Part shown: in pieces, positions 1 through 64,000 of the stretch
Numbering within the stretch: the stretch's first letter is position 1
Layout of the letters: each line of letters starts with the position of its first letter
Source: an uncultured Spirochaetota bacterium
GTDB lineage: Bacteria > Spirochaetota > Spirochaetia > SZUA-6 > Fen-1364
Assembly (NCBI GenBank): GCA_963734545.1
Contig: CAVTHO010000003.1
Coordinates: forward strand, 1-64,000
Direction of reading: 5' to 3'
DNA length: 64,000 nt
The notes under the pieces: generated by a model
Databases searched by the model: none
The model's input: only the letters and a program-made list of their open reading frames with translations
Told to the model about the DNA's origin: nothing
Translations under genes and position numbers: made by a program

Positions 1-2630
1 ACCACGGTGCCGTTGTTGGAGGTGAAGGTGGTCACGTTCCAGTTGGTGCCCACGCTCAGGGTGCCTGCGGGAGCCGAGAGGGTGGCAAGCGGGGTGCCGG
101 TGGTACCCACGTAGGTGCCCACACTCAGGCTGTTGGCCCGCGAGCACCCCGGATGCGTTCAGCGTGCCTGAGCCGCTGACGTTGCCCGTCACTGTCTGGG
201 TGACCGCGTTGTCTGCCAGCGTCAGGGTGCCAGTGTTCACCGTGAGGTTGTTGCCCACGCTCAGGGCGGCACCCGTGTTGTAGGTGGTGGTGCCCCCCGT
301 GCTCTTGGTCAGGTTGTAGAAGGCCGTGGAGGAGTAGATGGTGCCTGTGCCCGTGAAGACCACGGTGCCGTTGTTGGAGGTGAAGGTGGTCACGTTCCAG
401 TTGGTGCCCACGCTCAGGGTGCCTGCGGGAGCCGAGAGGGTGGCAAGCGGGGTGCCGGTGGTACCCACGTAGGTGCCCACACTCAGGGTGTTGGCCCCCG
501 TGATGGCCGAGGCGTTCAGCGTGCCTGAGCCGCTGACGTTGCCCGTCACTGTCTGGGTGCCCGCGATGTCCACCAGCGTCAGGGTGCCAGTGTTCACCGT
601 GAGGTTGTTGCCCACGCTCAGGGCAATACCCGTGTTGTAGGTGGTGGTGCCCCCCGTGCTCTTGGTCAGGTTGTAGAAGGCCGTGGAGGAGTAGATGGTG
701 CCTGTGCCCGTGAAGACCACGGTGCCGTTGTTGGAGGTGAAGGTGGTCACGTTCCAGTTGGTGCCCACGCTCAGGGTGCCTGCGGGAGCCGAGAGGGTGG
801 CAAGCGGGGTGCCGGTGGTACCCACGTAGGTGCCCACACTCAGGGTGTTGGCCCCCGTGATGGCCGAGGCGTTCAGCGTGCCTGAGCCGCTGACGTTGCC
901 CGTCACTGTCTGGGTGCCCGCGATGTCCACCAGCGTCAGGGTGCCAGTGTTCACCGTGAGGTTGTTGCCCACGCTCAGGGCAATACCCGTGTCGTAGGTG
1001 GTGGTGCCCCCCGTGCTCTTGGTCAGGTTGTAGAAGGCCGTGGAGGAGTAGATGGTGCCTGTGCCCGTGAAGACCACGGTGCCGTTGTTGGAGGTGAAGG
1101 TGGTCACGTTCCAGTTGGTGCCCACGCTCAGCGTGCCTGCGGGAGCCGAGAGGGTGGCAAGCGGGGTGCCGGTGGTACCCACGTAGGTGCCCACACTCAG
1201 GGTGTTGGCCCCCGTGATGGCCGATGCGTTCAGCGTGCCTGAGCCGCTGACGTTGCCCGTCACTGTCTGGGTGACCGCGATGTCAACCAGCGTCAGGGTG
1301 CCAGTGTTCACCGTGAGGTTGTTGCCCACGCTCAGGGCGGCACCCGTGTTGTAGGTGGTGGTGCCCCCCGTGCTCTTGGTCAGGTTGTAGAAGGCCGTGG
1401 AGGAGTAGATGGTGCCTGTGCCCGTGAAGACCACGGTGCCGTTGTTGGAGGTGAAGGTGGTCACGTTCCAGTTGGTGCCCACGCTCAGGGTGCCTGCGGG
1501 AGCCGAGAGGGTGGCAAGCGGGGTGCCGGTGGTACCCACGTAGGTGCCCACACTCAGGGTGTTGGCCCCCGTGATGGCCGAGGCGTTCAGCGTGCCTGAG
1601 CCGCTGACGTTGCCCGTCACTGTCTGGGTGCCCGCGATGTCCACCAGCGTCAGGGTGCCAGTGTTCACCGTGAGGTTGTTGCCCACGCTCAGGGCAATAC
1701 CCGTGTTGTAGGTGGTGGTGCCCCCCGTGCTCTTGGTCAGGTTGTAGAAGGCCGTGGAGGAGTAGATGGTGCCTGTGCCCGTGAAGACCACGGTGCCGTT
1801 GTTGGAGGTGAAGGTGGTCACGTTCCAGTTGGTGCCCACGCTCAGGGTGCCTGCGGGAGCCGAGAGGGTGGCAAGCGGGGTGCCGGTGGTACCCACGTAG
1901 GTGCCCACACTCAGGGTGTTGGCCCCCGTGATGGCCGAGGCGTTCAGCGTGCCTGAGCCGCTGACGTTGCCCGTCACTGTCTGGGTGACCGCGTTGTCCA
2001 CCAGCGTCAGGGTGCCAGTGTTCACCGTGAGGTTGTTGCCCACGCTCAGGGCAATACCCGTGTTGTAGGTGGTGGTGCCCCCCGTGCTCTTGGTCAGGTT
2101 GTAGAAGGCCGTGGAGGAGTAGATGGTGCCTGTGCCCGTGAAGACCACGGTGCCGTTGTTGGAGGTGAAGGTGGTCACGTTCCAGTTGGTGCCCACGCTC
2201 AGGGTGCCTGCGGGAGCCGAGAGGGTGGCAAGCGGGGTGCCGGTGGTACCCACGTAGGTGCCCACACTCAGGGTGTTGGCCCCCGTGATGGCCGATGCGT
2301 TCAGCGTGCCTGAGCCGCTGACGTTGCCCGTCACTGTCTGGGTGACCGCGTTGTCTACCAGCGTCAGGGTGCCAGTGTTCACCGTGAGGTTGTTGCCCAC
2401 GCTCAGGGCGGCACCCGTGTTGTAGGTGGTGGTGCCCCCCGTGCTCTTGGTCAGGTTGTAGAAGGCCGTGGAGGAGTAGATGGTGCCTGTGCCCGTGAAG
2501 ACCACGGTGCCGTTGTTGGAGGTGAAGGTGGTCACGTTCCAGTTGGTGCCCACGCTCAGCGTGCCTGCGGGAGCCGAGAGGGTGGCAAGCGGGGTGCCGG
2601 TGGTACCCACGTAGGTGCCCACACTCAGGC
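1..2630 (-). repeat. Intragenic tandem array, 357-bp unit (119 aa), about 7.4 near-identical copies, followed by a degenerate copy to ~2810
   Basis: ACCACGGTGCCGTTGTTGGAGG recurs at 1, 359, 716, 1073, 1430, 1787, 2144 and 2501. Minus-strand unit: FTGTGTIYSSTAFYNLTKSTGGTTTYNTGIALSVGNNLTVNTGTLTLVDIAGTQTVTGNVSGSGTLNASAITGANTLSVGTYVGTTGTPLATLSAPAGTLSVGTNWNVTTFTSNNGTVV. Confidence 0.97.
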
Positions 2631-5259
2631 TGCCAGTCGCCACCCCGGATGCGTCAAGGGTGCCCGCGCCGCTGACGCTGCCTGTGATGGAATGAGTTCC
2701 CTCCGCCAGCACCAGGGTGCCTGCTGTCAGGGTCAGCGATCCGCCCACGCTCAAGGCCGCGTCCTTCCATTTGCCGCCCGCCCCGTTGAATGTGAGGTTG
2801 TTGTAGGTATCGCCCAATACCAGGTTGGTGGCCGAGTAGTCGACGGTCCCGTTGTACACAACGGTCCCGTTGAGCGTGCGTGAGCCTGTCGTTATTGTCT
2901 CGGCCGCCCTGTAGTTGAATCGTACCGCTGTTCTGAGTCAATGCACCCGCAACTGCAAGGCTGTAGCTCTGCAGGTTCAGCACCAGATTGGAGATTGTCA
3001 ACGTGCTGACAGAGGCACCGGACGTCAAAACAGGATTAGCGCCTGCGGAGATGGTAACGGTGTCGAGCGCGCCGGGGACGCTGGCCAATGTTCCAGTTAC
3101 TTCCCACATTCCAGTCAGTCGTTGCCCCTGTCCACGTAAAGGCTGCCCCACCGGGAAATGTCCATCCCGTGTTGTTGCCCTGGTTGGTGCAGGTGGCGGC
3201 GGCGATGGGAATCGCGGTAGCTACCCCGCTGGCGAGGCTGTCCTGCACCGCTGCCCGCGTGACGCTGGAGGTGGCGGTACCCGTGAAAGTGATGCCTGCC
3301 TGGGATCCGCTCAAATCGCTCAAGATGCTGATCAAGGGCGTTGTCGCAACAGCGCCCGAGTTGATCGTGAATGAGCCGCTTATCTGCTGTGCCGCTGTGT
3401 GATCGAAAATAAGCGTTTTCCCCGGCGTGTTGCACGTGAAGACATTGAAAGTGGTGCTCCCCGTGATCGTCGAAGTGGCGGTCGTGGCAAAAATCACTCC
3501 CAATGCGCCCGCATCGCTGAATGTCCCGCCCGAGTTTGTCCAGTTCCCATTGACGGTAAGCGGGTTGGCAGCGATCTGCATCTGTACCGGATGCTATCTC
3601 GATATTGTTGAATGCAAATCCTGCGGAGGTGATAGTGATGGGGTTGACGCCTCCGCTGAAAATGAAGGTGGACCCAGTCGAAGTGAAGGCCGAGGCGGTG
3701 GCGAGACTGACGTCACCACCGTTCGCCTGCGCACTGCCGATTGTAACCGTTATTCCGGTCATATCGATGCTGGAGGTGGCAGAGCCGATGGAAATAGCGC
3801 CATTCGAATTGACATTGCCCGGTGATGTTCTGGTCGTCTTGAACAGTCACGGCTCCCACGCCTCGCGTGGTGCTGCCTGACCGAATGCTCGCGATCGATC
3901 GTCCGCTGCTCTTGAAAGTCCCTGTGCCGTGCATGGTGAACCGTGTCTGTCCCGCGGTGTAGGCGATATTGGTCAGATCGACGCTTACCGGTCTTATCGA
4001 GCCTGCTCCCGGCGCGTTATTCAACCATGTGGATGTGGCTGCCCCCGCCAACGTGCCGCTGAGCAAACCGTCGATGTCGATGGTCGTTCCATTGACCGTG
4101 GCGCCGGAAAAGTTGAAGGTGCCTCCGTCCAGGGTCAGATTCGACTTGAACCACATGCTGTTGTCACCCGTAATGACGGTACCGCCTGTGCTGACCGTGC
4201 CCACTCCGGTTACCTGAAAGAATGGCGGGAAAGCGGTCGCCAGAGAGGACCCGGACAGGTCCAGGGTGCCGCCGACGCTGAGGGCGCCGGAGACCGTGAA
4301 GCCATTGTTTCCAGTTGCAAGCGTGCCACTGGTGACCGTCAGATCGCTGTTCATCGTGAGGCTGGAAGCCATGCTCACGGTGTTTCCCACTGCGTCCACA
4401 ACGAATTTATTGAGCGCCGGGGTCATGGTAATCGTGGAGCTGCCAGTCATTTTCACCGTGGAGGCGCTGGCGGTGAACCCTGCCGCCATCGAAATATTGC
4501 CGCTCGCCGTGAGCGCTCCTGCTCCGGTGAAGGTGTAGCTGCCCGTTGTCAAAGTGAAAGCCGGCGCAGGTCAGGGTTCCTGTCGATTGGGTAATAGCGG
4601 CACCCGCGTTGTTCAACGTCACGCTCGCGCCGTTGGTCCCGCCGTCCAGAGTGCCGGTGCCGACATCGAGCGTCGCGGCCGTGGCCATGGTGAGAGCGGT
4701 TGCGGAGAGGGTGAGAGTGCCCGTTGTAGCTCCGTCGTAGAGGCTGAAAGTCCCCGCGTTCATTGTCAGCGTGCCGTTGAGCGTCAGCGTGCCGTTGAGC
4801 GACAAGGTGGTGCCCGCGCTGTTCATGAAGAGCCCGATGATATGCACCGCCGTGTTGTTGGGGCCATACAGGATCGCCGGGGTCGTGTTCTGCATATTCA
4901 GCGTAAGGTTGGCGGCCGGGTAGGCGGTCATCAGCCGGAAATCGGCCATTCCGTTGACGATGAGGTTCCTGTTTAAGCCGGTCGACTCCCAGAGCGCCTC
5001 CGTTCACGGTTATGGTCTTGCATGAACGGTTGCCATCGATATTACATGTGCCGGAAGGTATGAACACGTCGTCCGCAGCTGTAGGCGGCGCACCCGTGTT
5101 GGGTACGGAGGTCCAGTTTCCCGCGAGATTCCAGTTGCCGGTCCCACCATTCCAGGTGTGTGTTGCAGCTTTAGCGAGAACCGCGGTGCCGAGGAAGAGG
5201 GCTATCATAATGGCAGTCAGATACACTCGCAGCACCGTTTTCACGCCTCTCGCTTTCAA
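1..5259 (-). CDS. Giant secreted/surface Thr-Gly-Asn-Ser-rich beta-solenoid (adhesin-like) protein; 3' end lies beyond the window; several apparent indel frameshifts
   Basis: Signal peptide (MKARGVKTVLRVYLTAIMIALFLGTAVLAKA) then TWNGGTGNWNLAGNW; a similar motif (TWTGATTDWNVGSNW) recurs near 3140-3100. ORF fragments 4549-5259, 4407-4949, 3713-4552, 3115-3762, 3036-3581 and 2654-3151 share composition and chain into the open 119-aa repeat frame. Confidence 0.85.
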
Positions 5260-5265
5260 TTTTGA

Positions 5266-5274
5266 AGTATACCA
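5266..5274 (-). promoter_or_regulatory. Extended -10 box (TGgTATACT) 6 nt upstream of the TTG start of the giant gene
   Basis: Minus strand reads TGGTATACT-tcaaaa-TTG. Confidence 0.55.
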
Positions 5275-5369
5275 CCGAAAGAAGCGGCGCCCAACGAACT
5301 ATCTACGGGAATTGCTGCCTCCTGGACGTGGAATCCCCCAAATCGGGCACATCCTGCATGCACCCTCAC

Positions 5370-5398
5370 TTGAGAATCGGCGCTTCATGGGCTATTGT
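5370..5398 (+). promoter_or_regulatory. sigma70-type promoter
   Basis: TTGAGA-17 nt-TATTGT, followed by an AGGAG RBS before ATG 5423. Confidence 0.5.
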
Positions 5399-5422
5399 TG
5401 ATATAGAAGAGACCAGGAGTAA

Positions 5423-5989
5423 ATGATGAATCACAAGGCACTCCGCGAAGTGGCTATCCTCTGCGCGCTACTCTTTTACTGTCTCGGATGCTCTGCGGCT
5501 GCACCTGTCATTACATATAGTAGGATAATTATCGACACCTACAATCCAACGGACGGGACTAGTCTCGCGGGAAGCGCGAACTACCTGGAACTTTGGAGCT
5601 CGGACGGCAAAACTCTCCTTGCGCATGATGACGGCAGCGCTCAAGCCGCAAGGCCCACGAATCAGTTCTACGCCTACCTCGACTACAACGGTGGGCTCAC
5701 CTCGGGGGACTATTGGGTTCTCGTCCTGGCATCGTCGCCCGGGGACTCGGTCGACTATGGTATTCGAGTGCTGACAGCGCCGGACAGCTCCTATGCAGGC
5801 TGGGCTTTTGGAGGCCCTGCAAGTGAAACTATAAGCGACCAGCCGTTGACTGGGGGGAGTGGGATCCCTTCGACATTCCAGACAATAAAACTCAGCAATT
5901 CAACCAGCGACCGGCTGAACCGATTCATCATCTCGATCGTCCCGGCCGTCAGCAGCGGCGTCAACTGGATAAAGCTCACGCTGCCTTGA
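5423..5989 (+). CDS. Small lipoprotein with a PPC-like beta-sandwich domain
   Basis: Hydrophobic signal ending CLG-C; LLAHDDG and GDYWVLV motifs resemble pre-peptidase C-terminal domains; paralogous to the C-terminus of the next gene. Confidence 0.7.
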   Translation: MMNHKALREVAILCALLFYCLGCSAAAPVITYSRIIIDTYNPTDGTSLAGSANYLELWSSDGKTLLAHDDGSAQAARPTNQFYAYLDYNGGLTSGDYWVLVLASSPGDSVDYGIRVLTAPDSSYAGWAFGGPASETISDQPLTGGSGIPSTFQTIKLSNSTSDRLNRFIISIVPAVSSGVNWIKLTLP

Positions 5990-6041
5990 AGCGATAGGGA
6001 AGAGCTTTCAGATCCTGGCCTTGCGAATGTATCAGACAAAG

Positions 6042-6070
6042 TTGAAAAGTTAACCTGACTGGGGTATGTT
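6042..6070 (+). promoter_or_regulatory. sigma70-type promoter
   Basis: TTGAAA-17 nt-TATGTT; AAGGAG RBS before ATG 6111. Confidence 0.5.
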
Positions 6071-6110
6071 TATCGGCAGTATCGGGGAGACTGGGAGAAA
6101 GGAGCGCCTG

Positions 6111-8621
6111 ATGAAATCGAGAATTGCGCTGGTATGCATTGCACTCCTGAGTGTGTTTTTCATCGCCTGCCCAATGCCCCAGGTGGGAGTGGGCACGACG
6201 AAAGACGTGATCGGCGGGGACCCGAACGCCCCCCAGTCAACAGGCGGATCCATCTCCGTTGTGAATGATGAGGCCCGTAATCAGGCTGTGTACATCAACG
6301 AAACGGGACAGCAGTTTGACGTTGTTGCGGAGGAGTATCCGGGCGGGCCGCTGGTCAGATGCGTCCAGATGGTGGATTTCAAAGAGCTCGAGCCGAGCAC
6401 GGACGCCGACGCGCTCCCCGTGAAGGCGATAGTGGCCGGCACGCGGGACGACGGCACACCGGGAGTCTGGGAGATCCATGCGGATGACAGCATCCTTCTT
6501 CCGCAGCCTGAGCAGACGGATGACAGCACAGCGCGCTGCATCACGAGCGGTGACACCACGACCCTCCCGGACGGACTGCAGGTCCGCCTGGGCTGGCTGT
6601 TCAAGGTGACCGCAGTGAGCGCCGACGGCAAGATTATCGTGGGCGTGACCAAGCACCCGAGAGGTTTCACATACAACACCACCGAGGTCATGGCGACCTC
6701 CTCCGTCGCTGTGTACTGGCGTGTCTACAGGCTGCCGTACAGCAGGTTCCTCATTGTCTCTTCACCTCACGTCATCGGTGTCGTCACGAACCCGAAGCGG
6801 CCGGCAGGGTGGGCGCCCCACGACTGGAACCTGTCCAGCGTTCTGTCCCATCTGCGCCAGTTCTTCCTGGGCCGGTTCGATTCCTACCTTACCACGGCGG
6901 ACAGCGTGCAATATGACGCCGCGGAGGCCGTCTACAAGGTAAAGGGTCTCGACGATTTGAATCTGGCGGCCACCGCGAGGATCGACAAGACCACGGTTAT
7001 GTCGGTAATTGAAGCGTCCGACCTGACGGTGGGCAGCGTGAAGTTCTCTCCTGAAACGGCGGATGTCTCTGGCACGCTGAACCTCAGTGCAGAGGTGAAG
7101 AACCTGACATTCGACGGCGCCCAGCCCGGGACACTTGAGTTCCGCCTGAACCAGGTACTGGTCGCGCAGGTTCCGACCCCGGCAATCACAGCGGATGGGT
7201 CTACCGGCCCGATCACCATCTCAGCCTCCCTTGGAGACCGCGGCCTCAGTGCGGGCGTTTATAACGTCAGTGCCAAAGTCATCGCCAACGCCCAGGATGG
7301 GGAGGTCATTACAGACAACAATACGGCTGCCGCCCTGGATTCCAACGGCGCGCCTGCCGTGCTCACGCTGACTTCGAAGTCAGCGGAAACTCATCCCGAT
7401 TTGTCCATCACTTCGGTTGATCCGGCCGCCGCAACGGTTGCTCTCGCCGACGGTGAATGGCCGTTCGCCGTGGTGGTAAAGAACGTAGGCGACGCGAGCT
7501 CGGCAGTTCCTACCAAGCTTCTCTACCATGTAGTCAACTCGAACAGCGGGACGTCTGTGGATCTTTCGGTGACGGTGCCTGCCCTCGATCCTGCTCAAAA
7601 GTTCACCGACTCCCTGAACGACTATGCGGACAAGCATCTTGCCAAGCTGGGGATCGCCGCTGGCACGAACACCATCACGATCTCCGTGGATTCGGTGGCG
7701 AATGAGAAAGACATGGTGCCTGACAACAACAAGTGGGCGTCCTCGGTCAAGCTGACGGTCACCAACCTGCAACCTGACCTGACCATCTCGGTTTCGCCGC
7801 CTCCTGTGGATGCCATCGGGACTGGCGCTCCGTGGCCGCTCACCGTAGTGGTGACGAACGAGGGCAACGCGAGTTCTGCCGCTACCGAGCTTCACTACCT
7901 TGTAGCCAACGCGAACGGCGGGACGCCTGTGGATCTTTGGGTGACGGTGCCCGCCCTCGCCCCTGGTGCCACGTTCAAGGACCCTCTGGACAGGTCGACG
8001 AACACCATCACCAACCCCCCGGAATGGAAGGCGGACACGCCTCTGACGACGCTGGGGATCACCTCCGGCACCAACTCGGTAAGGATCTCCGTGGGCAATA
8101 AGACGGACAATGCCGCCTTCCGCGTGATCTACGATGAGATCGTCATCGACACCTACGATCCCACGGATGGGAGAACCCTTGCTGAAAACGGCTCGCCATG
8201 GATAGGACTTTGGAAATCGGGGGACGAAACGCCCTTCGCGTATGATGACGGCAGCGCTCAAGCCGGAAGGCAACCGAATCAATACTACGCCAGAATCGAC
8301 TACAAAGGGCTCCCCCCCGGTACTTATTGGATATTCGTCCGGGCATCTTCTCCCGGGGACACTTTCAGTTATGGCATTCGAGTAGTGACGTCGCTGGACG
8401 TCCCCTATGGCGACCTTGGCGGCCGTTGGCTTCTGGGGCGTGTTTCGGAGGGCGCAAGCGACGAGCCATTGTCTGGCCCGCCAGACACGACCGACCCCTC
8501 CCCTTACAAGCCCTTGGTACTGGGCGACCCGTCCAGCGATCATCTGAGCCGCTTCATCATCGGAGATTATGGCCCTCCCGTTGTCGCCGGCGTCAACTGG
8601 ATGAAGCTCGTGCTTCGCTGA
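6111..8621 (+). CDS. Large lipoprotein with three CARDB/Ig-like domains and a C-terminal PPC-like domain
   Basis: MKSRIALVCIALLSVFFIA-C lipobox; repeated (P/S)DL(T/S)...V(K/T)N.G...VPAL modules; C-terminus similar to 5423-5989. Confidence 0.8.
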   Translation: MKSRIALVCIALLSVFFIACPMPQVGVGTTKDVIGGDPNAPQSTGGSISVVNDEARNQAVYINETGQQFDVVAEEYPGGPLVRCVQMVDFKELEPSTDADALPVKAIVAGTRDDGTPGVWEIHADDSILLPQPEQTDDSTARCITSGDTTTLPDGLQVRLGWLFKVTAVSADGKIIVGVTKHPRGFTYNTTEVMATSSVAVYWRVYRLPYSRFLIVSSPHVIGVVTNPKRPAGWAPHDWNLSSVLSHLRQFFLGRFDSYLTTADSVQYDAAEAVYKVKGLDDLNLAATARIDKTTVMSVIEASDLTVGSVKFSPETADVSGTLNLSAEVKNLTFDGAQPGTLEFRLNQVLVAQVPTPAITADGSTGPITISASLGDRGLSAGVYNVSAKVIANAQDGEVITDNNTAAALDSNGAPAVLTLTSKSAETHPDLSITSVDPAAATVALADGEWPFAVVVKNVGDASSAVPTKLLYHVVNSNSGTSVDLSVTVPALDPAQKFTDSLNDYADKHLAKLGIAAGTNTITISVDSVANEKDMVPDNNKWASSVKLTVTNLQPDLTISVSPPPVDAIGTGAPWPLTVVVTNEGNASSAATELHYLVANANGGTPVDLWVTVPALAPGATFKDPLDRSTNTITNPPEWKADTPLTTLGITSGTNSVRISVGNKTDNAAFRVIYDEIVIDTYDPTDGRTLAENGSPWIGLWKSGDETPFAYDDGSAQAGRQPNQYYARIDYKGLPPGTYWIFVRASSPGDTFSYGIRVVTSLDVPYGDLGGRWLLGRVSEGASDEPLSGPPDTTDPSPYKPLVLGDPSSDHLSRFIIGDYGPPVVAGVNWMKLVLR

Positions 8622-8641
8622 TCCTGCCTTTTGGTGAAAGC

Positions 8642-8671
8642 AGCCCCGGGCCCTCAGCCCGGGGCTTTTTT
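8642..8671 (+). terminator. Rho-independent terminator between convergent genes
   Basis: AGCCCCGGGC-cctca-GCCCGGGGCT followed by a T-run. Confidence 0.85.
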
Positions 8672-9962
8672 ATGCGGTTTTTCTTGCATCGGACAGGAGG
8701 AGCGAAAGCGCCAGCCCGAGAATCACGAACGCGCCGGCGATGATGAACGACCAGGTGGAGGCGGCGGCCGCGCTCAAGCGATCCTGGAGCGCGGCGAAGA
8801 TCTGCGGACCCACGACCCCCGCCGCGGCCCAGGCGGTGAGAACGGCGCCGTAGACAGCGGGCATCGAGCCGGGAGCCGAACACGTCACCGATGAAAGAAG
8901 GCATGGCGCCGAACCCGCCTCCGTAGCAGAGCAGGACCCAGCACACCAGGACGGCGAATACCCACGGATTCTTCGTGATCACGAGGAGAGCGAAGACGAG
9001 CACCTCGGAGGCCAGCATCACGCGGAAGGTCCGTGCCCTGCCGATACGGTCCGATGCCGCGCCCCACAGGAATCGGCCGGCGCCGTTGAACAGCGAGCTG
9101 ACGGCCACCAGGGTGGCGCCGAAACCGGCGAGCGCCGCGGCAGCCAGCCCGGGGTTGAAGCGTTTCCACAAATCCTGAAACAGGGGGGACTGGAAGCTGA
9201 TGATCGAAATGCCTGCCGTGATGTTGCAGAAGAATACGATCCACAGGGAGAGGAAACGGCCGGAAAGTATGGCATTCCGCAGCGGGATCTCTTCCCCTTC
9301 TGCGCATGCCGCCTTCAAGCCAGGCTCCGCGCACCCCTTCGGCAGCCAGCCTGCCGGCGGGTTCTTCATGAACCCGGCCGATCCGACGCCGAGCACCAGG
9401 AACACGCCGCCCAGCAGGAGAAAGACGGAAACGAGGTTCCTGCCGGTCAGGTCGAGGAGAAGGGGGGCGAGGACCTTGCTCATGAACAGCGCCCCCAGGC
9501 CGAAGCCCATCACGACCATGCCCGTGGCCAGGCCCTTCCTGTCCGGAAACCACCTGGCGATCGTGGCAACCGGCGTCACGTACCCGAGCCCGAGACCGAT
9601 CCCGCCCATTACTCCGTAGCCGAGATACAGAAGGGCCAGGGACTTCAAGCTGAACGCAAACGCCGGAAACGGCGCAGCCCGCGGCGAAAAGGGACCCGCC
9701 GATCATCGCGAGGGTCCGGGGGTTTCGCCGGGGGAGCTGTGCGCCGCCCCACGCGGCCGTGACGCCGAGGAAGAATATGGCGAAGGAGAATATCCAGGCA
9801 ACCTGGGAGTTGGTCCATCCGAAGACGTCCCTGAACTCTCTCACCAGGAGGCCCTGGAAGAAGCTCCACGCGTACACTGTTCCCAGGCAGAGCATGAGGA
9901 CAGTACCCATCACTGGCGATGACCCAGCGGTTCGCGACTTTCGTGACTCCTGTGTCTCTCAT
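8670..9962 (-). CDS. OFA-family (oxalate/formate antiporter-like) MFS transporter; apparent frameshifts
   Basis: NRWVIA, LGTVYAWSFF, WFPDRKGLATG, FNGAGRFLWGAASDRIGR and CYGGGFG motifs spread over ORF pieces 9645-10004, 8885-9913, 8593-9648 and 8670-8888. Confidence 0.9.
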
Positions 9963-9963
9963 C

Positions 9964-10656
9964 TCATTTTGCCAGGAATGGCGAGATGCCGAGGTACGCG
10001 CCAAAACCGATTATCGCCACCCCGCAGACCGAAAGGATCGCGGCGGTCAGGCCTCGGGAGATGCTCCGCCGGCCCAGGTGCAGCAGGATGGAAACAGCCA
10101 GGTACCAGCCGAGGTCCCCGAGCTCGTGGCCGAGGAAGAAGGCAACGAGCGCAGGCCACCGCGCCAGCGTGATGTCGAAGCGCAGGAGGAACGCGGCGCC
10201 CACCGTGACCCACCAGATCCACCAGTAGGGATTGCCCATGGACACGAGCGCGCCCGCGGTGACCGGATTCATGCGGCCCACCAGGCTCACCCTGCCCGCG
10301 GGTTCCCCGGACGGCCGGGAATCTCCGGCCGTGAGATCCATGCCCTTGCCGCGCAGCGTCTCGCGGAGCAGTCCGATGCCCATGTAGAGCAGCAGGACAG
10401 CTCCCCCCACGCCGATTATCTTCGCCGCAATCGGCGCGCGCAGGAATCCCACGACGCCGAGCACCAGGCCGAAGAGCAGCACGCACTCCAGCGCGGCATG
10501 GCCGGCGATGACCCGCGCTCCGGTGAGCCACCCTCCCTGCTCGGTTCGCAGGGTGCGCACGATCGTATAGGTGAGGAGCGGGCCCGGCATCAATGCCCCG
10601 CTCAGCGAGAGAAGGAAGGAAAGGGAGAAGATGATCCAGAGCGAGCCGATCGACAT
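9964..10656 (-). CDS. LysE-family translocator
   Basis: LSGALMPGPLL, GHAALE and NPYWWIWW motifs; hydrophobic. Confidence 0.88.
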   Translation of the reverse strand: MSIGSLWIIFSLSFLLSLSGALMPGPLLTYTIVRTLRTEQGGWLTGARVIAGHAALECVLLFGLVLGVVGFLRAPIAAKIIGVGGAVLLLYMGIGLLRETLRGKGMDLTAGDSRPSGEPAGRVSLVGRMNPVTAGALVSMGNPYWWIWWVTVGAAFLLRFDITLARWPALVAFFLGHELGDLGWYLAVSILLHLGRRSISRGLTAAILSVCGVAIIGFGAYLGISPFLAK

Positions 10657-10717
10657 CAGTGGAATCTATCACGGTGGAGGCGCACGTCACAATCGAGGCG
10701 GCGGCTCCGGCAATTGC

Positions 10718-12073
10718 TCAGGGTCGTGCCTGCGCGGCGCGAAGCGCGGGCTCGAGGCCGGCCAGGGCGCGCGCGTCGAACCTGAAGCTCGAAAGGGAAG
10801 CGCCGTCGAGGGGAAGGACCCGGACCGCCGTCGAGATGACCGCGGCAGTTACGTCGACCTCCCGTCGCAGGGTGGCCTCATTCGCCTGCTTCCAGCTTTC
10901 AATCCTTCTGTACGATTCTTCGATTCTTTGCCTCAGCTCGCTGCCGACCGGCGTATCGCGGCATGCCACGCCAAGGAGGCCCTGGAATGTGCGCCGGGTC
11001 AGCGCCGCGGAGCCTTCCACGATGATGAAATCGTGGCCGGCAAGGATCGCGCGCAGCGCCCATGAGGCGGTCCGATCCAGTCCCGCGACGTCCGGGTCCC
11101 CTGGACCTGCCGACAGCATGCTCGTGTCGGAGTAGTTCCTCAGCATGAGGAGCCCGTCCGACATGAGGAGCCCTCCGAACCCTGTTCGGGAGCGCAGCAG
11201 GGACGTCCAGACGGGCGAGAATGTCACGATCCGCGTGTCCACCATTGAATCATACAGGTGGGTCGTCATCATGATCCCCGCCTCGGCCGCAAGCTCCTGG
11301 AAGACGGCGAGCCTGTTATCCACTTCGTCGGGCGGCACCCGGGTGTCAGGGGACTGCTGGTGCAGATTGGCGCGCGCCGGGAGGTAGGGGAAATGCTTGA
11401 GGACCGGCTCGAGCCCGAAGTCTTTCAGCGCGGCGATCACGAGACGCGCGCGGTCACGCGTCCGCGGATCCGCGGTGCTCGTGTCCACCGTGGGGCCGAG
11501 CGCCACATTGATGCCGAGCGCGGAAAACACGAATGCGTTCACGCGCGCGAGGGTCCCCAGCTCGGAGTCAGGGAGGAGCTTGAATCTGCCCAGGAACCCG
11601 CCGACATAGCCGTCCCCGAAGGTGCCGATGACGCCTGCTCCCTTGATTTTCACGATGTCGGAGCAGACAAGGAGGGGCAGCTTCGTCAGTCCTTTCAGTG
11701 CCCGGTTCGTGCGCCGAATCCTCTCATAGTTCGTGGAGCCGTAGTGCGGGATGACCCCGCCGATCTGGAGCTGCGCCACCAGGGGAGCGAACTCCGGCTC
11801 CAGCGCGAGAGGTCCTCCGTAGCCGAAACCGTCGACATTCACGATGAAGAGCTGGCCCAGCCGCGACTCGAGGTCCCGCGCCTGCTGGACCGGGATGTCG
11901 AGCTTCCCTGCGGCGGCGAGGCTGTCGACGATGCTCGAGTCAGCCGCGCACGCGCTCACCACACGGGATACGAGAATGACGATGATGCAGAGAAGTCTCA
12001 CGGCAGCCTGCTCGATTCGCCCCAGACTATAGAAGAATGTGCATATTATGGTATACTGTGGCTGTCTATGCAT
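10718..12073 (-). CDS. Glycoside hydrolase family 3 N-terminal-domain protein (NagZ-like, divergent); true start may be GTG 12001
   Basis: RLGQLFIV, IGGVI, GINVALGPTVD, KHFP, LLRSRTGFGGLLMSD, AILAGHD. Confidence 0.75.
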   Translation of the reverse strand: MHRQPQYTIICTFFYSLGRIEQAAVRLLCIIVILVSRVVSACAADSSIVDSLAAAGKLDIPVQQARDLESRLGQLFIVNVDGFGYGGPLALEPEFAPLVAQLQIGGVIPHYGSTNYERIRRTNRALKGLTKLPLLVCSDIVKIKGAGVIGTFGDGYVGGFLGRFKLLPDSELGTLARVNAFVFSALGINVALGPTVDTSTADPRTRDRARLVIAALKDFGLEPVLKHFPYLPARANLHQQSPDTRVPPDEVDNRLAVFQELAAEAGIMMTTHLYDSMVDTRIVTFSPVWTSLLRSRTGFGGLLMSDGLLMLRNYSDTSMLSAGPGDPDVAGLDRTASWALRAILAGHDFIIVEGSAALTRRTFQGLLGVACRDTPVGSELRQRIEESYRRIESWKQANEATLRREVDVTAAVISTAVRVLPLDGASLSSFRFDARALAGLEPALRAAQARP

Positions 12074-12093
12074 AGCAAGCTGTGGTACGCAAA

Positions 12094-13128
12094 ATGATCG
12101 CTGCCATCACGGGAGCCACCGGTCATGTCGGGGCCGCCCTCACCAGGCTGCTGCTCTCCAGGGGCCACCAGGTTCGCGCGCTTGTCCGAAAGGACGCGCG
12201 AGGACTGGAGGGCCTGGACGTCGAGAAGATCGATGGGGACGTGCGGAGCCCCGAATCGCTGACGCGCGCCTTCCGCGGCGCCGACGTGGTTTTCCACGCC
12301 GCCGCGCGGATCTCGATCACCCGTTTCGACATGGCGGAAGTGGCGGAGACGAATATCGGCGGGACGCGTCACGTCATCGCCGCGTGCAGGGAGACGGGTG
12401 TGCGCCGCCTGGTGCACTTCAGCTCCATCGAAGCTCTCGATCCCCTGCCCCTGGACGCGCCCTTGGACGAGGAGCGCCCCTTTGCTGACGCGCGCGCGGC
12501 CTCGCCGTATGCGGTCTCGAAGGCGCAGGCGGAGGGGGAGGTGAGACGGGCCATGGCCGAGGGCCTGGAGGCGGTCATCCTCAATCCCACCGCAATCATC
12601 GGGCCATGGGATTTCAAGCCTTCTCTCCTGGGCAGCGCCCTCCTGTCCATTGCGGGTGGACGCCTTCCGATGCTCGTGGACGGCGGGTTCGACTGGGTTG
12701 ACGTGCGCGACGTGGCTGAAGCTGCCCTGGCTGCCGCGGAGCGGGCCCCCGCGGGGAGCCGCTACATCGTGGGAGGAAGGTGGGCGTCGATGGCGGAGCT
12801 GGCGCGCCATGTCTGCAGCGTCACGGGGGCCCGTCTTCCCCGGCTGACGTGTCCCTTCTGGATTGCGCGCGCAGGAGCGCCCCTCTCCGCGGGTTTTTCC
12901 CGGATCCTGGGCAGGACGCCCCTGTTCACTGCCTACTCCCTCAGCGTCCTGCGGGGGAACCGGACCGTGAGCCACGACCGGGCCGCTCGTGACCTGGACT
13001 ATCGTCCGCGGGACCTGGAGGAGAGCGTCGCAGACGCGTGCGCGTGGTTCGAGGTGAACGGATACCTGCGCTCCCGGTGGGCCGAGGCTGCCGGGAATCG
13101 GGCGGCCTCAGGAGGAGGAGAGGGTTGA
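12094..13128 (+). CDS. NAD-dependent epimerase/dehydratase (HpnA/dihydroflavonol-reductase-like SDR)
   Basis: GATGHVG Rossmann motif, YAVSK catalytic motif, VDVRDVA. Confidence 0.9.
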   Translation: MIAAITGATGHVGAALTRLLLSRGHQVRALVRKDARGLEGLDVEKIDGDVRSPESLTRAFRGADVVFHAAARISITRFDMAEVAETNIGGTRHVIAACRETGVRRLVHFSSIEALDPLPLDAPLDEERPFADARAASPYAVSKAQAEGEVRRAMAEGLEAVILNPTAIIGPWDFKPSLLGSALLSIAGGRLPMLVDGGFDWVDVRDVAEAALAAAERAPAGSRYIVGGRWASMAELARHVCSVTGARLPRLTCPFWIARAGAPLSAGFSRILGRTPLFTAYSLSVLRGNRTVSHDRAARDLDYRPRDLEESVADACAWFEVNGYLRSRWAEAAGNRAASGGGEG

Positions 13129-13203
13129 TCAGGCGGCCCGGCTCCGGGGCAGGACTTTTCCCCGGGCGGCCGCGGGAGTATACTCCCCGCCGGGAGGGAC
13201 CCC

Positions 13204-13473
13204 GTGCAAAAGCCCGACCTGCTCACCCAGATCCTCGGATTCCTCTCCACGATTGCCCGCTTCATCGGCTCGGTGATCGTGCAGCTCGTGCAGTACATCC
13301 TTCCATCGGTGAAGGACCTCGGCACGCTTGCAGAGCCCATCGGGTACCTTGCGCTTCTCACGCTCTTCGTCATCCTGACATCGGCGGCCCGAAAGGTTGC
13401 GCTCATTATCCTGCTGGCCGGCTGGGCGCTGATCTTCATCCGCATTCTGTTGATGGCGTTCCGCATCGGCTAG
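13204..13473 (+). CDS. Small membrane protein
   Basis: 89 aa with 2-3 hydrophobic helices; GGAGG RBS; TATACT upstream. Confidence 0.75.
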   Translation: MQKPDLLTQILGFLSTIARFIGSVIVQLVQYILPSVKDLGTLAEPIGYLALLTLFVILTSAARKVALIILLAGWALIFIRILLMAFRIG

Positions 13474-13513
13474 GGCGCGGGCGCCTGTCCAGCGCGCGCC
13501 TGTCCCGGCAGGC

Positions 13514-14408
13514 TCAGACGAGAGTCAAGGTCATGAGCAGGAAGATGCACGGCAGGTACAGCACGGATGCTTTCAGGAGGAACCGTCCGTCGCGTTTTTC
13601 CTGCCGCACGGCAACCCGCACGGCGACGTACAGGAACAGCGCTCCCAGCGGCGCCGCGGCCAGGAGATAGACCGGGCTGAGCAATCTCATGGGAACCGGG
13701 AGAAGGCTTGCGGCGAAGAGAAGGACCGTGGGCGCGATGATGGCAACCGCCGTCCGCGTGCCGCGGGGATCTTCCCCGGGCAGCACACGGATGCCCGCGC
13801 GCGCGTAGTCTTCCCGGTACATCAGGTTGATGGCGAGAAAGTGGGGAAACTGCCAGAGGAAGAGCAGGGCGAAAAGCACCCAGGCCGGCGGGTCCAGGGA
13901 TCCGCGCGCTGCGGCCCATCCCAGAAGAGTCGGGGTGCCGCCGCTCAGGGCGCCCAGTGTGGTGTGATACGCGGTCCTCGTTTTCAGGGGAGTGTAGACA
14001 AGAACATAGCTGACCAGCGTAAAGAGGGCGACCGCCGCGCTGATCAGGTTGACGGCAAGGGCGAAGAGCAGCACCGAGGACACGGTTCCGGCCAGCCCGA
14101 ACATCAGCGCCTGCCGGGGGAGCAGGCGACCGCTCGGCAGGGGCCTCCCCTTTGTGCGCTGCATGCGTCCGTCCCGCTCACGCTCGAAGTACTGGTTGAG
14201 GCTCAGCACTCCTGCCGCCAGGAGGGCCACCGCGACAGATGAGGACCGCGAATCGGCCGCTGTCGAAGCCTTTTCCCGAGCCCAGGTAGTACGAACAGGC
14301 GGCAACGGCGAGCAGCAGGAGGCCGATGCGGGGCTTGGTAAGCTCGGCGAATGCCCTGAGCCGGGCCCAGAGGCCGACAGGAGGCGCGGAGCTGCTTCCC
14401 ACAATCAT
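13514..14408 (-). CDS. cyoE: Protoheme IX farnesyltransferase (heme O synthase); frameshift near 14240
   Basis: ELTKPRI, LNQYFERERDGRMQRTKGRPLPSGR, YTPLK, FLWQFPHF, DYARAG. Confidence 0.92.
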
Positions 14409-14515
14409 ATGAGTGCAAAGTATATGAACGGGCGCATCTTCGGCAAGCGACTGGCCCGCGCGGCCCGCACGGGCAGGCTGGACAAAGAGAGGGCGGCGGT
14501 GAAGGATAGCGGAGA

Positions 14516-15878
14516 ATGAACAAGGACGTCACATTGATCGCAGCACGCCTGCTGTACGAAGAACGCTGCCGCCGGGAGCTCGCCGTTGCGCTCGAGCGGA
14601 CCCCTCTGTACGAGAGCTGGAAAGACCGCGACCCCGGGCCCGACCGCGCCGTCGACGAGCGGTACGACGCCCTTCCGCTTCTTACCAAGAACGATATCCG
14701 GGCGCATTTTCCCTATGGCCTCGTCCCCCGCGGTCTCGACCTTGACGCGGCGCGCATGCGAGGGGAGGTGAGCTACGTGCGCACCAGCGGCACGGCGGAC
14801 GAGGCGCTGCAGAACATATGGAACCAGGCCTGGTGGGACGCGTCCGAACGCGCCTCATGGGGCCTGAACCCGGTGAGCGCGCGCGTTGCCACGGGCACCC
14901 ACAGGGAGGCCATCCTTGCAAGCGCTCTGTCAGTCGGACCGAGATCGGAGAACGGGCTCCTGGACCGGTCTGAGCGGACCCTGGGAAGGTTCCTGTTTCT
15001 CAATGAGCTCGGCAGCACCGGGCAGTGGCCGGACGGTCATGAAATGCGGATCATTTCCGAGATTGGCGACTATCAGCCGGCCGTGCTGGAGGCCAATCCA
15101 TCCCTCCTTGCGCGCGTGGCGCGCCGGGCCGCGCGGGACGGCGTCGAAGCATGGCAGCCTCCCCTCATCATACTCACTTATGAGTTTCCCTCCGCGCTGC
15201 ACATGAAGGCCATCCGGCGCGTGTTCGGGTCCCCTGTCGTGAGCTCCTACGGCTCGACCGAGGCCGGCTACGTGTTCATGGAGTGCGAGCATGGAAGACT
15301 TCATCAGAACGCCGCGTCCTGCCGCGTCGACATGGTGCCTCTGCCGGAGGACGGGCGGGACGGCCGCGACAGGCAGGACGGGCGGGACGGGAGCGACGGG
15401 CGCGTCCGCCCAGGCGGGATCGGCCGGATTGCCGCAACAACTTTCGGAAACGCCTGGTGTCCGCTCGTGAGATTCGAAATCGGGGACATCGGCCGCATCG
15501 CGGCAGAGCCCTGTCCGTGCGGCCGGAACATGGGCATCACGCTCAGCAGCATCGAAGGGAGGCTGAAGAGTCTCTGCGTCGCGGCTGATGGAAGCCCTGT
15601 CACGCACGGGCGGATTGACCGTGCTCTTGCCGCCGTGGACGGCCTGGAGCAGTACAGGGTCGACCAGGTCTCGCCGGGGCTTGTGCGCTGCGTGGTGATC
15701 GGGGAGCACGGGCAGCGGCGCGCGGGCGGCGCGCGGCGCGCGAGAAGCCCTGGCCGGCGTGTTCGGACCCGGTGTCCGCATTGAAGCGGAGGAGGTCAGT
15801 CTGCTCCTTCCCGAAAAATCGGGAAAGTTCCTTCTCGCGCGGCGCTTGTTTTCTCTCGAGGAGGCCGCGCGTGTCTGA
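14516..15878 (+). CDS. Phenylacetate-CoA ligase-like adenylate-forming enzyme; frameshift near 15725
   Basis: LPLLTK, TSGT, YGSTE, RFEIGD, IEGR; the shifted frame continues ...EKSGKF... to TGA 15878. Confidence 0.82.
15350..15403 (+). repeat. Six imperfect 9-bp tandem repeats encoding DGRDGRDRQDGRDGSDGR
   Basis: gacgggcgg/gacggccgc/gacaggcag/gacgggcgg/gacgggagc/gacgggcgc. Confidence 0.85.
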
Positions 15879-16587
15879 GACGCGGTCCCCGCTGTACCTG
15901 ATTGCCGGCGGCCCGCAGTCCATACGGCGGAAAGGTCCTGACCCGCTCGTGCAGGCGGTCCTCGCGCAGACCGGTGTGTCCCGCCCCCGCGTGGCGTATG
16001 TGGGGGCTGCCTCGGGTGACAACCCGGCCTTTCGACTGCTCATCGGCCGCATACTGGAGAAGGCCGGGGCCGGTCGCGTGACCCTCGCCCCCCTCTGCGG
16101 CAAGCGCGGCAGCCTCCAGAAGTCCGCCGCCGTGCTGGAGGAGGCCGACATCGTTTTCGTTTCCGGCGGGGACGTGGAGGAGGGAATGCGGGTCCTCCGG
16201 GAGAAAGGGGCGGCGTCGGTTCTCCGCCGGCTGTGGAGGCAGGGGAAACCCCTGTTCGGAGTCTCGGCGGGGAGCATCATGCTCGCGCGGCGCTGGGTGC
16301 GCTGGAAAGATTCGGGCAATGAAGAGAGCGCCGAGCTTTTTCCCTGTCTCGGCTTTGCCCCGGTCTTCTGCGACACGCACGGTGAAGGAGACGGATGGGG
16401 AGAGCTGCAGGCCCTGCTCTCCCTGTGCCCCGCGGGCGCCACGGGATACGGCATCGTCTCCGGCGCAGCCCTCAAGGTGGAGGGAGACGGCTCGGTCTCC
16501 GCGCTCGGCGGGGAGGTGCATGTCTTCCGCAGGCGGAAATCGGGGGTCGCGCAGATAGAAAGCCTGCTGCCCCGGAGCCCCGCCTAG
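15871..16587 (+). CDS. Peptidase S51 (peptidase E/cyanophycinase-like) family protein
   Basis: LIAGG, ASGD, ADIVFVSGG, GVSAG nucleophile motif, DTH. Confidence 0.85.
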   Translation: MSETRSPLYLIAGGPQSIRRKGPDPLVQAVLAQTGVSRPRVAYVGAASGDNPAFRLLIGRILEKAGAGRVTLAPLCGKRGSLQKSAAVLEEADIVFVSGGDVEEGMRVLREKGAASVLRRLWRQGKPLFGVSAGSIMLARRWVRWKDSGNEESAELFPCLGFAPVFCDTHGEGDGWGELQALLSLCPAGATGYGIVSGAALKVEGDGSVSALGGEVHVFRRRKSGVAQIESLLPRSPA

Positions 16588-16668
16588 CAGGGGCATCCGG
16601 ACTCCCGTCGAACGCCGAACACGCCCCTCGCAAAATTCCTTATCTTCTCCCTCAAGGGGGGCGCAGGA

Positions 16669-17643
16669 ATGGAATATCGCAGGCTGGGAAGCGCCGGGCT
16701 CAAGGTGAGCGTTCTCTCCTACGGTTCGTGGGTGACATACGGAAAGCAGATGGACCCCGCAGCCGCGGGGGCCTGCATGCAGGCCGCGTGGGAGCAGGGA
16801 GTGAACTTCTTCGACAATGCCGAGGCCTACGAGGCAGGCAGGTCAGAGGAGATCATGGGTGCCGTGCTGAAAAAAACGGGGTGGCGCAGGGCGAGCTACG
16901 TCGTCTCCACCAAGATCTTCTGGGGCCTGCACGACGGTATCAACGAGAAGAACACCCTCAATCGCAAGAGGCTTCGGGAAGGAATCGATGGAGCGCTGAA
17001 GCGCTTCGGGCTCGACTACCTCGACCTCGTTTTCTGCCATCGACCGGATCCCGAGACGCCGATCGAGGAGACGGTGTGGTCCCTGCACATGATGATCGAA
17101 TCCGGGAAAGCCCTGTACTGGGGCACGTCCGAATGGAGCGCGGAAGAGATCAGGGAGGCGTGGGCAGTCGCGGAGAAGCATCACCTGCACAAGCCGCAGA
17201 TGGAACAGCCGCAGTACAACCTGTTCGTGCGCCGGAAGGTGGAACGCGAGTTTGCGCGGCTCTACCCGGGCATTGGCCTCGGTCTCACCACGTTCAGCCC
17301 CCTGGCGTCCGGCATCCTCACGGGCAAGTACAACGCCGGTGTCCCGAAGGATTCGCGCATGGCCCTCCCGGGCATGGAATGGCTCAAGGACAGCCTGACT
17401 CCGCAGCGGATCGCCGCGGTGAAGAAGCTCCAGCCCATCGCGAGTGACCTCGGCGCGAGCGTGGCGCAGCTCGCCCTGGCCTGGTGCGCGCGCAATCCGC
17501 ACGTCAGCAGCGTCATCACGGGGGCGAGCCGGCCGGAGCAGGTGAAGGAGAACATGAAGGCGCTCGACATCCTTCCCAGGCTCACCCCGCAGATCGTGGA
17601 ACAGATCGAGGAAGCGGTCGCGGGGGCCACTGACCTCGCCTAG
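16669..17643 (+). CDS. Aldo/keto reductase (Kv-beta-like)
   Basis: [45 protein letters not shown]. Confidence 0.95.
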
Positions 17644-17706
17644 CGCCTGCCCGGTCCGCCGGGAGGAGGCCGGGCGCCTTGTGGTGCCCGCCGCTGCGTG
17701 TGCGTT

Positions 17707-18843
17707 CTATGAGAGCCACCTGTCGAGCCACGCGAACGCGTCAGCCTGCATTTTCACATCGAACTTGTGCGGACCCGGGTAGAAGAGCCCCGCGTATCTG
17801 TCCGGCGCCTGGAGCTTGGAATAGATCTCCGCAAGCTTCGCGTCCGCCTGCTCCTGTCCCTTCAGTGTCCAGAGCTGGTCTTCGCGATTGTACTGCACCA
17901 GCAAAGGTCCGGGTCCGTGCAGGGATATGACGTCCGGCAGGTCCATGAGGCGCGGGAGATGGGGGACATGGAACATCCAGGTATGCTCGGCGATTTTTTC
18001 CTCGAGCACTTCCCGCGCCACTGTCATGAACCCCACGCAGACCGCGCACTTCACCCGGGGATCGAGTCCGGCAAGGTACACCGTGCGTAATCCCCCTCCT
18101 GAAAGCCCGCAGCAGCCCAGCCGCTGCGGATCGACCTCCGGTCGGCCCGCCAGGTAGTCCATGGCCCGCCTGTCCTCCCAGGCCATGACGCCCGGCCAGG
18201 TGGTGCCGGAGAGGAAGAGGGTCTTTGCCACGAGCGTCTCGTATTGCGCGGCGAACTCGTTGTACGCCTCGATGTATCTCCTGCTCCCCGGATTTTCTTT
18301 CAGCACCTCTGACACGAACCGAGGGGGGACCTCGCGCGGATCCATTCTGCGGGAGCCCCAGAGGAACAGGTCGGGCACGAAGACGGCGTAGCCCCGGCGC
18401 GCGAGCTCGGTGGCCCAGGACCGGCCCCCGTATATCTCCTGTTTGAGCTCCCTCAGTATGTCCGGCTCCTCATCGAGGGCAACGAGCTTCTCCTTGCCGA
18501 AGTACTTGAAGGCGCTGTGGTCGTGCAGGGCGACCACGCCCGGCAGCCTGCCTTTCGCCGCGGACGGGCGGAGCAGAAATCCTTCCGTCCTCGGGCCGAA
18601 TGGCTGCGCGTAGCTCACCCGCTCGATGACGAGCCCTGCGTCTTCCCTCCTGTCGTCGATCGACGGGCGGAGCGCGCACTCCGGCGGATCGTAGGAAAGC
18701 AGCTCGCGCACCTTCGCCCTGGCCGTGCTCCTCCAGGCCTCGCTGTCGGTCCAGGCCGGGTCCAGGAAAGAGAGAGGCCGGGTGCAGCTCGATTCTGACC
18801 AGAGTGCCATCTCATGATATGCGCCCATGATCGGATTACGCAT
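17707..18843 (-). CDS. Alpha/beta hydrolase (dienelactone hydrolase-like)
   Basis: LPGVVALHDH, DYLAGRPEVD, GLSGGG nucleophile elbow, YPGPH. Confidence 0.88.
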   Translation of the reverse strand: MRNPIMGAYHEMALWSESSCTRPLSFLDPAWTDSEAWRSTARAKVRELLSYDPPECALRPSIDDRREDAGLVIERVSYAQPFGPRTEGFLLRPSAAKGRLPGVVALHDHSAFKYFGKEKLVALDEEPDILRELKQEIYGGRSWATELARRGYAVFVPDLFLWGSRRMDPREVPPRFVSEVLKENPGSRRYIEAYNEFAAQYETLVAKTLFLSGTTWPGVMAWEDRRAMDYLAGRPEVDPQRLGCCGLSGGGLRTVYLAGLDPRVKCAVCVGFMTVAREVLEEKIAEHTWMFHVPHLPRLMDLPDVISLHGPGPLLVQYNREDQLWTLKGQEQADAKLAEIYSKLQAPDRYAGLFYPGPHKFDVKMQADAFAWLDRWLS

Positions 18844-20609
18844 TGCCGTCTCCTGTCCATCCGCGTATCTCGTGCTCGACATTCGGAGGCACGGGGCTCC
18901 TCGAGCCGCGGGCAAGCTCCTGCAGAATCTGCTCCGGGTCGATTCCCGCCGCCCCGGCGCGCCGAAGGGACTGCCGCGTGATGCGGAACAGCACGCCCAC
19001 CTCTCTCCCGACCCTTTCGCAGTATCTTCCCAGGGCAGCCTCGAAACCGGGTGACGGGGAGAAAAAGACGACCTCGAAGTTCGGCTGCACGATGAGCGCC
19101 GGCGGTTCCTGCGTCACCGCCTCGGCATCCGGCATGCCGTCACGAGGCAGGCCCAGGAGGGTCCTGCCGATGTCGGTCACGCGGAAGCCCGTCTTGCCCT
19201 CCGGGGTAACCCCCGCCTCGGCGCCGCCCAGCGCGAGCAGACATCGACCGAGAAAGATCCCGAGAAAGGACTTCCAGAGCTCTTCGAGCGCCTCCTCGGT
19301 GGCAAGCGACGAGCCTGCCGGAGCGCCCGCTCCACGAAGGCCCGGTCTGCCGGATCCGGAGATCGCGCCGGATGCGACCAGGGGGCTGCCGATTGCCGCC
19401 TGGTACTCGGCGAAGTCGACGAACCGGATGAAGGTCGTGAGAGGCACGCAGGAGAAGGCCTGCACGAGCCAGGGCAGGATGTCTTCCCGCGCGCCGTCCG
19501 CCGCGCTCACTTCCTCCTCCATGAGGTCGAACAGCCGGGAAGGCCGCTCCGGCGTGCCGGCGAGCTCGCTGACCAGGAAGGAGTGCCTCTCTGCAAGGGG
19601 TTCCCGGATCCAGCGCGCCCCGACGGGGGACGGCGCGAGCGGCGCACGGGGGCCGCCGATTTGCACGAGCAGGCCGCTGAGCCGAAGCGCCTGGAAGGCG
19701 AGATCTATCCTTCCTTCCATGGAAAGCCCCGTGAGTCTTTCCAGCCAGTCGGGGACGCTGAGCAGCATGGCGGCGGTTTCTTCCCGGAACCGGGCAAACG
19801 GCTTTTCGTCACCCCGCCTGAGGGGGATCGGCGCGCTGCAGGCGGAGACGAGCAGGGTCGTCATGTCCTCGACCAGGAAGGGATGACGGAACACCTTGCC
19901 GACGCTCACCGGCTCAGGGGCGAGGACCACGGAAAGCCTCCGCAGCCGGCGGGCAGCCGCGGGCCAGATGCCCAGGAGAGGCTCGAGATCCGCCCGGCGG
20001 AGCCCGAGAAAGAACACGGCGCGCTGGAGGCCCAGGCGCATGCCCGCGCAGAGGTCCTCCTTTCCCACGGCGGGAAAGTATTCCTCGAGGTCGCGCACCG
20101 CTATCCTGTCCCTCTGCTCGGCAAAGAAGGAAAGCATGGCGCGCGCGGTCTTCCACGCGGCTTCCTCCGAAGGCCTGCCGCCGCGCGCGAGGGCGGACTG
20201 GAGCCACTCGAGGGACGAAACGAGCCCGGCGATCCGGGGCAGGTCGTTGGGCAGAAGGGCGAGGGACTCGTGCAGCTGGGACCGCTCCTGTTGGCTGTAG
20301 TGCTCCGCGAGGTACGCGCAGAGAGCGGCAAGGCCGGGACTCTCGAACAGGGGGTACCTTGCCAGCGATTTCATGACCTGGTGGAACGCCACGTATCGCG
20401 CCGAAATGCCGAGAGAGCCGGGGCCGCCCGATTCTTCGAGCAACCCCGCGTCCCGCAGCTCCATCACGGCAGGGTCCCCGCCGGCAGGCATCGAGCGAAA
20501 GCCCCGGGGCAGCGCCGTCCAGGAATGTCCGCCGCGCGGCAATCGACAGCTCACCCCATGCGACCAGCTCGTCGAGGAATCCCTGCCAGTCGGAGGGGAA
20601 GAGCTTCAT
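18836..20609 (-). CDS. Helicase-associated-domain protein (XPB partner, Helicase_C_3-like C-terminus); frameshift near 5' end
   Basis: C-terminal LIVQPNFEV...FRITRQSLRRA...PVPPNVEHEIRGW; ATGA overlap with the XPB stop. Confidence 0.8.
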
Positions 20610-22427
20610 GCCGAGGCGTCCCCGGGCGGCCGGCTCTGCGCCGCGGTATCCCGCGGCGCAGACTCCGCGTTTCGGATCGCGTACGAGTATCCCTGCTCGC
20701 AGAGGAAGAGCTGCCGCTTCAGGGCGAACTCCTGCTCCACCGTGTCGCGCGAGACCAGGGAATAGAAGAAGGCCTGGTTCCCCGCTCCTTGGGACGCAGC
20801 ACCCGCCCCAGCCGCTGCGCCTCCTCCTGCCGGGAGCCGAAGGTGCCGGACACCTGGATGGCGAGGCTCGCCTCGGGCAGGTCGACGGCGAAGTTCGCCA
20901 CCTTGGACACCGCGAGGATCCGGATCGCTTCCCGCCTTGAAGTCCGCGTACAGCCCGTCACGGACGCGCTGCGGCGTGGAGCCCGTGATGACCGGCAGGC
21001 CGAGGGGCGCGCGCTATTGCGGCGAGCTGGTCCAGGTACATGCCGATGACCAGCGCCGGCTCACCGGGGTGCGCGTCGAGGATGGCCTTCACCAGGTCGA
21101 TCTTGGCGGGGTTCTCCGATGCCATGCGGAACTTCGTGCGCGCGTCCGCCACGGCGTAGCTCGTCCGCATGTGCGCGGGCAGCGGGCACGCGGATCTCCG
21201 TGCACACCGCCTTCGCGATCCAGCCCTGCTTCTCCATCTCCTTCCACGGGCACGTCGTATTTCTTGGGGCCGATGAGGGCGAAGACGTCGTCCTCCTTGC
21301 CGTCCTCCCGCACCAGGGTGGCGGTGAGGCCGAGCCGCCGCCGCGCCTGCAGGGACGCGGTGATCTGGAAGACGGGAGCCGGGAGGAGGTGGACCTCGTC
21401 ATAGACGATCAGGCCCCAGTCTCTCTCGTCCGAAGAGCGCGAGGTGCGGGATACCGCATGCGTCCTCCCCGGCCCCGGATCCCGTCCGCGTGTCCGGGCC
21501 GCGCAGACGGTCCCCTGTGGGTGAGCATCTGGTAGGTGGACACGGTGACGGGGCGCACCTCCTTCTTCTGCCCCGTGTACTCCCCGATCAGGTCCGGGTC
21601 GATGTCGGTCTTGTCGATCAGCTCCGCGATCCACTGGCGCACCGCGGTGACGCACGTGGTGAGCACGAGCGTGGAGGTCTGCAGGAGGTCCATGCAGAGC
21701 ATGCCCACGATGGTCTTGCCCGCCCCGCAGGGCAGGACGATCACGCCGGATCCGCCCCGCTCGCTCCCACCCGCGTGAAACGCGTCCGCCGCGTCGCGCT
21801 GGTAGGCGCGCGGAGCGAAGGGCCTGTTCCGCGGAGGAAGTCGCGGGCCGCAGGGAGAAGCCGAAAGCCTCGCCGGCCGCGTAGCCCGCCTGGTCGTCCA
21901 CGGGGTAGCCGATGCGGATCAGCGCGAGCTTGAGCCGTCCGCGGGACTGCGGGCGCCACGGCGAAGCTCGTGTCCGAGACCCGCTCCCCGAGCAGGAGCG
22001 CCGCGTGCCTGTCGGCGGCCACGAGCTCCGCCAGGCCCTCGATCCCGGCAGCCGCAGGACGAGCCGCGCGTCTCCTCCCTGTGAAGCGTCAGGCTGCCGA
22101 ACCGGGCCGCGTAGTCCTCGATCTCGAAGGCGATGTGCTCGGGCACGGGGTACCGGGACAGGGAGCGCAGCGATTCGACGATCTCCTCGGCTTTCTCACC
22201 CGCCGCGCACGCGTTCCAGATGGAGAGCGGCGTGATGCGGTACGTGTGCACGTGCTCGGGAGATTTCACGAGCTCCGCGAACCGGGCAAGGGCATCGCGG
22301 GCCTCCGCGTAGCGCGGGCTTGCCACCTCGGCAAGGATCGTGCGGTCACCCTGGACGATGAGGGGGCCGGCTCGCGGCCGCCCTGTTCGGTGGTATCTGC
22401 GCGGCCGCTGTATTCGGTGGCTCCCAT
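20606..22427 (-). CDS. XPB/Ssl2/Rad25-like DNA helicase; multiple apparent frameshifts
   Basis: IVQGDRTILAEV, KSPEHVHTYRITPLSIWNA, VLPCGAGKT, DEVH, GLTAT, VSKVANFAVDLPEA, QRLGRVLRPK. Confidence 0.93.
20635..20662 (+). repeat. Palindromic element copy within the last codons of XPB
   Basis: TCTGCGCCGCGG-TATC-CCGCGGCGCAGA, perfect 12-bp stem. Confidence 0.7.
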
Positions 22428-22619
22428 GGGTGGATCAGCAGTATTGTTTGTCATGATGAAAGGCTCGAAAAGGATAGTGAGTGCCGGAATAAGGGTCAAG
22501 GGATCAGGAATGTGTTTACGTTTGAATGAATCGAAAACGAAAGCCAATATTATCTATTGACAACAAACGATAGAATAATGTAAGAAATAGCAGTCAAAAG
22601 TAGAAAACGGAGGAAAGAA

Positions 22620-23582
22620 TTGAGCGAGCTGCATCTGAAGCCTGCAACCAGGCCCACCATGTACTTCATCGGGGTTTCCACCACCAGGTCGATGATCATG
22701 CGCGTGTTTCCCGCGTGGGCGCGTCACCTGGAGCTCGGAGACTGCCAGCTCAAGGGAATAGACCTGAAGCAGCACGACCTTGTCGAACGCTACAGGCAGG
22801 TCGTCGGGTTCATCAAGTCAGACCCCTTGTCCCTGGGCGCGCTGGTGACAACGCACAAGATCGACCTGCTGCGCGCCGGCAGGGACCTGTTCGACGAGCT
22901 GGACGACTTCGGCGCGGAGATGGGCGAGGTGAGCTCGATCTCGAAAAAAGACGGCCGGCTCTGCGGCGGGGCCAAGGACCCGATCTCGAGCGCGCTCGCC
23001 CTGGAGGCCTTTCTCCCGTCCCAGCACTGGGAAACCAGCGGCGCCCAGGCTTTCCTCATGGGGGCGGGAGGCTCGAGTGTCGCCCTGTGCTCGTACCTGG
23101 CCCGGCCGGAGCACGAGGAAAACCGGCCTTCGAAGATCTTCGTCTCCAATCGAAGCCCGGCGCGCCTGAAGGAGATGGAGGAAATTCATCGTCGGCAGTC
23201 GATGGACGTTCCCATCGCCTACGTTCTCACTCCCCGTCCCGGGGACAATGACGCGGTGATGCGCGGGCTCGCTCCCGGCTCCCTGGTGGTCAACGCAACC
23301 GGCCTGGGCAAGGACGCACCGGGCTCGCCGATCACGGATGACGCGCCATTCCCCGCGCAGGGCATGGCATGGGACTTCAACTATCGGGGAGACCTCGTTT
23401 TTCTCCGGCAGGCGCGAAGCCAGGCAGAGTCCCGCACCCTGCGCGTGGAGGACGGCTGGCTGTACTTCATCTACGGGTGGCTCCTGGTCATCGGGGAGGT
23501 ATTCCACCGCGACATTCCCTTCATGGGGCCGGCCTTCGATGAGCTCTGCCGGATCGCAGAGAAGGAAAAGGGCCGGGATTGA
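22620..23582 (+). CDS. Divergent shikimate-dehydrogenase-like protein
   Basis: GALVTTHKID, GAGG, SNRS, VVNATGLG, WDFNY, EDGW; TTG start with GGAGG RBS. Confidence 0.8.
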   Translation: MSELHLKPATRPTMYFIGVSTTRSMIMRVFPAWARHLELGDCQLKGIDLKQHDLVERYRQVVGFIKSDPLSLGALVTTHKIDLLRAGRDLFDELDDFGAEMGEVSSISKKDGRLCGGAKDPISSALALEAFLPSQHWETSGAQAFLMGAGGSSVALCSYLARPEHEENRPSKIFVSNRSPARLKEMEEIHRRQSMDVPIAYVLTPRPGDNDAVMRGLAPGSLVVNATGLGKDAPGSPITDDAPFPAQGMAWDFNYRGDLVFLRQARSQAESRTLRVEDGWLYFIYGWLLVIGEVFHRDIPFMGPAFDELCRIAEKEKGRD

Positions 23583-23644
23583 AACGCGCGCAGGACCGCG
23601 CGCGGGCGCTTGCGCGAGAGGGGCTGATTCGATCAAATAGGGCG

Positions 23645-24305
23645 ATGCAAATCGGCGCCCTCATCCTCGACATGGACGGCGTTCTCGCCGACACGGAACC
23701 CCTGCACGTCAGCGCGTGGGATCTCGCTCTCCAGGGAATTCCGAGCGCCGAAACGGGCGCCGCGCCCACGGCCGCGGCTCTCCGCGCGGAGCGGGTGAGA
23801 ATGACGGGCATGTCCACCCCGGAGATCGCGGAAGAAATGGTGCGCGTGTTCCGGCTGGCGGTCACGACGGAAGAGCTCCTGGACAGAAAGAGACGGATCT
23901 TCCGCACGATGGTGAACGGCGAGCTGACGGCATTCCCCGGTCTTCGCGAGGAGCTGGCCCGGTGGAAGGAGTGCCCGCTCGCGCTGGCCACTTCCAGCGC
24001 CCGTTTCGAGGCCGCGCTGATACTGGATCACCTTGGGTTTCGCGGCTTCTTTGATCCGGTGATCACCTGCGACGACGTGCCGAAGGCGAAACCCGCGCCG
24101 GATTGCTACCTGCTCGCCGCCGACAGGCTGGGCAAACGCCCCGAGGAGTGCGTGGTAATAGAGGATTCCGCGCACGGCATCACGGCCGCCCGTGATGCCG
24201 GGCATGCGGGTGCTTGCCGTGTCTCCGAAGGCGCCCGGCTCGATAGAAGGGGTGCTGGGGGTCTTCCCGTCGACGGTGGGGGCGCTGAAATGGCTCAGGA
24301 GCTGA
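23645..24305 (+). CDS. HAD-family phosphatase (beta-PGM-like); one extra base near 24200
   Basis: DMDGVLADT, ATSS, KPAPD, IEDS..G; corrected frame ends GMRVLAV...LKWLRS-TGA. Confidence 0.88.
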
Positions 24306-24814
24306 TCCGGATCAGACCGGCGCGCACGGCGGACCTGCCGCGAATCCTTTCGATCTACAATCACGAGGTCCTCTTCTCCACGGCTACCTACGACACGCAG
24401 CAGAGGACCGGCGAGGAGCATGAGCAGTGGTTCGCCCGCCATGACGCCGCGCATCCGGTGCTGGTCGCGGCCGCGGCCGCGCGGAATTCGGCGGAGTCTG
24501 AGCAGGCAGTGTGCGGATGGGCGTCCCTCAGCCGCTGGTCCGACCGGCCCGCGTATGATCAGTCCGTGGAGGTGTCGGTCTACGTGGCCGAGGAGCACAG
24601 GGGGAAGGGCATCGGGAGGCAGCTCCTGCAGGCTCTTGTGGAGGCAGGGCGCGCGCAGGGCCACCACGCGCTCCTTGGCCGCATTTCTTCCGACAATGCG
24701 GTGAGCATACGACTGCACGAATCCCTCGGCTTCTCCGTCGTCGGTGTCTTGAAGGAAGTCGGGTTCAAGTTCGGCCGCTGGCTCGACGTTTCCATCATGG
24801 AGCTCCTGCTGTAA
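24290..24814 (+). CDS. GNAT N-acetyltransferase (YncA/phosphinothricin acetyltransferase family)
   Basis: IYNHEV, EVSVYV, RGKGIG, SIRLHESLGF, VGFKFGRWLD. Confidence 0.92.
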   Translation: MAQELIRIRPARTADLPRILSIYNHEVLFSTATYDTQQRTGEEHEQWFARHDAAHPVLVAAAAARNSAESEQAVCGWASLSRWSDRPAYDQSVEVSVYVAEEHRGKGIGRQLLQALVEAGRAQGHHALLGRISSDNAVSIRLHESLGFSVVGVLKEVGFKFGRWLDVSIMELLL

Positions 24815-25885
24815 TCCGGGCAAAAGGATCGAACTCGTATTCCCCGGCAAGACCCTCTTCCGCCGGGCGTCCGCTCCGTGCAACCGTGATGCCGAACTGC
24901 CGGCAGATGGCGCCGTGCGTGAGCTCGGCAAGCGTTTCCTCTTCTGCCCCTGTTTCACGCAGCATCCGTACGAACCGGGGATAGAACGGCAGGCCCGGAA
25001 CACCGGACGCGAATCCCTCCGTCTTGTCCCTGCGCGTGTGCGGCGCGTGATCCGTCTCGATCCAGTCGATCCCGCCGTCCAGCAGCCGGCTGCAGCATGA
25101 GCGCCGGCAGGGGCTTCGGCCGCAGGGGAGGATTGACCTTCAGCAGGAGCCCGTCCTCGTCTTCCATCATTGCCGCATCCAGAAGGGCATGATGCGGGGT
25201 GAGGCCGCAGGTGACGCGCAGCCCCGGCGCGGCCGCGTCCGGCCCGGCTCCCGGCGGCGCGCCCGCGGCGTGCGCGTTTCGCAGGAGGTCGACCGCCCAC
25301 GGCGTGGAGATGTGGCAGACATGGAGCGTGCCGCGGAAGGACGCCGCCGCGGCCAGCCTCATCTGGTCGTCCACCGAGGCCACCTCCGCGGCAGGGGGCC
25401 GCGCACGCGCATGGCTCGCGGGCCGGGCAGGGTCCCAGACCTCCGCCCGCATGAGCGTCTCCTTCTCGCAGTGCACGGCGAGCACGCCCGTGTATCCCAG
25501 CGCGGCGAGTGTCCGGTAGACAACAGCCTGCGCTTCCATGCCGTTGATGCCCATGTTGCCCGTGGATTGCCCGGCGAACATCTTCAGGCCGACAACGCGG
25601 GGGAAGAGCTCCTCCCAGGCACGCACCGCTTCCTCGATCTGCCGGGGGACCGGTGTGACGCCGGCATACAGCCCGTGGAAAATGCTGATCCCCAGGCTCG
25701 TTCACGGCGGCGTCCGCGTCGTCGATGCGGCGCAGGATCGCCTCGCGGGAGGTGAGCGGGGGGTCGGTGTTGGGCATCTCGAAAACGCCGTCCAGCCCGG
25801 CGCGGTAGGCAACCCCCAGGCCGTGCCGCAGGGTTTCCTTGGCTGCCTGTTTCCAGTCCCGGAGGTGGACGTGCGGGTCGATCAT
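24795..25885 (-). CDS. pyrC: Dihydroorotase; frameshifted
   Basis: IDPHVHLRD, EMPNTDPP, HCE, HVCHIST, TPHH, KVNPPLR, TDHAPH; directly downstream of pyrBI. Confidence 0.9.
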
Positions 25886-25888
25886 CCG

Positions 25889-27407
25889 TCAGTCCGGATA
25901 CACGACCGGCTCGATCCGCCGGGGAAGCGAAGCAAGGTACAGCGTCCTTTTCCTCCGCGGTCACCTTGCGGCTGCCGATCGTGTACGGCCGCCGGCAGTA
26001 GCGGCAGCGGATGGTCCCCTCGTCGTTGTAGAACCGCGGGCGGCACGTCCTCGTTGAGCGTCCGGGTGATGCAGTTGTGGTTGGCGCACAGGAGGTAGAC
26101 GAACTTCTCCGCCATCCTGCCGTCCTTGACGTAGTCGATCGTCGGCTCCGGGGAGAGGAGGGCGACCCGCTTCAGGTCCCGCTCCGGGAGCTCCCGCATG
26201 TTGGTCTTGATGAAAGGGTTCGGCTTCTCCGCGATGACGGCCGTGGTGCAGGAGAAGCCGCGATTCTCCAGGTCCAGCGCATCGCTCACGGCACGCAGCG
26301 TGCCCGGCTGAAGATGATCGATGACGGTGCCGTCGTGGATCTTGTCGATGAACATTCCGCTCTGCTTCACGCCGTGGATGCGGCGCGCGAGACGGTTGTT
26401 GCCGGTGCCCAGCTCAACGGGCAGACGCGCGTCGTAGCGGCGGTAGCCGTCGTGGCCCAGCATCTCGTGCAGGAGCGCCTTGCGCAGGAAGATGCCGAAC
26501 TCCGCCTGGGCAAAGAAGGCCTGCGCCGGGGTGAAGTAGACCCGGTAGTCGATCTCCGCGATCTCGCTGTTCACCGGCAGCGGGTGGAGCACGCGCACGT
26601 CGAATCCCTCGATCTTTTCGAGGTCGATCCGGTACTGCTTCATCATGGCCACGATGTCCTTCTGCGTGACCCCCGGCATGCGCTCGAGCTGGGGCCGGGT
26701 CATGTAGTAGAAGTCCACCTGGCGCATCACGTCGCGCACCGTGCGCGTCGCGCTCCACCCGCACGCCCCGGGCGGCGAGCAGCTCCGCGAGGTCCGCCGG
26801 CATGCCGAGGAAGTCCTCCGCGGCCCAGCGGATGGTGACGCTTGTCGAAGTGGGAGAGGGCGAGGCTGAGGGACCGCACGGTGCGGCCGTGGGAGAGGTC
26901 GCCGCCGAATCCCACGCGCAGGCCGTCGAGCTTCCCCTCCTTCAGGGCGTAGAGGGTGAGCACGTCCAGGAGGGCCTGGGTCGGGTGCTCGTTCCTGCCG
27001 TCCCCGCCGTTGATGACCGGGATGTTGGCGACATCCGCCGCCCACTGCAGGGAGCCGTCCAGCGGATGGCGCATGACGATCACGTCGTTGTGGTTGGCGC
27101 ACATCATGGTGACCGTGTCGCGCACCGTCTCGTTCTTCATCACCGACGTGCCCTCGGTGCCCGAGAACCCGTCGTAGCGGCCGCCCAGCTCGCGCATGCC
27201 CGTGTTGAAGCTGGTGCGCGTGCGGGTGCTGGGCTCGTAGAACATGTAGGAGAGCGTGCGGTGCTTCAGCGCGTCCCGCAGGCTGTTGCGTTTCCCCGAC
27301 TTCTCGAGCTCGTCCATCCTGCTGCCCGCGGCGCACAGGTGAAGGATCTCCTCCCGGGAGAAGTCGGTGATGGAGATGATGTCCCTGTCCTGGAATCCTG
27401 TGCTCAT
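25889..27407 (-). CDS. pyrBI: Fused aspartate carbamoyltransferase catalytic and regulatory chains; frameshifted
   Basis: FYEPSTRTRTSF, HPTQ, GRTVRSL, HPLP, then in one frame IHDGTVIDH and the Zn ligands CANHNC and CRYC. Confidence 0.92.
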
Positions 27408-27425
27408 GAGCTCCGCTCCTTTCCA

Positions 27426-28178
27426 TTATGCATAGTCGGGGAAAGCATGATCCGGGAATGCCGCGCTGAACTCCGCGGGCAGAGGGGATCTTACCACGAG
27501 CGGCGCGCCTGATCTGGGGTGCGCCATCTCCAGGCGCGCCGCGTGCAGGTACATGCGCTGCGGCAGCTCATCCGGCACAGGGGCACCGTACAGCGGGTCT
27601 CCCAGGATGGGGTAGCCGAGAAAGGAGAGGTGGGCCCGCACCTGGTGACGGAAGCCGCGCACGATCCGCGCGGAAAGAAGCACGCGTCCTCCCGCGCGAA
27701 AGACGACGGCCGCTTCCGTTTCATAGATCTCCCGGGTTGCCTGCCGGGCAAACCCTCTTTTCCCATCCCCGGGAAGCACGACGCGCACCATCCTCCGGCC
27801 CGGGCCGAACGGGGCGAACCTGCTCTCGATGTGGAGGGAAACGCCGGCAGGGCCTTCCTCGCTGCGGCCCACGCACACGGCAACGTAAACCTTCCTCGCG
27901 CCGCCGGTCACGAACGCGCGTCGGAGCAGCGCAAAAGCCTCGGCCGAGCGCGCCACCACCACCAGGCCCGAAGTCTCCCGGTCGAGCCGGTGCACGAGCC
28001 CCGGCTCCACCGCCTTCACCCCGGGAAGCGCGGCGACCTCGGGGAACCGGGCAATCACGTCGTCCAGGAGCGTTTCAGTCTCTCCTCGTCGCAAGGGCGC
28101 CGTGTGGAGCCCTGCCGGCTTGTCGAGCACGAGCAGGTCGCGGTCCTGGAACAGAACGACGAGGGCGCGCGTCGTCAC
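27426..28178 (-). CDS. RluA-family RNA pseudouridine synthase
   Basis: DKPAG, HRLDRETSG, HQVRAH, PILGD..YG, LHA. Confidence 0.93.
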   Translation of the reverse strand: MTTRALVVLFQDRDLLVLDKPAGLHTAPLRRGETETLLDDVIARFPEVAALPGVKAVEPGLVHRLDRETSGLVVVARSAEAFALLRRAFVTGGARKVYVAVCVGRSEEGPAGVSLHIESRFAPFGPGRRMVRVVLPGDGKRGFARQATREIYETEAAVVFRAGGRVLLSARIVRGFRHQVRAHLSFLGYPILGDPLYGAPVPDELPQRMYLHAARLEMAHPRSGAPLVVRSPLPAEFSAAFPDHAFPDYA

Positions 28179-28193
28179 CGGACGTGCCCCCCT

Positions 28194-29396
28194 CTACTTG
28201 AACGAGGCGAGCAGCTTTCCCACAGTCTGCAGGTCCTCTTCGATGGACTGGTTCACCTGCGCCACGGTCGGGGGTCTCGTCTTCACTCCGGGAAAGTCCC
28301 GGGCTGCCCGGTCCGCGTCCTCTGGCCTGACGAAGTCCTTGATGGGTGTGACGGTCGTGTATTCCGCGATGGGTCCCTGGATGATGTACCCGTCGAACAG
28401 GTCGGCGAGCGTCATGCCCGTGGCGCCCTCCGGATAGAAGCCGGTCTTGATGGGAAGCGCGCCCAGGGGCGTGCCCGCAGTGTCCCAGCCCGCGTTCCGC
28501 TTTTCGGCCGGAAGCGCGGCGATCAGGGAATCGATGACTCCCTCGGCAGGATACGCCAGACCGTTTCTCTTGTCCGGCCACGGTGCATGCAGGGAAATAC
28601 AGAAAGCCCGGGCCCCGATCTTCTCATGAATGATGTTCCCCGCGAGCCGGGTTTCGGGCAGCTTCATCTCGGCGATATTTTTCTCGTACTCCTTGCTGTG
28701 GTAACGGGTGAAGATGTGCGGCGTGCCGCAGTACACAAGGGCTTTTTCGCCCTTCCGGATGAACTCCCTGTCGATCACTTCCGCCATGTGAGCGTCCGGG
28801 ACGCCGCCCGCATTGACCTTTGCGAGGACCTGGGGATCGCCCAGGTCCTTGCTGTTCTTCAGGAACTCCCAGTACTGCCGCACGTTCAAGGCCACCACCC
28901 GGAATCGTCTGGCTCCCGCGGGCAGGCCATGGTTGAGCTGCCAGGCCGCCTTGTACAGGTCGATGTATTCCTGGTAGCCCCAGGTCACCAGCCAGTCGAA
29001 GGTGATGGCGCGCGCCTTTTCTTCGTCCCATGCGGGACCCGTTACGAGGGCGTCGATGTCCTTCTGATCGTCGGAGAGAGCGTATTCGATCCCGAGATTG
29101 CGCACACCCGCGGCGTAGAGGCGCGGGACAAGGCTCTGCACGAGCTGCACATTCTGTCTGATCTTGAAAAACTCTCCCAGGAATACCAGGTCGTGAGAAG
29201 CGAAAGTGGACACGACGTAGTCTTCCGGTGAGCGCCAATGCGCTTCCGCGTACGAGAGAAGGGGGGCGACAATGGTCGTGTCAGCCGCGGGGCGCGATAC
29301 TTTTCCCGCGTTTCCGCGAAAGTATTGCAGCGGATTGATGAACAGGACGAGCCCCGCGACGGCCGCCACCACGATCAACACCGTGTTGCGTTTCAT
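28194..29396 (-). CDS. Membrane-anchored/secreted protein, possibly EreA/ChaN-like fold
   Basis: N-terminal TM (MKRNTVLIVVAAVAGLVLF); DLVFLGE, LGIE, KALVYCG..H, FDGYI. Confidence 0.6.
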   Translation of the reverse strand: MKRNTVLIVVAAVAGLVLFINPLQYFRGNAGKVSRPAADTTIVAPLLSYAEAHWRSPEDYVVSTFASHDLVFLGEFFKIRQNVQLVQSLVPRLYAAGVRNLGIEYALSDDQKDIDALVTGPAWDEEKARAITFDWLVTWGYQEYIDLYKAAWQLNHGLPAGARRFRVVALNVRQYWEFLKNSKDLGDPQVLAKVNAGGVPDAHMAEVIDREFIRKGEKALVYCGTPHIFTRYHSKEYEKNIAEMKLPETRLAGNIIHEKIGARAFCISLHAPWPDKRNGLAYPAEGVIDSLIAALPAEKRNAGWDTAGTPLGALPIKTGFYPEGATGMTLADLFDGYIIQGPIAEYTTVTPIKDFVRPEDADRAARDFPGVKTRPPTVAQVNQSIEEDLQTVGKLLASFK

Positions 29397-29431
29397 CGGC
29401 GCCAAATCCGCGGGATACCGCGGCGCCTCTG
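29394..29431 (-). repeat. Palindromic element copy abutting a start codon
   Basis: Minus strand: CAGAGGCG-CCGCGG-TATC-CCGCGG-ATTTGGCGCCG-ATG. Confidence 0.75.
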
Positions 29432-29448
29432 ACGGGCAGGGCCCACCG

Positions 29449-30459
29449 TCATGCCTTGATGGATTCGGTGAACTCCTTGGGGCTGAGGAGCATCTTGGCG
29501 TACTGCGCCCGGGTGTATGCCCAGGGGTCCTTCGCGTTCTTCGCCGAGAGCTTTCCGCGGAATGCATCTATGGATCCGTAGGACTTCCCGTCCATCCAGA
29601 GGCTGAGCTCGTCCAGCATCGCGCGGATGGATTTCACGCCGTTGCGGTACAACGCGGTGACGACCTGCACGGTCGATGCGCCCGCCAGGATCATTTTCGC
29701 CACGTCTTTGCCGCTCATGATACCGGTGCTGGCGCACACGTCCGCCTTGATCTGGCCATGGAGAAGACCGGCAAAGCGCTGCGGCAGCCTGTTGTCCGCC
29801 TGGATGCTGAAATTGAACGGCTGCATGATCGTCTCGGTATCAGGATTGATATCGGGCTGGAAGAACCGGTTGAACAGCACGAACCCGTTCACTCCCTCCT
29901 TGTCCAGCGCGCCTATCATGTGAAGAGGATTGGAATAGAACACGCTGAGCTTCACCGCGAGGGGGATGGACAGGCGCCGCTTGACCTCGCGGACCGCCTC
30001 GAGCTGTTCCTCTTCCACCGTGGTGCCCCGCACGCCGAACTCCCGGGGAGTGGCGAAGAAGTTCAGCTCCAGCCCGTCGACCCCCTGGTCGGCGAGTTGT
30101 CCCGCATATTCGGCCCAGGTGTTACGGCTGACGGCGTTCAGGCTCGCGAAAACCGGTATCTTCACCGCATCGCGGGATTTCTTCACCCACATGAGGTGTT
30201 CCTTCGACCCCGCATGCTGCAGCTTGGGAAAGATCGTGCCCATCTCCGCGTACAGCTCGCTTCCGGTCTGCAGGTCCTCCTCCAGCTTGAAGCGCTCCAG
30301 CTGGATCTGCTCCTCGAAAAGGCTCTTCAGGACCACGGCGCCCGCTCCGGCTTCCTCGATCCGCTTGATACTGTCCACGTTTGCCGTGAGGTCGCTCGCT
30401 CCCGCAATGATCGGGTTGGCGATGGCGATTCCCATGTAGCGCGTCTGCAGGCTGCCCAT
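29449..30459 (-). CDS. Dihydroorotate dehydrogenase-like flavoprotein
   Basis: LQTRYMG...NPII, GAVVLKSLFEEQ, LELN, VKLS, LFNRFFQPD, LAGA..VQV. Confidence 0.9.
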   Translation of the reverse strand: MGSLQTRYMGIAIANPIIAGASDLTANVDSIKRIEEAGAGAVVLKSLFEEQIQLERFKLEEDLQTGSELYAEMGTIFPKLQHAGSKEHLMWVKKSRDAVKIPVFASLNAVSRNTWAEYAGQLADQGVDGLELNFFATPREFGVRGTTVEEEQLEAVREVKRRLSIPLAVKLSVFYSNPLHMIGALDKEGVNGFVLFNRFFQPDINPDTETIMQPFNFSIQADNRLPQRFAGLLHGQIKADVCASTGIMSGKDVAKMILAGASTVQVVTALYRNGVKSIRAMLDELSLWMDGKSYGSIDAFRGKLSAKNAKDPWAYTRAQYAKMLLSPKEFTESIKA

Positions 30460-30484
30460 GCGTGCCCTCCTTGGTCTTTTTTCT

Positions 30485-30513
30485 ACAATAGGGGAGGGGG
30501 ACGGAAAAGTCAA
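30485..30513 (-). promoter_or_regulatory. sigma70-type promoter
   Basis: Minus strand TTGACT-17 nt-TATTGT, then AAGGAGG RBS. Confidence 0.65.
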
Positions 30514-30515
30514 CG

Positions 30516-30535
30516 CGCCACGGTACTCCGTGGCG
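30516..30535 (+). repeat. Palindromic element copy (intergenic)
   Basis: CGCCACGG-TACT-CCGTGGCG, 8-bp stem. Confidence 0.75.
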
Positions 30536-30595
30536 ATCGCTAGCGGCCACGTTACTTCCGCGTCCCGGCGGCATTCGCGGCCGGGGTCGCGGAGA

Positions 30596-31270
30596 CTACC
30601 GGCTCGGCTCCTGAGGCGGCTTCGGCGCCGCCGGTACGGTCTTCGGCATGGTGCCGAACACATGATCCCAGAAAGGCATGCTCACGCCGAAGCGCATGTT
30701 GGGGCAGGTCCCGTGGTGCTGCATGTGCTGGTAGCGGCACGCCACGACATATGGATTCTTCGTCCTGCTGTGGTGGAGCGTGTAGTGCATCATGTCGTAG
30801 ATGATGTAGCCGGAGACAAAGCCTGCGAAGAGAGGGGAGAACCAGGCCGGCCGGCCGATGAGCACATCGAGGACAAGATGAAACAGGCCGAAGAAGGCGA
30901 TTGCCAGCGGGATGCTCATCACCGGCGGCATGACCAGCCGGGTCCGACACAGGGGCTGCGCGTGATGCACGCCGTGCACGCTGAAGAACACCCTCTTCAG
31001 CCTCTCGGTCTTCGGGTGGAAGTGAAACAGGAACCTGTGCAGGACATACTCGACGAATGTCCACAGGAACCAGCCGGCAAGCAGGCCGATGAGGATCCGC
31101 GCCGCTGCCGTGGCCTCGCTGGCAAACCAGATCGAGCGCACGAGGAAGAACAGCGCAACGGGCACCCACAGGACCAGCACCGTCACGGGCCGCACATGGG
31201 AAAAGAACTCGAGGAAATCCGATTTGAACAATCGGATAGGCTCAGTCTGTCGCTTCTCTGTTCCCGGCAC
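30596..31270 (-). CDS. Fatty acid hydroxylase/sterol desaturase family (FA2H-like)
   Basis: EYVLHRFLFH, HGVHH, YDMMHYTLHH and HMQHH histidine boxes; FGVS..WDHVFGT. Confidence 0.92.
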   Translation of the reverse strand: MPGTEKRQTEPIRLFKSDFLEFFSHVRPVTVLVLWVPVALFFLVRSIWFASEATAAARILIGLLAGWFLWTFVEYVLHRFLFHFHPKTERLKRVFFSVHGVHHAQPLCRTRLVMPPVMSIPLAIAFFGLFHLVLDVLIGRPAWFSPLFAGFVSGYIIYDMMHYTLHHSRTKNPYVVACRYQHMQHHGTCPNMRFGVSMPFWDHVFGTMPKTVPAAPKPPQEPSR

Positions 31271-31351
31271 TGTACATCGCCTCCCGAGGTACAATATCGT
31301 CAAACCACGGGCGGCGAGCAAGCTTTTCCGGGCGTCCTCCTGCTCCTCTCC

Positions 31352-32413
31352 CTACCGGTCCCTTTCGAGGCTCCGCGCGCAGATGTCCTGCAGCACCCCG
31401 GCATGCGCTGCCGAAATCGGCAGGGAGTCGATGATGCGTTTCGCGTCCCGGGCAAGTCCCTGCAGCATGCTGTCCAATGTGCTCCGGGCGCCGAGCTTTT
31501 CGATGGCGCCCCGCACGTGCGCGGCCTCGGCCCGGCTCAGTGTCGGCTTGCCGAACAAAGCCTCCAGCTCCCGCCTCTCGGCTCCCCGCGCCCTTCGGAA
31601 CAGCTCGAGGTACAGGAGCGTCTTCTTGCCCTCCCGGATGTCCGAGCCGACAGGTTTGCCGGTCTCCGCCTCGGTGCCGAACATGCCGAGGTCATCGTCG
31701 CGCACCTGGAAGATGACGCCGAGGCGCTCGCCCAGCTCGCCGAGCTTCCGCCGTTCCGCGGCCCCTGCCCCTGCGAGCAGGGCACCTGCCATCAGGGGGA
31801 GCGAGAATGTGTAGCGGGCCGTCTTGTGGAGATAAAGGGCGATCACCTCGTCACGCGCCGGAATCCGATCGAACGCGCCGAAGGCGATGTCCTGCATTTG
31901 CGCGAGCCCCACGTAGGCGAGCTCCCGGGAGACCATGGCAAGGAGGGACGCCCGGGCTGCCGGCTCCAGCGGCAGTCGGGAGAGGATGTCCCAGGCCACG
32001 AAGTAGCCCACGTCTCCCGCGCAGATGCCCATGGAGAGACCGAAACGGCCGGGGTCCGCGGCGTGCCGGGCGCGCCCCACCTGTTCGTACTGCGCGAACA
32101 TGGTGCGGGCGCCACGTCGCAGCCGGTCATTATCCATGATGTCGTCGTGGATCAGCAGGGAGGAATGGATGATCTCGAGGGCCGCCGCTGCCCGGGCCAC
32201 TGCCGCGGGCGCGGCCCGGCCCGCGTGCATCTCGTAGCCCAGGAGGAGCAGCCCGCCGCGCACCATTTTCCCCCGGGCGGCGAATGCACGGAGACGCGCG
32301 CACACGTCAGGTCCCCACGTGTTGATGCGGCTGAAGTCCGAGCGCCTCTGATCGAGCAGCCGGCGCAATTCACGCGCAATGAGGGGCTTTTTCCGGGCGA
32401 TCCAGTCTCGCAT
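31352..32413 (-). CDS. Polyprenyl diphosphate synthase
   Basis: GKMVR, LIHDDIMD...RRG, KTA.YT, FQVRDD, SDIREGK.T. Confidence 0.93.
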   Translation of the reverse strand: MRDWIARKKPLIARELRRLLDQRRSDFSRINTWGPDVCARLRAFAARGKMVRGGLLLLGYEMHAGRAAPAAVARAAAALEIIHSSLLIHDDIMDNDRLRRGARTMFAQYEQVGRARHAADPGRFGLSMGICAGDVGYFVAWDILSRLPLEPAARASLLAMVSRELAYVGLAQMQDIAFGAFDRIPARDEVIALYLHKTARYTFSLPLMAGALLAGAGAAERRKLGELGERLGVIFQVRDDDLGMFGTEAETGKPVGSDIREGKKTLLYLELFRRARGAERRELEALFGKPTLSRAEAAHVRGAIEKLGARSTLDSMLQGLARDAKRIIDSLPISAAHAGVLQDICARSLERDR

Positions 32414-32449
32414 CCTCCGCCGCCCTATACCGCACCGCCCTGCAAGTTC

Positions 32450-33791
32450 TTATCGCGGATGCGCGACGACTTCGGCAAGACCCTTCTTTTCGGCCAGCTC
32501 GGCTTTCAGCATCTCCTCCCGGGACTTGTTCACGTAGCTCCTGTTCTGGAAGGAATAGGTGAACTTCGTATGGATGTCATAGGTGCCCTGGATGAGCGCG
32601 TAGGTGTCCTCCGTCATGACCAGCTCCTCATCGGTGGGGATGACGATAGATGCGCACCTTCGACCCTGGTCCCGTGATCTCGGATTCCGCGTTGCGGGTT
32701 ATGGCCATCTCGTTCTTCCGCCTGTCCATGACGATGCCCATCTCCTCGAGCCCTTCCAGGCACTTCTCCCGGGTGATGGGCCCGCGCTCGCCGACTCCCG
32801 CGGTGAACACGATGGCATCCACCCGGCCGATTGCCGCGTAGTACGCGCCGAGGTACTTCTTCAGCCGGTAGCCCTCGATGTCGATGGCAAGCTGGCAGCG
32901 CTCGTCGCCCTGGCAGGCCCCGTTCTCGATGTCGCGCCTGTCGGTGAACTTGTCCGTGATTCCCAGCACGCCGCTCTTCCGGTTGAGGATGCTGTCCATT
33001 GCCTCGGGCCGCAGGCCCTCCTTGCGCATGACGTAGAAGCCGATGGCCGGGTCATGGTCGCCGGCGCGCGTGCCCATCACCAGGCCCTCCAGGGGCGTGA
33101 AGCCCATGGAGGTATCCACCGACACTCCGTTCTTGACGGCGTTCGCGCTGGAGCCGTTGCCGATATGGAAGCAGATCAGGTTCGTGGCGAACGGGTCCTT
33201 GCCGAGGAGCACCGACGCCCGCTTGGCCACGTACAGGAACGAGGTGCCGTGGAAGCCGTAGCGGCGGACCCGGTAGTTCTCGTACCAATGGTAGGGCAGC
33301 GCATAGATGAATGACGTCTTCGGCATGGTCTGGTGCCACGCCGTGTCCATGATCGCGCAGTGGGGAACGTGCGGGAGCACCTCGCGCGCCGCCTCGATGC
33401 CGGTGATGTTCGGCGGATTGTGCAGGGGCGCCAGGTCGGCAAGGTCCCGAAACGCGGCAAGCGCATTGTCGTCGATGATGACGGACTTCGCGAACTTGTC
33501 CCCTCCGTGCACGACCCGGTGCCCCACGGCCTTGATCTCCGAGAGATCGCCGATGGCGCCTACCTCGGGATCCAGGAGAGTCTGCACGATCAGCTCGATG
33601 GCTTCCCGGTGATGCGGGCAATCGTGCTCCTTCTTGATTTTCTTTCCGCTCTTCTTCGAGTAGTGATTGATGAATGAGCCTCCCACGGTGACCCGCTCGA
33701 CGATGCCCGAGGCGAGCACTTCCCTTTCTTCCCAGCGGTACAACTGGTACTTCACCGACGAGCTTCCGCAGTTGAGGGTGAGGATGTCCAT
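32450..33791 (-). CDS. ackA: Acetate kinase with C-terminal extension; frameshift near 32645
   Basis: [53 protein letters not shown]. Confidence 0.95.
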
Positions 33792-33925
33792 TCAAAGGCT
33801 CCTTTTAGAGAGAAGGAATGCACGGCGCAGCCGCACTGGATTGTAGTACCGTGAATCAACGCTGAGGTCAAGGCAAGGCGCCACGGTGTGCAAGCGGGAC
33901 GAAATCCGCCCGCGTATGGACATTC

Positions 33926-35271
33926 GTGCGCCGTATTTTTATTGCATTCTTTGTTCTTCTCGGCCTTGCTCACGCGCGGAGTGATCCTGCGGTGGTCAGC
34001 CTCGACTCCCGCGCCGATCTGGACGCGGCAGTCGGCTTTCGGTGCGCGCTGTCCCATGATGACATCCGCGTCTTCTGCGCCTGGCAGGGCCGCGCGTCGT
34101 CCGCGGATGGGATGGAGAGCGCGCTTCCCACCCTTGCCCTGGCAACGCGCTGGCTGCTGTTCGGACCTGCTGCCGGAACGGGTCTGCTGAGGGAGGCATC
34201 GAATCCTCTCGGCTTTTCTCCGAGAAGCGACGTATTCACCGAGCGCACCGGCGTTCGCCTGGACGGGTCCCTTCCCGCCGGTGACCCCGGATTCCTGTGC
34301 ATGCCCGTCCCGGATGTCCTCGGGTTCTACTGCCTGCCCTGCGCGAACGGGGCGCGCGCCTGCGGCTTCTTCGCAAGTCTTCAGGTTCGGCCCTGGCTCC
34401 GGGCGGAAGGCTTCCTCAGCTCCTCTGAGTCGAGATCAGAGCATTCCGGTGAGGAGTGGTTTCGCTCCCACCCGGCCGATCCCGGAGGCGCCATGACAGC
34501 GACCGGCGTGAGGCTCGAGGTGGAATTTCCCGGGGTCTCCGTGGGAGCAACACTCGGGGGCTCGTTCTCTGAAAGAGCTCCCCCGGCTCCTTCATGCTCC
34601 TGCGCGGTTCATGGCAGGGGAATGGCCCGTTCGTCGAGGCCCTCCTTGGCAGGGCTGACGCGACGTACCGCCGGCCTGGCGGTGAGGGTCTCGAGGCCGG
34701 CTCCGCGTTTTCAGGCTCTGCCGGCATCGCGGGCAGGGGTCGTTCGGCGAAGGTCTCCTACGCAATCTGCCGCGATCAGCCGGGATTTGCGCCCCAGACC
34801 TGTCTGGCGGGCAGCGAGATCATGGGAATCGTGCTCGAGCAGGATCTCGCAGCGGCCGGGTTCGCCGGGGTCTGCAGGGCAGAAGCGGAGAAACGGATCA
34901 ACCTCGACCCGATGGGAATCCGGCAGCAGTCAGGCCGCTGCTCGGCGTCGCTGAAGGGGAAAATCGGAAGCCTGGAGGCAGCGGGCCGCGTGCAGGTGAA
35001 TGAACCCGGCGGCATCGATCTTTCCCTGGCCGGCGCATTTCAGGATACGGGCGGGAGCCCGCGCTTCTCCATTGAATCGCGCCTGGGCCGGCTGAGCGCG
35101 GGGCGCCCGGTCCTGACTCTTCTTGCGGCACTGGAGCTGGAGCGGCAGGATGCCAGGCTCTCGATCGAGCCGGGTATCGAAGAGTGGACTGTCTCGTCCG
35201 CTGCGGGGGAAGCGATCAGGCACCTCCGACTGAAAGTGTCCTGGAGCACGCGGCACACCCTGGGCAGATAG
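33926..35271 (+). CDS. Hypothetical exported protein, possibly beta-rich; frameshift near 34585
   Basis: Signal-like N-terminus MRRIFIAFFVLLGLAHA; overlapping ORFs 33926-34954 and 34594-35271. Confidence 0.5.
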
Positions 35272-35297
35272 GCGCCGCCCCGTGCCACGAAGCGCTC

Positions 35298-36215
35298 TTA
35301 CCACTCGCCCACCAGCAGCACTTCCCGCTCGAGTGGGAAGCCAAGTCGGCGTCGCGCCTCGTCCTCCACCAGCTCGATCAGGGAAAGGACGTCCCGCGCG
35401 GTGGCGCCTCCCGTGTTGACAATGATGTTGCCGTGGAAGGGTGCCACCTGGGCGCCGCCGATCCTGCGGCCCTTCAGGCCCAGAGAATCCACGATCACCC
35501 CGGTGGGTGCGCCGAATGCGCGGTTGTTCTTGAACACGCTTCCCGCGCAGGGGAAGAGGAAGTGGCCCTTCCTTTCCCTGTCTTGACGATGTTCCTGCAT
35601 CCGGTCCTCGACCTGCCGCGGATCACCCGGCGCAAGGCGGAAACCCGCCCGCAGGATCACGCCCCGCATTCCCTGAAAGGGGGACACCTTGTAGTCCCAC
35701 TCTTCGCGGCGCATCGGGAGTCTTCTCTGTCCGTTGTCGGCGTCCAGGTAGTCGACGAACTCCAGCACATCGCTTACCTCGCGCTCATAGCAGCGGGCAT
35801 TCATCCACACCGCGCCGCCCACGCTTCCCGGCAGCGAATAGGCGAACTCCATTCCCGCAAGGCCCCGGGACAGGGCGAACTCCGAAAGGGCGGACACCGG
35901 AGTGCCCCCGAGCGCCGTGAGGAGGGTGCCCTCTGCCTGGAGACCGCTGAGGAGCGTGAGATCGATCACGACGCCTCGCACGCCCTTGTCGGAGACGAGG
36001 ATGTTGGTGCCGCCCCCCAGCACGAAACACGGCACGGATTCCCTGTCGCAGAGCGTGACGATCTGAACGACCTCCTCCGGGGTGCGCGGCGCGGCAAACA
36101 GGTCTGCCGGCCCTCCGAGACGGAAACTGGTGTGACCGGCCAGGATCTCGTCTTCTTCCAGCCGCCCCTCGATCTTGATCATGCCCGCCAATTTCCGTAC
36201 TGTTGTCACGGTCAA
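35298..36215 (-). CDS. murB: UDP-N-acetylenolpyruvoylglucosamine reductase
   Basis: HTSFRLGGPA, LGGGTN, PGSVGGAVWMNA, AGSVFKN, HGNIIVN, LEREV. Confidence 0.96.
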   Translation of the reverse strand: MTVTTVRKLAGMIKIEGRLEEDEILAGHTSFRLGGPADLFAAPRTPEEVVQIVTLCDRESVPCFVLGGGTNILVSDKGVRGVVIDLTLLSGLQAEGTLLTALGGTPVSALSEFALSRGLAGMEFAYSLPGSVGGAVWMNARCYEREVSDVLEFVDYLDADNGQRRLPMRREEWDYKVSPFQGMRGVILRAGFRLAPGDPRQVEDRMQEHRQDRERKGHFLFPCAGSVFKNNRAFGAPTGVIVDSLGLKGRRIGGAQVAPFHGNIIVNTGGATARDVLSLIELVEDEARRRLGFPLEREVLLVGEW

Positions 36216-36290
36216 AATAGTAGCGGGCGCGGCCGCCGCGGTCTACCGTGACATTCTATTGCCGGTGCGCATACCCATGGAGGGCATGTC

Positions 36291-37708
36291 GTGGAGCTGA
36301 AACTCTGGAACACGATGGGCAGGGAGATGCAGCGCTTCATCCCGATCCAGAACGGAAACGTGGGGATGTACTGCTGCGGGCCCACCGTCTACGACTACGC
36401 CCACGTGGGCAACCTCCGCACCTATGTCTTCGAGGACATACTGAGACGGACCCTCGAGTACTTCGGCTACAAGGTCCGCCACGTGATGAATGTCACGGAC
36501 GTGGGCCACCTCACCGGTGACACGGATGAGGGAGAAGACAAGATGCTCAAGGGCGCCCGGGAGAAAGGCAAGACGGTCTGGCAGATCGCGGACTTCTATA
36601 CGAAGGCCTTCTTTCGGGACTTCGGCCTCCTGAAATGCGCCGCGCCCGCCGTGATCTGCAAGGCCACCGAGCACATCCAGGACATGATCGACCTGATCGC
36701 CCGGATCGAGGCAAAGGGATTCACCTACACGGCGGGGGGCAATGTCTATTTCGACATCTCCAAGTTCCCGGGCTACGGCAGGCTCGCCCTGCTGGACAAG
36801 CAGGATCTGCAGGCGGGGGCGAGGATCGCCGTGGACGAGGGAAAGAAGAACCCGGCGGACTTTGCCTTGTGGTTCACGAAAGGCAAGTACGAGCACCAGG
36901 CCATGCTCTGGGATTCGCCGTGGGGAAAGGGATATCCCGGCTGGCACATCGAGTGCAGCGCCATGTCCATGAAGTATCTCGGCGAGCACTTCGACATCCA
37001 CTGCGGCGGCGTCGATCATCCTCCCGTGCATCACACCAACGAGATCGCGCAGTCGGAAGCGGCCACCGGGCAAAGTGGGTCAACTACTGGATGCACGGCG
37101 AGTGGCTGCTCATGGGAAAGGAGAAGATGGCGAAGTCGACGGGCAATCTCGTTCCGCTCTCTGTCCTGACCGAAAAGGGGTACGACCCGCTCGACTACCG
37201 CTACTTCTGCCTCGGCGCGCACTATCGCACGCAGCTCGCCTTCACGTGGGAGTCCCTGGACGCTGCCCGGTCGGGCAGGCTGGGCATCGTGGAAAAAATC
37301 ATCCAGCTCAGGGGAGAGGCCGCCGAGGATCCGGCCGAGCCGGCGGGCAAGGCGCGTGAATATCTGGACGACTTCGAGACGCACGCCGCGGAAGACCTCA
37401 ATATGCCGAGATGCCTTGCGGACCTCTGGACGCTCCTGAGGGACTCGACGGTGCCGCCGGGCCCCAAGCTCGGCGCCGCCTTCCGCATGGATGGCATACT
37501 CGCGCTGGGCCTGTCCGAGGCAACGGAGAGCGAGGTGAGCCTGGACGAGGAGACGCGGAGACTCCTGGAGGAGCGGGAGGGCGCGCGCAAGGCCCGCAAT
37601 TTCAAGAGGGCAGACGAGATCAGGGCCCTCCTTCTTTCGCGCGGAATGGAGGTACAGGACAGCCCGGCCGGGCCGAAGGTACGCTTTGCCCATGGTCAAA
37701 GGCGATAA
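36291..37708 (+). CDS. cysS: Cysteinyl-tRNA synthetase; frameshift near 37070
   Basis: [37 protein letters not shown]. Confidence 0.96.
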
Positions 37709-37714
37709 AAAGCT

Positions 37715-37740
37715 GTAACATCGGCAATTAATCGTTGTTA
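37715..37740 (+). promoter_or_regulatory. Putative ECF-sigma (autoregulatory) promoter
   Basis: GTAAC-17 nt-GTTA in an AT-rich gap just upstream of the ECF sigma ATG; no clear RBS. Confidence 0.4.
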
Positions 37741-37743
37741 GTA

Positions 37744-38274
37744 ATGAGTAACACTGAATATGCGCGCCCGCCATCATTCGACGTGGTTTACGTTGCTCTG
37801 TTCCCCGTCATCTACCGCGTCTCCCTGCGAGTGACTGGCGACAGGGAAATCGCAGAGGATTTGTGCCATGAAGCCTTCATCAAGCTTATGGAACGCCCTT
37901 ACTTGTTGCCTGACATCGAACAGTCAAAATACTGGCTCATCCGCGTGGTGAAGAACCTTTCACTCAACCATGAAAAGAGAAGAAACCGGGAAAAAGCAGC
38001 GTACGCGAAACTCACCCGCCTCACTGCCGGGGTATCGGAATCGAGCGAGAGGCAGCTCATGAAGGAAGAAACGCGCTCGGATGTGCAGACGGCATTGGAC
38101 GGCCTGCCCTACAACCTGAGGGCGCCGCTGGTGTTCCGGGAGTACGGGGACCTGAGCTACAAGGAGATTGGAGCGATCCTGGGGATAAGCGAAAGCAACG
38201 TCAAGGTGAGGATCTTTCGCGCCAGGGAGCGCCTGGTGACAGCGCTTGCTGAAGGGGATGTGTATGTGTCCTGA
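37744..38274 (+). CDS. ECF RNA polymerase sigma factor (RpoE-like)
   Basis: AEDLCHEAF, WLIRVVKN, LSYKEIG.ILGISE.NVKVRIFRAR. Confidence 0.93.
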   Translation: MSNTEYARPPSFDVVYVALFPVIYRVSLRVTGDREIAEDLCHEAFIKLMERPYLLPDIEQSKYWLIRVVKNLSLNHEKRRNREKAAYAKLTRLTAGVSESSERQLMKEETRSDVQTALDGLPYNLRAPLVFREYGDLSYKEIGAILGISESNVKVRIFRARERLVTALAEGDVYVS

Positions 38275-38818
38275 TCGTGAAATTCTTTCCGCGTATCTCG
38301 ATGGCGAGATCGGTTCTCCCTGGAACACGGCTATCGGCGCACACGTGGCGGCGTGTGAGAAGTGCCGCGCCGTCATCGAAAGACTCGAGAAGACGCGCCG
38401 CATCCTTCAGGAAGACCCCGTCGGGGACTGGAAGGAGCCGATGGAGAGGGTGCGCAGAGCGATTCTTACCCGGGTCGCTCCCCCGCCGCGTCCCATTCCC
38501 GCGTGGAGGCGCCAGGTGTCCCTGCCGCTCCCCCTGGCTGTCCTGGCCGCGGTCCTGCTGATCGCTCTCGGGGTCTCCTCGGCACTCTCCATCGTGCGCG
38601 CGAACATCGGCTTCGTCAAAATCACCAAGGCTCCTGCCGGTGGCACCGAATACCAGTTTGCCGTCCCGGTGGACAAGGTCGAGGCGCTGCTCAAATCGGT
38701 CGGCGGGGGAGACACCAGTCTCGAGGCCGTGCTGACAATCCCCAAGAACGTCAAGCTCGTTCCTGTCGGGGCGCCGCGCATGGGCAAGGAAACCGAGTTC
38801 CCGAGGAAAAAACCATGA
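38264..38818 (+). CDS. Zinc-finger (HxxxCxxC) transmembrane anti-sigma factor
   Basis: CPD..LSAYLDGE...HVAACEKC followed by one TM helix. Confidence 0.9.
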   Translation: MCPDREILSAYLDGEIGSPWNTAIGAHVAACEKCRAVIERLEKTRRILQEDPVGDWKEPMERVRRAILTRVAPPPRPIPAWRRQVSLPLPLAVLAAVLLIALGVSSALSIVRANIGFVKITKAPAGGTEYQFAVPVDKVEALLKSVGGGDTSLEAVLTIPKNVKLVPVGAPRMGKETEFPRKKP

Positions 38819-39330
38819 TGAGGAGGCCGATGAGGAGTCGCAGCGTCGTCGTCCCGCTCCTCCTCACGCTTGCCGTGGCCGGGGCGCACGCACAGGAAAC
38901 GGTGGTAGATCCCAAGGAAGCCCTGCAGCAGCTGCTCTCCAAGGCCCTGAGCGTCACCATCTCGGCCCGCGTGCTGCCCTTCGACGCGCAGGGGGATTCG
39001 CCGATCTGGAACGCGGAAAGCACGAAGCTCACTATTCCCGGCAGGTCCATCAAGGTCAGGCTGGACGGCGACAATGTGCGCATTTACCTTATCTGTACGC
39101 CCTACCTGCAGGAAGACGGGGAAGTGCTTCTTGTCGCGCAGGGACAGGTCTGGCTCACGGAGCCCACGGACAGGGAGGTCAAGTATTCCAGCACATTCTA
39201 CAGCATCCCGCTGTCCTTCGGAGAGAAGGTCCTCTTTTTCCCGCTCGGTCTCTCCAGTGCCGAGGCGCAGCGCAAGGACTTCTACAATATCGAGCTGGAA
39301 ATCAAGATCGTCCCGTACGAGGAAAAATAG
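38815..39330 (+). CDS. Exported hypothetical protein in the ECF operon
   Basis: Signal peptide ending AHA-Q; ATGA overlap with the anti-sigma stop. Confidence 0.75.
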   Translation: MMRRPMRSRSVVVPLLLTLAVAGAHAQETVVDPKEALQQLLSKALSVTISARVLPFDAQGDSPIWNAESTKLTIPGRSIKVRLDGDNVRIYLICTPYLQEDGEVLLVAQGQVWLTEPTDREVKYSSTFYSIPLSFGEKVLFFPLGLSSAEAQRKDFYNIELEIKIVPYEEK

Positions 39331-39365
39331 CGGGACAGGGTGTGGCGCCTCTGCGTAGCGATGAC

Positions 39366-41110
39366 ATGACCCGTGAAGACCGGGCATCGAGTGCCGGGGA
39401 GACCGGCGGGAAGGGCACCGGGAGCGACCAGGTCAAGCCGCACCAGCGGCTGCTCAGGAGCAAGGGCTTCATCCCCACGGTGGTCGTCGTTGCCCTCGCA
39501 GCGTTCGTCCTGCTCAGCCCGCGGATGGCGGGAAGCCCGCCCCGCCTGGAATCCATCACTCCGACACGGGGGAAGCCGGGTGACGTCATGATCGTCACCG
39601 GTCACAACTTCGGGCAGCACCGCGATACCTCGGAGGTCCGGATTTCCGGCGTCTCTCCGACCTCCACCGACTACGGGGAATGGACCGACACGCGCATCAG
39701 CGTCACCATTCCCGACGAGGCCGCCTCCGGGATCGTCTACGTCATCACGAAGAGCGGCCGCAGCAGCGGCCTTCTGTTCATCAACCAGGGCGACATCCCG
39801 CTGCCCGCGTCGGGCTCCGCTCGCCCGGGAGACCCGTATATCGTCAACAACAGCGACAATCCGATCCAGCCCTCGGCGGCGCGGGTCGGGGACACGATCA
39901 CGATCTACGGAATGAACTTCGGCCTCGAGAAGGGCACCTCGGAGGTGTACTTCACGTGGGCCGGCCAGCAGTCTCCGTCCAGCGGAAGCCTCGACCTCTC
40001 GAATCTCCTTCCCGCGCGGGACTACAACCTGGACTACATTTCCTGGTCGGACCGCGAGATCAAGCTGCGCGTGCCCGACGGCGCCGCCTCCGGGAACGTG
40101 CTGGTCACGTCGGACAAGGGCAGGAGCAATGCCGCCTATTTCGTCGTGAACAAGGGGCCGGCACGAAGACTTTCACCTCTCTCCGGAAGTATTCGATCCA
40201 GTACGCCATGGACGTCGCGGTCACCGCCGCATCGGGAGACAACACTCTCTACCTCTGGATGCCGCGCATCCTGCCGACGCCCGAGCAGCGGAAGATCGAA
40301 ACGGTGGACCAGGACCCGCAGCCGCTGCTGGACACGAGCAGCTCCGCGCTGTACTCCTTCTCCAATCTGCAGAAGGGCGGGAAGTACAAGGTCACCTTGA
40401 GCTGGATGTTCGATCGCTACGCCGTCGAGACACAGGTGAACCCGGCGGACGTGCCGCCCTATGACACGACATCGGAGCTGTACGGCAGGTTCACCGCGCC
40501 GGACTGCGCTGGTGCCCTCGACGAGCCCCGAGATCGTCAAGGCCGCGGCCGCGGCGGCAGGCGGGGAGAAGAATCCCTGGCTCAAGGCACGCAGGATCTA
40601 CGACTGGCTTCTCACCCAGTTCAAGTACTGCCCCGTCCACCGAGGACCCGATGCACAGCGCTGCGCTCTGAAACGGGCGACGCGTTCGTCTACTCGTCGC
40701 TGTACTGCGCGCTGCTGCGGGCGGCGGGCATCCCCGCGCGCATGGTGTCGGGGTACCTCGTCGGGGACTCCGGCGCAGCCGACCCGCCGCCACTTCTGGG
40801 ACGAGTTCTACGTGGAGACCCTCGGGTGGGTGCCCGTCGACCCGCTCCTCGGCGACGAGAAGTCCCTCGTGCCGACGCCGCCGCCCGAGGATTTCGACGC
40901 GCAAGGCGTACTATTTCGGGAACCTCGACAACCAGCACATCACGTTCACGAAGGGACTCGAGGAGGTGAACCAGATGAATCCCGCGGGCACGAGCGCGAG
41001 GATCCACGCGGACCTCCCCTACCTGCTCACGCATCCACGAGGAGGCGGTGGGCGGGCCTGACCTCGTACACGACGAGCTTCGAGGACCTGCGGTCACCGG
41101 GACCTATTAG
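39366..41110 (+). CDS. Membrane-anchored protein with two IPT/TIG domains and a transglutaminase-like domain; frameshifted
   Basis: G.NFG...W(T/S)D..I...P..A.SG twice; ALLRAAGIPAR, HFWDEFY, GWVPVDP. Confidence 0.85.
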
Positions 41111-41115
41111 CGCAC

Positions 41116-41194
41116 GCGGTACTAACGGACCCCGCGGCGAGCGAGCGCCTTCCGTCGAGCGGTACTCCGCAGCCTGGCGACTAGCGGTACTCGC
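41116..41194 (+). repeat. Cluster of three GCGGTACT motifs (one full GCGG-TACT-CCGC hairpin) between convergent genes
   Basis: GCGGTACT at 41116, 41159 and 41184. Confidence 0.65.
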
Positions 41195-41205
41195 ACGGTC
41201 AGCTC

Positions 41206-42442
41206 TTACTGCTGGGACGCGGCCTTGCGCCGCGCGCGCTCGATCTTCTCCATCTTGCTGTAGTACTCGGACTGCTTCTGGATCTCCTCCACGTCCGTCG
41301 GTGGCGATCTTGTTGTCGGCGAGGACCATCTTCTTGTTCTCGAAGAGCTTCCGGATGTACGGGGTTGCCCTTGTCGCTGGAGAGCCCCACGGTGTTCAGC
41401 AGCTCCTTGGGGCCGAGCTGGAAGGTGTACTTCGCTGCCGGCGACGATGGGGATGCGGTTCTTCTCCAGCTGCAGGAGCAGGGCGTCATAGAGCCTGCCC
41501 AGCGGGTCCTGGATGAGGGTGTTGGCGAGCTGCTTGTAGATGAACCACAGCCGCTCGGCGAGGAGCGTGGTGAGCCGGGTGATCAGCTGGGGCTGGCTCT
41601 GCACCATGCGCTCGAAGTTCGCCTTGTTCACGGCCATGAGGCTGCAGTCCTCGTTGGCGATGGCGGAGGCCGAGCGCGGCTTGTTCTCCAGCAGGGCCAT
41701 CTCGCCGAAGATGTCCCCGGTCTTCAGCATGGCGAGCAGCACCTCGTTGTCCTCCACGATCTTGGTGATCTTCACGACGCCCCGCTGGATGATGTACAGC
41801 TCCGTGCCCGGCTCGTTCTCGCTGAAGATCATCGTGTTCTTCGGGTAGGTGCGGGTGAAGTCGTCCGTGCACCTTGTCCAGGTACACCGCCTTGGCGTAG
41901 GGATGGATCTTGGCCATGCGCTCCTTGGCCTTGTCCGCGTTCGGATCCGTGGGGCAGTACTGGAGGAAGCGGTAGTAGGCGTAGTAGGCCTGGTTGTACT
42001 GGCTCTGCCGCGCGTAGTACTCGGCCACCTTGAACAGGTGCGACGGGTCGCCGCTGGCCGTGTTCTTGAAGGTGAGGCGCGTGAGCGCCTCGTCGAGGAA
42101 GCGCATCTTGCGGGAGAAACTCTGGATGATCTTCAGCGCCACGGGGGCGTTGCGCTCGATGAGCAGGCCGTACTGCTCGCGGGCCACGGAGATCAGCGAG
42201 ACGTCGGTGAGGGCGAGGGCGGTCTCGATGTGGCTGTGCGAGGACATGGTGGAGATGACGCCGAAGAAGTCGCCGGGAGCGAGGGTGTTTCCGCCCTCCT
42301 CCTCGACGACCTCCACTTCCTTGCTGATGCGCACCTTGCCGCTGCGGAGGATGTAGAAGTAGTCGGCCTTCTGCTTTCCCTCCACGATGATGTACGAGTT
42401 CTTGTTGAAGTTGACGATCGACAGTTGAAGCGGGCTGGCCAT
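41206..42442 (-). CDS. Cyclic-nucleotide-binding protein (two cNMP domains around a TPR-like segment, Crp-like C-terminus); frameshifted
   Basis: YILRSGKVRI..GDFFG and YIIQRGVVKI..GDIFGEMALLENKPRSASA. Confidence 0.88.
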
Positions 42443-42528
42443 TCTTTTTACCGTCTCACCAGGCTACCAGTATAGAGATCGGTTTTTCCGTTGTCAATGT
42501 GAAGAGACGGGGATCGTGCCGCGCAACC

Positions 42529-42568
42529 CTGCGGGGTACCGCTCGGAAAGACGCACGGAGTACCGTGC
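42529..42568 (-). repeat. Two tandem palindromic element copies
   Basis: Minus strand GCACGG-TACT-CCGTGC (42553-42568) and GAGCGG-TACC-CCGCAG (42529-42544). Confidence 0.7.
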
Positions 42569-42612
42569 CAGCCGTAGCCACCAAACCGACCGTTTGGTAT
42601 AGTGGGGCACTT

Positions 42613-43203
42613 ATGCGCCGCACGGACGTCCGGCTGAGGTGGAAAGAGCGCTCCCGGCAGCTCGTCACATCCTGCTCGCTGTTCGATTTGTACGCCTCGC
42701 GGCGCACCTCCGGCGCGGGAAAGACAGGGGAGTTCTCCATCCTTGTCGCGCCCGACTGGGTCACCATAGTGCCCGTTCTCCGCGTGCCGGGACGGGAGGA
42801 TGCATTCCTCATGGTGCGCCAGTATCGACACGGGGCCGAGCTCATCACGACCGAGTTCCCCGCCGGCCTCGTGGAACCCGGCGAAGACCCGCTGCACGCC
42901 GCCGCGCGCGAGCTGGAGGAGGAAACCGGGTACCGTGCGGGCAGGATGACGCCCCTGGGCCGGGTCTGCCCGAACCCGTCGTTCATGAACAACTGGTGTT
43001 CCACCTTTCTTGCGGAAGACCTGAGCCGGGTCGGCGGCCTGTCCCTCGACGAGACCGAGGAGCTGGACGTCCTGGAAATCCCCGTTCGCGACCTGAAGGA
43101 GAGCATCGGGACGGGTGAGCTGGTCAATTCCCTGACGATGGTCGCCCTGATGTGGTACGAGCGCGGACACGCCGCCGGGGACGGCCGGGACGCTGTTCGA
43201 TGA
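42613..43203 (+). CDS. NUDIX hydrolase (ADP-ribose pyrophosphatase-like)
   Basis: VRQYRH, EFPAG, Nudix box GLVEPGEDPLHAAARELEEETG. Confidence 0.93.
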   Translation: MRRTDVRLRWKERSRQLVTSCSLFDLYASRRTSGAGKTGEFSILVAPDWVTIVPVLRVPGREDAFLMVRQYRHGAELITTEFPAGLVEPGEDPLHAAARELEEETGYRAGRMTPLGRVCPNPSFMNNWCSTFLAEDLSRVGGLSLDETEELDVLEIPVRDLKESIGTGELVNSLTMVALMWYERGHAAGDGRDAVR

Positions 43204-44231
43204 GGCTTCGGCTGAACCGGTCCGTCAAGCTCGGCCTCGAGCTCGTCCTTCTCGGCCTCCTGGTCGTCCTTTTCGTGAAAGTGCTCGATTTCCGGCAGGT
43301 ACAGGCCTATATCCGACTGATCACGCCGCGCGTGCTCCTCGGCGTCCTGGCATTCCAGCTCGCGATCCTGCTCATCCAGAGCTTCCAGTGGGGCCTGGTC
43401 CTGCGGGAAGCCGGCATCTATCGCGGCGCCTGGTGGACAATGCGGTCCCGGGTGAGCGGGGCCGCGCTCACCTACCTCACCCCTTCCATGTATTTCGGCG
43501 GCGAGCCGGTCAGGGCGGGCATGTACAAGAACGGCGGCATGACCTATCAGAAGGTCTACGCCACGATTGCCCTGGACAAGTACATCGAGCTGGCGGGCAA
43601 GATCCCCTGCATCATCGTGGGATTCAGCGCGCTCGTCTACTTCGTGCATCGGGGCACCCTCCTCATCATTCTGTCCGGGAGCATTCTCGTGGCGTTCATC
43701 GGGTTCTTCATCTTTCTCATCGCGAAGCTGTTCAACAGCGAGACATTCATCGTCGGCTTCTTCAAGAGGTTTCTACGGCTGGTTGCCCGCATCAACCCCC
43801 GCGCCGCCGTGAGGGTGCTGAAGGCCATCCGGGAGTTCGCGCGGGACGTGCACACGCTCATGGGCCGCAGGAGGATTTTCTACGCGGCAATGGCGGCCGG
43901 AGTGACGGTTGCCGTCGTGGAAGTGCTCCAGACATTCTACATCCTTTTTGTGCTGGGACGCACCAGCATCGCCGACTCATTCGTCATCTTCGCGACGGTG
44001 GTCATCCAGGGGCTCATCGGGCTCCTGCCGGGAAACATCGGCGGCATGGAGGGCACGCACCTGTTCATCTTCGCCGTGCTCGGCATCGGGTCCGACCCGA
44101 GCATCGTCTACACGTTGATCTTGCGCATGGGGCAGATGACGATGGTGCTGCTGGGACTGCTGAGCCTTTTGGCCTGGAGGATAGGCAGGGTGGGCGTGAG
44201 AGGCGCCGATCGGAATCGAACCGATGCATAA
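43200..44231 (+). CDS. Lysylphosphatidylglycerol-synthase TM-region (flippase-like) membrane protein
   Basis: TPS..GGEPVRA, DK..E, PGNIGGME; multiple TM helices. Confidence 0.88.
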   Translation: MRLRLNRSVKLGLELVLLGLLVVLFVKVLDFRQVQAYIRLITPRVLLGVLAFQLAILLIQSFQWGLVLREAGIYRGAWWTMRSRVSGAALTYLTPSMYFGGEPVRAGMYKNGGMTYQKVYATIALDKYIELAGKIPCIIVGFSALVYFVHRGTLLIILSGSILVAFIGFFIFLIAKLFNSETFIVGFFKRFLRLVARINPRAAVRVLKAIREFARDVHTLMGRRRIFYAAMAAGVTVAVVEVLQTFYILFVLGRTSIADSFVIFATVVIQGLIGLLPGNIGGMEGTHLFIFAVLGIGSDPSIVYTLILRMGQMTMVLLGLLSLLAWRIGRVGVRGADRNRTDA

Positions 44232-44272
44232 AGGTTTTGCAGACCTCTCCCTTACCTCTTGGGTACGGCGCC
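44201..44272 (-). tRNA. tRNA-Cys (GCA), CCA not encoded
   Basis: GGCGCCG/CGGCGCC acceptor stem, GAGGT-CTGCAAA-ACCTT anticodon arm, ATCGG-TTCGATT-CCGAT T-arm, U discriminator. Confidence 0.96.
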
Positions 44273-44322
44273 TTGCCGAACGGCTGTCCGGCGTGACTCT
44301 ACAGAATAAGAGAGGCTTTGTC

Positions 44323-44360
44323 CAGAGCGCCGCCGTACCCGGAGGATTTGGCGCCGCATG
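44323..44360 (+). repeat. Palindromic element copy that contains the RBS of the GT2 gene
   Basis: CAGAGCG-CCGCCG-TACC-CGGAGG-ATTTGGCGCCGC-ATG; closely matches the 29394-29431 copy. Confidence 0.7.
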
Positions 44361-45278
44361 GTGAGCATCGTCGTTCCCACGTTCAATGAAGCCGTGTACC
44401 TGCCGCGTCTCCTCGCCAGTATCGAGGCGCAGGACTACAAGGATCGCGAAATCATCGTCGCGGACAACGGCTCCCGTGACGGTACCCGGGACCTCGCGAA
44501 GAAGCACGGCGCACGGGTCGTGCACGGGGGCATCCCCGGCGTGGGCAGGAACAGGGGCGCCGCGGCGGCGCGTGGCGACACCCTCCTTTTCCTCGATGCC
44601 GACACGGTGCTCCCGGATGGCTTCATTTCGAAGATCATGGCCCGGTTCGAGAAGGACTTCATCGACATATGCGTGCCCTGGATCCGGCCGATCGACGGAT
44701 CCAAACCCGTCTATCGCACGATCTTCCAGTTCAGCAACACGTTCTTCAAGCTCATGGAGACCATCCAGCCGCAGGGCCTCGGCATCTGCATGCTGGTCAC
44801 CCGGCGCCTTCACGACCGGATCGGCGGTTTCTCGGAGAGCATACGCGTGTCGGAGGATTTCGACTATATCAAGCGCGCATCGCGGGTGGGGCGCTTCCGC
44901 GTGTATCCCCATGTGTTCGTCTACCATTCCGTGCGCCGCTACCAGAGGGAAGGAGTGGGGAACCTCGTTCAGAAGCAGTTCATGAGCGGACTCATCTACC
45001 TGTTCACCGGCAGGGCCTTCGACACGGACGACTACGCGTACGGTACCTTCTCCCATTTCGCGGGGGAGGAAGGAGAAGGGCGTCGCGCCGAACATGACGG
45101 CGCCGAGGTGAAAAGGCTGCTCAGCTCCTTCGACAAGCAGTCGAAGCGCCTGCGTACCCAGATCGAGAAGATGGAAGTCCGGAGCGCTTCCCGCGAGGCG
45201 CGGGCCCGAGGCCTCCTGTGGTCGGGGAAGGCGGCGCAGGGCGACACGCGCCGGAAAGCGCGAAAAAAGAAGAAGTGA
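44358..45278 (+). CDS. Glycosyltransferase family 2
   Basis: SIVVPTFNE, ADNGSRDGT, RNRGA, FLDAD, GGF, EDFD. Confidence 0.93.
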   Translation: MVSIVVPTFNEAVYLPRLLASIEAQDYKDREIIVADNGSRDGTRDLAKKHGARVVHGGIPGVGRNRGAAAARGDTLLFLDADTVLPDGFISKIMARFEKDFIDICVPWIRPIDGSKPVYRTIFQFSNTFFKLMETIQPQGLGICMLVTRRLHDRIGGFSESIRVSEDFDYIKRASRVGRFRVYPHVFVYHSVRRYQREGVGNLVQKQFMSGLIYLFTGRAFDTDDYAYGTFSHFAGEEGEGRRAEHDGAEVKRLLSSFDKQSKRLRTQIEKMEVRSASREARARGLLWSGKAAQGDTRRKARKKKK

Positions 45279-46471
45279 CCCGGGACACGCGCGCCTCCCG
45301 CCGAAAGCCGGGGCAACGCGGCTCATCGGCCCGATCCCTTCGCGACACTCTGACTGCATATGCGTACCTGAGCCCCTCGGCCCTCATCATTGGCGTCTTC
45401 GGGATCTTCCCCTTGTTCTTCACGATCTATGTGAGCCTCTTCAAGTGGCGGCTGGCCCGGGGAGACTTTGCGGGTCTCGACAACTACCTGAAGCTCCTCG
45501 GCGGCAATCTGTGGTACCTCGCCGCGACGCTCGCTTCCCTCGGAGGCATCCTGCTGGCCGCGATGCTCATGCGCCGGCGCCGCGCCGGGTGGGGCCGGCT
45601 CCGGCTCTTCTGCGGCGTGGTGGTCCTTGCGGGGTCTCTTCTCGGCCTCGGCCTGTCCCTGCCATTCCTCGCCTCCCAGGGCGACAGGGAAGCCTTCGAC
45701 GCGCTGCGCGTGACGATCTGGTATTCCTTCTGCACGGTTCCGGTCCAGCTTGCTGCCGGCCTGCTGCTGGCCGTGCTCCTGACGCGGCGCATCCGGGGAA
45801 GGCAGGCATTCCGTGTCCTGTACCTGGTACCCTACATCGCACCCACCGTTGCCACTGCCGCGATCTTCGAGCTTCTGTTCTCCCTCCGCCCCGATTCCTT
45901 TGCCAACCAGCTCATGAAGCTCCTCCGCGCCGGGCCGCTGCAGTGGCTGCAGGAATCGCGGGGATTCGTGCAGATCGTGTTCGGTGCCGGACCGCGGTGG
46001 GAAGGCGTGGTGCCCGCCTACTGGGCGGGCTGGGCCCAGGGGCCGAGCCTCGCGCTGGTGTCGGTCATCATCTACAGCTGGTGGGTATTCGTGGGGTACT
46101 ATGCCCTCATCTACATCAACGGTCTCGGCGCCATACCCCGGCAGCTCTACGAGGCAGCGCAGGTCGACGGCGCCGGCAGGATCCGCAGCTTCTTCTCCAT
46201 CACGATTCCCCTCCTGTCTCCGACCACCTATTTCCTGTCACTGCTCGGGGTGATCGGGACATTCAAGGCATTCACCCAGCTCTACGTGCTGCGGAGCGCC
46301 GCGGCCTCCGGCACGGTGGACTCCGTCAGCGTCGCCATATTCTTCACGGCTTTCCGCAAGGGCAACATGGGATACGCTTCCGCCATCTCGATCCTCCTCT
46401 TTCTGATCGTCCTCGGGCTCACCGTTCTTCAGCAGCGGACAACGGAGAAGGGCGTGCACTATGGCGATTGA
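45275..46471 (+). CDS. Carbohydrate ABC transporter permease
   Basis: GLDNY, LYEAAQVDGA EAA motif, MGYASA. Confidence 0.93.
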   Translation: MTRDTRASRRKPGQRGSSARSLRDTLTAYAYLSPSALIIGVFGIFPLFFTIYVSLFKWRLARGDFAGLDNYLKLLGGNLWYLAATLASLGGILLAAMLMRRRRAGWGRLRLFCGVVVLAGSLLGLGLSLPFLASQGDREAFDALRVTIWYSFCTVPVQLAAGLLLAVLLTRRIRGRQAFRVLYLVPYIAPTVATAAIFELLFSLRPDSFANQLMKLLRAGPLQWLQESRGFVQIVFGAGPRWEGVVPAYWAGWAQGPSLALVSVIIYSWWVFVGYYALIYINGLGAIPRQLYEAAQVDGAGRIRSFFSITIPLLSPTTYFLSLLGVIGTFKAFTQLYVLRSAAASGTVDSVSVAIFFTAFRKGNMGYASAISILLFLIVLGLTVLQQRTTEKGVHYGD

Positions 46472-47356
46472 AGGCCGCTCTCCCCGGCCGCGGGCTCGGG
46501 CGGTCCACCAGGGTCCGCGCGAGCACCGTGAACGTCATCGCGGTCTACCTCGTCCTGACTTTTGGCGCCCTGGCATGCATCGTGCCGTTCCTTTTCATGC
46601 TGAGCACATCCCTGAAGACCATCGGGGAGACGATCACCCGTGTCAGCCCCATTCCCTTTGACCCGGAGTTCTGGCCCCGTACTCCCCAGTGGATCAACTT
46701 TGTCACTGCCTGGTCGGACGCGAGCTTCAGCCTCTATTTCAGAAACAGCGTCATCACCGCGGCGCTGACGGTGGCGGGAGTAGTCGCGAGCTCTTCTCTC
46801 GCCGCCTATGCTTTCGCCAAGATCCGATTCGTCGGTTCCCGGTTCATTTTCGCCGTGCTGCTGGCGACCCTGATCATCCCCGAGAGCGTGTACCTCATCC
46901 CCAATTTCATCATGATCACCCGTCTGGGCTGGTACGACACGCTCGCGGGTCTGACCGTACCCTTCATGGCGAGCGCATTCTACATTTTCCTTCTGCGGCA
47001 GTTCTTCTCCCAGGTGCCCAACGAGCTGCTGGAGAGCGCGCGCATCGACGGCGCCGGTCATACGCGGGCCTTCTCTTCCATCCTGCTCCCCCTTTCCGGC
47101 GCGCCTTTGTTCACCGTGGCATTTCTGGCCTTCGTTGGATCGTGGAACTCTCTTCAGTGGCCGCTCGTGGCCACCCGCACGGCCCGATGGCGGCCGATCA
47201 CCGTCGGGCTGACCACCTTCATCTCTGAGGCAGGCCCCCAGAACGAGCTGCGCATGGCAGGGGCCGTGCTGGCCGTTCTGCCCGGTCGTGCTTGTCTACT
47301 TCTTCGCGCAGAAGCGATTTACCGAGGCTATCGCCCGCAGTGGCATCAAGGGCTGA
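46468..47356 (+). CDS. Carbohydrate ABC transporter permease; frameshift near 47283
   Basis: YFRNS, AAYAFAK, FLLRQFF, ELLESARIDGA, WNSLQWPL. Confidence 0.93.
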
Positions 47357-47390
47357 TATCCATTACTTTTGACATTGCAATGGAGGGAAT

Positions 47391-48722
47391 ATGAGGCGGG
47401 CAATCGTGTGCGTGTTCCTCCTCGTTCTGCCGCTTGTCCTGTTCGGCCAGGGCAACGGGCTGTCGGGGGACAAATCCGCGGAGTACCGCGGCGCGGATCC
47501 GACGGGAACGACGATCACCTACTGGTACCAGCATACAGGGGCCAACGGCGATGCCATGCAGAAAATGATCGCCGACTTCAACGCAACCAATCCGTGGAAG
47601 ATCACCGTGAAGGGCGAGTACGCGGGGCCCTACGACCAGATCTACAACAAGATGGTCGCTGCAATCGCGGCCGGCAACCCGCCCGAGCTCGTGGTGGCGT
47701 ACCAGAACCAGTCCGCCACCTACCAGGTGAACAATGCGCTGGTGGACCTGAATGTCTACGTCACGGATCCGAAGTGGGGACTCGGAAAAGATATCGCCGA
47801 TTTCTTCGAGGGCTTCATCAACCAGGACGTGAACGCACAGTTCGGCGGCAAGCGCCTGGGCTTCCCGCCCAACCGCTCTCTCGAGGTCATGTACTGGAAT
47901 ATGACGCTGCTGAAATCCGTCGGAATCACCGCCCCGCCGAAGACGTGGGACGAGTTTGCCGCTGACTGCCGGAAGGTCACGAACAAGGACAAGGACACGT
48001 ACGGTTACGCGCTGGACAACCTGGATGCATCGCACGTCTACGCCCTCGTCATCTCCCGCGGCGGAGAGTTCGCCCGGGCCGACGGGAAAGGCTACACTCT
48101 GAACACGCCGCAGATGAAGGCATCCATGACCTACATGCGCGGGCTCGTCAATCAGGGCCTCGCGCGCAAGATCCCGAAGAAGTACGACGATCAGACGGAC
48201 TTCGGAAACGGGAAAGCGGCCTTCACTCTCAGCTCCACATCAGGGCTCACCTTCTACGACAAGGCCGTCAAGGCGAACAAGGACGGGCCGTTCCAATGGG
48301 GAATCGCGCCCGTGCCCCAGCTCACCGCCTCCGGCGCGCCCGCTATCGACCTCTACGGCGCCAGCGTGAGTATCCCGAAGAGCACTCCACAGAAGCAGCT
48401 CGCTGCCTGGCTCTTCATCAAGTGGTTCTCCGAGCCCCAGCAGCAGGCCCAGTGGGCCCACGTATCGAAGTATTTCCCTGTCCGCAAGGCGGCAGAGAAG
48501 CTCATGGCCGACCTGTTCGACGCGGATGCGAATTTCGCCGCCGCCTGGAAAATCCTGAAGATCGCCAACCTCAAGGCGGAGCCCCCTTTCGCCGGCTATG
48601 ACCTTGTCCGGGATGCCATCACCGCCGCGTACAGCAAGGTGCTGGACGGCGCGGACGTGGATTTGACACTTGCGGCGCTGCAGGAGCAGGCGGACAAGCT
48701 CTACAAGGATTCGGCGCCCTGA
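47391..48722 (+). CDS. ABC transporter substrate-binding protein (CUT1/UgpB-like)
   Basis: Signal peptide, ITYWYQH, PKTWDE, AAWLFIKWF. Confidence 0.92.
   Translation: MRRAIVCVFLLVLPLVLFGQGNGLSGDKSAEYRGADPTGTTITYWYQHTGANGDAMQKMIADFNATNPWKITVKGEYAGPYDQIYNKMVAAIAAGNPPELVVAYQNQSATYQVNNALVDLNVYVTDPKWGLGKDIADFFEGFINQDVNAQFGGKRLGFPPNRSLEVMYWNMTLLKSVGITAPPKTWDEFAADCRKVTNKDKDTYGYALDNLDASHVYALVISRGGEFARADGKGYTLNTPQMKASMTYMRGLVNQGLARKIPKKYDDQTDFGNGKAAFTLSSTSGLTFYDKAVKANKDGPFQWGIAPVPQLTASGAPAIDLYGASVSIPKSTPQKQLAAWLFIKWFSEPQQQAQWAHVSKYFPVRKAAEKLMADLFDADANFAAAWKILKIANLKAEPPFAGYDLVRDAITAAYSKVLDGADVDLTLAALQEQADKLYKDSAP
47466..47494 (-). repeat. Full palindromic element copy in-frame inside the binding-protein CDS
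   Basis: Minus strand GCG-CCGCGG-TACT-CCGCGG-ATTTGTCCCC; read on the plus strand as GDKSAEYRGA. Confidence 0.75.
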
Positions 48723-48736
48723 GGAATAGTTTTTCA

Positions 48737-48765
48737 TTGACAAAGTAGGCCCAGTGTCTTAAAAT
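48737..48765 (+). promoter_or_regulatory. Near-consensus sigma70 promoter
   Basis: TTGACA-17 nt-TAAAAT; AAGGAG RBS before ATG 48851. Confidence 0.75.
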
Positions 48766-48850
48766 CTCCAGAAGCTCATTTATATAAAGTTGCCTGGCAA
48801 ACCGGGCCATCTGACAAGATATGTCTATCGGAAATGTGAAAGGAGAATAT

Positions 48851-50823
48851 ATGAAACCCGGCACGCGCTCGTTGTTTACCGTGTGCGCTTCCGCAATGCT
48901 CGTTGCGCTTCTGGCAGCCTGCCCCAATCCGATCGTACCCGGCAAGGGCGGTGTGTTGACCATCTCCATCAACAACAACATCGACGAGAGGACCCTGCTG
49001 CCTCCGATCGACATGGACGCGGACAGCTTCTCGGTGATCGGCACAGGCCCCGGCGGGGCCGACTTCTCCCAGACTACTACCGGGGCCCCCGTAACGGTGA
49101 GTGGGCTTGCCTTCGGCTCCTGGAGCGTGACCGTGAATGCGCTCGAATGCCGGGGGCACCATCATCGGCAGCGGTCAGGCAACAGTGGCCGTGCATACCG
49201 GGCAGACCACGACAGCAACTATCTCCGTGGTGCCTCTGGAGGGAAACGGCACACTGGACCTCACCGTGACCTGGACCGCTTCGCAGGTGGATGAGGCATC
49301 GATCGAGGCGAGCCTGACGCCTCCCTCAGGCCCCGAGACGCCCCTGGGCTTCGGCGTCGAAGGCAATGTGGCAACCTATTCCAGCACGACCATACCGGCC
49401 GGCTACCAGACGCTGACGGTGCAGCTTCTGGACAACGGCATACCCGTGATGGGAGCGGTGGAGGTGGTGAGGATCGTGGCAGGGCAGACGACCACGGGAA
49501 CATACGAATTCGAGAACGTGAACAGGCCGGGCGGCTCGGTGCAGGTGAACATCACTCCCGAGATGGCAGAGCCGATACCGGTGAGCATCAGCGGGGTGCC
49601 GCCGACAGTGCGTGCGGGCGCAGAGCATGACAGCCACGGCGTCGGTGAGCGACGGGACGGCGGGCGTTGTCTACGTGTGGTACCTGAACGGTGTGACCGT
49701 GGGCACGGGAGCCAGCTACACGCTGGGGGGCACAGTTCCCGCGGGCTGGTATCGGCTTGACGTGACGGCCTACGCGGCGGGCGGGACACGCGCGGGCAGC
49801 GACACCGCCAGCTTCCAGGTGACAGCCGCGGGCGGCCCACCAGGGCGCTACGTGTATGTTGCGAATGCCGGTAGCGCCAATCTGTCGGCCTACTCCATCG
49901 GCTCCGGCGGCCTGCTCACTCCCTTGAGCACCCCCACCTTCGGTACCGGAACCTGGCCTCTCGGAATCGCGGCTACGCCAAACAGATCTTTCCTCTACCT
50001 GTCGAACTGGCTCAGCAATACCTTGTCCGCTTTCGCTATCAGCCCCGTCGGCCTGCTGATCCCCTTGAGCACCCCCACATTTGCTGCCGGATCGTACCCC
50101 ACGGAAATCGCGGTTACGCCAGACGGCTCTTTCCTGTACGTGGCCAACGGCAACGGCAACACCGTGTTGGCCTATGCCATCGGCTCGGACGGCTTGCTTA
50201 CCCCCTTGGATACTCCGTTCCCGACCGGGGCGCTACCACAGGGAATCGCGATTACGCCCAACGGCTCTTTCCTCTATGTTGCGAACGAGAACAGCAACAC
50301 CGTGTCGGCATACGCCATTAGCTCAGGCGGTCAGCTGACGCCCCTCGCTACCCCCAGTTTTCCGACTGAAACGATGCCGTACGGAATTGCGATTACGCCC
50401 AACGGTTCCTTCCTCTACATCACGAGCTTGAGCAGCGCGAATGTTTCGGCCTACGCCATCGGCTCGGACGGGCTGCTCACCCCCTTAGGTACTACTTTCC
50501 CGACTGGAGCGAACCCTCGGGAAATGGCGATTACGCCCAATGGCGCTTTCCTCTACGTAACTAACTTCGGCGGCAACACCGTATCGGGGTTCGCCATCGG
50601 CTCCAGCGGGCTTCTCACTCCATTAAGTACCTCCACCTTCGAAACCGGGGTCAACCCTCGCGCAATAGCCGTTACGCCCAACGGCTTCTTCCTCTATGTG
50701 ACGAACTTCGGCAACAACACGGTGTCCGCCTATGCCATCGGCCCGGGCGGCCTGCTCACCCCTTTGAGCCCGTCCACGTTTGCTGCCGGAGACGGCCCTA
50801 TCGGAATCACGGTTGTGCCGTGA
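48851..50823 (+). CDS. Lipoprotein A: Ig-like stalk plus 7-bladed lactonase-type beta-propeller; frameshifts near 49145 and 49620
   Basis: LLAA-C lipobox; seven ~45-aa repeats FLYV.N..NTVSAYAIG..GLLTPL..PTF.TG..P..IA.TP.G. Confidence 0.87.
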
Positions 50824-51880
50824 CGATAGCGGATGAGTAGTTGACGGAGGCCGTTCGCCTACGAGGGATGCAGACGACGGGAACGGCGAGCAAAACTTGT
50901 GGAGGGAAGTATGAAAACAAAACTGCTTGTATTGTTCGGGCTTGCTTCGTTGATTGTTGTTCTTCTTCTGGCAGCCTGCCCCAATCCGATCGTACCCGGC
51001 AAGGGCGGTGTGTTGACCATCTCCATCAACAACAACATCGACGAGAGGACCCTGCTGCCTCCGATCGACATGGACGCGGACAGCTTCTCGGTGATCGGCA
51101 CAGGCCCCGGCGGGGCCGACTTCTCCCAGACTACTACCGGGGCCCCCGTAACGGTGAGTGGGCTTGCCTTCGGCTCCTGGAGCGTGACGGTGAATGCGCT
51201 CAATGCCGGGGGCACCATCATCGGCAGCGGTCAGGCAACAGTGACCGTGCATACCGGGCAGACCACGACAGCAACTATCTCCGTGGTGCCTCTGGAGGGA
51301 AACGGCACACTGGACCTCACCGTGACCTGGACCGCTTCGCAGGTGGATGAGGCATCGATCGAGGCGAGCCTGACGCCTCCCTCAGGCCCCGAGACGCCCC
51401 TGGGCTTCGGGGTCACAGGCAACGTGGCAACCTATTCCAGCACGACCATACCGGCCGGCTACCAGACGCTGACGGTGCAGCTGCTGGACAACGGCATCCC
51501 CGTGATGGGAGCGGTGGAGGTGGTGAGGATCGTGGCAGGGCAGACGACCACGGGAGCATACGAATTCGAGAACGTGAACAGGCCGGGCGGCTCGGTGCAG
51601 GTGCACATCACTCCCTGAGATGGCAGAGCCGATACCGGTGAGCATCAGCGGGGTGCCGCCAACAGTGAGTGCGGGCGCGGAGCATGACAGCCACGGCGTC
51701 GGTGAGCGACGGGACGACGGGCGTTGTCTACGTGTGGTACCTGAACGGTGTGAGCGTGGGCACGGGAGCCAGCTACACGCTGGGGGGCACAGTTCCCGCG
51801 GGCTGGTATCGGCTTGACGTGACAGCCTACGCGGCGGGCGGGACCCGGGCGGGCAGTGACACCGCCAGCTTCCAGGTGAC
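48908..51880 (+). repeat. Direct duplication of ~915 bp (48908-49823 and 50965-51880), offset 2057 bp
   Basis: Near-identical DNA from CTTCTGGCAGCCTGCCCCAATCCG to TTCCAGGTGAC in both copies. Confidence 0.95.
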
Positions 51881-52895
51881 CGGGACGGCCAATGCGCATA
51901 CCTACCTCTATGTGGCGAACGCGGCCTCCAACTCCATTTCAGTCCTTGAAATCGGGAGCACGGGAGCGCTGACCATGATGAGCGGCTCTCCCTATATGGC
52001 GGGAACGGCACCCGAGTCCCTTGCCGTGGATCCGACCGGTAAGTTCCTGTTTGCAGCGAATCGCAATTCCCACAATATATCGGCTTACACGATCGGGAGC
52101 GCAGGGGCGCTGACTCTGGTGAGCGGCTCCCCATTCGCCGCGGGACTGTATCCTCAGTGCGTTGCGGTGGATCGGACCGGCAAGTTTCTCTACGCGGCCA
52201 ACTCCTCTTCCGGCAGCATCTCGGCATATTCGATCGGAAGCACGGGAGCGTTGACGCCGCTCAGCGGCTCCCCGTTTGCCACGGGACCAGGATCAGTTTC
52301 TCTTGTTATCGATCCGACCGGCAGGTTCCTTTATGTGACCAGCGCAAATGCAGTGTCGGGATACTCGATAGGAAGCGCGGGCGGGCTTACGCCGCTGAGT
52401 GGTTCCCCCTTTCCCGCATCTGGAGGACCCAATGCCATTACGATCGATCCGACCGGCAAGTTCCTCTACGCAACACACGCTTCATTGAACAATGTGTCGG
52501 CATACGCCATAGGACCCGAGGGCGGGCTCACGCCGGTGAGCGGATCTCCATTTGCCGCGGGAGCGAACCCATTTTCAGTCGCCGTGGATCCGACAGGCAG
52601 GTTCGTGTATGTAGCAAATCTCAACTCGGCCACTGTATCGGCCTATTCGATAGGAAGCTCGGGAGCGCTCACGGAAGTGAGCGGTTCTCCTTTTGCGTCG
52701 GGCACGACCCCGGTTTTTGTCAGGGCGGATCCATCCGGCAGGTTCCTCTACGTTGCCACTGCAGGTGCCAACTATACCGTATCAGCCTTTACAATCGGAA
52801 GCACGGGAGGGCTCACGGCGATTAGCGGATCCCCGTTCTATTCTGGCTACTCTCCCTTTGCCCTGGCCTTTGTGACAATGATGAGCGCACCCTAG
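50911..52895 (+). CDS. Lipoprotein B: same stalk as A plus a different 7-bladed beta-propeller; frameshifts near 51616 and 51678
   Basis: LLAA-C lipobox; repeats FLY.AN..S..ISAYSIGS.GALT.VSGSPFA.G..P..VAVDPTG(K/R). Confidence 0.87.
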
Positions 52896-52929
52896 GCGCG
52901 GGCGGCCTTCCTGGAGGTAACGATAACAT

Positions 52930-52959
52930 TTGACAAGATACCGGTAATGGACTAATAAT
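52930..52959 (+). promoter_or_regulatory. sigma70-type promoter for the small zinc-ribbon gene
   Basis: TTGACA-17 nt-TAATAAT. Confidence 0.5.
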
Positions 52960-52986
52960 CGAACGTACGTTTTTTGGGAGGGAAAA

Positions 52987-53157
52987 ATGGAGAAAGTGCA
53001 GAAGAGTGAGGGGCTCGTCTGCATATGCGCGGAATGCAAGAAAGTGATCAAGATGGTCGGAAACGTGTCTCCCGCTGTGCCGCCGCTCATCAGCCACGGC
53101 ATCTGTCCTGCGTGCGCAGAGAGGCTGTACGGGGACTATTTCCGCAAGAAAACGTGA
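52987..53157 (+). CDS. 56-aa stand-alone zinc-ribbon protein (absent from the ORF track)
   Basis: MEKVQKSEGLVCICAECKKVIKMVGNVSPAVPPLISHGICPACAERLYGDYFRKKT; GGAGG RBS. Confidence 0.85.
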   Translation: MEKVQKSEGLVCICAECKKVIKMVGNVSPAVPPLISHGICPACAERLYGDYFRKKT

Positions 53158-53170
53158 GAACGGGCGCCGC

Positions 53171-54301
53171 TCAGACCACCTTGCGCGGCAGGAGCGGGCT
53201 GATTCTGCTCACGATTTCGTAGTTGATGGTGCCTGACCATTCCGCCATCGTCTCGGCACTGATCTGCTCTTCTCCCGATCTGCCGAGGAGCACCACCTCG
53301 TCCTCGAGGCGCGCACCGGGAACGTCCGTCAGGTCCACCATGCACAGGTTCATGCAGATCCGGCCGATGACGGGCGCGCGGCGCCCCCGCACCAGGACGT
53401 GCGCCCTGTTGCCCAGCGCGCGATCGTACCCGTCGGAGTACCCGATCGGCAGGACGCCGAGGACGGTGGGGCGCATCGTGCGGTAGGAGCAGCCATATCC
53501 GACATAGCTCCCTTCAGGTATCGTCTTCACCTGCACGATTCGCGTCTTCCAGGAAAGGACGGGCCGGAAGTCCGGCACCGCCCCGCCCTTCTCCCGGGCG
53601 GACACCATCGTCTCCCGGGAGGGCCACAGGCCGTAGAGCCCGATTCCCGAGCGCAGCATGGTGAAGTGGGTCGATGTGAACAGGACCGCGGCGGCCGTGC
53701 ACGCCGTGTGGACGAACGGGGGGCGCCCGATGAGCCGATCCACTGCCGCCATGGCGGCGTTGAATCGCTCGATCTGCATTTCCGCGTACTCGTGGTTCAG
53801 CGTGTCCTCGATGTTGGCATAGTGGGTGGAGACCCCTTCCAGGGTGACGCCGCGCGCGTTCTTGACCAGGCTGAGAAAAGCCTCCAGGTCCTCCGGCAGC
53901 ACGCCCTGGCGCGCCGTGCCGGTGTCCACCTTCACGTGCACCCGCGCGGCCCTGGCCGCGCTCTTGCGCGAGGAGAGCTTTTCGATCGTCTCCCGGTTGT
54001 AGACGGTCAGGCTGAGATCAGCCTCGACCGCTGCCTCGAGGTCCGCGAGTGGAACGTGCCCCAGAAGGATGATCGGCCGGGTGATGCCGCTGGAGCGCAG
54101 CTGCAGCCCTTCCTCCAGGGAGTTGACCCCGAACCACTCCGCGGAAGGCAGGAGGGGGGCGATCTGGGCAACGCCGTGACCGTAGGCGTTCGACTTGACG
54201 ACCGCGCAGGCAAGAACTCCGGGGCGGCTTCCGGCACGAAGCTGCCGAAGATTGTGCTCAGGCGCCTTCCCGTCCAGTTCCACCCAGACGAGGCTGCTCA
54301 T
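53171..54301 (-). CDS. alr: Alanine racemase
   Basis: AVVKSNAYGHG, KVDTG, GIGLYG, GYSDGY, GRICMN, TINYE. Confidence 0.96.
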   Translation of the reverse strand: MSSLVWVELDGKAPEHNLRQLRAGSRPGVLACAVVKSNAYGHGVAQIAPLLPSAEWFGVNSLEEGLQLRSSGITRPIILLGHVPLADLEAAVEADLSLTVYNRETIEKLSSRKSAARAARVHVKVDTGTARQGVLPEDLEAFLSLVKNARGVTLEGVSTHYANIEDTLNHEYAEMQIERFNAAMAAVDRLIGRPPFVHTACTAAAVLFTSTHFTMLRSGIGLYGLWPSRETMVSAREKGGAVPDFRPVLSWKTRIVQVKTIPEGSYVGYGCSYRTMRPTVLGVLPIGYSDGYDRALGNRAHVLVRGRRAPVIGRICMNLCMVDLTDVPGARLEDEVVLLGRSGEEQISAETMAEWSGTINYEIVSRISPLLPRKVV

Positions 54302-54391
54302 TGCTGCTCCTTTGCGTGGCAGGATAGTATGGGGCGGCCGCGCGAGTCAAAGGCAGGAGCGCAACCGGACTCACGACCGAGGGAGCGCATC

Positions 54392-55232
54392 ATGGACGCC
54401 AGATCATTCTACGACAGTCTGGGAAGCGACTATGACCGCATGGTTTCCTGGCAGACACGGCTTGCGAGGGAGGAGGCCTTCTTTCAGCGTCTCTTCGAGG
54501 AGAACGGGGTCCGGCGCGTCCTGGATGCCGCCTGCGGCACGGGTATGCATGCCATCGAGTTCGCGCGGCAGGGACTGCGCAGCGCCGGCGCGGACCTGAG
54601 TCCCGCCCTGATCGCCCAGGCCCGGGAGAACGCGGCCGCGGCCGGGGTCGAGGTGGACCTGCAGGCAGCGGCATTCGGCGAGCTGGCGAGCCGGTTCACG
54701 GGTCCGTTCGACGCGGTCACGTGCCTGGGCAATTCTCTTCCGCACCTCGTCGACGATTCCAGTCTTGCGTCGGCCCTGTCGGACTTCGCATCCCTTCTAC
54801 GCCCGGGCGGTGTGCTCGTCATCCAGAACAGGAACTACGACCGGCTCCTTCGGGATCGACAGCGGTTCATGCCCCCTGCCGCGCGGGAGGACAGCGAAGG
54901 GGAGACCCTGTTTCTCCGAATCACGGACTTTCCGCCTCCGGCGGAAAGCGCAAGCGAATCCATCGAGTTCACGATCGTCACTCTGAAGAAGCGGGGCGGC
55001 GCCTGGAATCAGACGGTGCGCACAACACCCCTGCGGGCAATCCGCCGCGTGACCCTCGAACGGGCGCTGGGCGCTGCCGGTTTTTCCTCCGTCGAGGTGT
55101 ACGGCAGCTTTGCCCTCACAGCGTTCGACGCCGCTGATGCCGGGGACCTGGTCGTCGATCGCCAGAAAGCAGCCCGTCCCGGTTCCGCGCGCCTCTACAC
55201 CCACTTCTCGGAGAGCACCGCCCCGTCGCTGA
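54392..55232 (+). CDS. Class I SAM-dependent methyltransferase (glycine/sarcosine N-MTase-like); 3' end uncertain, frameshift near 55155
   Basis: VLDAACGTG, GADLS, FDAVTCLGNSLPHL, LRPGG, RNYD. Confidence 0.88.
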
Positions 55233-56030
55233 TCGAGACGATCGCCGCCTTGAGAGGTATCTTCCGACCCGCTTTCTCGACCGCCTGCTGGGCCATGGCG
55301 AGCAGACCGCGGCAGCAGGGCACCTCCATCATGACGACGGTGAGAGTGTTGATCTGCGCGTGGTCGATGAGCGCGGTGAGCTTCTCGCGGTAGATCTCCT
55401 TTCCCTCGTCGAGCTTCGGGCAGGCTATCGCCAGGGACTTGCCCTTCAGGAGGGACGCATGGAAGCCTCCCATGGCGTACGCGACGCAGTCCGCGCTCAG
55501 CAGCACGTCTTTCCCCTTGAACTGCGGAGCCATCGGCGAGAGGAGGTGCAGCTGGATGGGCCAGTTCTCCAGCGCGGAGGACCCCGCGGCGGGCTCGGCC
55601 TCTGTGCGCGCGCTCCGCCGGGGAAGGACACGCTCTGTCTTCCGGGGCAGCCGGCGGGCGCCTCATGAACGGCTTCTTCGGGAACAGGGATGTTGTGCTC
55701 TTTCATATAGTCACGCGCCTCCTTCAGCAGCTCTTTCTCCCCATGACCTTCGAGGTGCGCCAGGTGCGCCCGGATCGTGTTGGCGCCCTGCCGCGCGATG
55801 TTGGCCATCACCTTCCGCTCGTCGTAAGGCTCGGCTTCCCTTTCCACCAGCGTGATGGCCCCCTCCGGGCAGTAGCCCACGCAGGCGCCGAGGCCGTCGC
55901 AGAACAGGTCGCTTATCAGCCGCGCCTTTCCGTCGATGACCTGGAGGGCCCCTTCGGGGCAGTTGGGGATGCACAGGCCGCAGCCGTTGCACTTTTCCTC
56001 GTCGATGGTGATGATCGTGCGTGTGCTCAT
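55195..56030 (-). CDS. 4Fe-4S ferredoxin-domain protein with Cys-rich C-terminal domain; frameshifted
   Basis: CNGCGLCIPNCP, CDGLGACVGYCP, GCPG, NWPIQL, ADC, ACPKLD, MEVPCC. Confidence 0.9.
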
Positions 56031-56062
56031 GGTGTCAGTCTACACCGGCCGCGCATTGCCGC

Positions 56063-56078
56063 CTTGACGTGGATCAAG
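56063..56078. promoter_or_regulatory. Crp/Fnr-type binding box
   Basis: cTTGAC-GTGG-ATCAAg (FNR consensus TTGAT-N4-ATCAA), centred about 41 bp upstream of the Fe-S gene ATG; TAGACT -10 box at 56037-56042 (minus). Confidence 0.75.
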
Positions 56079-56079
56079 T

Positions 56080-56128
56080 CGCCACGGTATCCGTGGATTT
56101 GTCCCCGCCACGGTATTCCGTGGATTTG
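56080..56128 (+). repeat. Two tandem palindromic element copies
   Basis: CGCCACGG-TAT-CCGTGG-ATTTGTCCC then CGCCACGG-TATT-CCGTGG-ATTTG. Confidence 0.8.
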
Positions 56129-56146
56129 CTGCTGTTCTCCCGGATA

Positions 56147-56823
56147 ATGCCGCCGGTTGCGCAGATGGACGTCCTGAGCCTGCTTGAACAGTCCGAATTC
56201 TTCCGATCCATCTCACCTGCCGGCCGGCGGGCAATCGCCGCGATCTGCATCCCCAAAACGCTGCGCAAGCGCGAGATGCTTTTCGTGGAGGGGGAGACAG
56301 GGCACTCGATGTTCCTCATGGCACAGGGCGCCGTCCAGCTCTTCAAGACCTCCCCGGAAGGCAAGGAGGTGGTCATCAAGCTGGTGCGCGCCGGGGAGAT
56401 CTTCGGGGAGGTCGTGCTCTTCGAGCAGGACCGCTTTCCCGTCAGCGCGTGCGCCCTCACCCCCGCGCAGGTCTTCCTTCTGCCGAAGAAACAGTTCGAC
56501 CTGCCTGCTGGACGAGGAGGAGTTCCGCCGGGAGTTCATCGGCGATGCTCCTGGCCAAGCAGCGCTACCTGTCGGACCAGATCTTCCGGCTCTCCGCCCT
56601 GGATGTGGAGCAGCGGTTCTTCCATTTCCTCCGCGACCAGTACGGGGAGCGGGAGGAGTACCGCGATCGACGTGACCAAGCGGGACGTCGCGGCCGCGAT
56701 CGACGCCCTGCCCGAGACGCTCTCACGGCTTCTTCTGAAGCTCAAGGACGAAGGCACCGTCCAGTGGGACGGGGAGAAGCTGCGCGTGCGGAAGGGATTC
56801 TGGAAGAGCGCCCGGAGCGTTAG
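56147..56823 (+). CDS. Crp/Fnr-family transcriptional regulator; frameshifted
   Basis: LFVEGE, GAVQLFK.SPEGKE, GEIFGEV, HTH with PETLSR. Confidence 0.9.
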
Positions 56824-56905
56824 GCCCGGAAGCCGAGGCGCGCGAGCACGGGCTGCCCGGCGGCCCGCGCGTCGGTGCCGCCCTGCGGATGCCGCAGGCG
56901 CGCGT

Positions 56906-57925
<1,020 letters not shown>

Positions 57926-58029
57926 GCCCTGGCCTCCATTGCTACGCGCATGGTACATACACGAATGAAAAAGTCAACAATTGAGAGGCGATGAGGTCAG
58001 CCGCGGCGCGTTGCGGCGGAGCGCGGGTC

Positions 58030-59243
58030 TCAGTTCTCGAGGATCGTGATCTCCACCCTGCGATTCATTCTCCGTCCCTCCTCGGTGGTGTTGTCCCCGA
58101 CGGGGATCCGCGCGCCCATGCCGCGCGCGGTGATCTGCTCGGCCCTGCGCGCGCCGATGGAGAGAAGGAAGTTCGCCGCGGCCTGGGCGCGCTGGTCGGA
58201 GAGCTTCTGGTAGTCCTCCTCCGTATAGCCGGGCGCGCGCGCGGTATGCCCCGTGATCGCGATGTCCCGGTCCTGGTACTTCTTCAGCATCTCGGCGATC
58301 CGGCGCAGCTTGTCCTGCTCGGCGGGCATGAGCGTGTCCGAGTTCGGTGGAAAGTTCACGTTCTCCAGGGTGATCGTCACCCCCTGGTCGGTGGGCTGCA
58401 CCTTGACATCGGGGATGTGCTGCGCGTCGATCTGCTTCTGGATGTCCTCTGCCACCTGCGCCCGGTCCAGCGGCTGCAGACTGGATGAGGCGTCCGTCCG
58501 CGTTGCCGCGTGAACTCGATGTCGTCGCCCGTGTTGAAGGAGAAGATGAAGTCGAAACGTCTCCTCGTAAAAGACGGGTCTCTTTCCCGCGAGGTCCCAC
58601 CAGTACTTCTGATGCGATTCCCCGACAACGCGGATGGGGTACATCCTGACCGCGCCGCCCGGGGCAGCGGCCTTGTGGAAGACCTCGTAGTCTATGGCGA
58701 TGACCGCGCACTCAATGCCGTCACGCGTTTCCCTGCCGACGTAGGTGTAGTCCGCGGTGATCGGGAACTGGAACGGCTCCCGGATGCCGAAGTTCGTGCC
58801 GAAAATCATGCGCCTCGCTCCCCTTTGCCACCCACGTGCCGCCCTGCCGCACCTCGCCCTCGGGAAAAAGCGGCACGTCCCTGACCACGGGCATGAAGTA
58901 CGAGGGGTCGATGGTGAAGGCCCCCCGGCCGTCGCGCCAGAACTGGGAGGTGTATTCCTCGCTCCATTCATACGTGTGCACGGGAGCCGTAGGACCTTTC
59001 GGAGGTCTGGAAGAGGACGTCGTGGTAGCCGGCGTCTCCGCGCGTATCCGTGACCGTCACGGCGATCTTGTTGAGGATGTCCGCGTCGTGGGAGAACCGC
59101 CCGTTGACGTAGACCGACTCATGCACCTGGGAGAGGATGCGGTATTTCTCCCCTTTTGTGTAGGCGAAGCGGAACACGTCCGCGGAGAGCGCCGCCGTCC
59201 CAAGGAGGAAACCCGCACAACAGAGGAGCAGAATCTTTCTCAA
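58030..59243 (-). CDS. OmpA-family peptidoglycan-binding protein with a long N-terminal domain; frameshifted
   Basis: Signal peptide; C-terminal NVNFPPNS, ITGHT, LSDQRA, RGMG, NRRVEI. Confidence 0.88.
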
Positions 59244-59284
59244 TTCCTTGACACCCCCTGCTCATTCCACTATCCTCGAAAAAA

Positions 59285-61144
59285 TTGATGCACCCCGCAA
59301 GAGTACCATCAGAAGACGAGGTTCTCCAGGTTTTCCGAAAGGCGGGGTTCTCCACCCTGTCGCCGTTCCAGGAGAAACTGATCCCCTACATCCTGAAGGG
59401 GAAGGACGTGGCCGCGGAGGTTGCCCCGGGCTCGGGCAAGACCGTCGGGTTCGTTCTCCCTCTCATTCTCGGCCTGCGCGGCGCCGGACCTGCGCCTCGG
59501 GCGGTCATCCTCGCGTCGACCCCGGAGGACGGTCGGCAAGGTTGCGCGCACGTTCACCCGCATCGCCCGATTCGTGAGAGACGCACCCGCGTTCGTGCCG
59601 CTCGGCGAGATCGAGGACGCGCGCCGGGAGCAGAGACGCCTGGAAAAGGGCGCGACAATCGTGGTGGGGACCGTCGGAGAGAGTGATCGATCACATCCGC
59701 CGCGGGGAGCCTGGGATTCGACGAGCTCCAGACGATCATCGTGGAGGAGCCGGAGGGCGACGCACGGGCGGATTTCGTCAAAGACGTGCAGTTCATCTTT
59801 GCCAAGATCGCGGATCGGCGCCAGACAATACTCTTCTCCCGTTCCCCGCTGGCGGAGGACAACGAGCTGCTCCGCATGCTGCGCCACCCGGTCGTGCTGG
59901 AATCGGCGCAATCCGGCGGATCAGCGGCAGCGCCGCACGCAGGTCATCTGTACATCCCGACCGAAGGGACCGTCCGCGCCGAGCTCCTGGCCCGGGTCAT
60001 CCTGGGAAAAAGGATTCCCTCGGCCATTGTCTACCACTCCCCGCGTATGGACGGCCGCAGGCTCGCGGAGGCGCTCCTGCCGCGCGGGATCCGCGCCGGC
60101 CTCGTCGCGGCGGGCGGCGGCTCCGGCTCGACTGCCGCGCGATGGCAGGCGGACCGCAGGAAGCCGCTCGTCGCGTTTTCGCGCGGCGAGCTGGATGTCC
60201 TGCTCGTGCCGCTGTCGGCGGGCGCGCAGCCTGCCGCCGGGCTGGAGGATCTCACGCCGACCCACGTCGTGTTCTTCGACTTTCCTCCCGCGGGAAATCG
60301 AGGGTCGGGGGGCGTGCGCAAAGGGGCGGTGATCGTCGCACTGATGGACCGGGGGCAGGAGAAAGAGCTCGCCAGGCTCGAGGAGGCGATCGGCGTGAGA
60401 ATCAACAAGGGTGAGATCCCCGGCGACGAAGAGGTGCTGACCGGCGCCATCGACAGGATGCTGCGCAGGATGAAGGCGGAGGACCCGGCGGAGCTGACGG
60501 CGCTGCGCGCGCGCATACGCAAACAGGTGCCGCTTCTGCTCAGGCCGCTGTTCATGGCTTCGCTTTTGAAATCCCAGCTGCCCCCCGGTATCGGTGTTCT
60601 CCCCGGGAAGGCGGAAGCAGGCGCGGCGCTCGCGCCCCGGTCAGGGGGCGCGCCGCAGACCGGCCGCAGCCCCTCCGGCCAGGTGGATTCAGGAAGAGTC
60701 CCGCGCGCGGGAGCCGTGGCGCCGGAAACGGCCCGGGCGCCTCGTGGACGCTTCGGCAGAAGTGTCGAAAGCGTCTCCCCTGCCGGCAGCCGCACGGGCA
60801 GATCCATGGAGGCCCTTCCGGGCACCGAGAGATCGGGCAGGCAGAATGAGAGCCAAAGGCCCGGGAAGGCGGTCACGGGGGAGGGGGAGTTCACCCAGCT
60901 TTTCGTCAGCATCGGGAGGAACCGCCGCGTCTACGCGCGTGACCTCACCGAGCTGTTCACCGAAAAGCTCCAGCTTCACGCCGGCGATATCGGCGGCGTG
61001 CGCGTATTCGACAAATACTCCTTTGTGGACATCGTGCCGGGCAAAGCGGGCGAGGCCATCGCCCGGCTCTCGGGCAGCGAGGTAAAAGGACGTACCATCA
61101 CGGTCAACTACGCCAAGAAGAAGGAAGAGAAAGAGGGAAAGTGA
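59285..61144 (+). CDS. Degenerate DEAD-box-like protein with C-terminal DbpA RNA-binding domain; frameshifted
   Basis: GF..LSPFQ Q-motif, GSGKT, IVVGT, RQTILFS; C-terminal LFVSIGRNRRV...IG.VRVFDKYSFV. Confidence 0.82.
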
Positions 61145-61672
61145 GCTCCCCGCCGGGCGGCGTGCGAGGTCGAGATCGGCTGCGGGAACGGTCACTTCCT
61201 CTCCCAGTACGCCGCCGAGAAGCCCGACACCCTGCTCATCGGCGTGGACATCAAGCAGAAACGGTGTCTCAAGGCGCGGGAGAAGGCGGCGAAGCGGGGG
61301 CAGCGCAACGTGTCGATCGTTCATGCCACCGCGGAATCCTTCCTGCGTGACCTGCCGCGCTCATCGGTGGACGCTTTCCACATCTATTTCCCCGATCCCT
61401 GGCCGAAGAGCCGGCACCGGAAGCGAAGGTTCTTCACCATGCAGACTCTGGCGATGATGCATGACAGGCTGCGGGGAGGCGGCAAGGTGTACTTCGGCAC
61501 CGACTTCTTCGACTACTACCTGCAGGCAAAGGTGCTCGTCGCGCTTCACCACGGTTTTCTCATCTCGGAGGAACCCGCGCCGCAGGCCGTACTCTCTTCA
61601 CTCTACGGGCAGTTGTTCGTCGGCGAAAAGAAGCCCATCCACATCTTCTCCGCGACCCGGCTCAACGGATGA
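61141..61672 (+). CDS. trmB: tRNA (guanine-N7)-methyltransferase; frameshift near 5' end
   Basis: EIGCGNGHFL, YFPDPWPKSRHRKRR, TD...Y. Confidence 0.88.
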
Positions 61673-62902
61673 GCAGGGAGAGGAGCAGGAAGACGATGGG
61701 GACGTTCACCATGACGTTCAGCGTGATCATGAGGGCCGACAGGACCTCGTACCACCGGGCCGTCCGTTCGCTTGCCCGGGAGATCGACTCGGGATCCCCC
61801 GGCACCAGGACCTGCTCCGCCATCGGGTCTTCCGGTTTCAGCAGCTCGATTCCGTCGCCATTTCGCGGTAAGCGGCAAACGCGACGCACTCCTGGAGGGA
61901 GCCCTCGCCCTGCTTCCGCCTCCGCGAAGGCAGATCTACTTCGAGCCTGCGGATATCGGGCGGCAGAGTGATGCGCACACCCTCCGAGAAGATCACCTCG
62001 GCGCGCATGCCCTCCATCAATCCCCTGACCATCAGGTACGGCTCCATGTCAGGCAGGAGGGTGGCCCTTCTGCCGCGCTGTCCGTCCGCCGAAGGCGGGA
62101 AATATCTCAGGGGAAGGCGGATCACGTCTCTCTGTGCCCGCATGAGCCGCGCCTTCTTCCAGTACGACCGATACGCGAAATACAAGGGGAAGCCGGGAGG
62201 AAGGAAGGGAGAAACCGGCGCCAGGCCGGCCGTGAGCGCGATGAGGGCGACGACTCTGAGCGCGGGCACGGCGAGAAGCGAGAATGCGAGCAGGACCAGC
62301 AGGAGCGCGCCAATGGCGACCGAGGGCAGCGTGAAGGAGTTCATGAACTCGTTGCGCTGCCGGCCGCTGCCGATGGCCCGAAGGACGATGCTCTCCCGCG
62401 GGCAGTCGTGGATGACCACGAGGAGCCGGTCGCGGCCCTGATCCCGGAACACCCCCCGGCCTTCCTCCGTAAAGAGCGAGCCTGCCACGAAAATGGGCGT
62501 GCCTTCCGGGAGAGAGAATATCCGGCTCCACGGCACGCTGCGCAGCTCGGCGTTTTCCGCGCCGGGGCCGGCGGGCGCCTCTTCGGCGCCTGCCCCGGCC
62601 TCGGGAATCAGGTACACGCGCACCCCGCGCAGGTCGGCGGCGACGGAGAATCGCCCATTGGAAATCCAGATCCTGTCGTCTCCCTGGATCGCTTCCAGGC
62701 TGCCGAAGAAACGGAAGAACCCGACCGTGGCGGAGCGTTCCCTCCCGGTGGCCAGGGGGCTCGCCGTGGGATACCGTGACGCCGCGGTGACCCTGTTTCG
62801 GAACATCCGCCACTGACTGCGGACAAGGAACGCGCCGATGGCGGGGAAGGCGGCGTAGAACAGAATGGCAATTCCTGCGATGAGGATGAGGTACCCGGTC
62901 AT
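61662..62902 (-). CDS. Hypothetical multi-pass membrane protein; frameshift near 61865
   Basis: Hydrophobic N-terminal, central and C-terminal helices across ORFs 61838-62902 and 61662-61889. Confidence 0.7.
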
Positions 62903-62949
62903 ATCCTGTATTGATAAACCACGCGCAATCCTTTACGCTGGAATATACC

Positions 62950-64000
62950 ATGGTAGAAAGAGTTATCGTAGGGGCCTGGAAGACGAATTGCTATATCTAC
63001 TCCAGCACCAAGAAGGAATGCATCATAATCGATCCGGGAGGAGACGAAACGGAGATCGCGGCCCGGGTCGACGTCCTCAACATGGTTCCTGTCGGCATCG
63101 CTTTGACCCATGGGCACGTTGATCACGTCGGAGCGCTCGGGAGACTGCGGGAAGGGTATGCCGTCCGCGGCTACAAGCTTCCCATTGCCATCAATCCGGC
63201 TGACCGGAAGTTTCTCGGCACGGGCGGCATGGAGACCCACCGGGAGAGCCTCGAGTTCCTCGGGCTGGACGAGGAGAGTTTTTTCGGCGTCGACCCCTCC
63301 GAGCTGCCCAAGGCGGACGTCCGCCTGCGGGACGGCGACCATCTTTTCAACATGGATATCACCGTTCTGGAGACACCGGGGCACACCCCCGGCAGCGTAT
63401 GCTTCTACGCGGAGAAAGAGGGGATCCTCTTTTCCGGTGATACGCTTTTTTTCGATGGTGTGGGCCGCACGGATCTCCCGGGAGGAAGCGAGAAGAAGCT
63501 CAAGGAGAGCATCCAGAGGAAGATCGCCGTTCTTCCTCCTGAGACCCGGGTATTCCCCGGCCATGGACCGTTCACGACCGTGGAACGGGAAAAAAGGGGA
63601 AACGTGTTTTTCAGGGAAACCGTGCAGGAGCAGCGGCCGGAGCCCGCCGCCCGGGCAATCAGCAGTCTCGTCTCGCTGCAGGTGAAGAGCCCCGCCGCGC
63701 CGGCAAAGGCTGCCAAGCGCGCCGCCGCGGCGAAGCCGAAGCACCCGAAGCCGAAGCACCCGAAGCCGAAGAACGCGAAGCCGAAGAACGCCAAGCCGGG
63801 GCGAACAACCGCCAAGACAGCCCGGGCAGCCAGGAAGAGCGTATCCAAGAGTGCAAAGGGGATCGCAAAGCGTCGGGGGCTGAAAGCGAAAACGGGGGCT
63901 GCCAGAAAGAGCGCTCCCCGGACCACGCACGCCGGCAAGAAGCGTGTTCAGGCCAGAAGATCGACAAAGGCTCCCGGCTCCGGCAAGAAGCGGGCCCGGT
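62950..64000 (+). CDS. MBL-fold metallo-hydrolase (glyoxalase II/YcbL-like) with a long Lys/Ala/Arg/Pro-rich tail; reaches the window edge
   Basis: Manual translation: TNCY, IDPG, THGHVDH, TPGHTPG, FSGDTLF, PGHG, then in frame PAKAAKRAAAAKPKHPKPKHPKPKNAKPKNAKP... Confidence 0.9.
   Translation, partial: MVERVIVGAWKTNCYIYSSTKKECIIIDPGGDETEIAARVDVLNMVPVGIALTHGHVDHVGALGRLREGYAVRGYKLPIAINPADRKFLGTGGMETHRESLEFLGLDEESFFGVDPSELPKADVRLRDGDHLFNMDITVLETPGHTPGSVCFYAEKEGILFSGDTLFFDGVGRTDLPGGSEKKLKESIQRKIAVLPPETRVFPGHGPFTTVEREKRGNVFFRETVQEQRPEPAARAISSLVSLQVKSPAAPAKAAKRAAAAKPKHPKPKHPKPKNAKPKNAKPGRTTAKTARAARKSVSKSAKGIAKRRGLKAKTGAARKSAPRTTHAGKKRVQARRSTKAPGSGKKRAR
63732..63797 (+). repeat. 15-bp tandem repeat (~4.4 copies) encoding KPKHP/KPKNA
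   Basis: GAAGCCGAAGCACCC twice, then GAAGCCGAAGAACGC twice. Confidence 0.88.

Follow-up and report, generated by a model that had tools for sequence, protein, structure and literature searches.

A family of short DNA hairpins, S, is dispersed through the genome of an uncultured spirochaete, and within the loops of some S hairpins lies a second element, D, a 28-nt double hairpin that is new here. We give an even chance to the view that S and D are selfish, REP-like micro-elements spread by loop-directed insertion through a putative trans-acting enzyme, with arrays arising by local duplication. S has the consensus GCG-CCRCGG-TAYY-CCGYGG-ATTYG (24–25 nt) and is asymmetric, with GCG at its 5' side and ATTYG at its 3' side, around a core in which a 6-bp G+C stem closes on a G-TAYY-C tetraloop. 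The initial annotation of the window (the whole 64,000-nt stretch analysed, from contig CAVTHO010000003.1) had proposed a REP-like hairpin family with its mobiliser encoded elsewhere; the dispersed hairpin family fits, being structurally conserved and enriched outside genes, but the Y1 mobiliser does not. That annotation mentioned neither the head-to-tail arrays, the in-frame copies in genes, the intermixed subtypes (at least two, including a two-hairpin subtype) nor D. The spirochaete assignment holds. S was seen only in one genus of uncultured Spirochaetia, and canonical S is absent from 8 of 20 congeneric species.

Folding, core enrichment and a covariance model agree that the family is real. 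With an expectation of 0.51, the core CGGTAYYCCG has 10 matches in the window, a count reached by none of 100 shuffles; genome-wide it has 316, where Markov simulations give about 48–82. Two of the window matches, at 21447 and 22146, lie in coding DNA and are probably chance. The covariance model returned at least 149 matches at E ≤ 1 in the genome scan (150 of 6225 candidates scored) and, with filters off, 10 window sites at E < 0.05. Nine of these are family members, eight being training rows of the model that match by construction and one, 56079–56103, being independent; the tenth, 40536–40557, lacks a TAYY loop and falls outside the family. When copies were picked by the 10-nt core alone, the next three pairs were Watson–Crick in 133, 131 and 118 of 199 unique copies, compared to 75, 96 and 62 after shuffling (maxima 95, 111 and 84), which bears out the earlier claim that structure rather than sequence is conserved. 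In a set of 120 copies drawn from several genomes, both sides had changed in 38 cells versus 8.6 in shuffles (0 of 500 reached 38), although, because the copies are related, such counts represent a handful of subfamily founding events rather than many independent ones. The loop is conserved while the stems vary. Position frequencies and the 120-copy alignment show 5' GCG and 3' ATTY in place of a GTAG or CGTC tag, whose absence had been pointed out. S hairpins with stems of at least 6 bp are intergenic in 117 of 177 cases, with only ~15% of the genome intergenic (this share and the gene positions come from crude gene calls made for this analysis). No Rfam match in the window reached its gathering score except a tRNA at 44201–44272. 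A reading of S as an intrinsic terminator was rejected, the ATTYG tail having no T-run and orientation relative to flanking genes being mixed (34 same, 57 opposite).

The hairpins first listed in the window are present at all their coordinates, three of them being weak. Folded as single-stranded DNA, the strong sites (20635–20662, 29402–29426, 30516–30535, 47466–47494 and two hairpins each at 42528–42571 and 56080–56128) form the claimed stem, 4-nt loop and stem at −8 to −18 kcal/mol (z −2.5 to −7.1). The weak folds are 41159–41170 (4-bp stem, z −2.1), 44330–44352 (one stem mismatch, z −0.8) and 22404–22421 (z −2.1). The last had been called a degenerate copy and is withdrawn, as it folds at only −3.4 kcal/mol and the covariance model is blank there even at E ≤ 10; this plus-strand interval is a variable-length stretch in a conserved region, represented by unrelated sequence or a 45-nt gap in the sister genomes G014 and G002. 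The ATTTG tail was correctly read on five copies (29402, 44330, 47466 and both at 56080).

Individual sites differ in form and in their state between species. An S-type hairpin at 20635–20662 (plus strand), directly upstream of a minus-strand gene start, has a 12-bp perfect stem, a TATC loop and no ATT tail (−18.1 kcal/mol, z −7.1); at the orthologous position G014 has an empty site and G002 a different composite. Canonical S at 29401–29426 (minus strand; GCG, CCGCGG, TATC, CCGCGG, ATTTGG; 38.2 bits) occupies a 52-nt spacer separating two minus-strand genes, its end a few bases short of the downstream ATG; it is missing from G002 and enlarged to a cluster in G014. The S unit at 30515–30540 (plus strand), opposite in orientation to its flanking genes, has an 8-bp stem, CGCCACGG/CCGTGGCG, and a TACT loop (−10.6 kcal/mol, z −6.5), the site being filled in G014 (TACC loop) and in G002, where extra hairpins are present. 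At 41159 and 42531/42553 the hairpins belong to a related two-hairpin subtype and are not canonical S. The former sits in a composite, partly degenerate cluster at 41121–41215 (plus strand; 20.5 bits at 41154–41179), where 41159–41170 (GCGG-TACT-CCGC), preceded by TTCCGTCGA, represents the second half of the subtype; the site has one canonical S in G014 and none in G002. The latter form a unit at 42528–42571 (minus strand) of GCACGG-TACT-CCGTGC, linker GTCTTTCCGA and GCGG-TACC-CCGC (−12.1 kcal/mol, z −3.3), for which G014 has a single degenerate hairpin and G002 an array of four units; in contigs of runs X3 and X4, a junction leads from 42568 back to 42532 across 9 intervening letters, a tandem duplication. 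An S variant at 44327–44352 (plus strand; 16.8 bits) has CCGCCG/CGGAGG arms with one mismatch and an ATTTGG tail, adjoins the tRNA gene (minus strand) and ends 5 nt before an ATG at 44358; in G014 the arm is in the paired form, CGGCGG, and in G002 there are additional copies that contain nested inserts. Canonical S at 47466–47494 (minus strand; 39 bits) contributes 24 nt in-frame to a solute-binding protein gene. Lastly, two head-to-tail units at 56079–56130 (plus strand) have CCACGG arms, both with ATTTG, and a period of 26–27 nt (−13.1 kcal/mol, z −4.5; 24.0 and 34.2 bits), the first unit having a 3-nt loop.

The comparison of empty with filled sites advised in the initial annotation thus finds orthologous positions filled, empty or differently filled across sister species. 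Seven window sites were comparable with G014 and G002: the element is missing from at least one sister at four, and the remaining three are occupied in all three species, differing in copy number or type. At a clean empty site in G014, between CCAGC and GCTCAGG, the genome under study (G000) has three exact 24-nt S units. One ‘empty’ G002 site retains the 9-nt left part of a unit, and here slippage loss fits as well as insertion. Neighbouring copies are mostly head-to-tail (70 in the same orientation, 7 inverted), which led us to reject the inverted doublet (REPIN/BIME) as the mobile unit. Of 46 pairs of adjacent units, 40 agree in the loop and 42 in the arm, where 14.6 and 9.3 are expected.

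D consists of two hairpins with the same loop type as S, and ends in CGG(G)...CCCG. Six S hairpins have 34-nt ‘loops’ composed of TA, 28 nt and TAYY, in which D is forward in four and reversed in two, and two further S loops hold deeper nesting. D-filled and empty units are neighbours within a single array, and the two states also differ between species. G000 has 56 copies (the reversed pattern gave 0), flanked by TA on both sides in 27. The left flank is GA in 13 others (9 GA/TA, 3 GA/TC and 1 GA/CA), and simple TA duplication is therefore insufficient. The species distribution of D differs from that of S: in G006 and G020, which lack S, 11 of 20 copies are TA/TA and 6 of 20 have GA on the left and TA on the right, and D sits in unrelated contexts.

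Could these patterns arise without a dedicated enzyme? Host replication and repair might spread and nest hairpins through slipped-strand mispairing, quasi-palindrome template switching and short-homology gene conversion of empty loops into filled ones, an explanation that we consider unlikely, though the strongest of the rivals. The local homogeneity of arrays speaks for it, as do the partial 5' self-copy that often follows an S unit and the half unit in G002. The gene content points the same way: neither RAYT-like nor DDE_3 genes were found in G000 and G002, the pair of genomes in which S and D are most abundant, and G000 (89% complete) gave no match to TnpB-type or RVT_1 proteins. However, the arms of the hairpins hosting D vary (CCACGG, CCGCGG, CCGCCG, TCACGG and GCGCGG), leaving only about 5–7 nt of common homology; both orientations of D occupy the same kind of loop; the copies in S-less genomes remain bounded by TA or GA...TA; and the clean G014 site shares only GC with the ends of the S unit.

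Copies within genes bear on a second alternative. The insert at 47466–47494 is read as KSAEYRGA on the plus strand of gene 47412–48722, between the signal peptide and the SBP domain (SBP_bac_8, aa 51–376); it is present in G000 and G014, and exactly 24 nt are missing from G002. Among 12 other ORFs scanned, 7 have Pfam domains on both sides of the insert, and a helicase-like ORF carries an in-frame S+D+S that is missing from G002. The lengths of the S and D units are divisible by three. None of the six frames contains a stop codon in 55 of 66 S units and in 28 of 29 D units, the shares for length-matched random pieces of the genome being 39% and 31%; copies can therefore survive in protein linkers and tails as well as between genes. 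It has to be asked whether a host function retains the hairpins, as an mRNA stabiliser or attenuator in operon spacers or as the site of a nucleoid or regulatory protein that binds the G-TAYY-C loop, with spread being secondary. The constancy of the loop would suit such a role, as would the many copies in short operon spacers near start codons (29401–29426, 44327–44352 and 20635–20662) and the three window sites filled in all species compared. We nevertheless find it rather improbable, given the mixed orientation to genes, the in-frame copies within enzymes, the congeneric species without canonical S, the variation in number and type of occupied sites and the want of a T-run for termination.

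The search for a mover gave no support to the Y1 HUH (RAYT-type) mobiliser invoked in the initial annotation. No Y1 gene flanked by the motif was found, and the sole PF01797 gene in the genome is IS200-type and flanked by unrelated CCACCGCC hairpins. Y1_Tnp genes occur in 11 of 20 other genomes of the genus, where their presence does not track the repeat: G002 (96% complete) carries 59 copies of S but lacks a Y1 gene, while G015 and G008 carry Y1 genes but lack S. The Y1 genes fall into two IS200-type lineages of the ordinary kind, which are multi-copy in some genomes and have different end hairpins, and the five type-B loci have no S hairpin within 1.5 kb, except for one GGGGTACC in G013. S and D showed no bias with respect to replication strand (p 0.23 and 0.14), which, at low power, counts against an IS200/IS605-style lagging-strand mechanism. 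An IS200/IS605 PATE-like element was likewise rejected, as the ends of the resident IS differ from S and orientation bias was absent at the same low power. Hence a classical REP moved by a RAYT/IS200-family Y1 transposase missing from incomplete assemblies is highly improbable: S is a short, G+C-rich, high-copy palindrome in a genus with Y1 genes, and repeated genes are often lost from MAGs, but the tag is absent, the doublets are direct and Y1 genes and S do not coincide. As for other candidates, no recurrent gene family was found beside S arrays; G000 has one large serine recombinase, and its only PF01541 match is within a 618-aa ORF. DDE_3 (PF13358) is absent from the D-rich G000, G002, G012 and G020 and present in the D-free G001, G011, G017 and G019. 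Among the families searched in G000, 89% complete, no mover thus turned up, which counts against the enzyme proposed below.

Returning to selfish micro-elements moved in trans, we postulate that S is a non-autonomous, REP-like DNA repeat that would reach a new site by an insertion step, seen at one clean empty site with at most 2 nt of junction ambiguity. Local growth and shrinkage by tandem duplication or slippage between repeated arms is shown by the arrays. S loops, and similar loops elsewhere, would be the preferred landing site of D, whose nested copies stand at the loop TA in either orientation with TA on both sides; its own loop can be invaded in turn, as the deeper nesting shows. The catalyst may be a trans-acting activity that reads extruded or single-stranded G-TAYY-C hairpins, cutting and joining at TA, its gene lying elsewhere or lost from the draft genomes. 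On this view any host effects, among them mRNA hairpins in operon spacers and additional protein loops, would be by-products. More tentatively, and with less confidence than the reading just given, S (24 nt) and D (28 nt plus TA) may be the smallest transposable units so far observed in any bacterial chromosome, moved by an undescribed loop-reading, TA-integrating activity, each insertion making new targets in a Russian-doll nesting, tuned for survival in genes and the counterpart of mitochondrial GC-cluster and double-hairpin elements.

Several known systems resemble S or D in part. IS630/Tc1-mariner-type bacterial MITEs make a TA duplication, and D is like them in having TA on both sides and occurring in both orientations, but it is only 28 nt long, with a terminal inverted repeat of about 4 nt, and to our knowledge far below any MITE in size. 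That reading was rejected on the shortness of these repeats and the four D-rich genomes without PF13358. The palindromic elements of Rickettsia are, like S, selfish repeats tolerated in-frame in protein-coding genes, but are unrelated in sequence and several times longer; we know of no loop nesting described for them. RPE-1 was located in a coding gene (PMC3733652). Proteobacterial REPs are 20–40-nt G+C-rich imperfect palindromes in hundreds of mostly extragenic copies, in GTAG- and CGTC-tagged superfamilies, with several subfamilies per genome, variation among related species, some copies in genes and, for the CGTC group, no known transposase (PMC3733652). S is alike in its imperfect palindrome, copy number, mainly extragenic position, subfamilies, variation among related species and genic copies, but has neither tag nor RAYT, conserves instead the G-TAYY-C loop and 3' ATTYG, forms head-to-tail neighbours rather than the inverted pairs of BIMEs and is itself a target for a second element. 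Ssn systems pair dispersed 20–50-nt hairpin repeats (NTS/SRM), to which S is similar, with a single-strand nuclease that reads them as ssDNA (PMC11893778); such a pairing was rejected, as G000 has no small single-domain GIY-YIG gene and S arrays no recurrent neighbour. Similar in form are the mobile G+C clusters of yeast mitochondria and the double-hairpin or repetitive hairpin elements of fungal and sponge mitochondria, which are very short, occur in tandem arrays, merge with one another, sometimes insert into genes and have putative target duplications of a few bases (PMC4478555, PMC2800124). S and D have the tiny hairpin units, arrays, merging of units and occasional genic insertions in common with them, but differ in sequence and target (AG in GC42, loop TA here) and reside in a bacterial chromosome rather than a eukaryotic organelle.

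The significance of the clade lies in its two co-resident families with independent species distributions and precise filled and empty sites, and in a defined target, the tetraloop TA, for which any proposed enzyme must account. REP-type repeats are explained through RAYT transposases, whereas for CGTC REPs and organelle hairpin elements we know of no mover. For the organisms themselves, arrays of S and D probably break short-read MAG assembly, which would account for some of the fragmentation that these genomes show, and ORFs fused through arrays matter for annotation. Loops of 8 and 10 codons have been gained or lost in enzymes, transporters and helicases between close species, giving the elements a bearing on protein evolution. 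If loop-reading TA integration proves true, the family would offer a tractable route to the mechanism of the mitochondrial hairpin elements.

The palindromes reported by the initial annotation were confirmed in both sequence and position, and belong to a draft genome (G000) of 5.14 Mb, 63% G+C and 89% completeness in 10 contigs, the window being C3:1-64000. Folded as single-stranded DNA, the good copies form the described stem, 4-nt loop and stem with energies of -8 to -18 kcal/mol, while those at 41159, 44330 and 22404 are weak. Where 0.51 copies of the core CGGTAYYCCG would be expected in the window, 10 are present; the genome-wide count is 316, and third-order Markov simulations give about 48-82. 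When all perfect hairpins of the genome with 6-bp stems and 4-nt loops are ranked by loop, TACT comes first, and TACC, TATT and the complements are each among the top 17 loop types of this G+C-rich genome. Weak covariance-model matches at 40536, 11455 and 60084 were discarded, being plain CCGCGG palindromes with the loop missing. The copy at 44327-44352 adjoins a tRNA gene on the minus strand (44201-44272; Rfam, 63.7 bits). As for other short words, CTAG is strongly avoided in the whole genome (813 observed, 3875 expected, O/E 0.21) and CAGCTG has an O/E of 0.41; CCGCGG and GTAC frequencies are ordinary.

The repeat unit, here termed S, is 24-25 nt long with the consensus GCG-CCRCGG-TAYY-CCGYGG-ATTYG, and occurs in several subfamilies, whose arms include CCGCGG, CCACGG, TCGCGG, GCACGG, GCGCGG followed by a ATTTCTTC tail, and TCCGCGG followed by a GTTGGA tail. 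The window sites at 41159 and 42531-42568 represent a two-hairpin subtype that is not common in G000 (4 pattern matches; control, 0). The proposal that stem arms change in pairs holds in copies picked by the 10-nt core alone, where pairing was not a criterion: among 199 unique copies, the three positions beyond the core form Watson-Crick pairs in 133, 131 and 118, compared to 75, 96 and 62 in shuffles. G-C is exchanged for A-T at one pair and C-G for G-C at another, and two-sided changes fill 38 cells in 120 copies from several genomes against 8.6 in shuffles, with none of 500 shuffles as high. Because the copies are related, these counts go back to a restricted number of events that founded subfamilies.

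Genome-wide, a covariance model built from 120 copies returned at least 149 matches at E<=1, a lower bound given that 150 of 6225 candidates were scored. A strict 19-nt pattern has 71 matches in G000 and is present in 12 of 20 other species of the genus (up to 80 matches); 20 genomes representing other genera of that family and order gave no match, nor did the reversed control in any genome scanned. With a 16-nt pattern, G000 has 96 matches, and 400 other genomes across the phylum yielded a single match in each of four. A two-unit pattern, run against bacterial and archaeal genomes (one for each species), recovered 63 stretches, 62 of them in nine metagenome-assembled genomes (MAGs) titled Spirochaetia, Spirochaetota or Spirochaetaceae. 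The remaining one is a 7-unit array on a contig (L125) of a MAG titled Acidobacteriota; since the gene adjoining this array matches contig C8 of G000 at 70% identity across 1.1 kb, the contig is probably a mis-binned spirochaete sequence.

Elements with stems of at least 4 bp fall into 259 clusters, made up of 200 singles, 44 pairs, 12 triplets and 3 quadruplets, in which neighbouring elements share orientation in 70 cases and are inverted in 7. The array period is most often 24 (18 cases) or 25 (11), and among 46 pairs of adjacent units, 40 have the same loop variant (14.6 expected) and 42 the same arm (9.3 expected), indicating that arrays grow by local duplication. They are not CRISPR arrays, as they contain no spacers.

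Comparison of orthologous sites, as proposed in the initial annotation, with two sister species, G014 (about 88-90% identical to G000) and G002 (at about 84%), revealed window sites that are filled, empty or differently filled. Site 20635 is filled in G000, empty in G014 and replaced by a different composite in G002, while 29411 holds a single copy in G000, a cluster in G014 and nothing in G002. Site 41160 carries a complex in G000 and one S in G014, and is absent from G002; 47479 is present in G000 and G014, with G002 short by exactly 24 nt. Sites 30521, 42540 and 44340 are occupied in all three, the number or type differing in G002. Outside the window, three exact 24-nt units in G000 correspond to an uninterrupted CCAGC/GCTCAGG in G014, which fixes the boundary of the S unit within 2 nt; no duplication longer than 2 nt accompanies this filled/empty pair. 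At another site the 'empty' G002 form retains the leftmost 9 nt of the unit, which fits loss by slippage. In contigs from two wetland runs 42568 is joined back to 42532, so that the two-hairpin unit is duplicated in tandem. Four wetland runs, whose contigs are short and of low depth, include records with gaps of 24 and 48 letters near 47155-48353. The main rival to a dedicated insertion activity, that host replication and repair alone produced these repeats, seems to us rather unlikely.

A second repeat, D, behaves like an insertion element aimed at the TA of G-TAYY-C hairpin loops. It is a 28-nt double hairpin of consensus CGGSG-TAYT-CSCCG-A-ACGGG-TACT-CCCG, with compensatory variants in its stems and 56 copies in G000 at up to 4 substitutions (reversed pattern, 0). 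In six S hairpins the 'loop' is 34 nt long and consists of TA, D and TAYY, with D forward in four and reversed in two; two further S hairpins show deeper nesting, and eight D copies hold an extra D-like insert in their second loop, after that loop's own TA. Two arrays place a D-bearing unit beside D-less units, and at one of these the G014 orthologue also lacks D. The filled and empty forms differ by exactly 30 nt, with TA on either side. Flanks in G000 are TA/TA for 27 of the 56 copies and GA/TA for 9; in two other species, G006 and G020, they are TA/TA for 11 of 20, GA/TA for 6, CA/TA for 1 and other for 2, and tandem D has a period of 30. The species distributions of D and S differ: D occurs without canonical S in G003, G006, G008, G018 and G020 (6-19 matches), whereas G001, G011, G017 and G019 bear S and are free of D. 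In G006 (loci L053, L059, L061, L062 and L063), D often follows a third hairpin, SCGCGC-GAAG-CGCGS, and is succeeded by TCCGGTAGACG, which suggests a larger composite repeat around it. To our knowledge, D is far below the size of any transposase substrate.

Gene positions were taken from our own crude codon-usage calls (85% coding, including some spurious ORFs). By these, the predicted intergenic enrichment is evident, with 117 of 177 hairpins (stems of at least 6 bp) intergenic, 30 deep in ORFs, 25 within 90 nt of an ORF end and 5 straddling one. Relative to co-directional flanking genes, 34 copies have the same orientation and 57 the opposite. Pfam confirms that intragenic copies are real. 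The window copy at 47466-47494 lies between the signal peptide and SBP_bac_8 (aa 51-376) of a solute-binding protein gene. Other copies separate the two MoCoBD domains of a molybdoenzyme, the M and C domains of a Mur ligase, UPF0004 from radical SAM, and two glyoxalase domains, or are found within a MacB periplasmic domain and inside the Pfam match of ATP synthase gamma. In this last gene (L081, C1:83159-84052) the match includes a short tandem repeat with the hairpin GCCCGG-TACC-CCGGGC, read ...PYLARYPGPYLARLPG... At C7:117720-121370 (L074) an ABC permease domain is followed, within a single open frame, by three S units and a rhamnosidase; this stop-free array may conceal a gene boundary or create a fusion. 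A helicase-like ORF (C8:518621-520216) carries S, D and S in-frame (78 nt), where G014 has one unit and G002 none. The lengths of S (24 nt) and of D plus TA (30 nt) are both divisible by three, and all six frames are free of stop codons in 55 of the 66 strict S units and in 28 of the 29 D units, compared to 39% and 31%, respectively, of random genomic pieces of equal length.

The expectation of an S-flanked Y1 or RAYT gene was not borne out. The sole PF01797 gene in the draft (L001, C4:159480-160100; ~140 aa, low G+C) is flanked on both sides by CCACCGCC-NNN-GGCGGTGG hairpins, as expected of an ordinary IS200-type element. Y1 genes in the genus form two IS200-type lineages, one with copies in G017, G011 and G008 related to that of G000 and the other in G014, G009, G015, G013 and G019; some genomes are multi-copy, and the genes have end hairpins of their own, with S not nearby. 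G002 lacks Y1 genes yet has 59 copies of S, whereas G015 and G008 carry Y1 genes but not S. We therefore rejected RAYT/IS200 as the mover of S, its ends being unrelated and its presence not tracking S. An IS630-type DDE_3 transposase, considered for the TA flanks, shows no correlation: it is missing from G000, G002, G012 and G020, whereas D-free genomes have it. A long autonomous element with D-like ends was also rejected, as solo half-sites look like chance matches in coding DNA. An Ssn-type GIY-YIG mover was dismissed because the draft has no small GIY-YIG gene, and D as a GTAC-to-GTAC restriction fragment because GTAC is ordinary (13,370 sites, O/E 0.92), yet D lies mainly in hairpin loops. 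TnpB-type and RVT_1 (reverse transcriptase) searches gave no match in the draft, and its one serine recombinase is large. Clustering 1382 ORFs from 63 loci beside S arrays gave no recurrent family, the largest cluster spanning 3 loci. Eight genes in G000, one of them in the window, have elements on both sides; judged by eye from seven translations, they resemble EF-Tu, HAD-like, AraC-like, PAP2-like and other proteins or spurious ORFs, and none resembles a nuclease or transposase. A gene missing from these draft genomes may nonetheless exist. Replication-strand bias was not significant.

In the full-text literature searched, we found no description of the S family or of loop-nested hairpin elements in bacteria, though supplementary REP lists (PMC3733652, PMC12306157) could name related motifs; the RepRanger survey covers only three other Spirochaetota. 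The closest counterparts there are transposase-less REPs, along with the GC-cluster and double-hairpin elements of mitochondria. In its form and behaviour S resembles REPs, but it lacks three of the four features that define REP-RAYT systems. We postulate, at about even chances, that S and D are selfish micro-elements, for which a putative activity would provide a loop-directed cut-and-join step.
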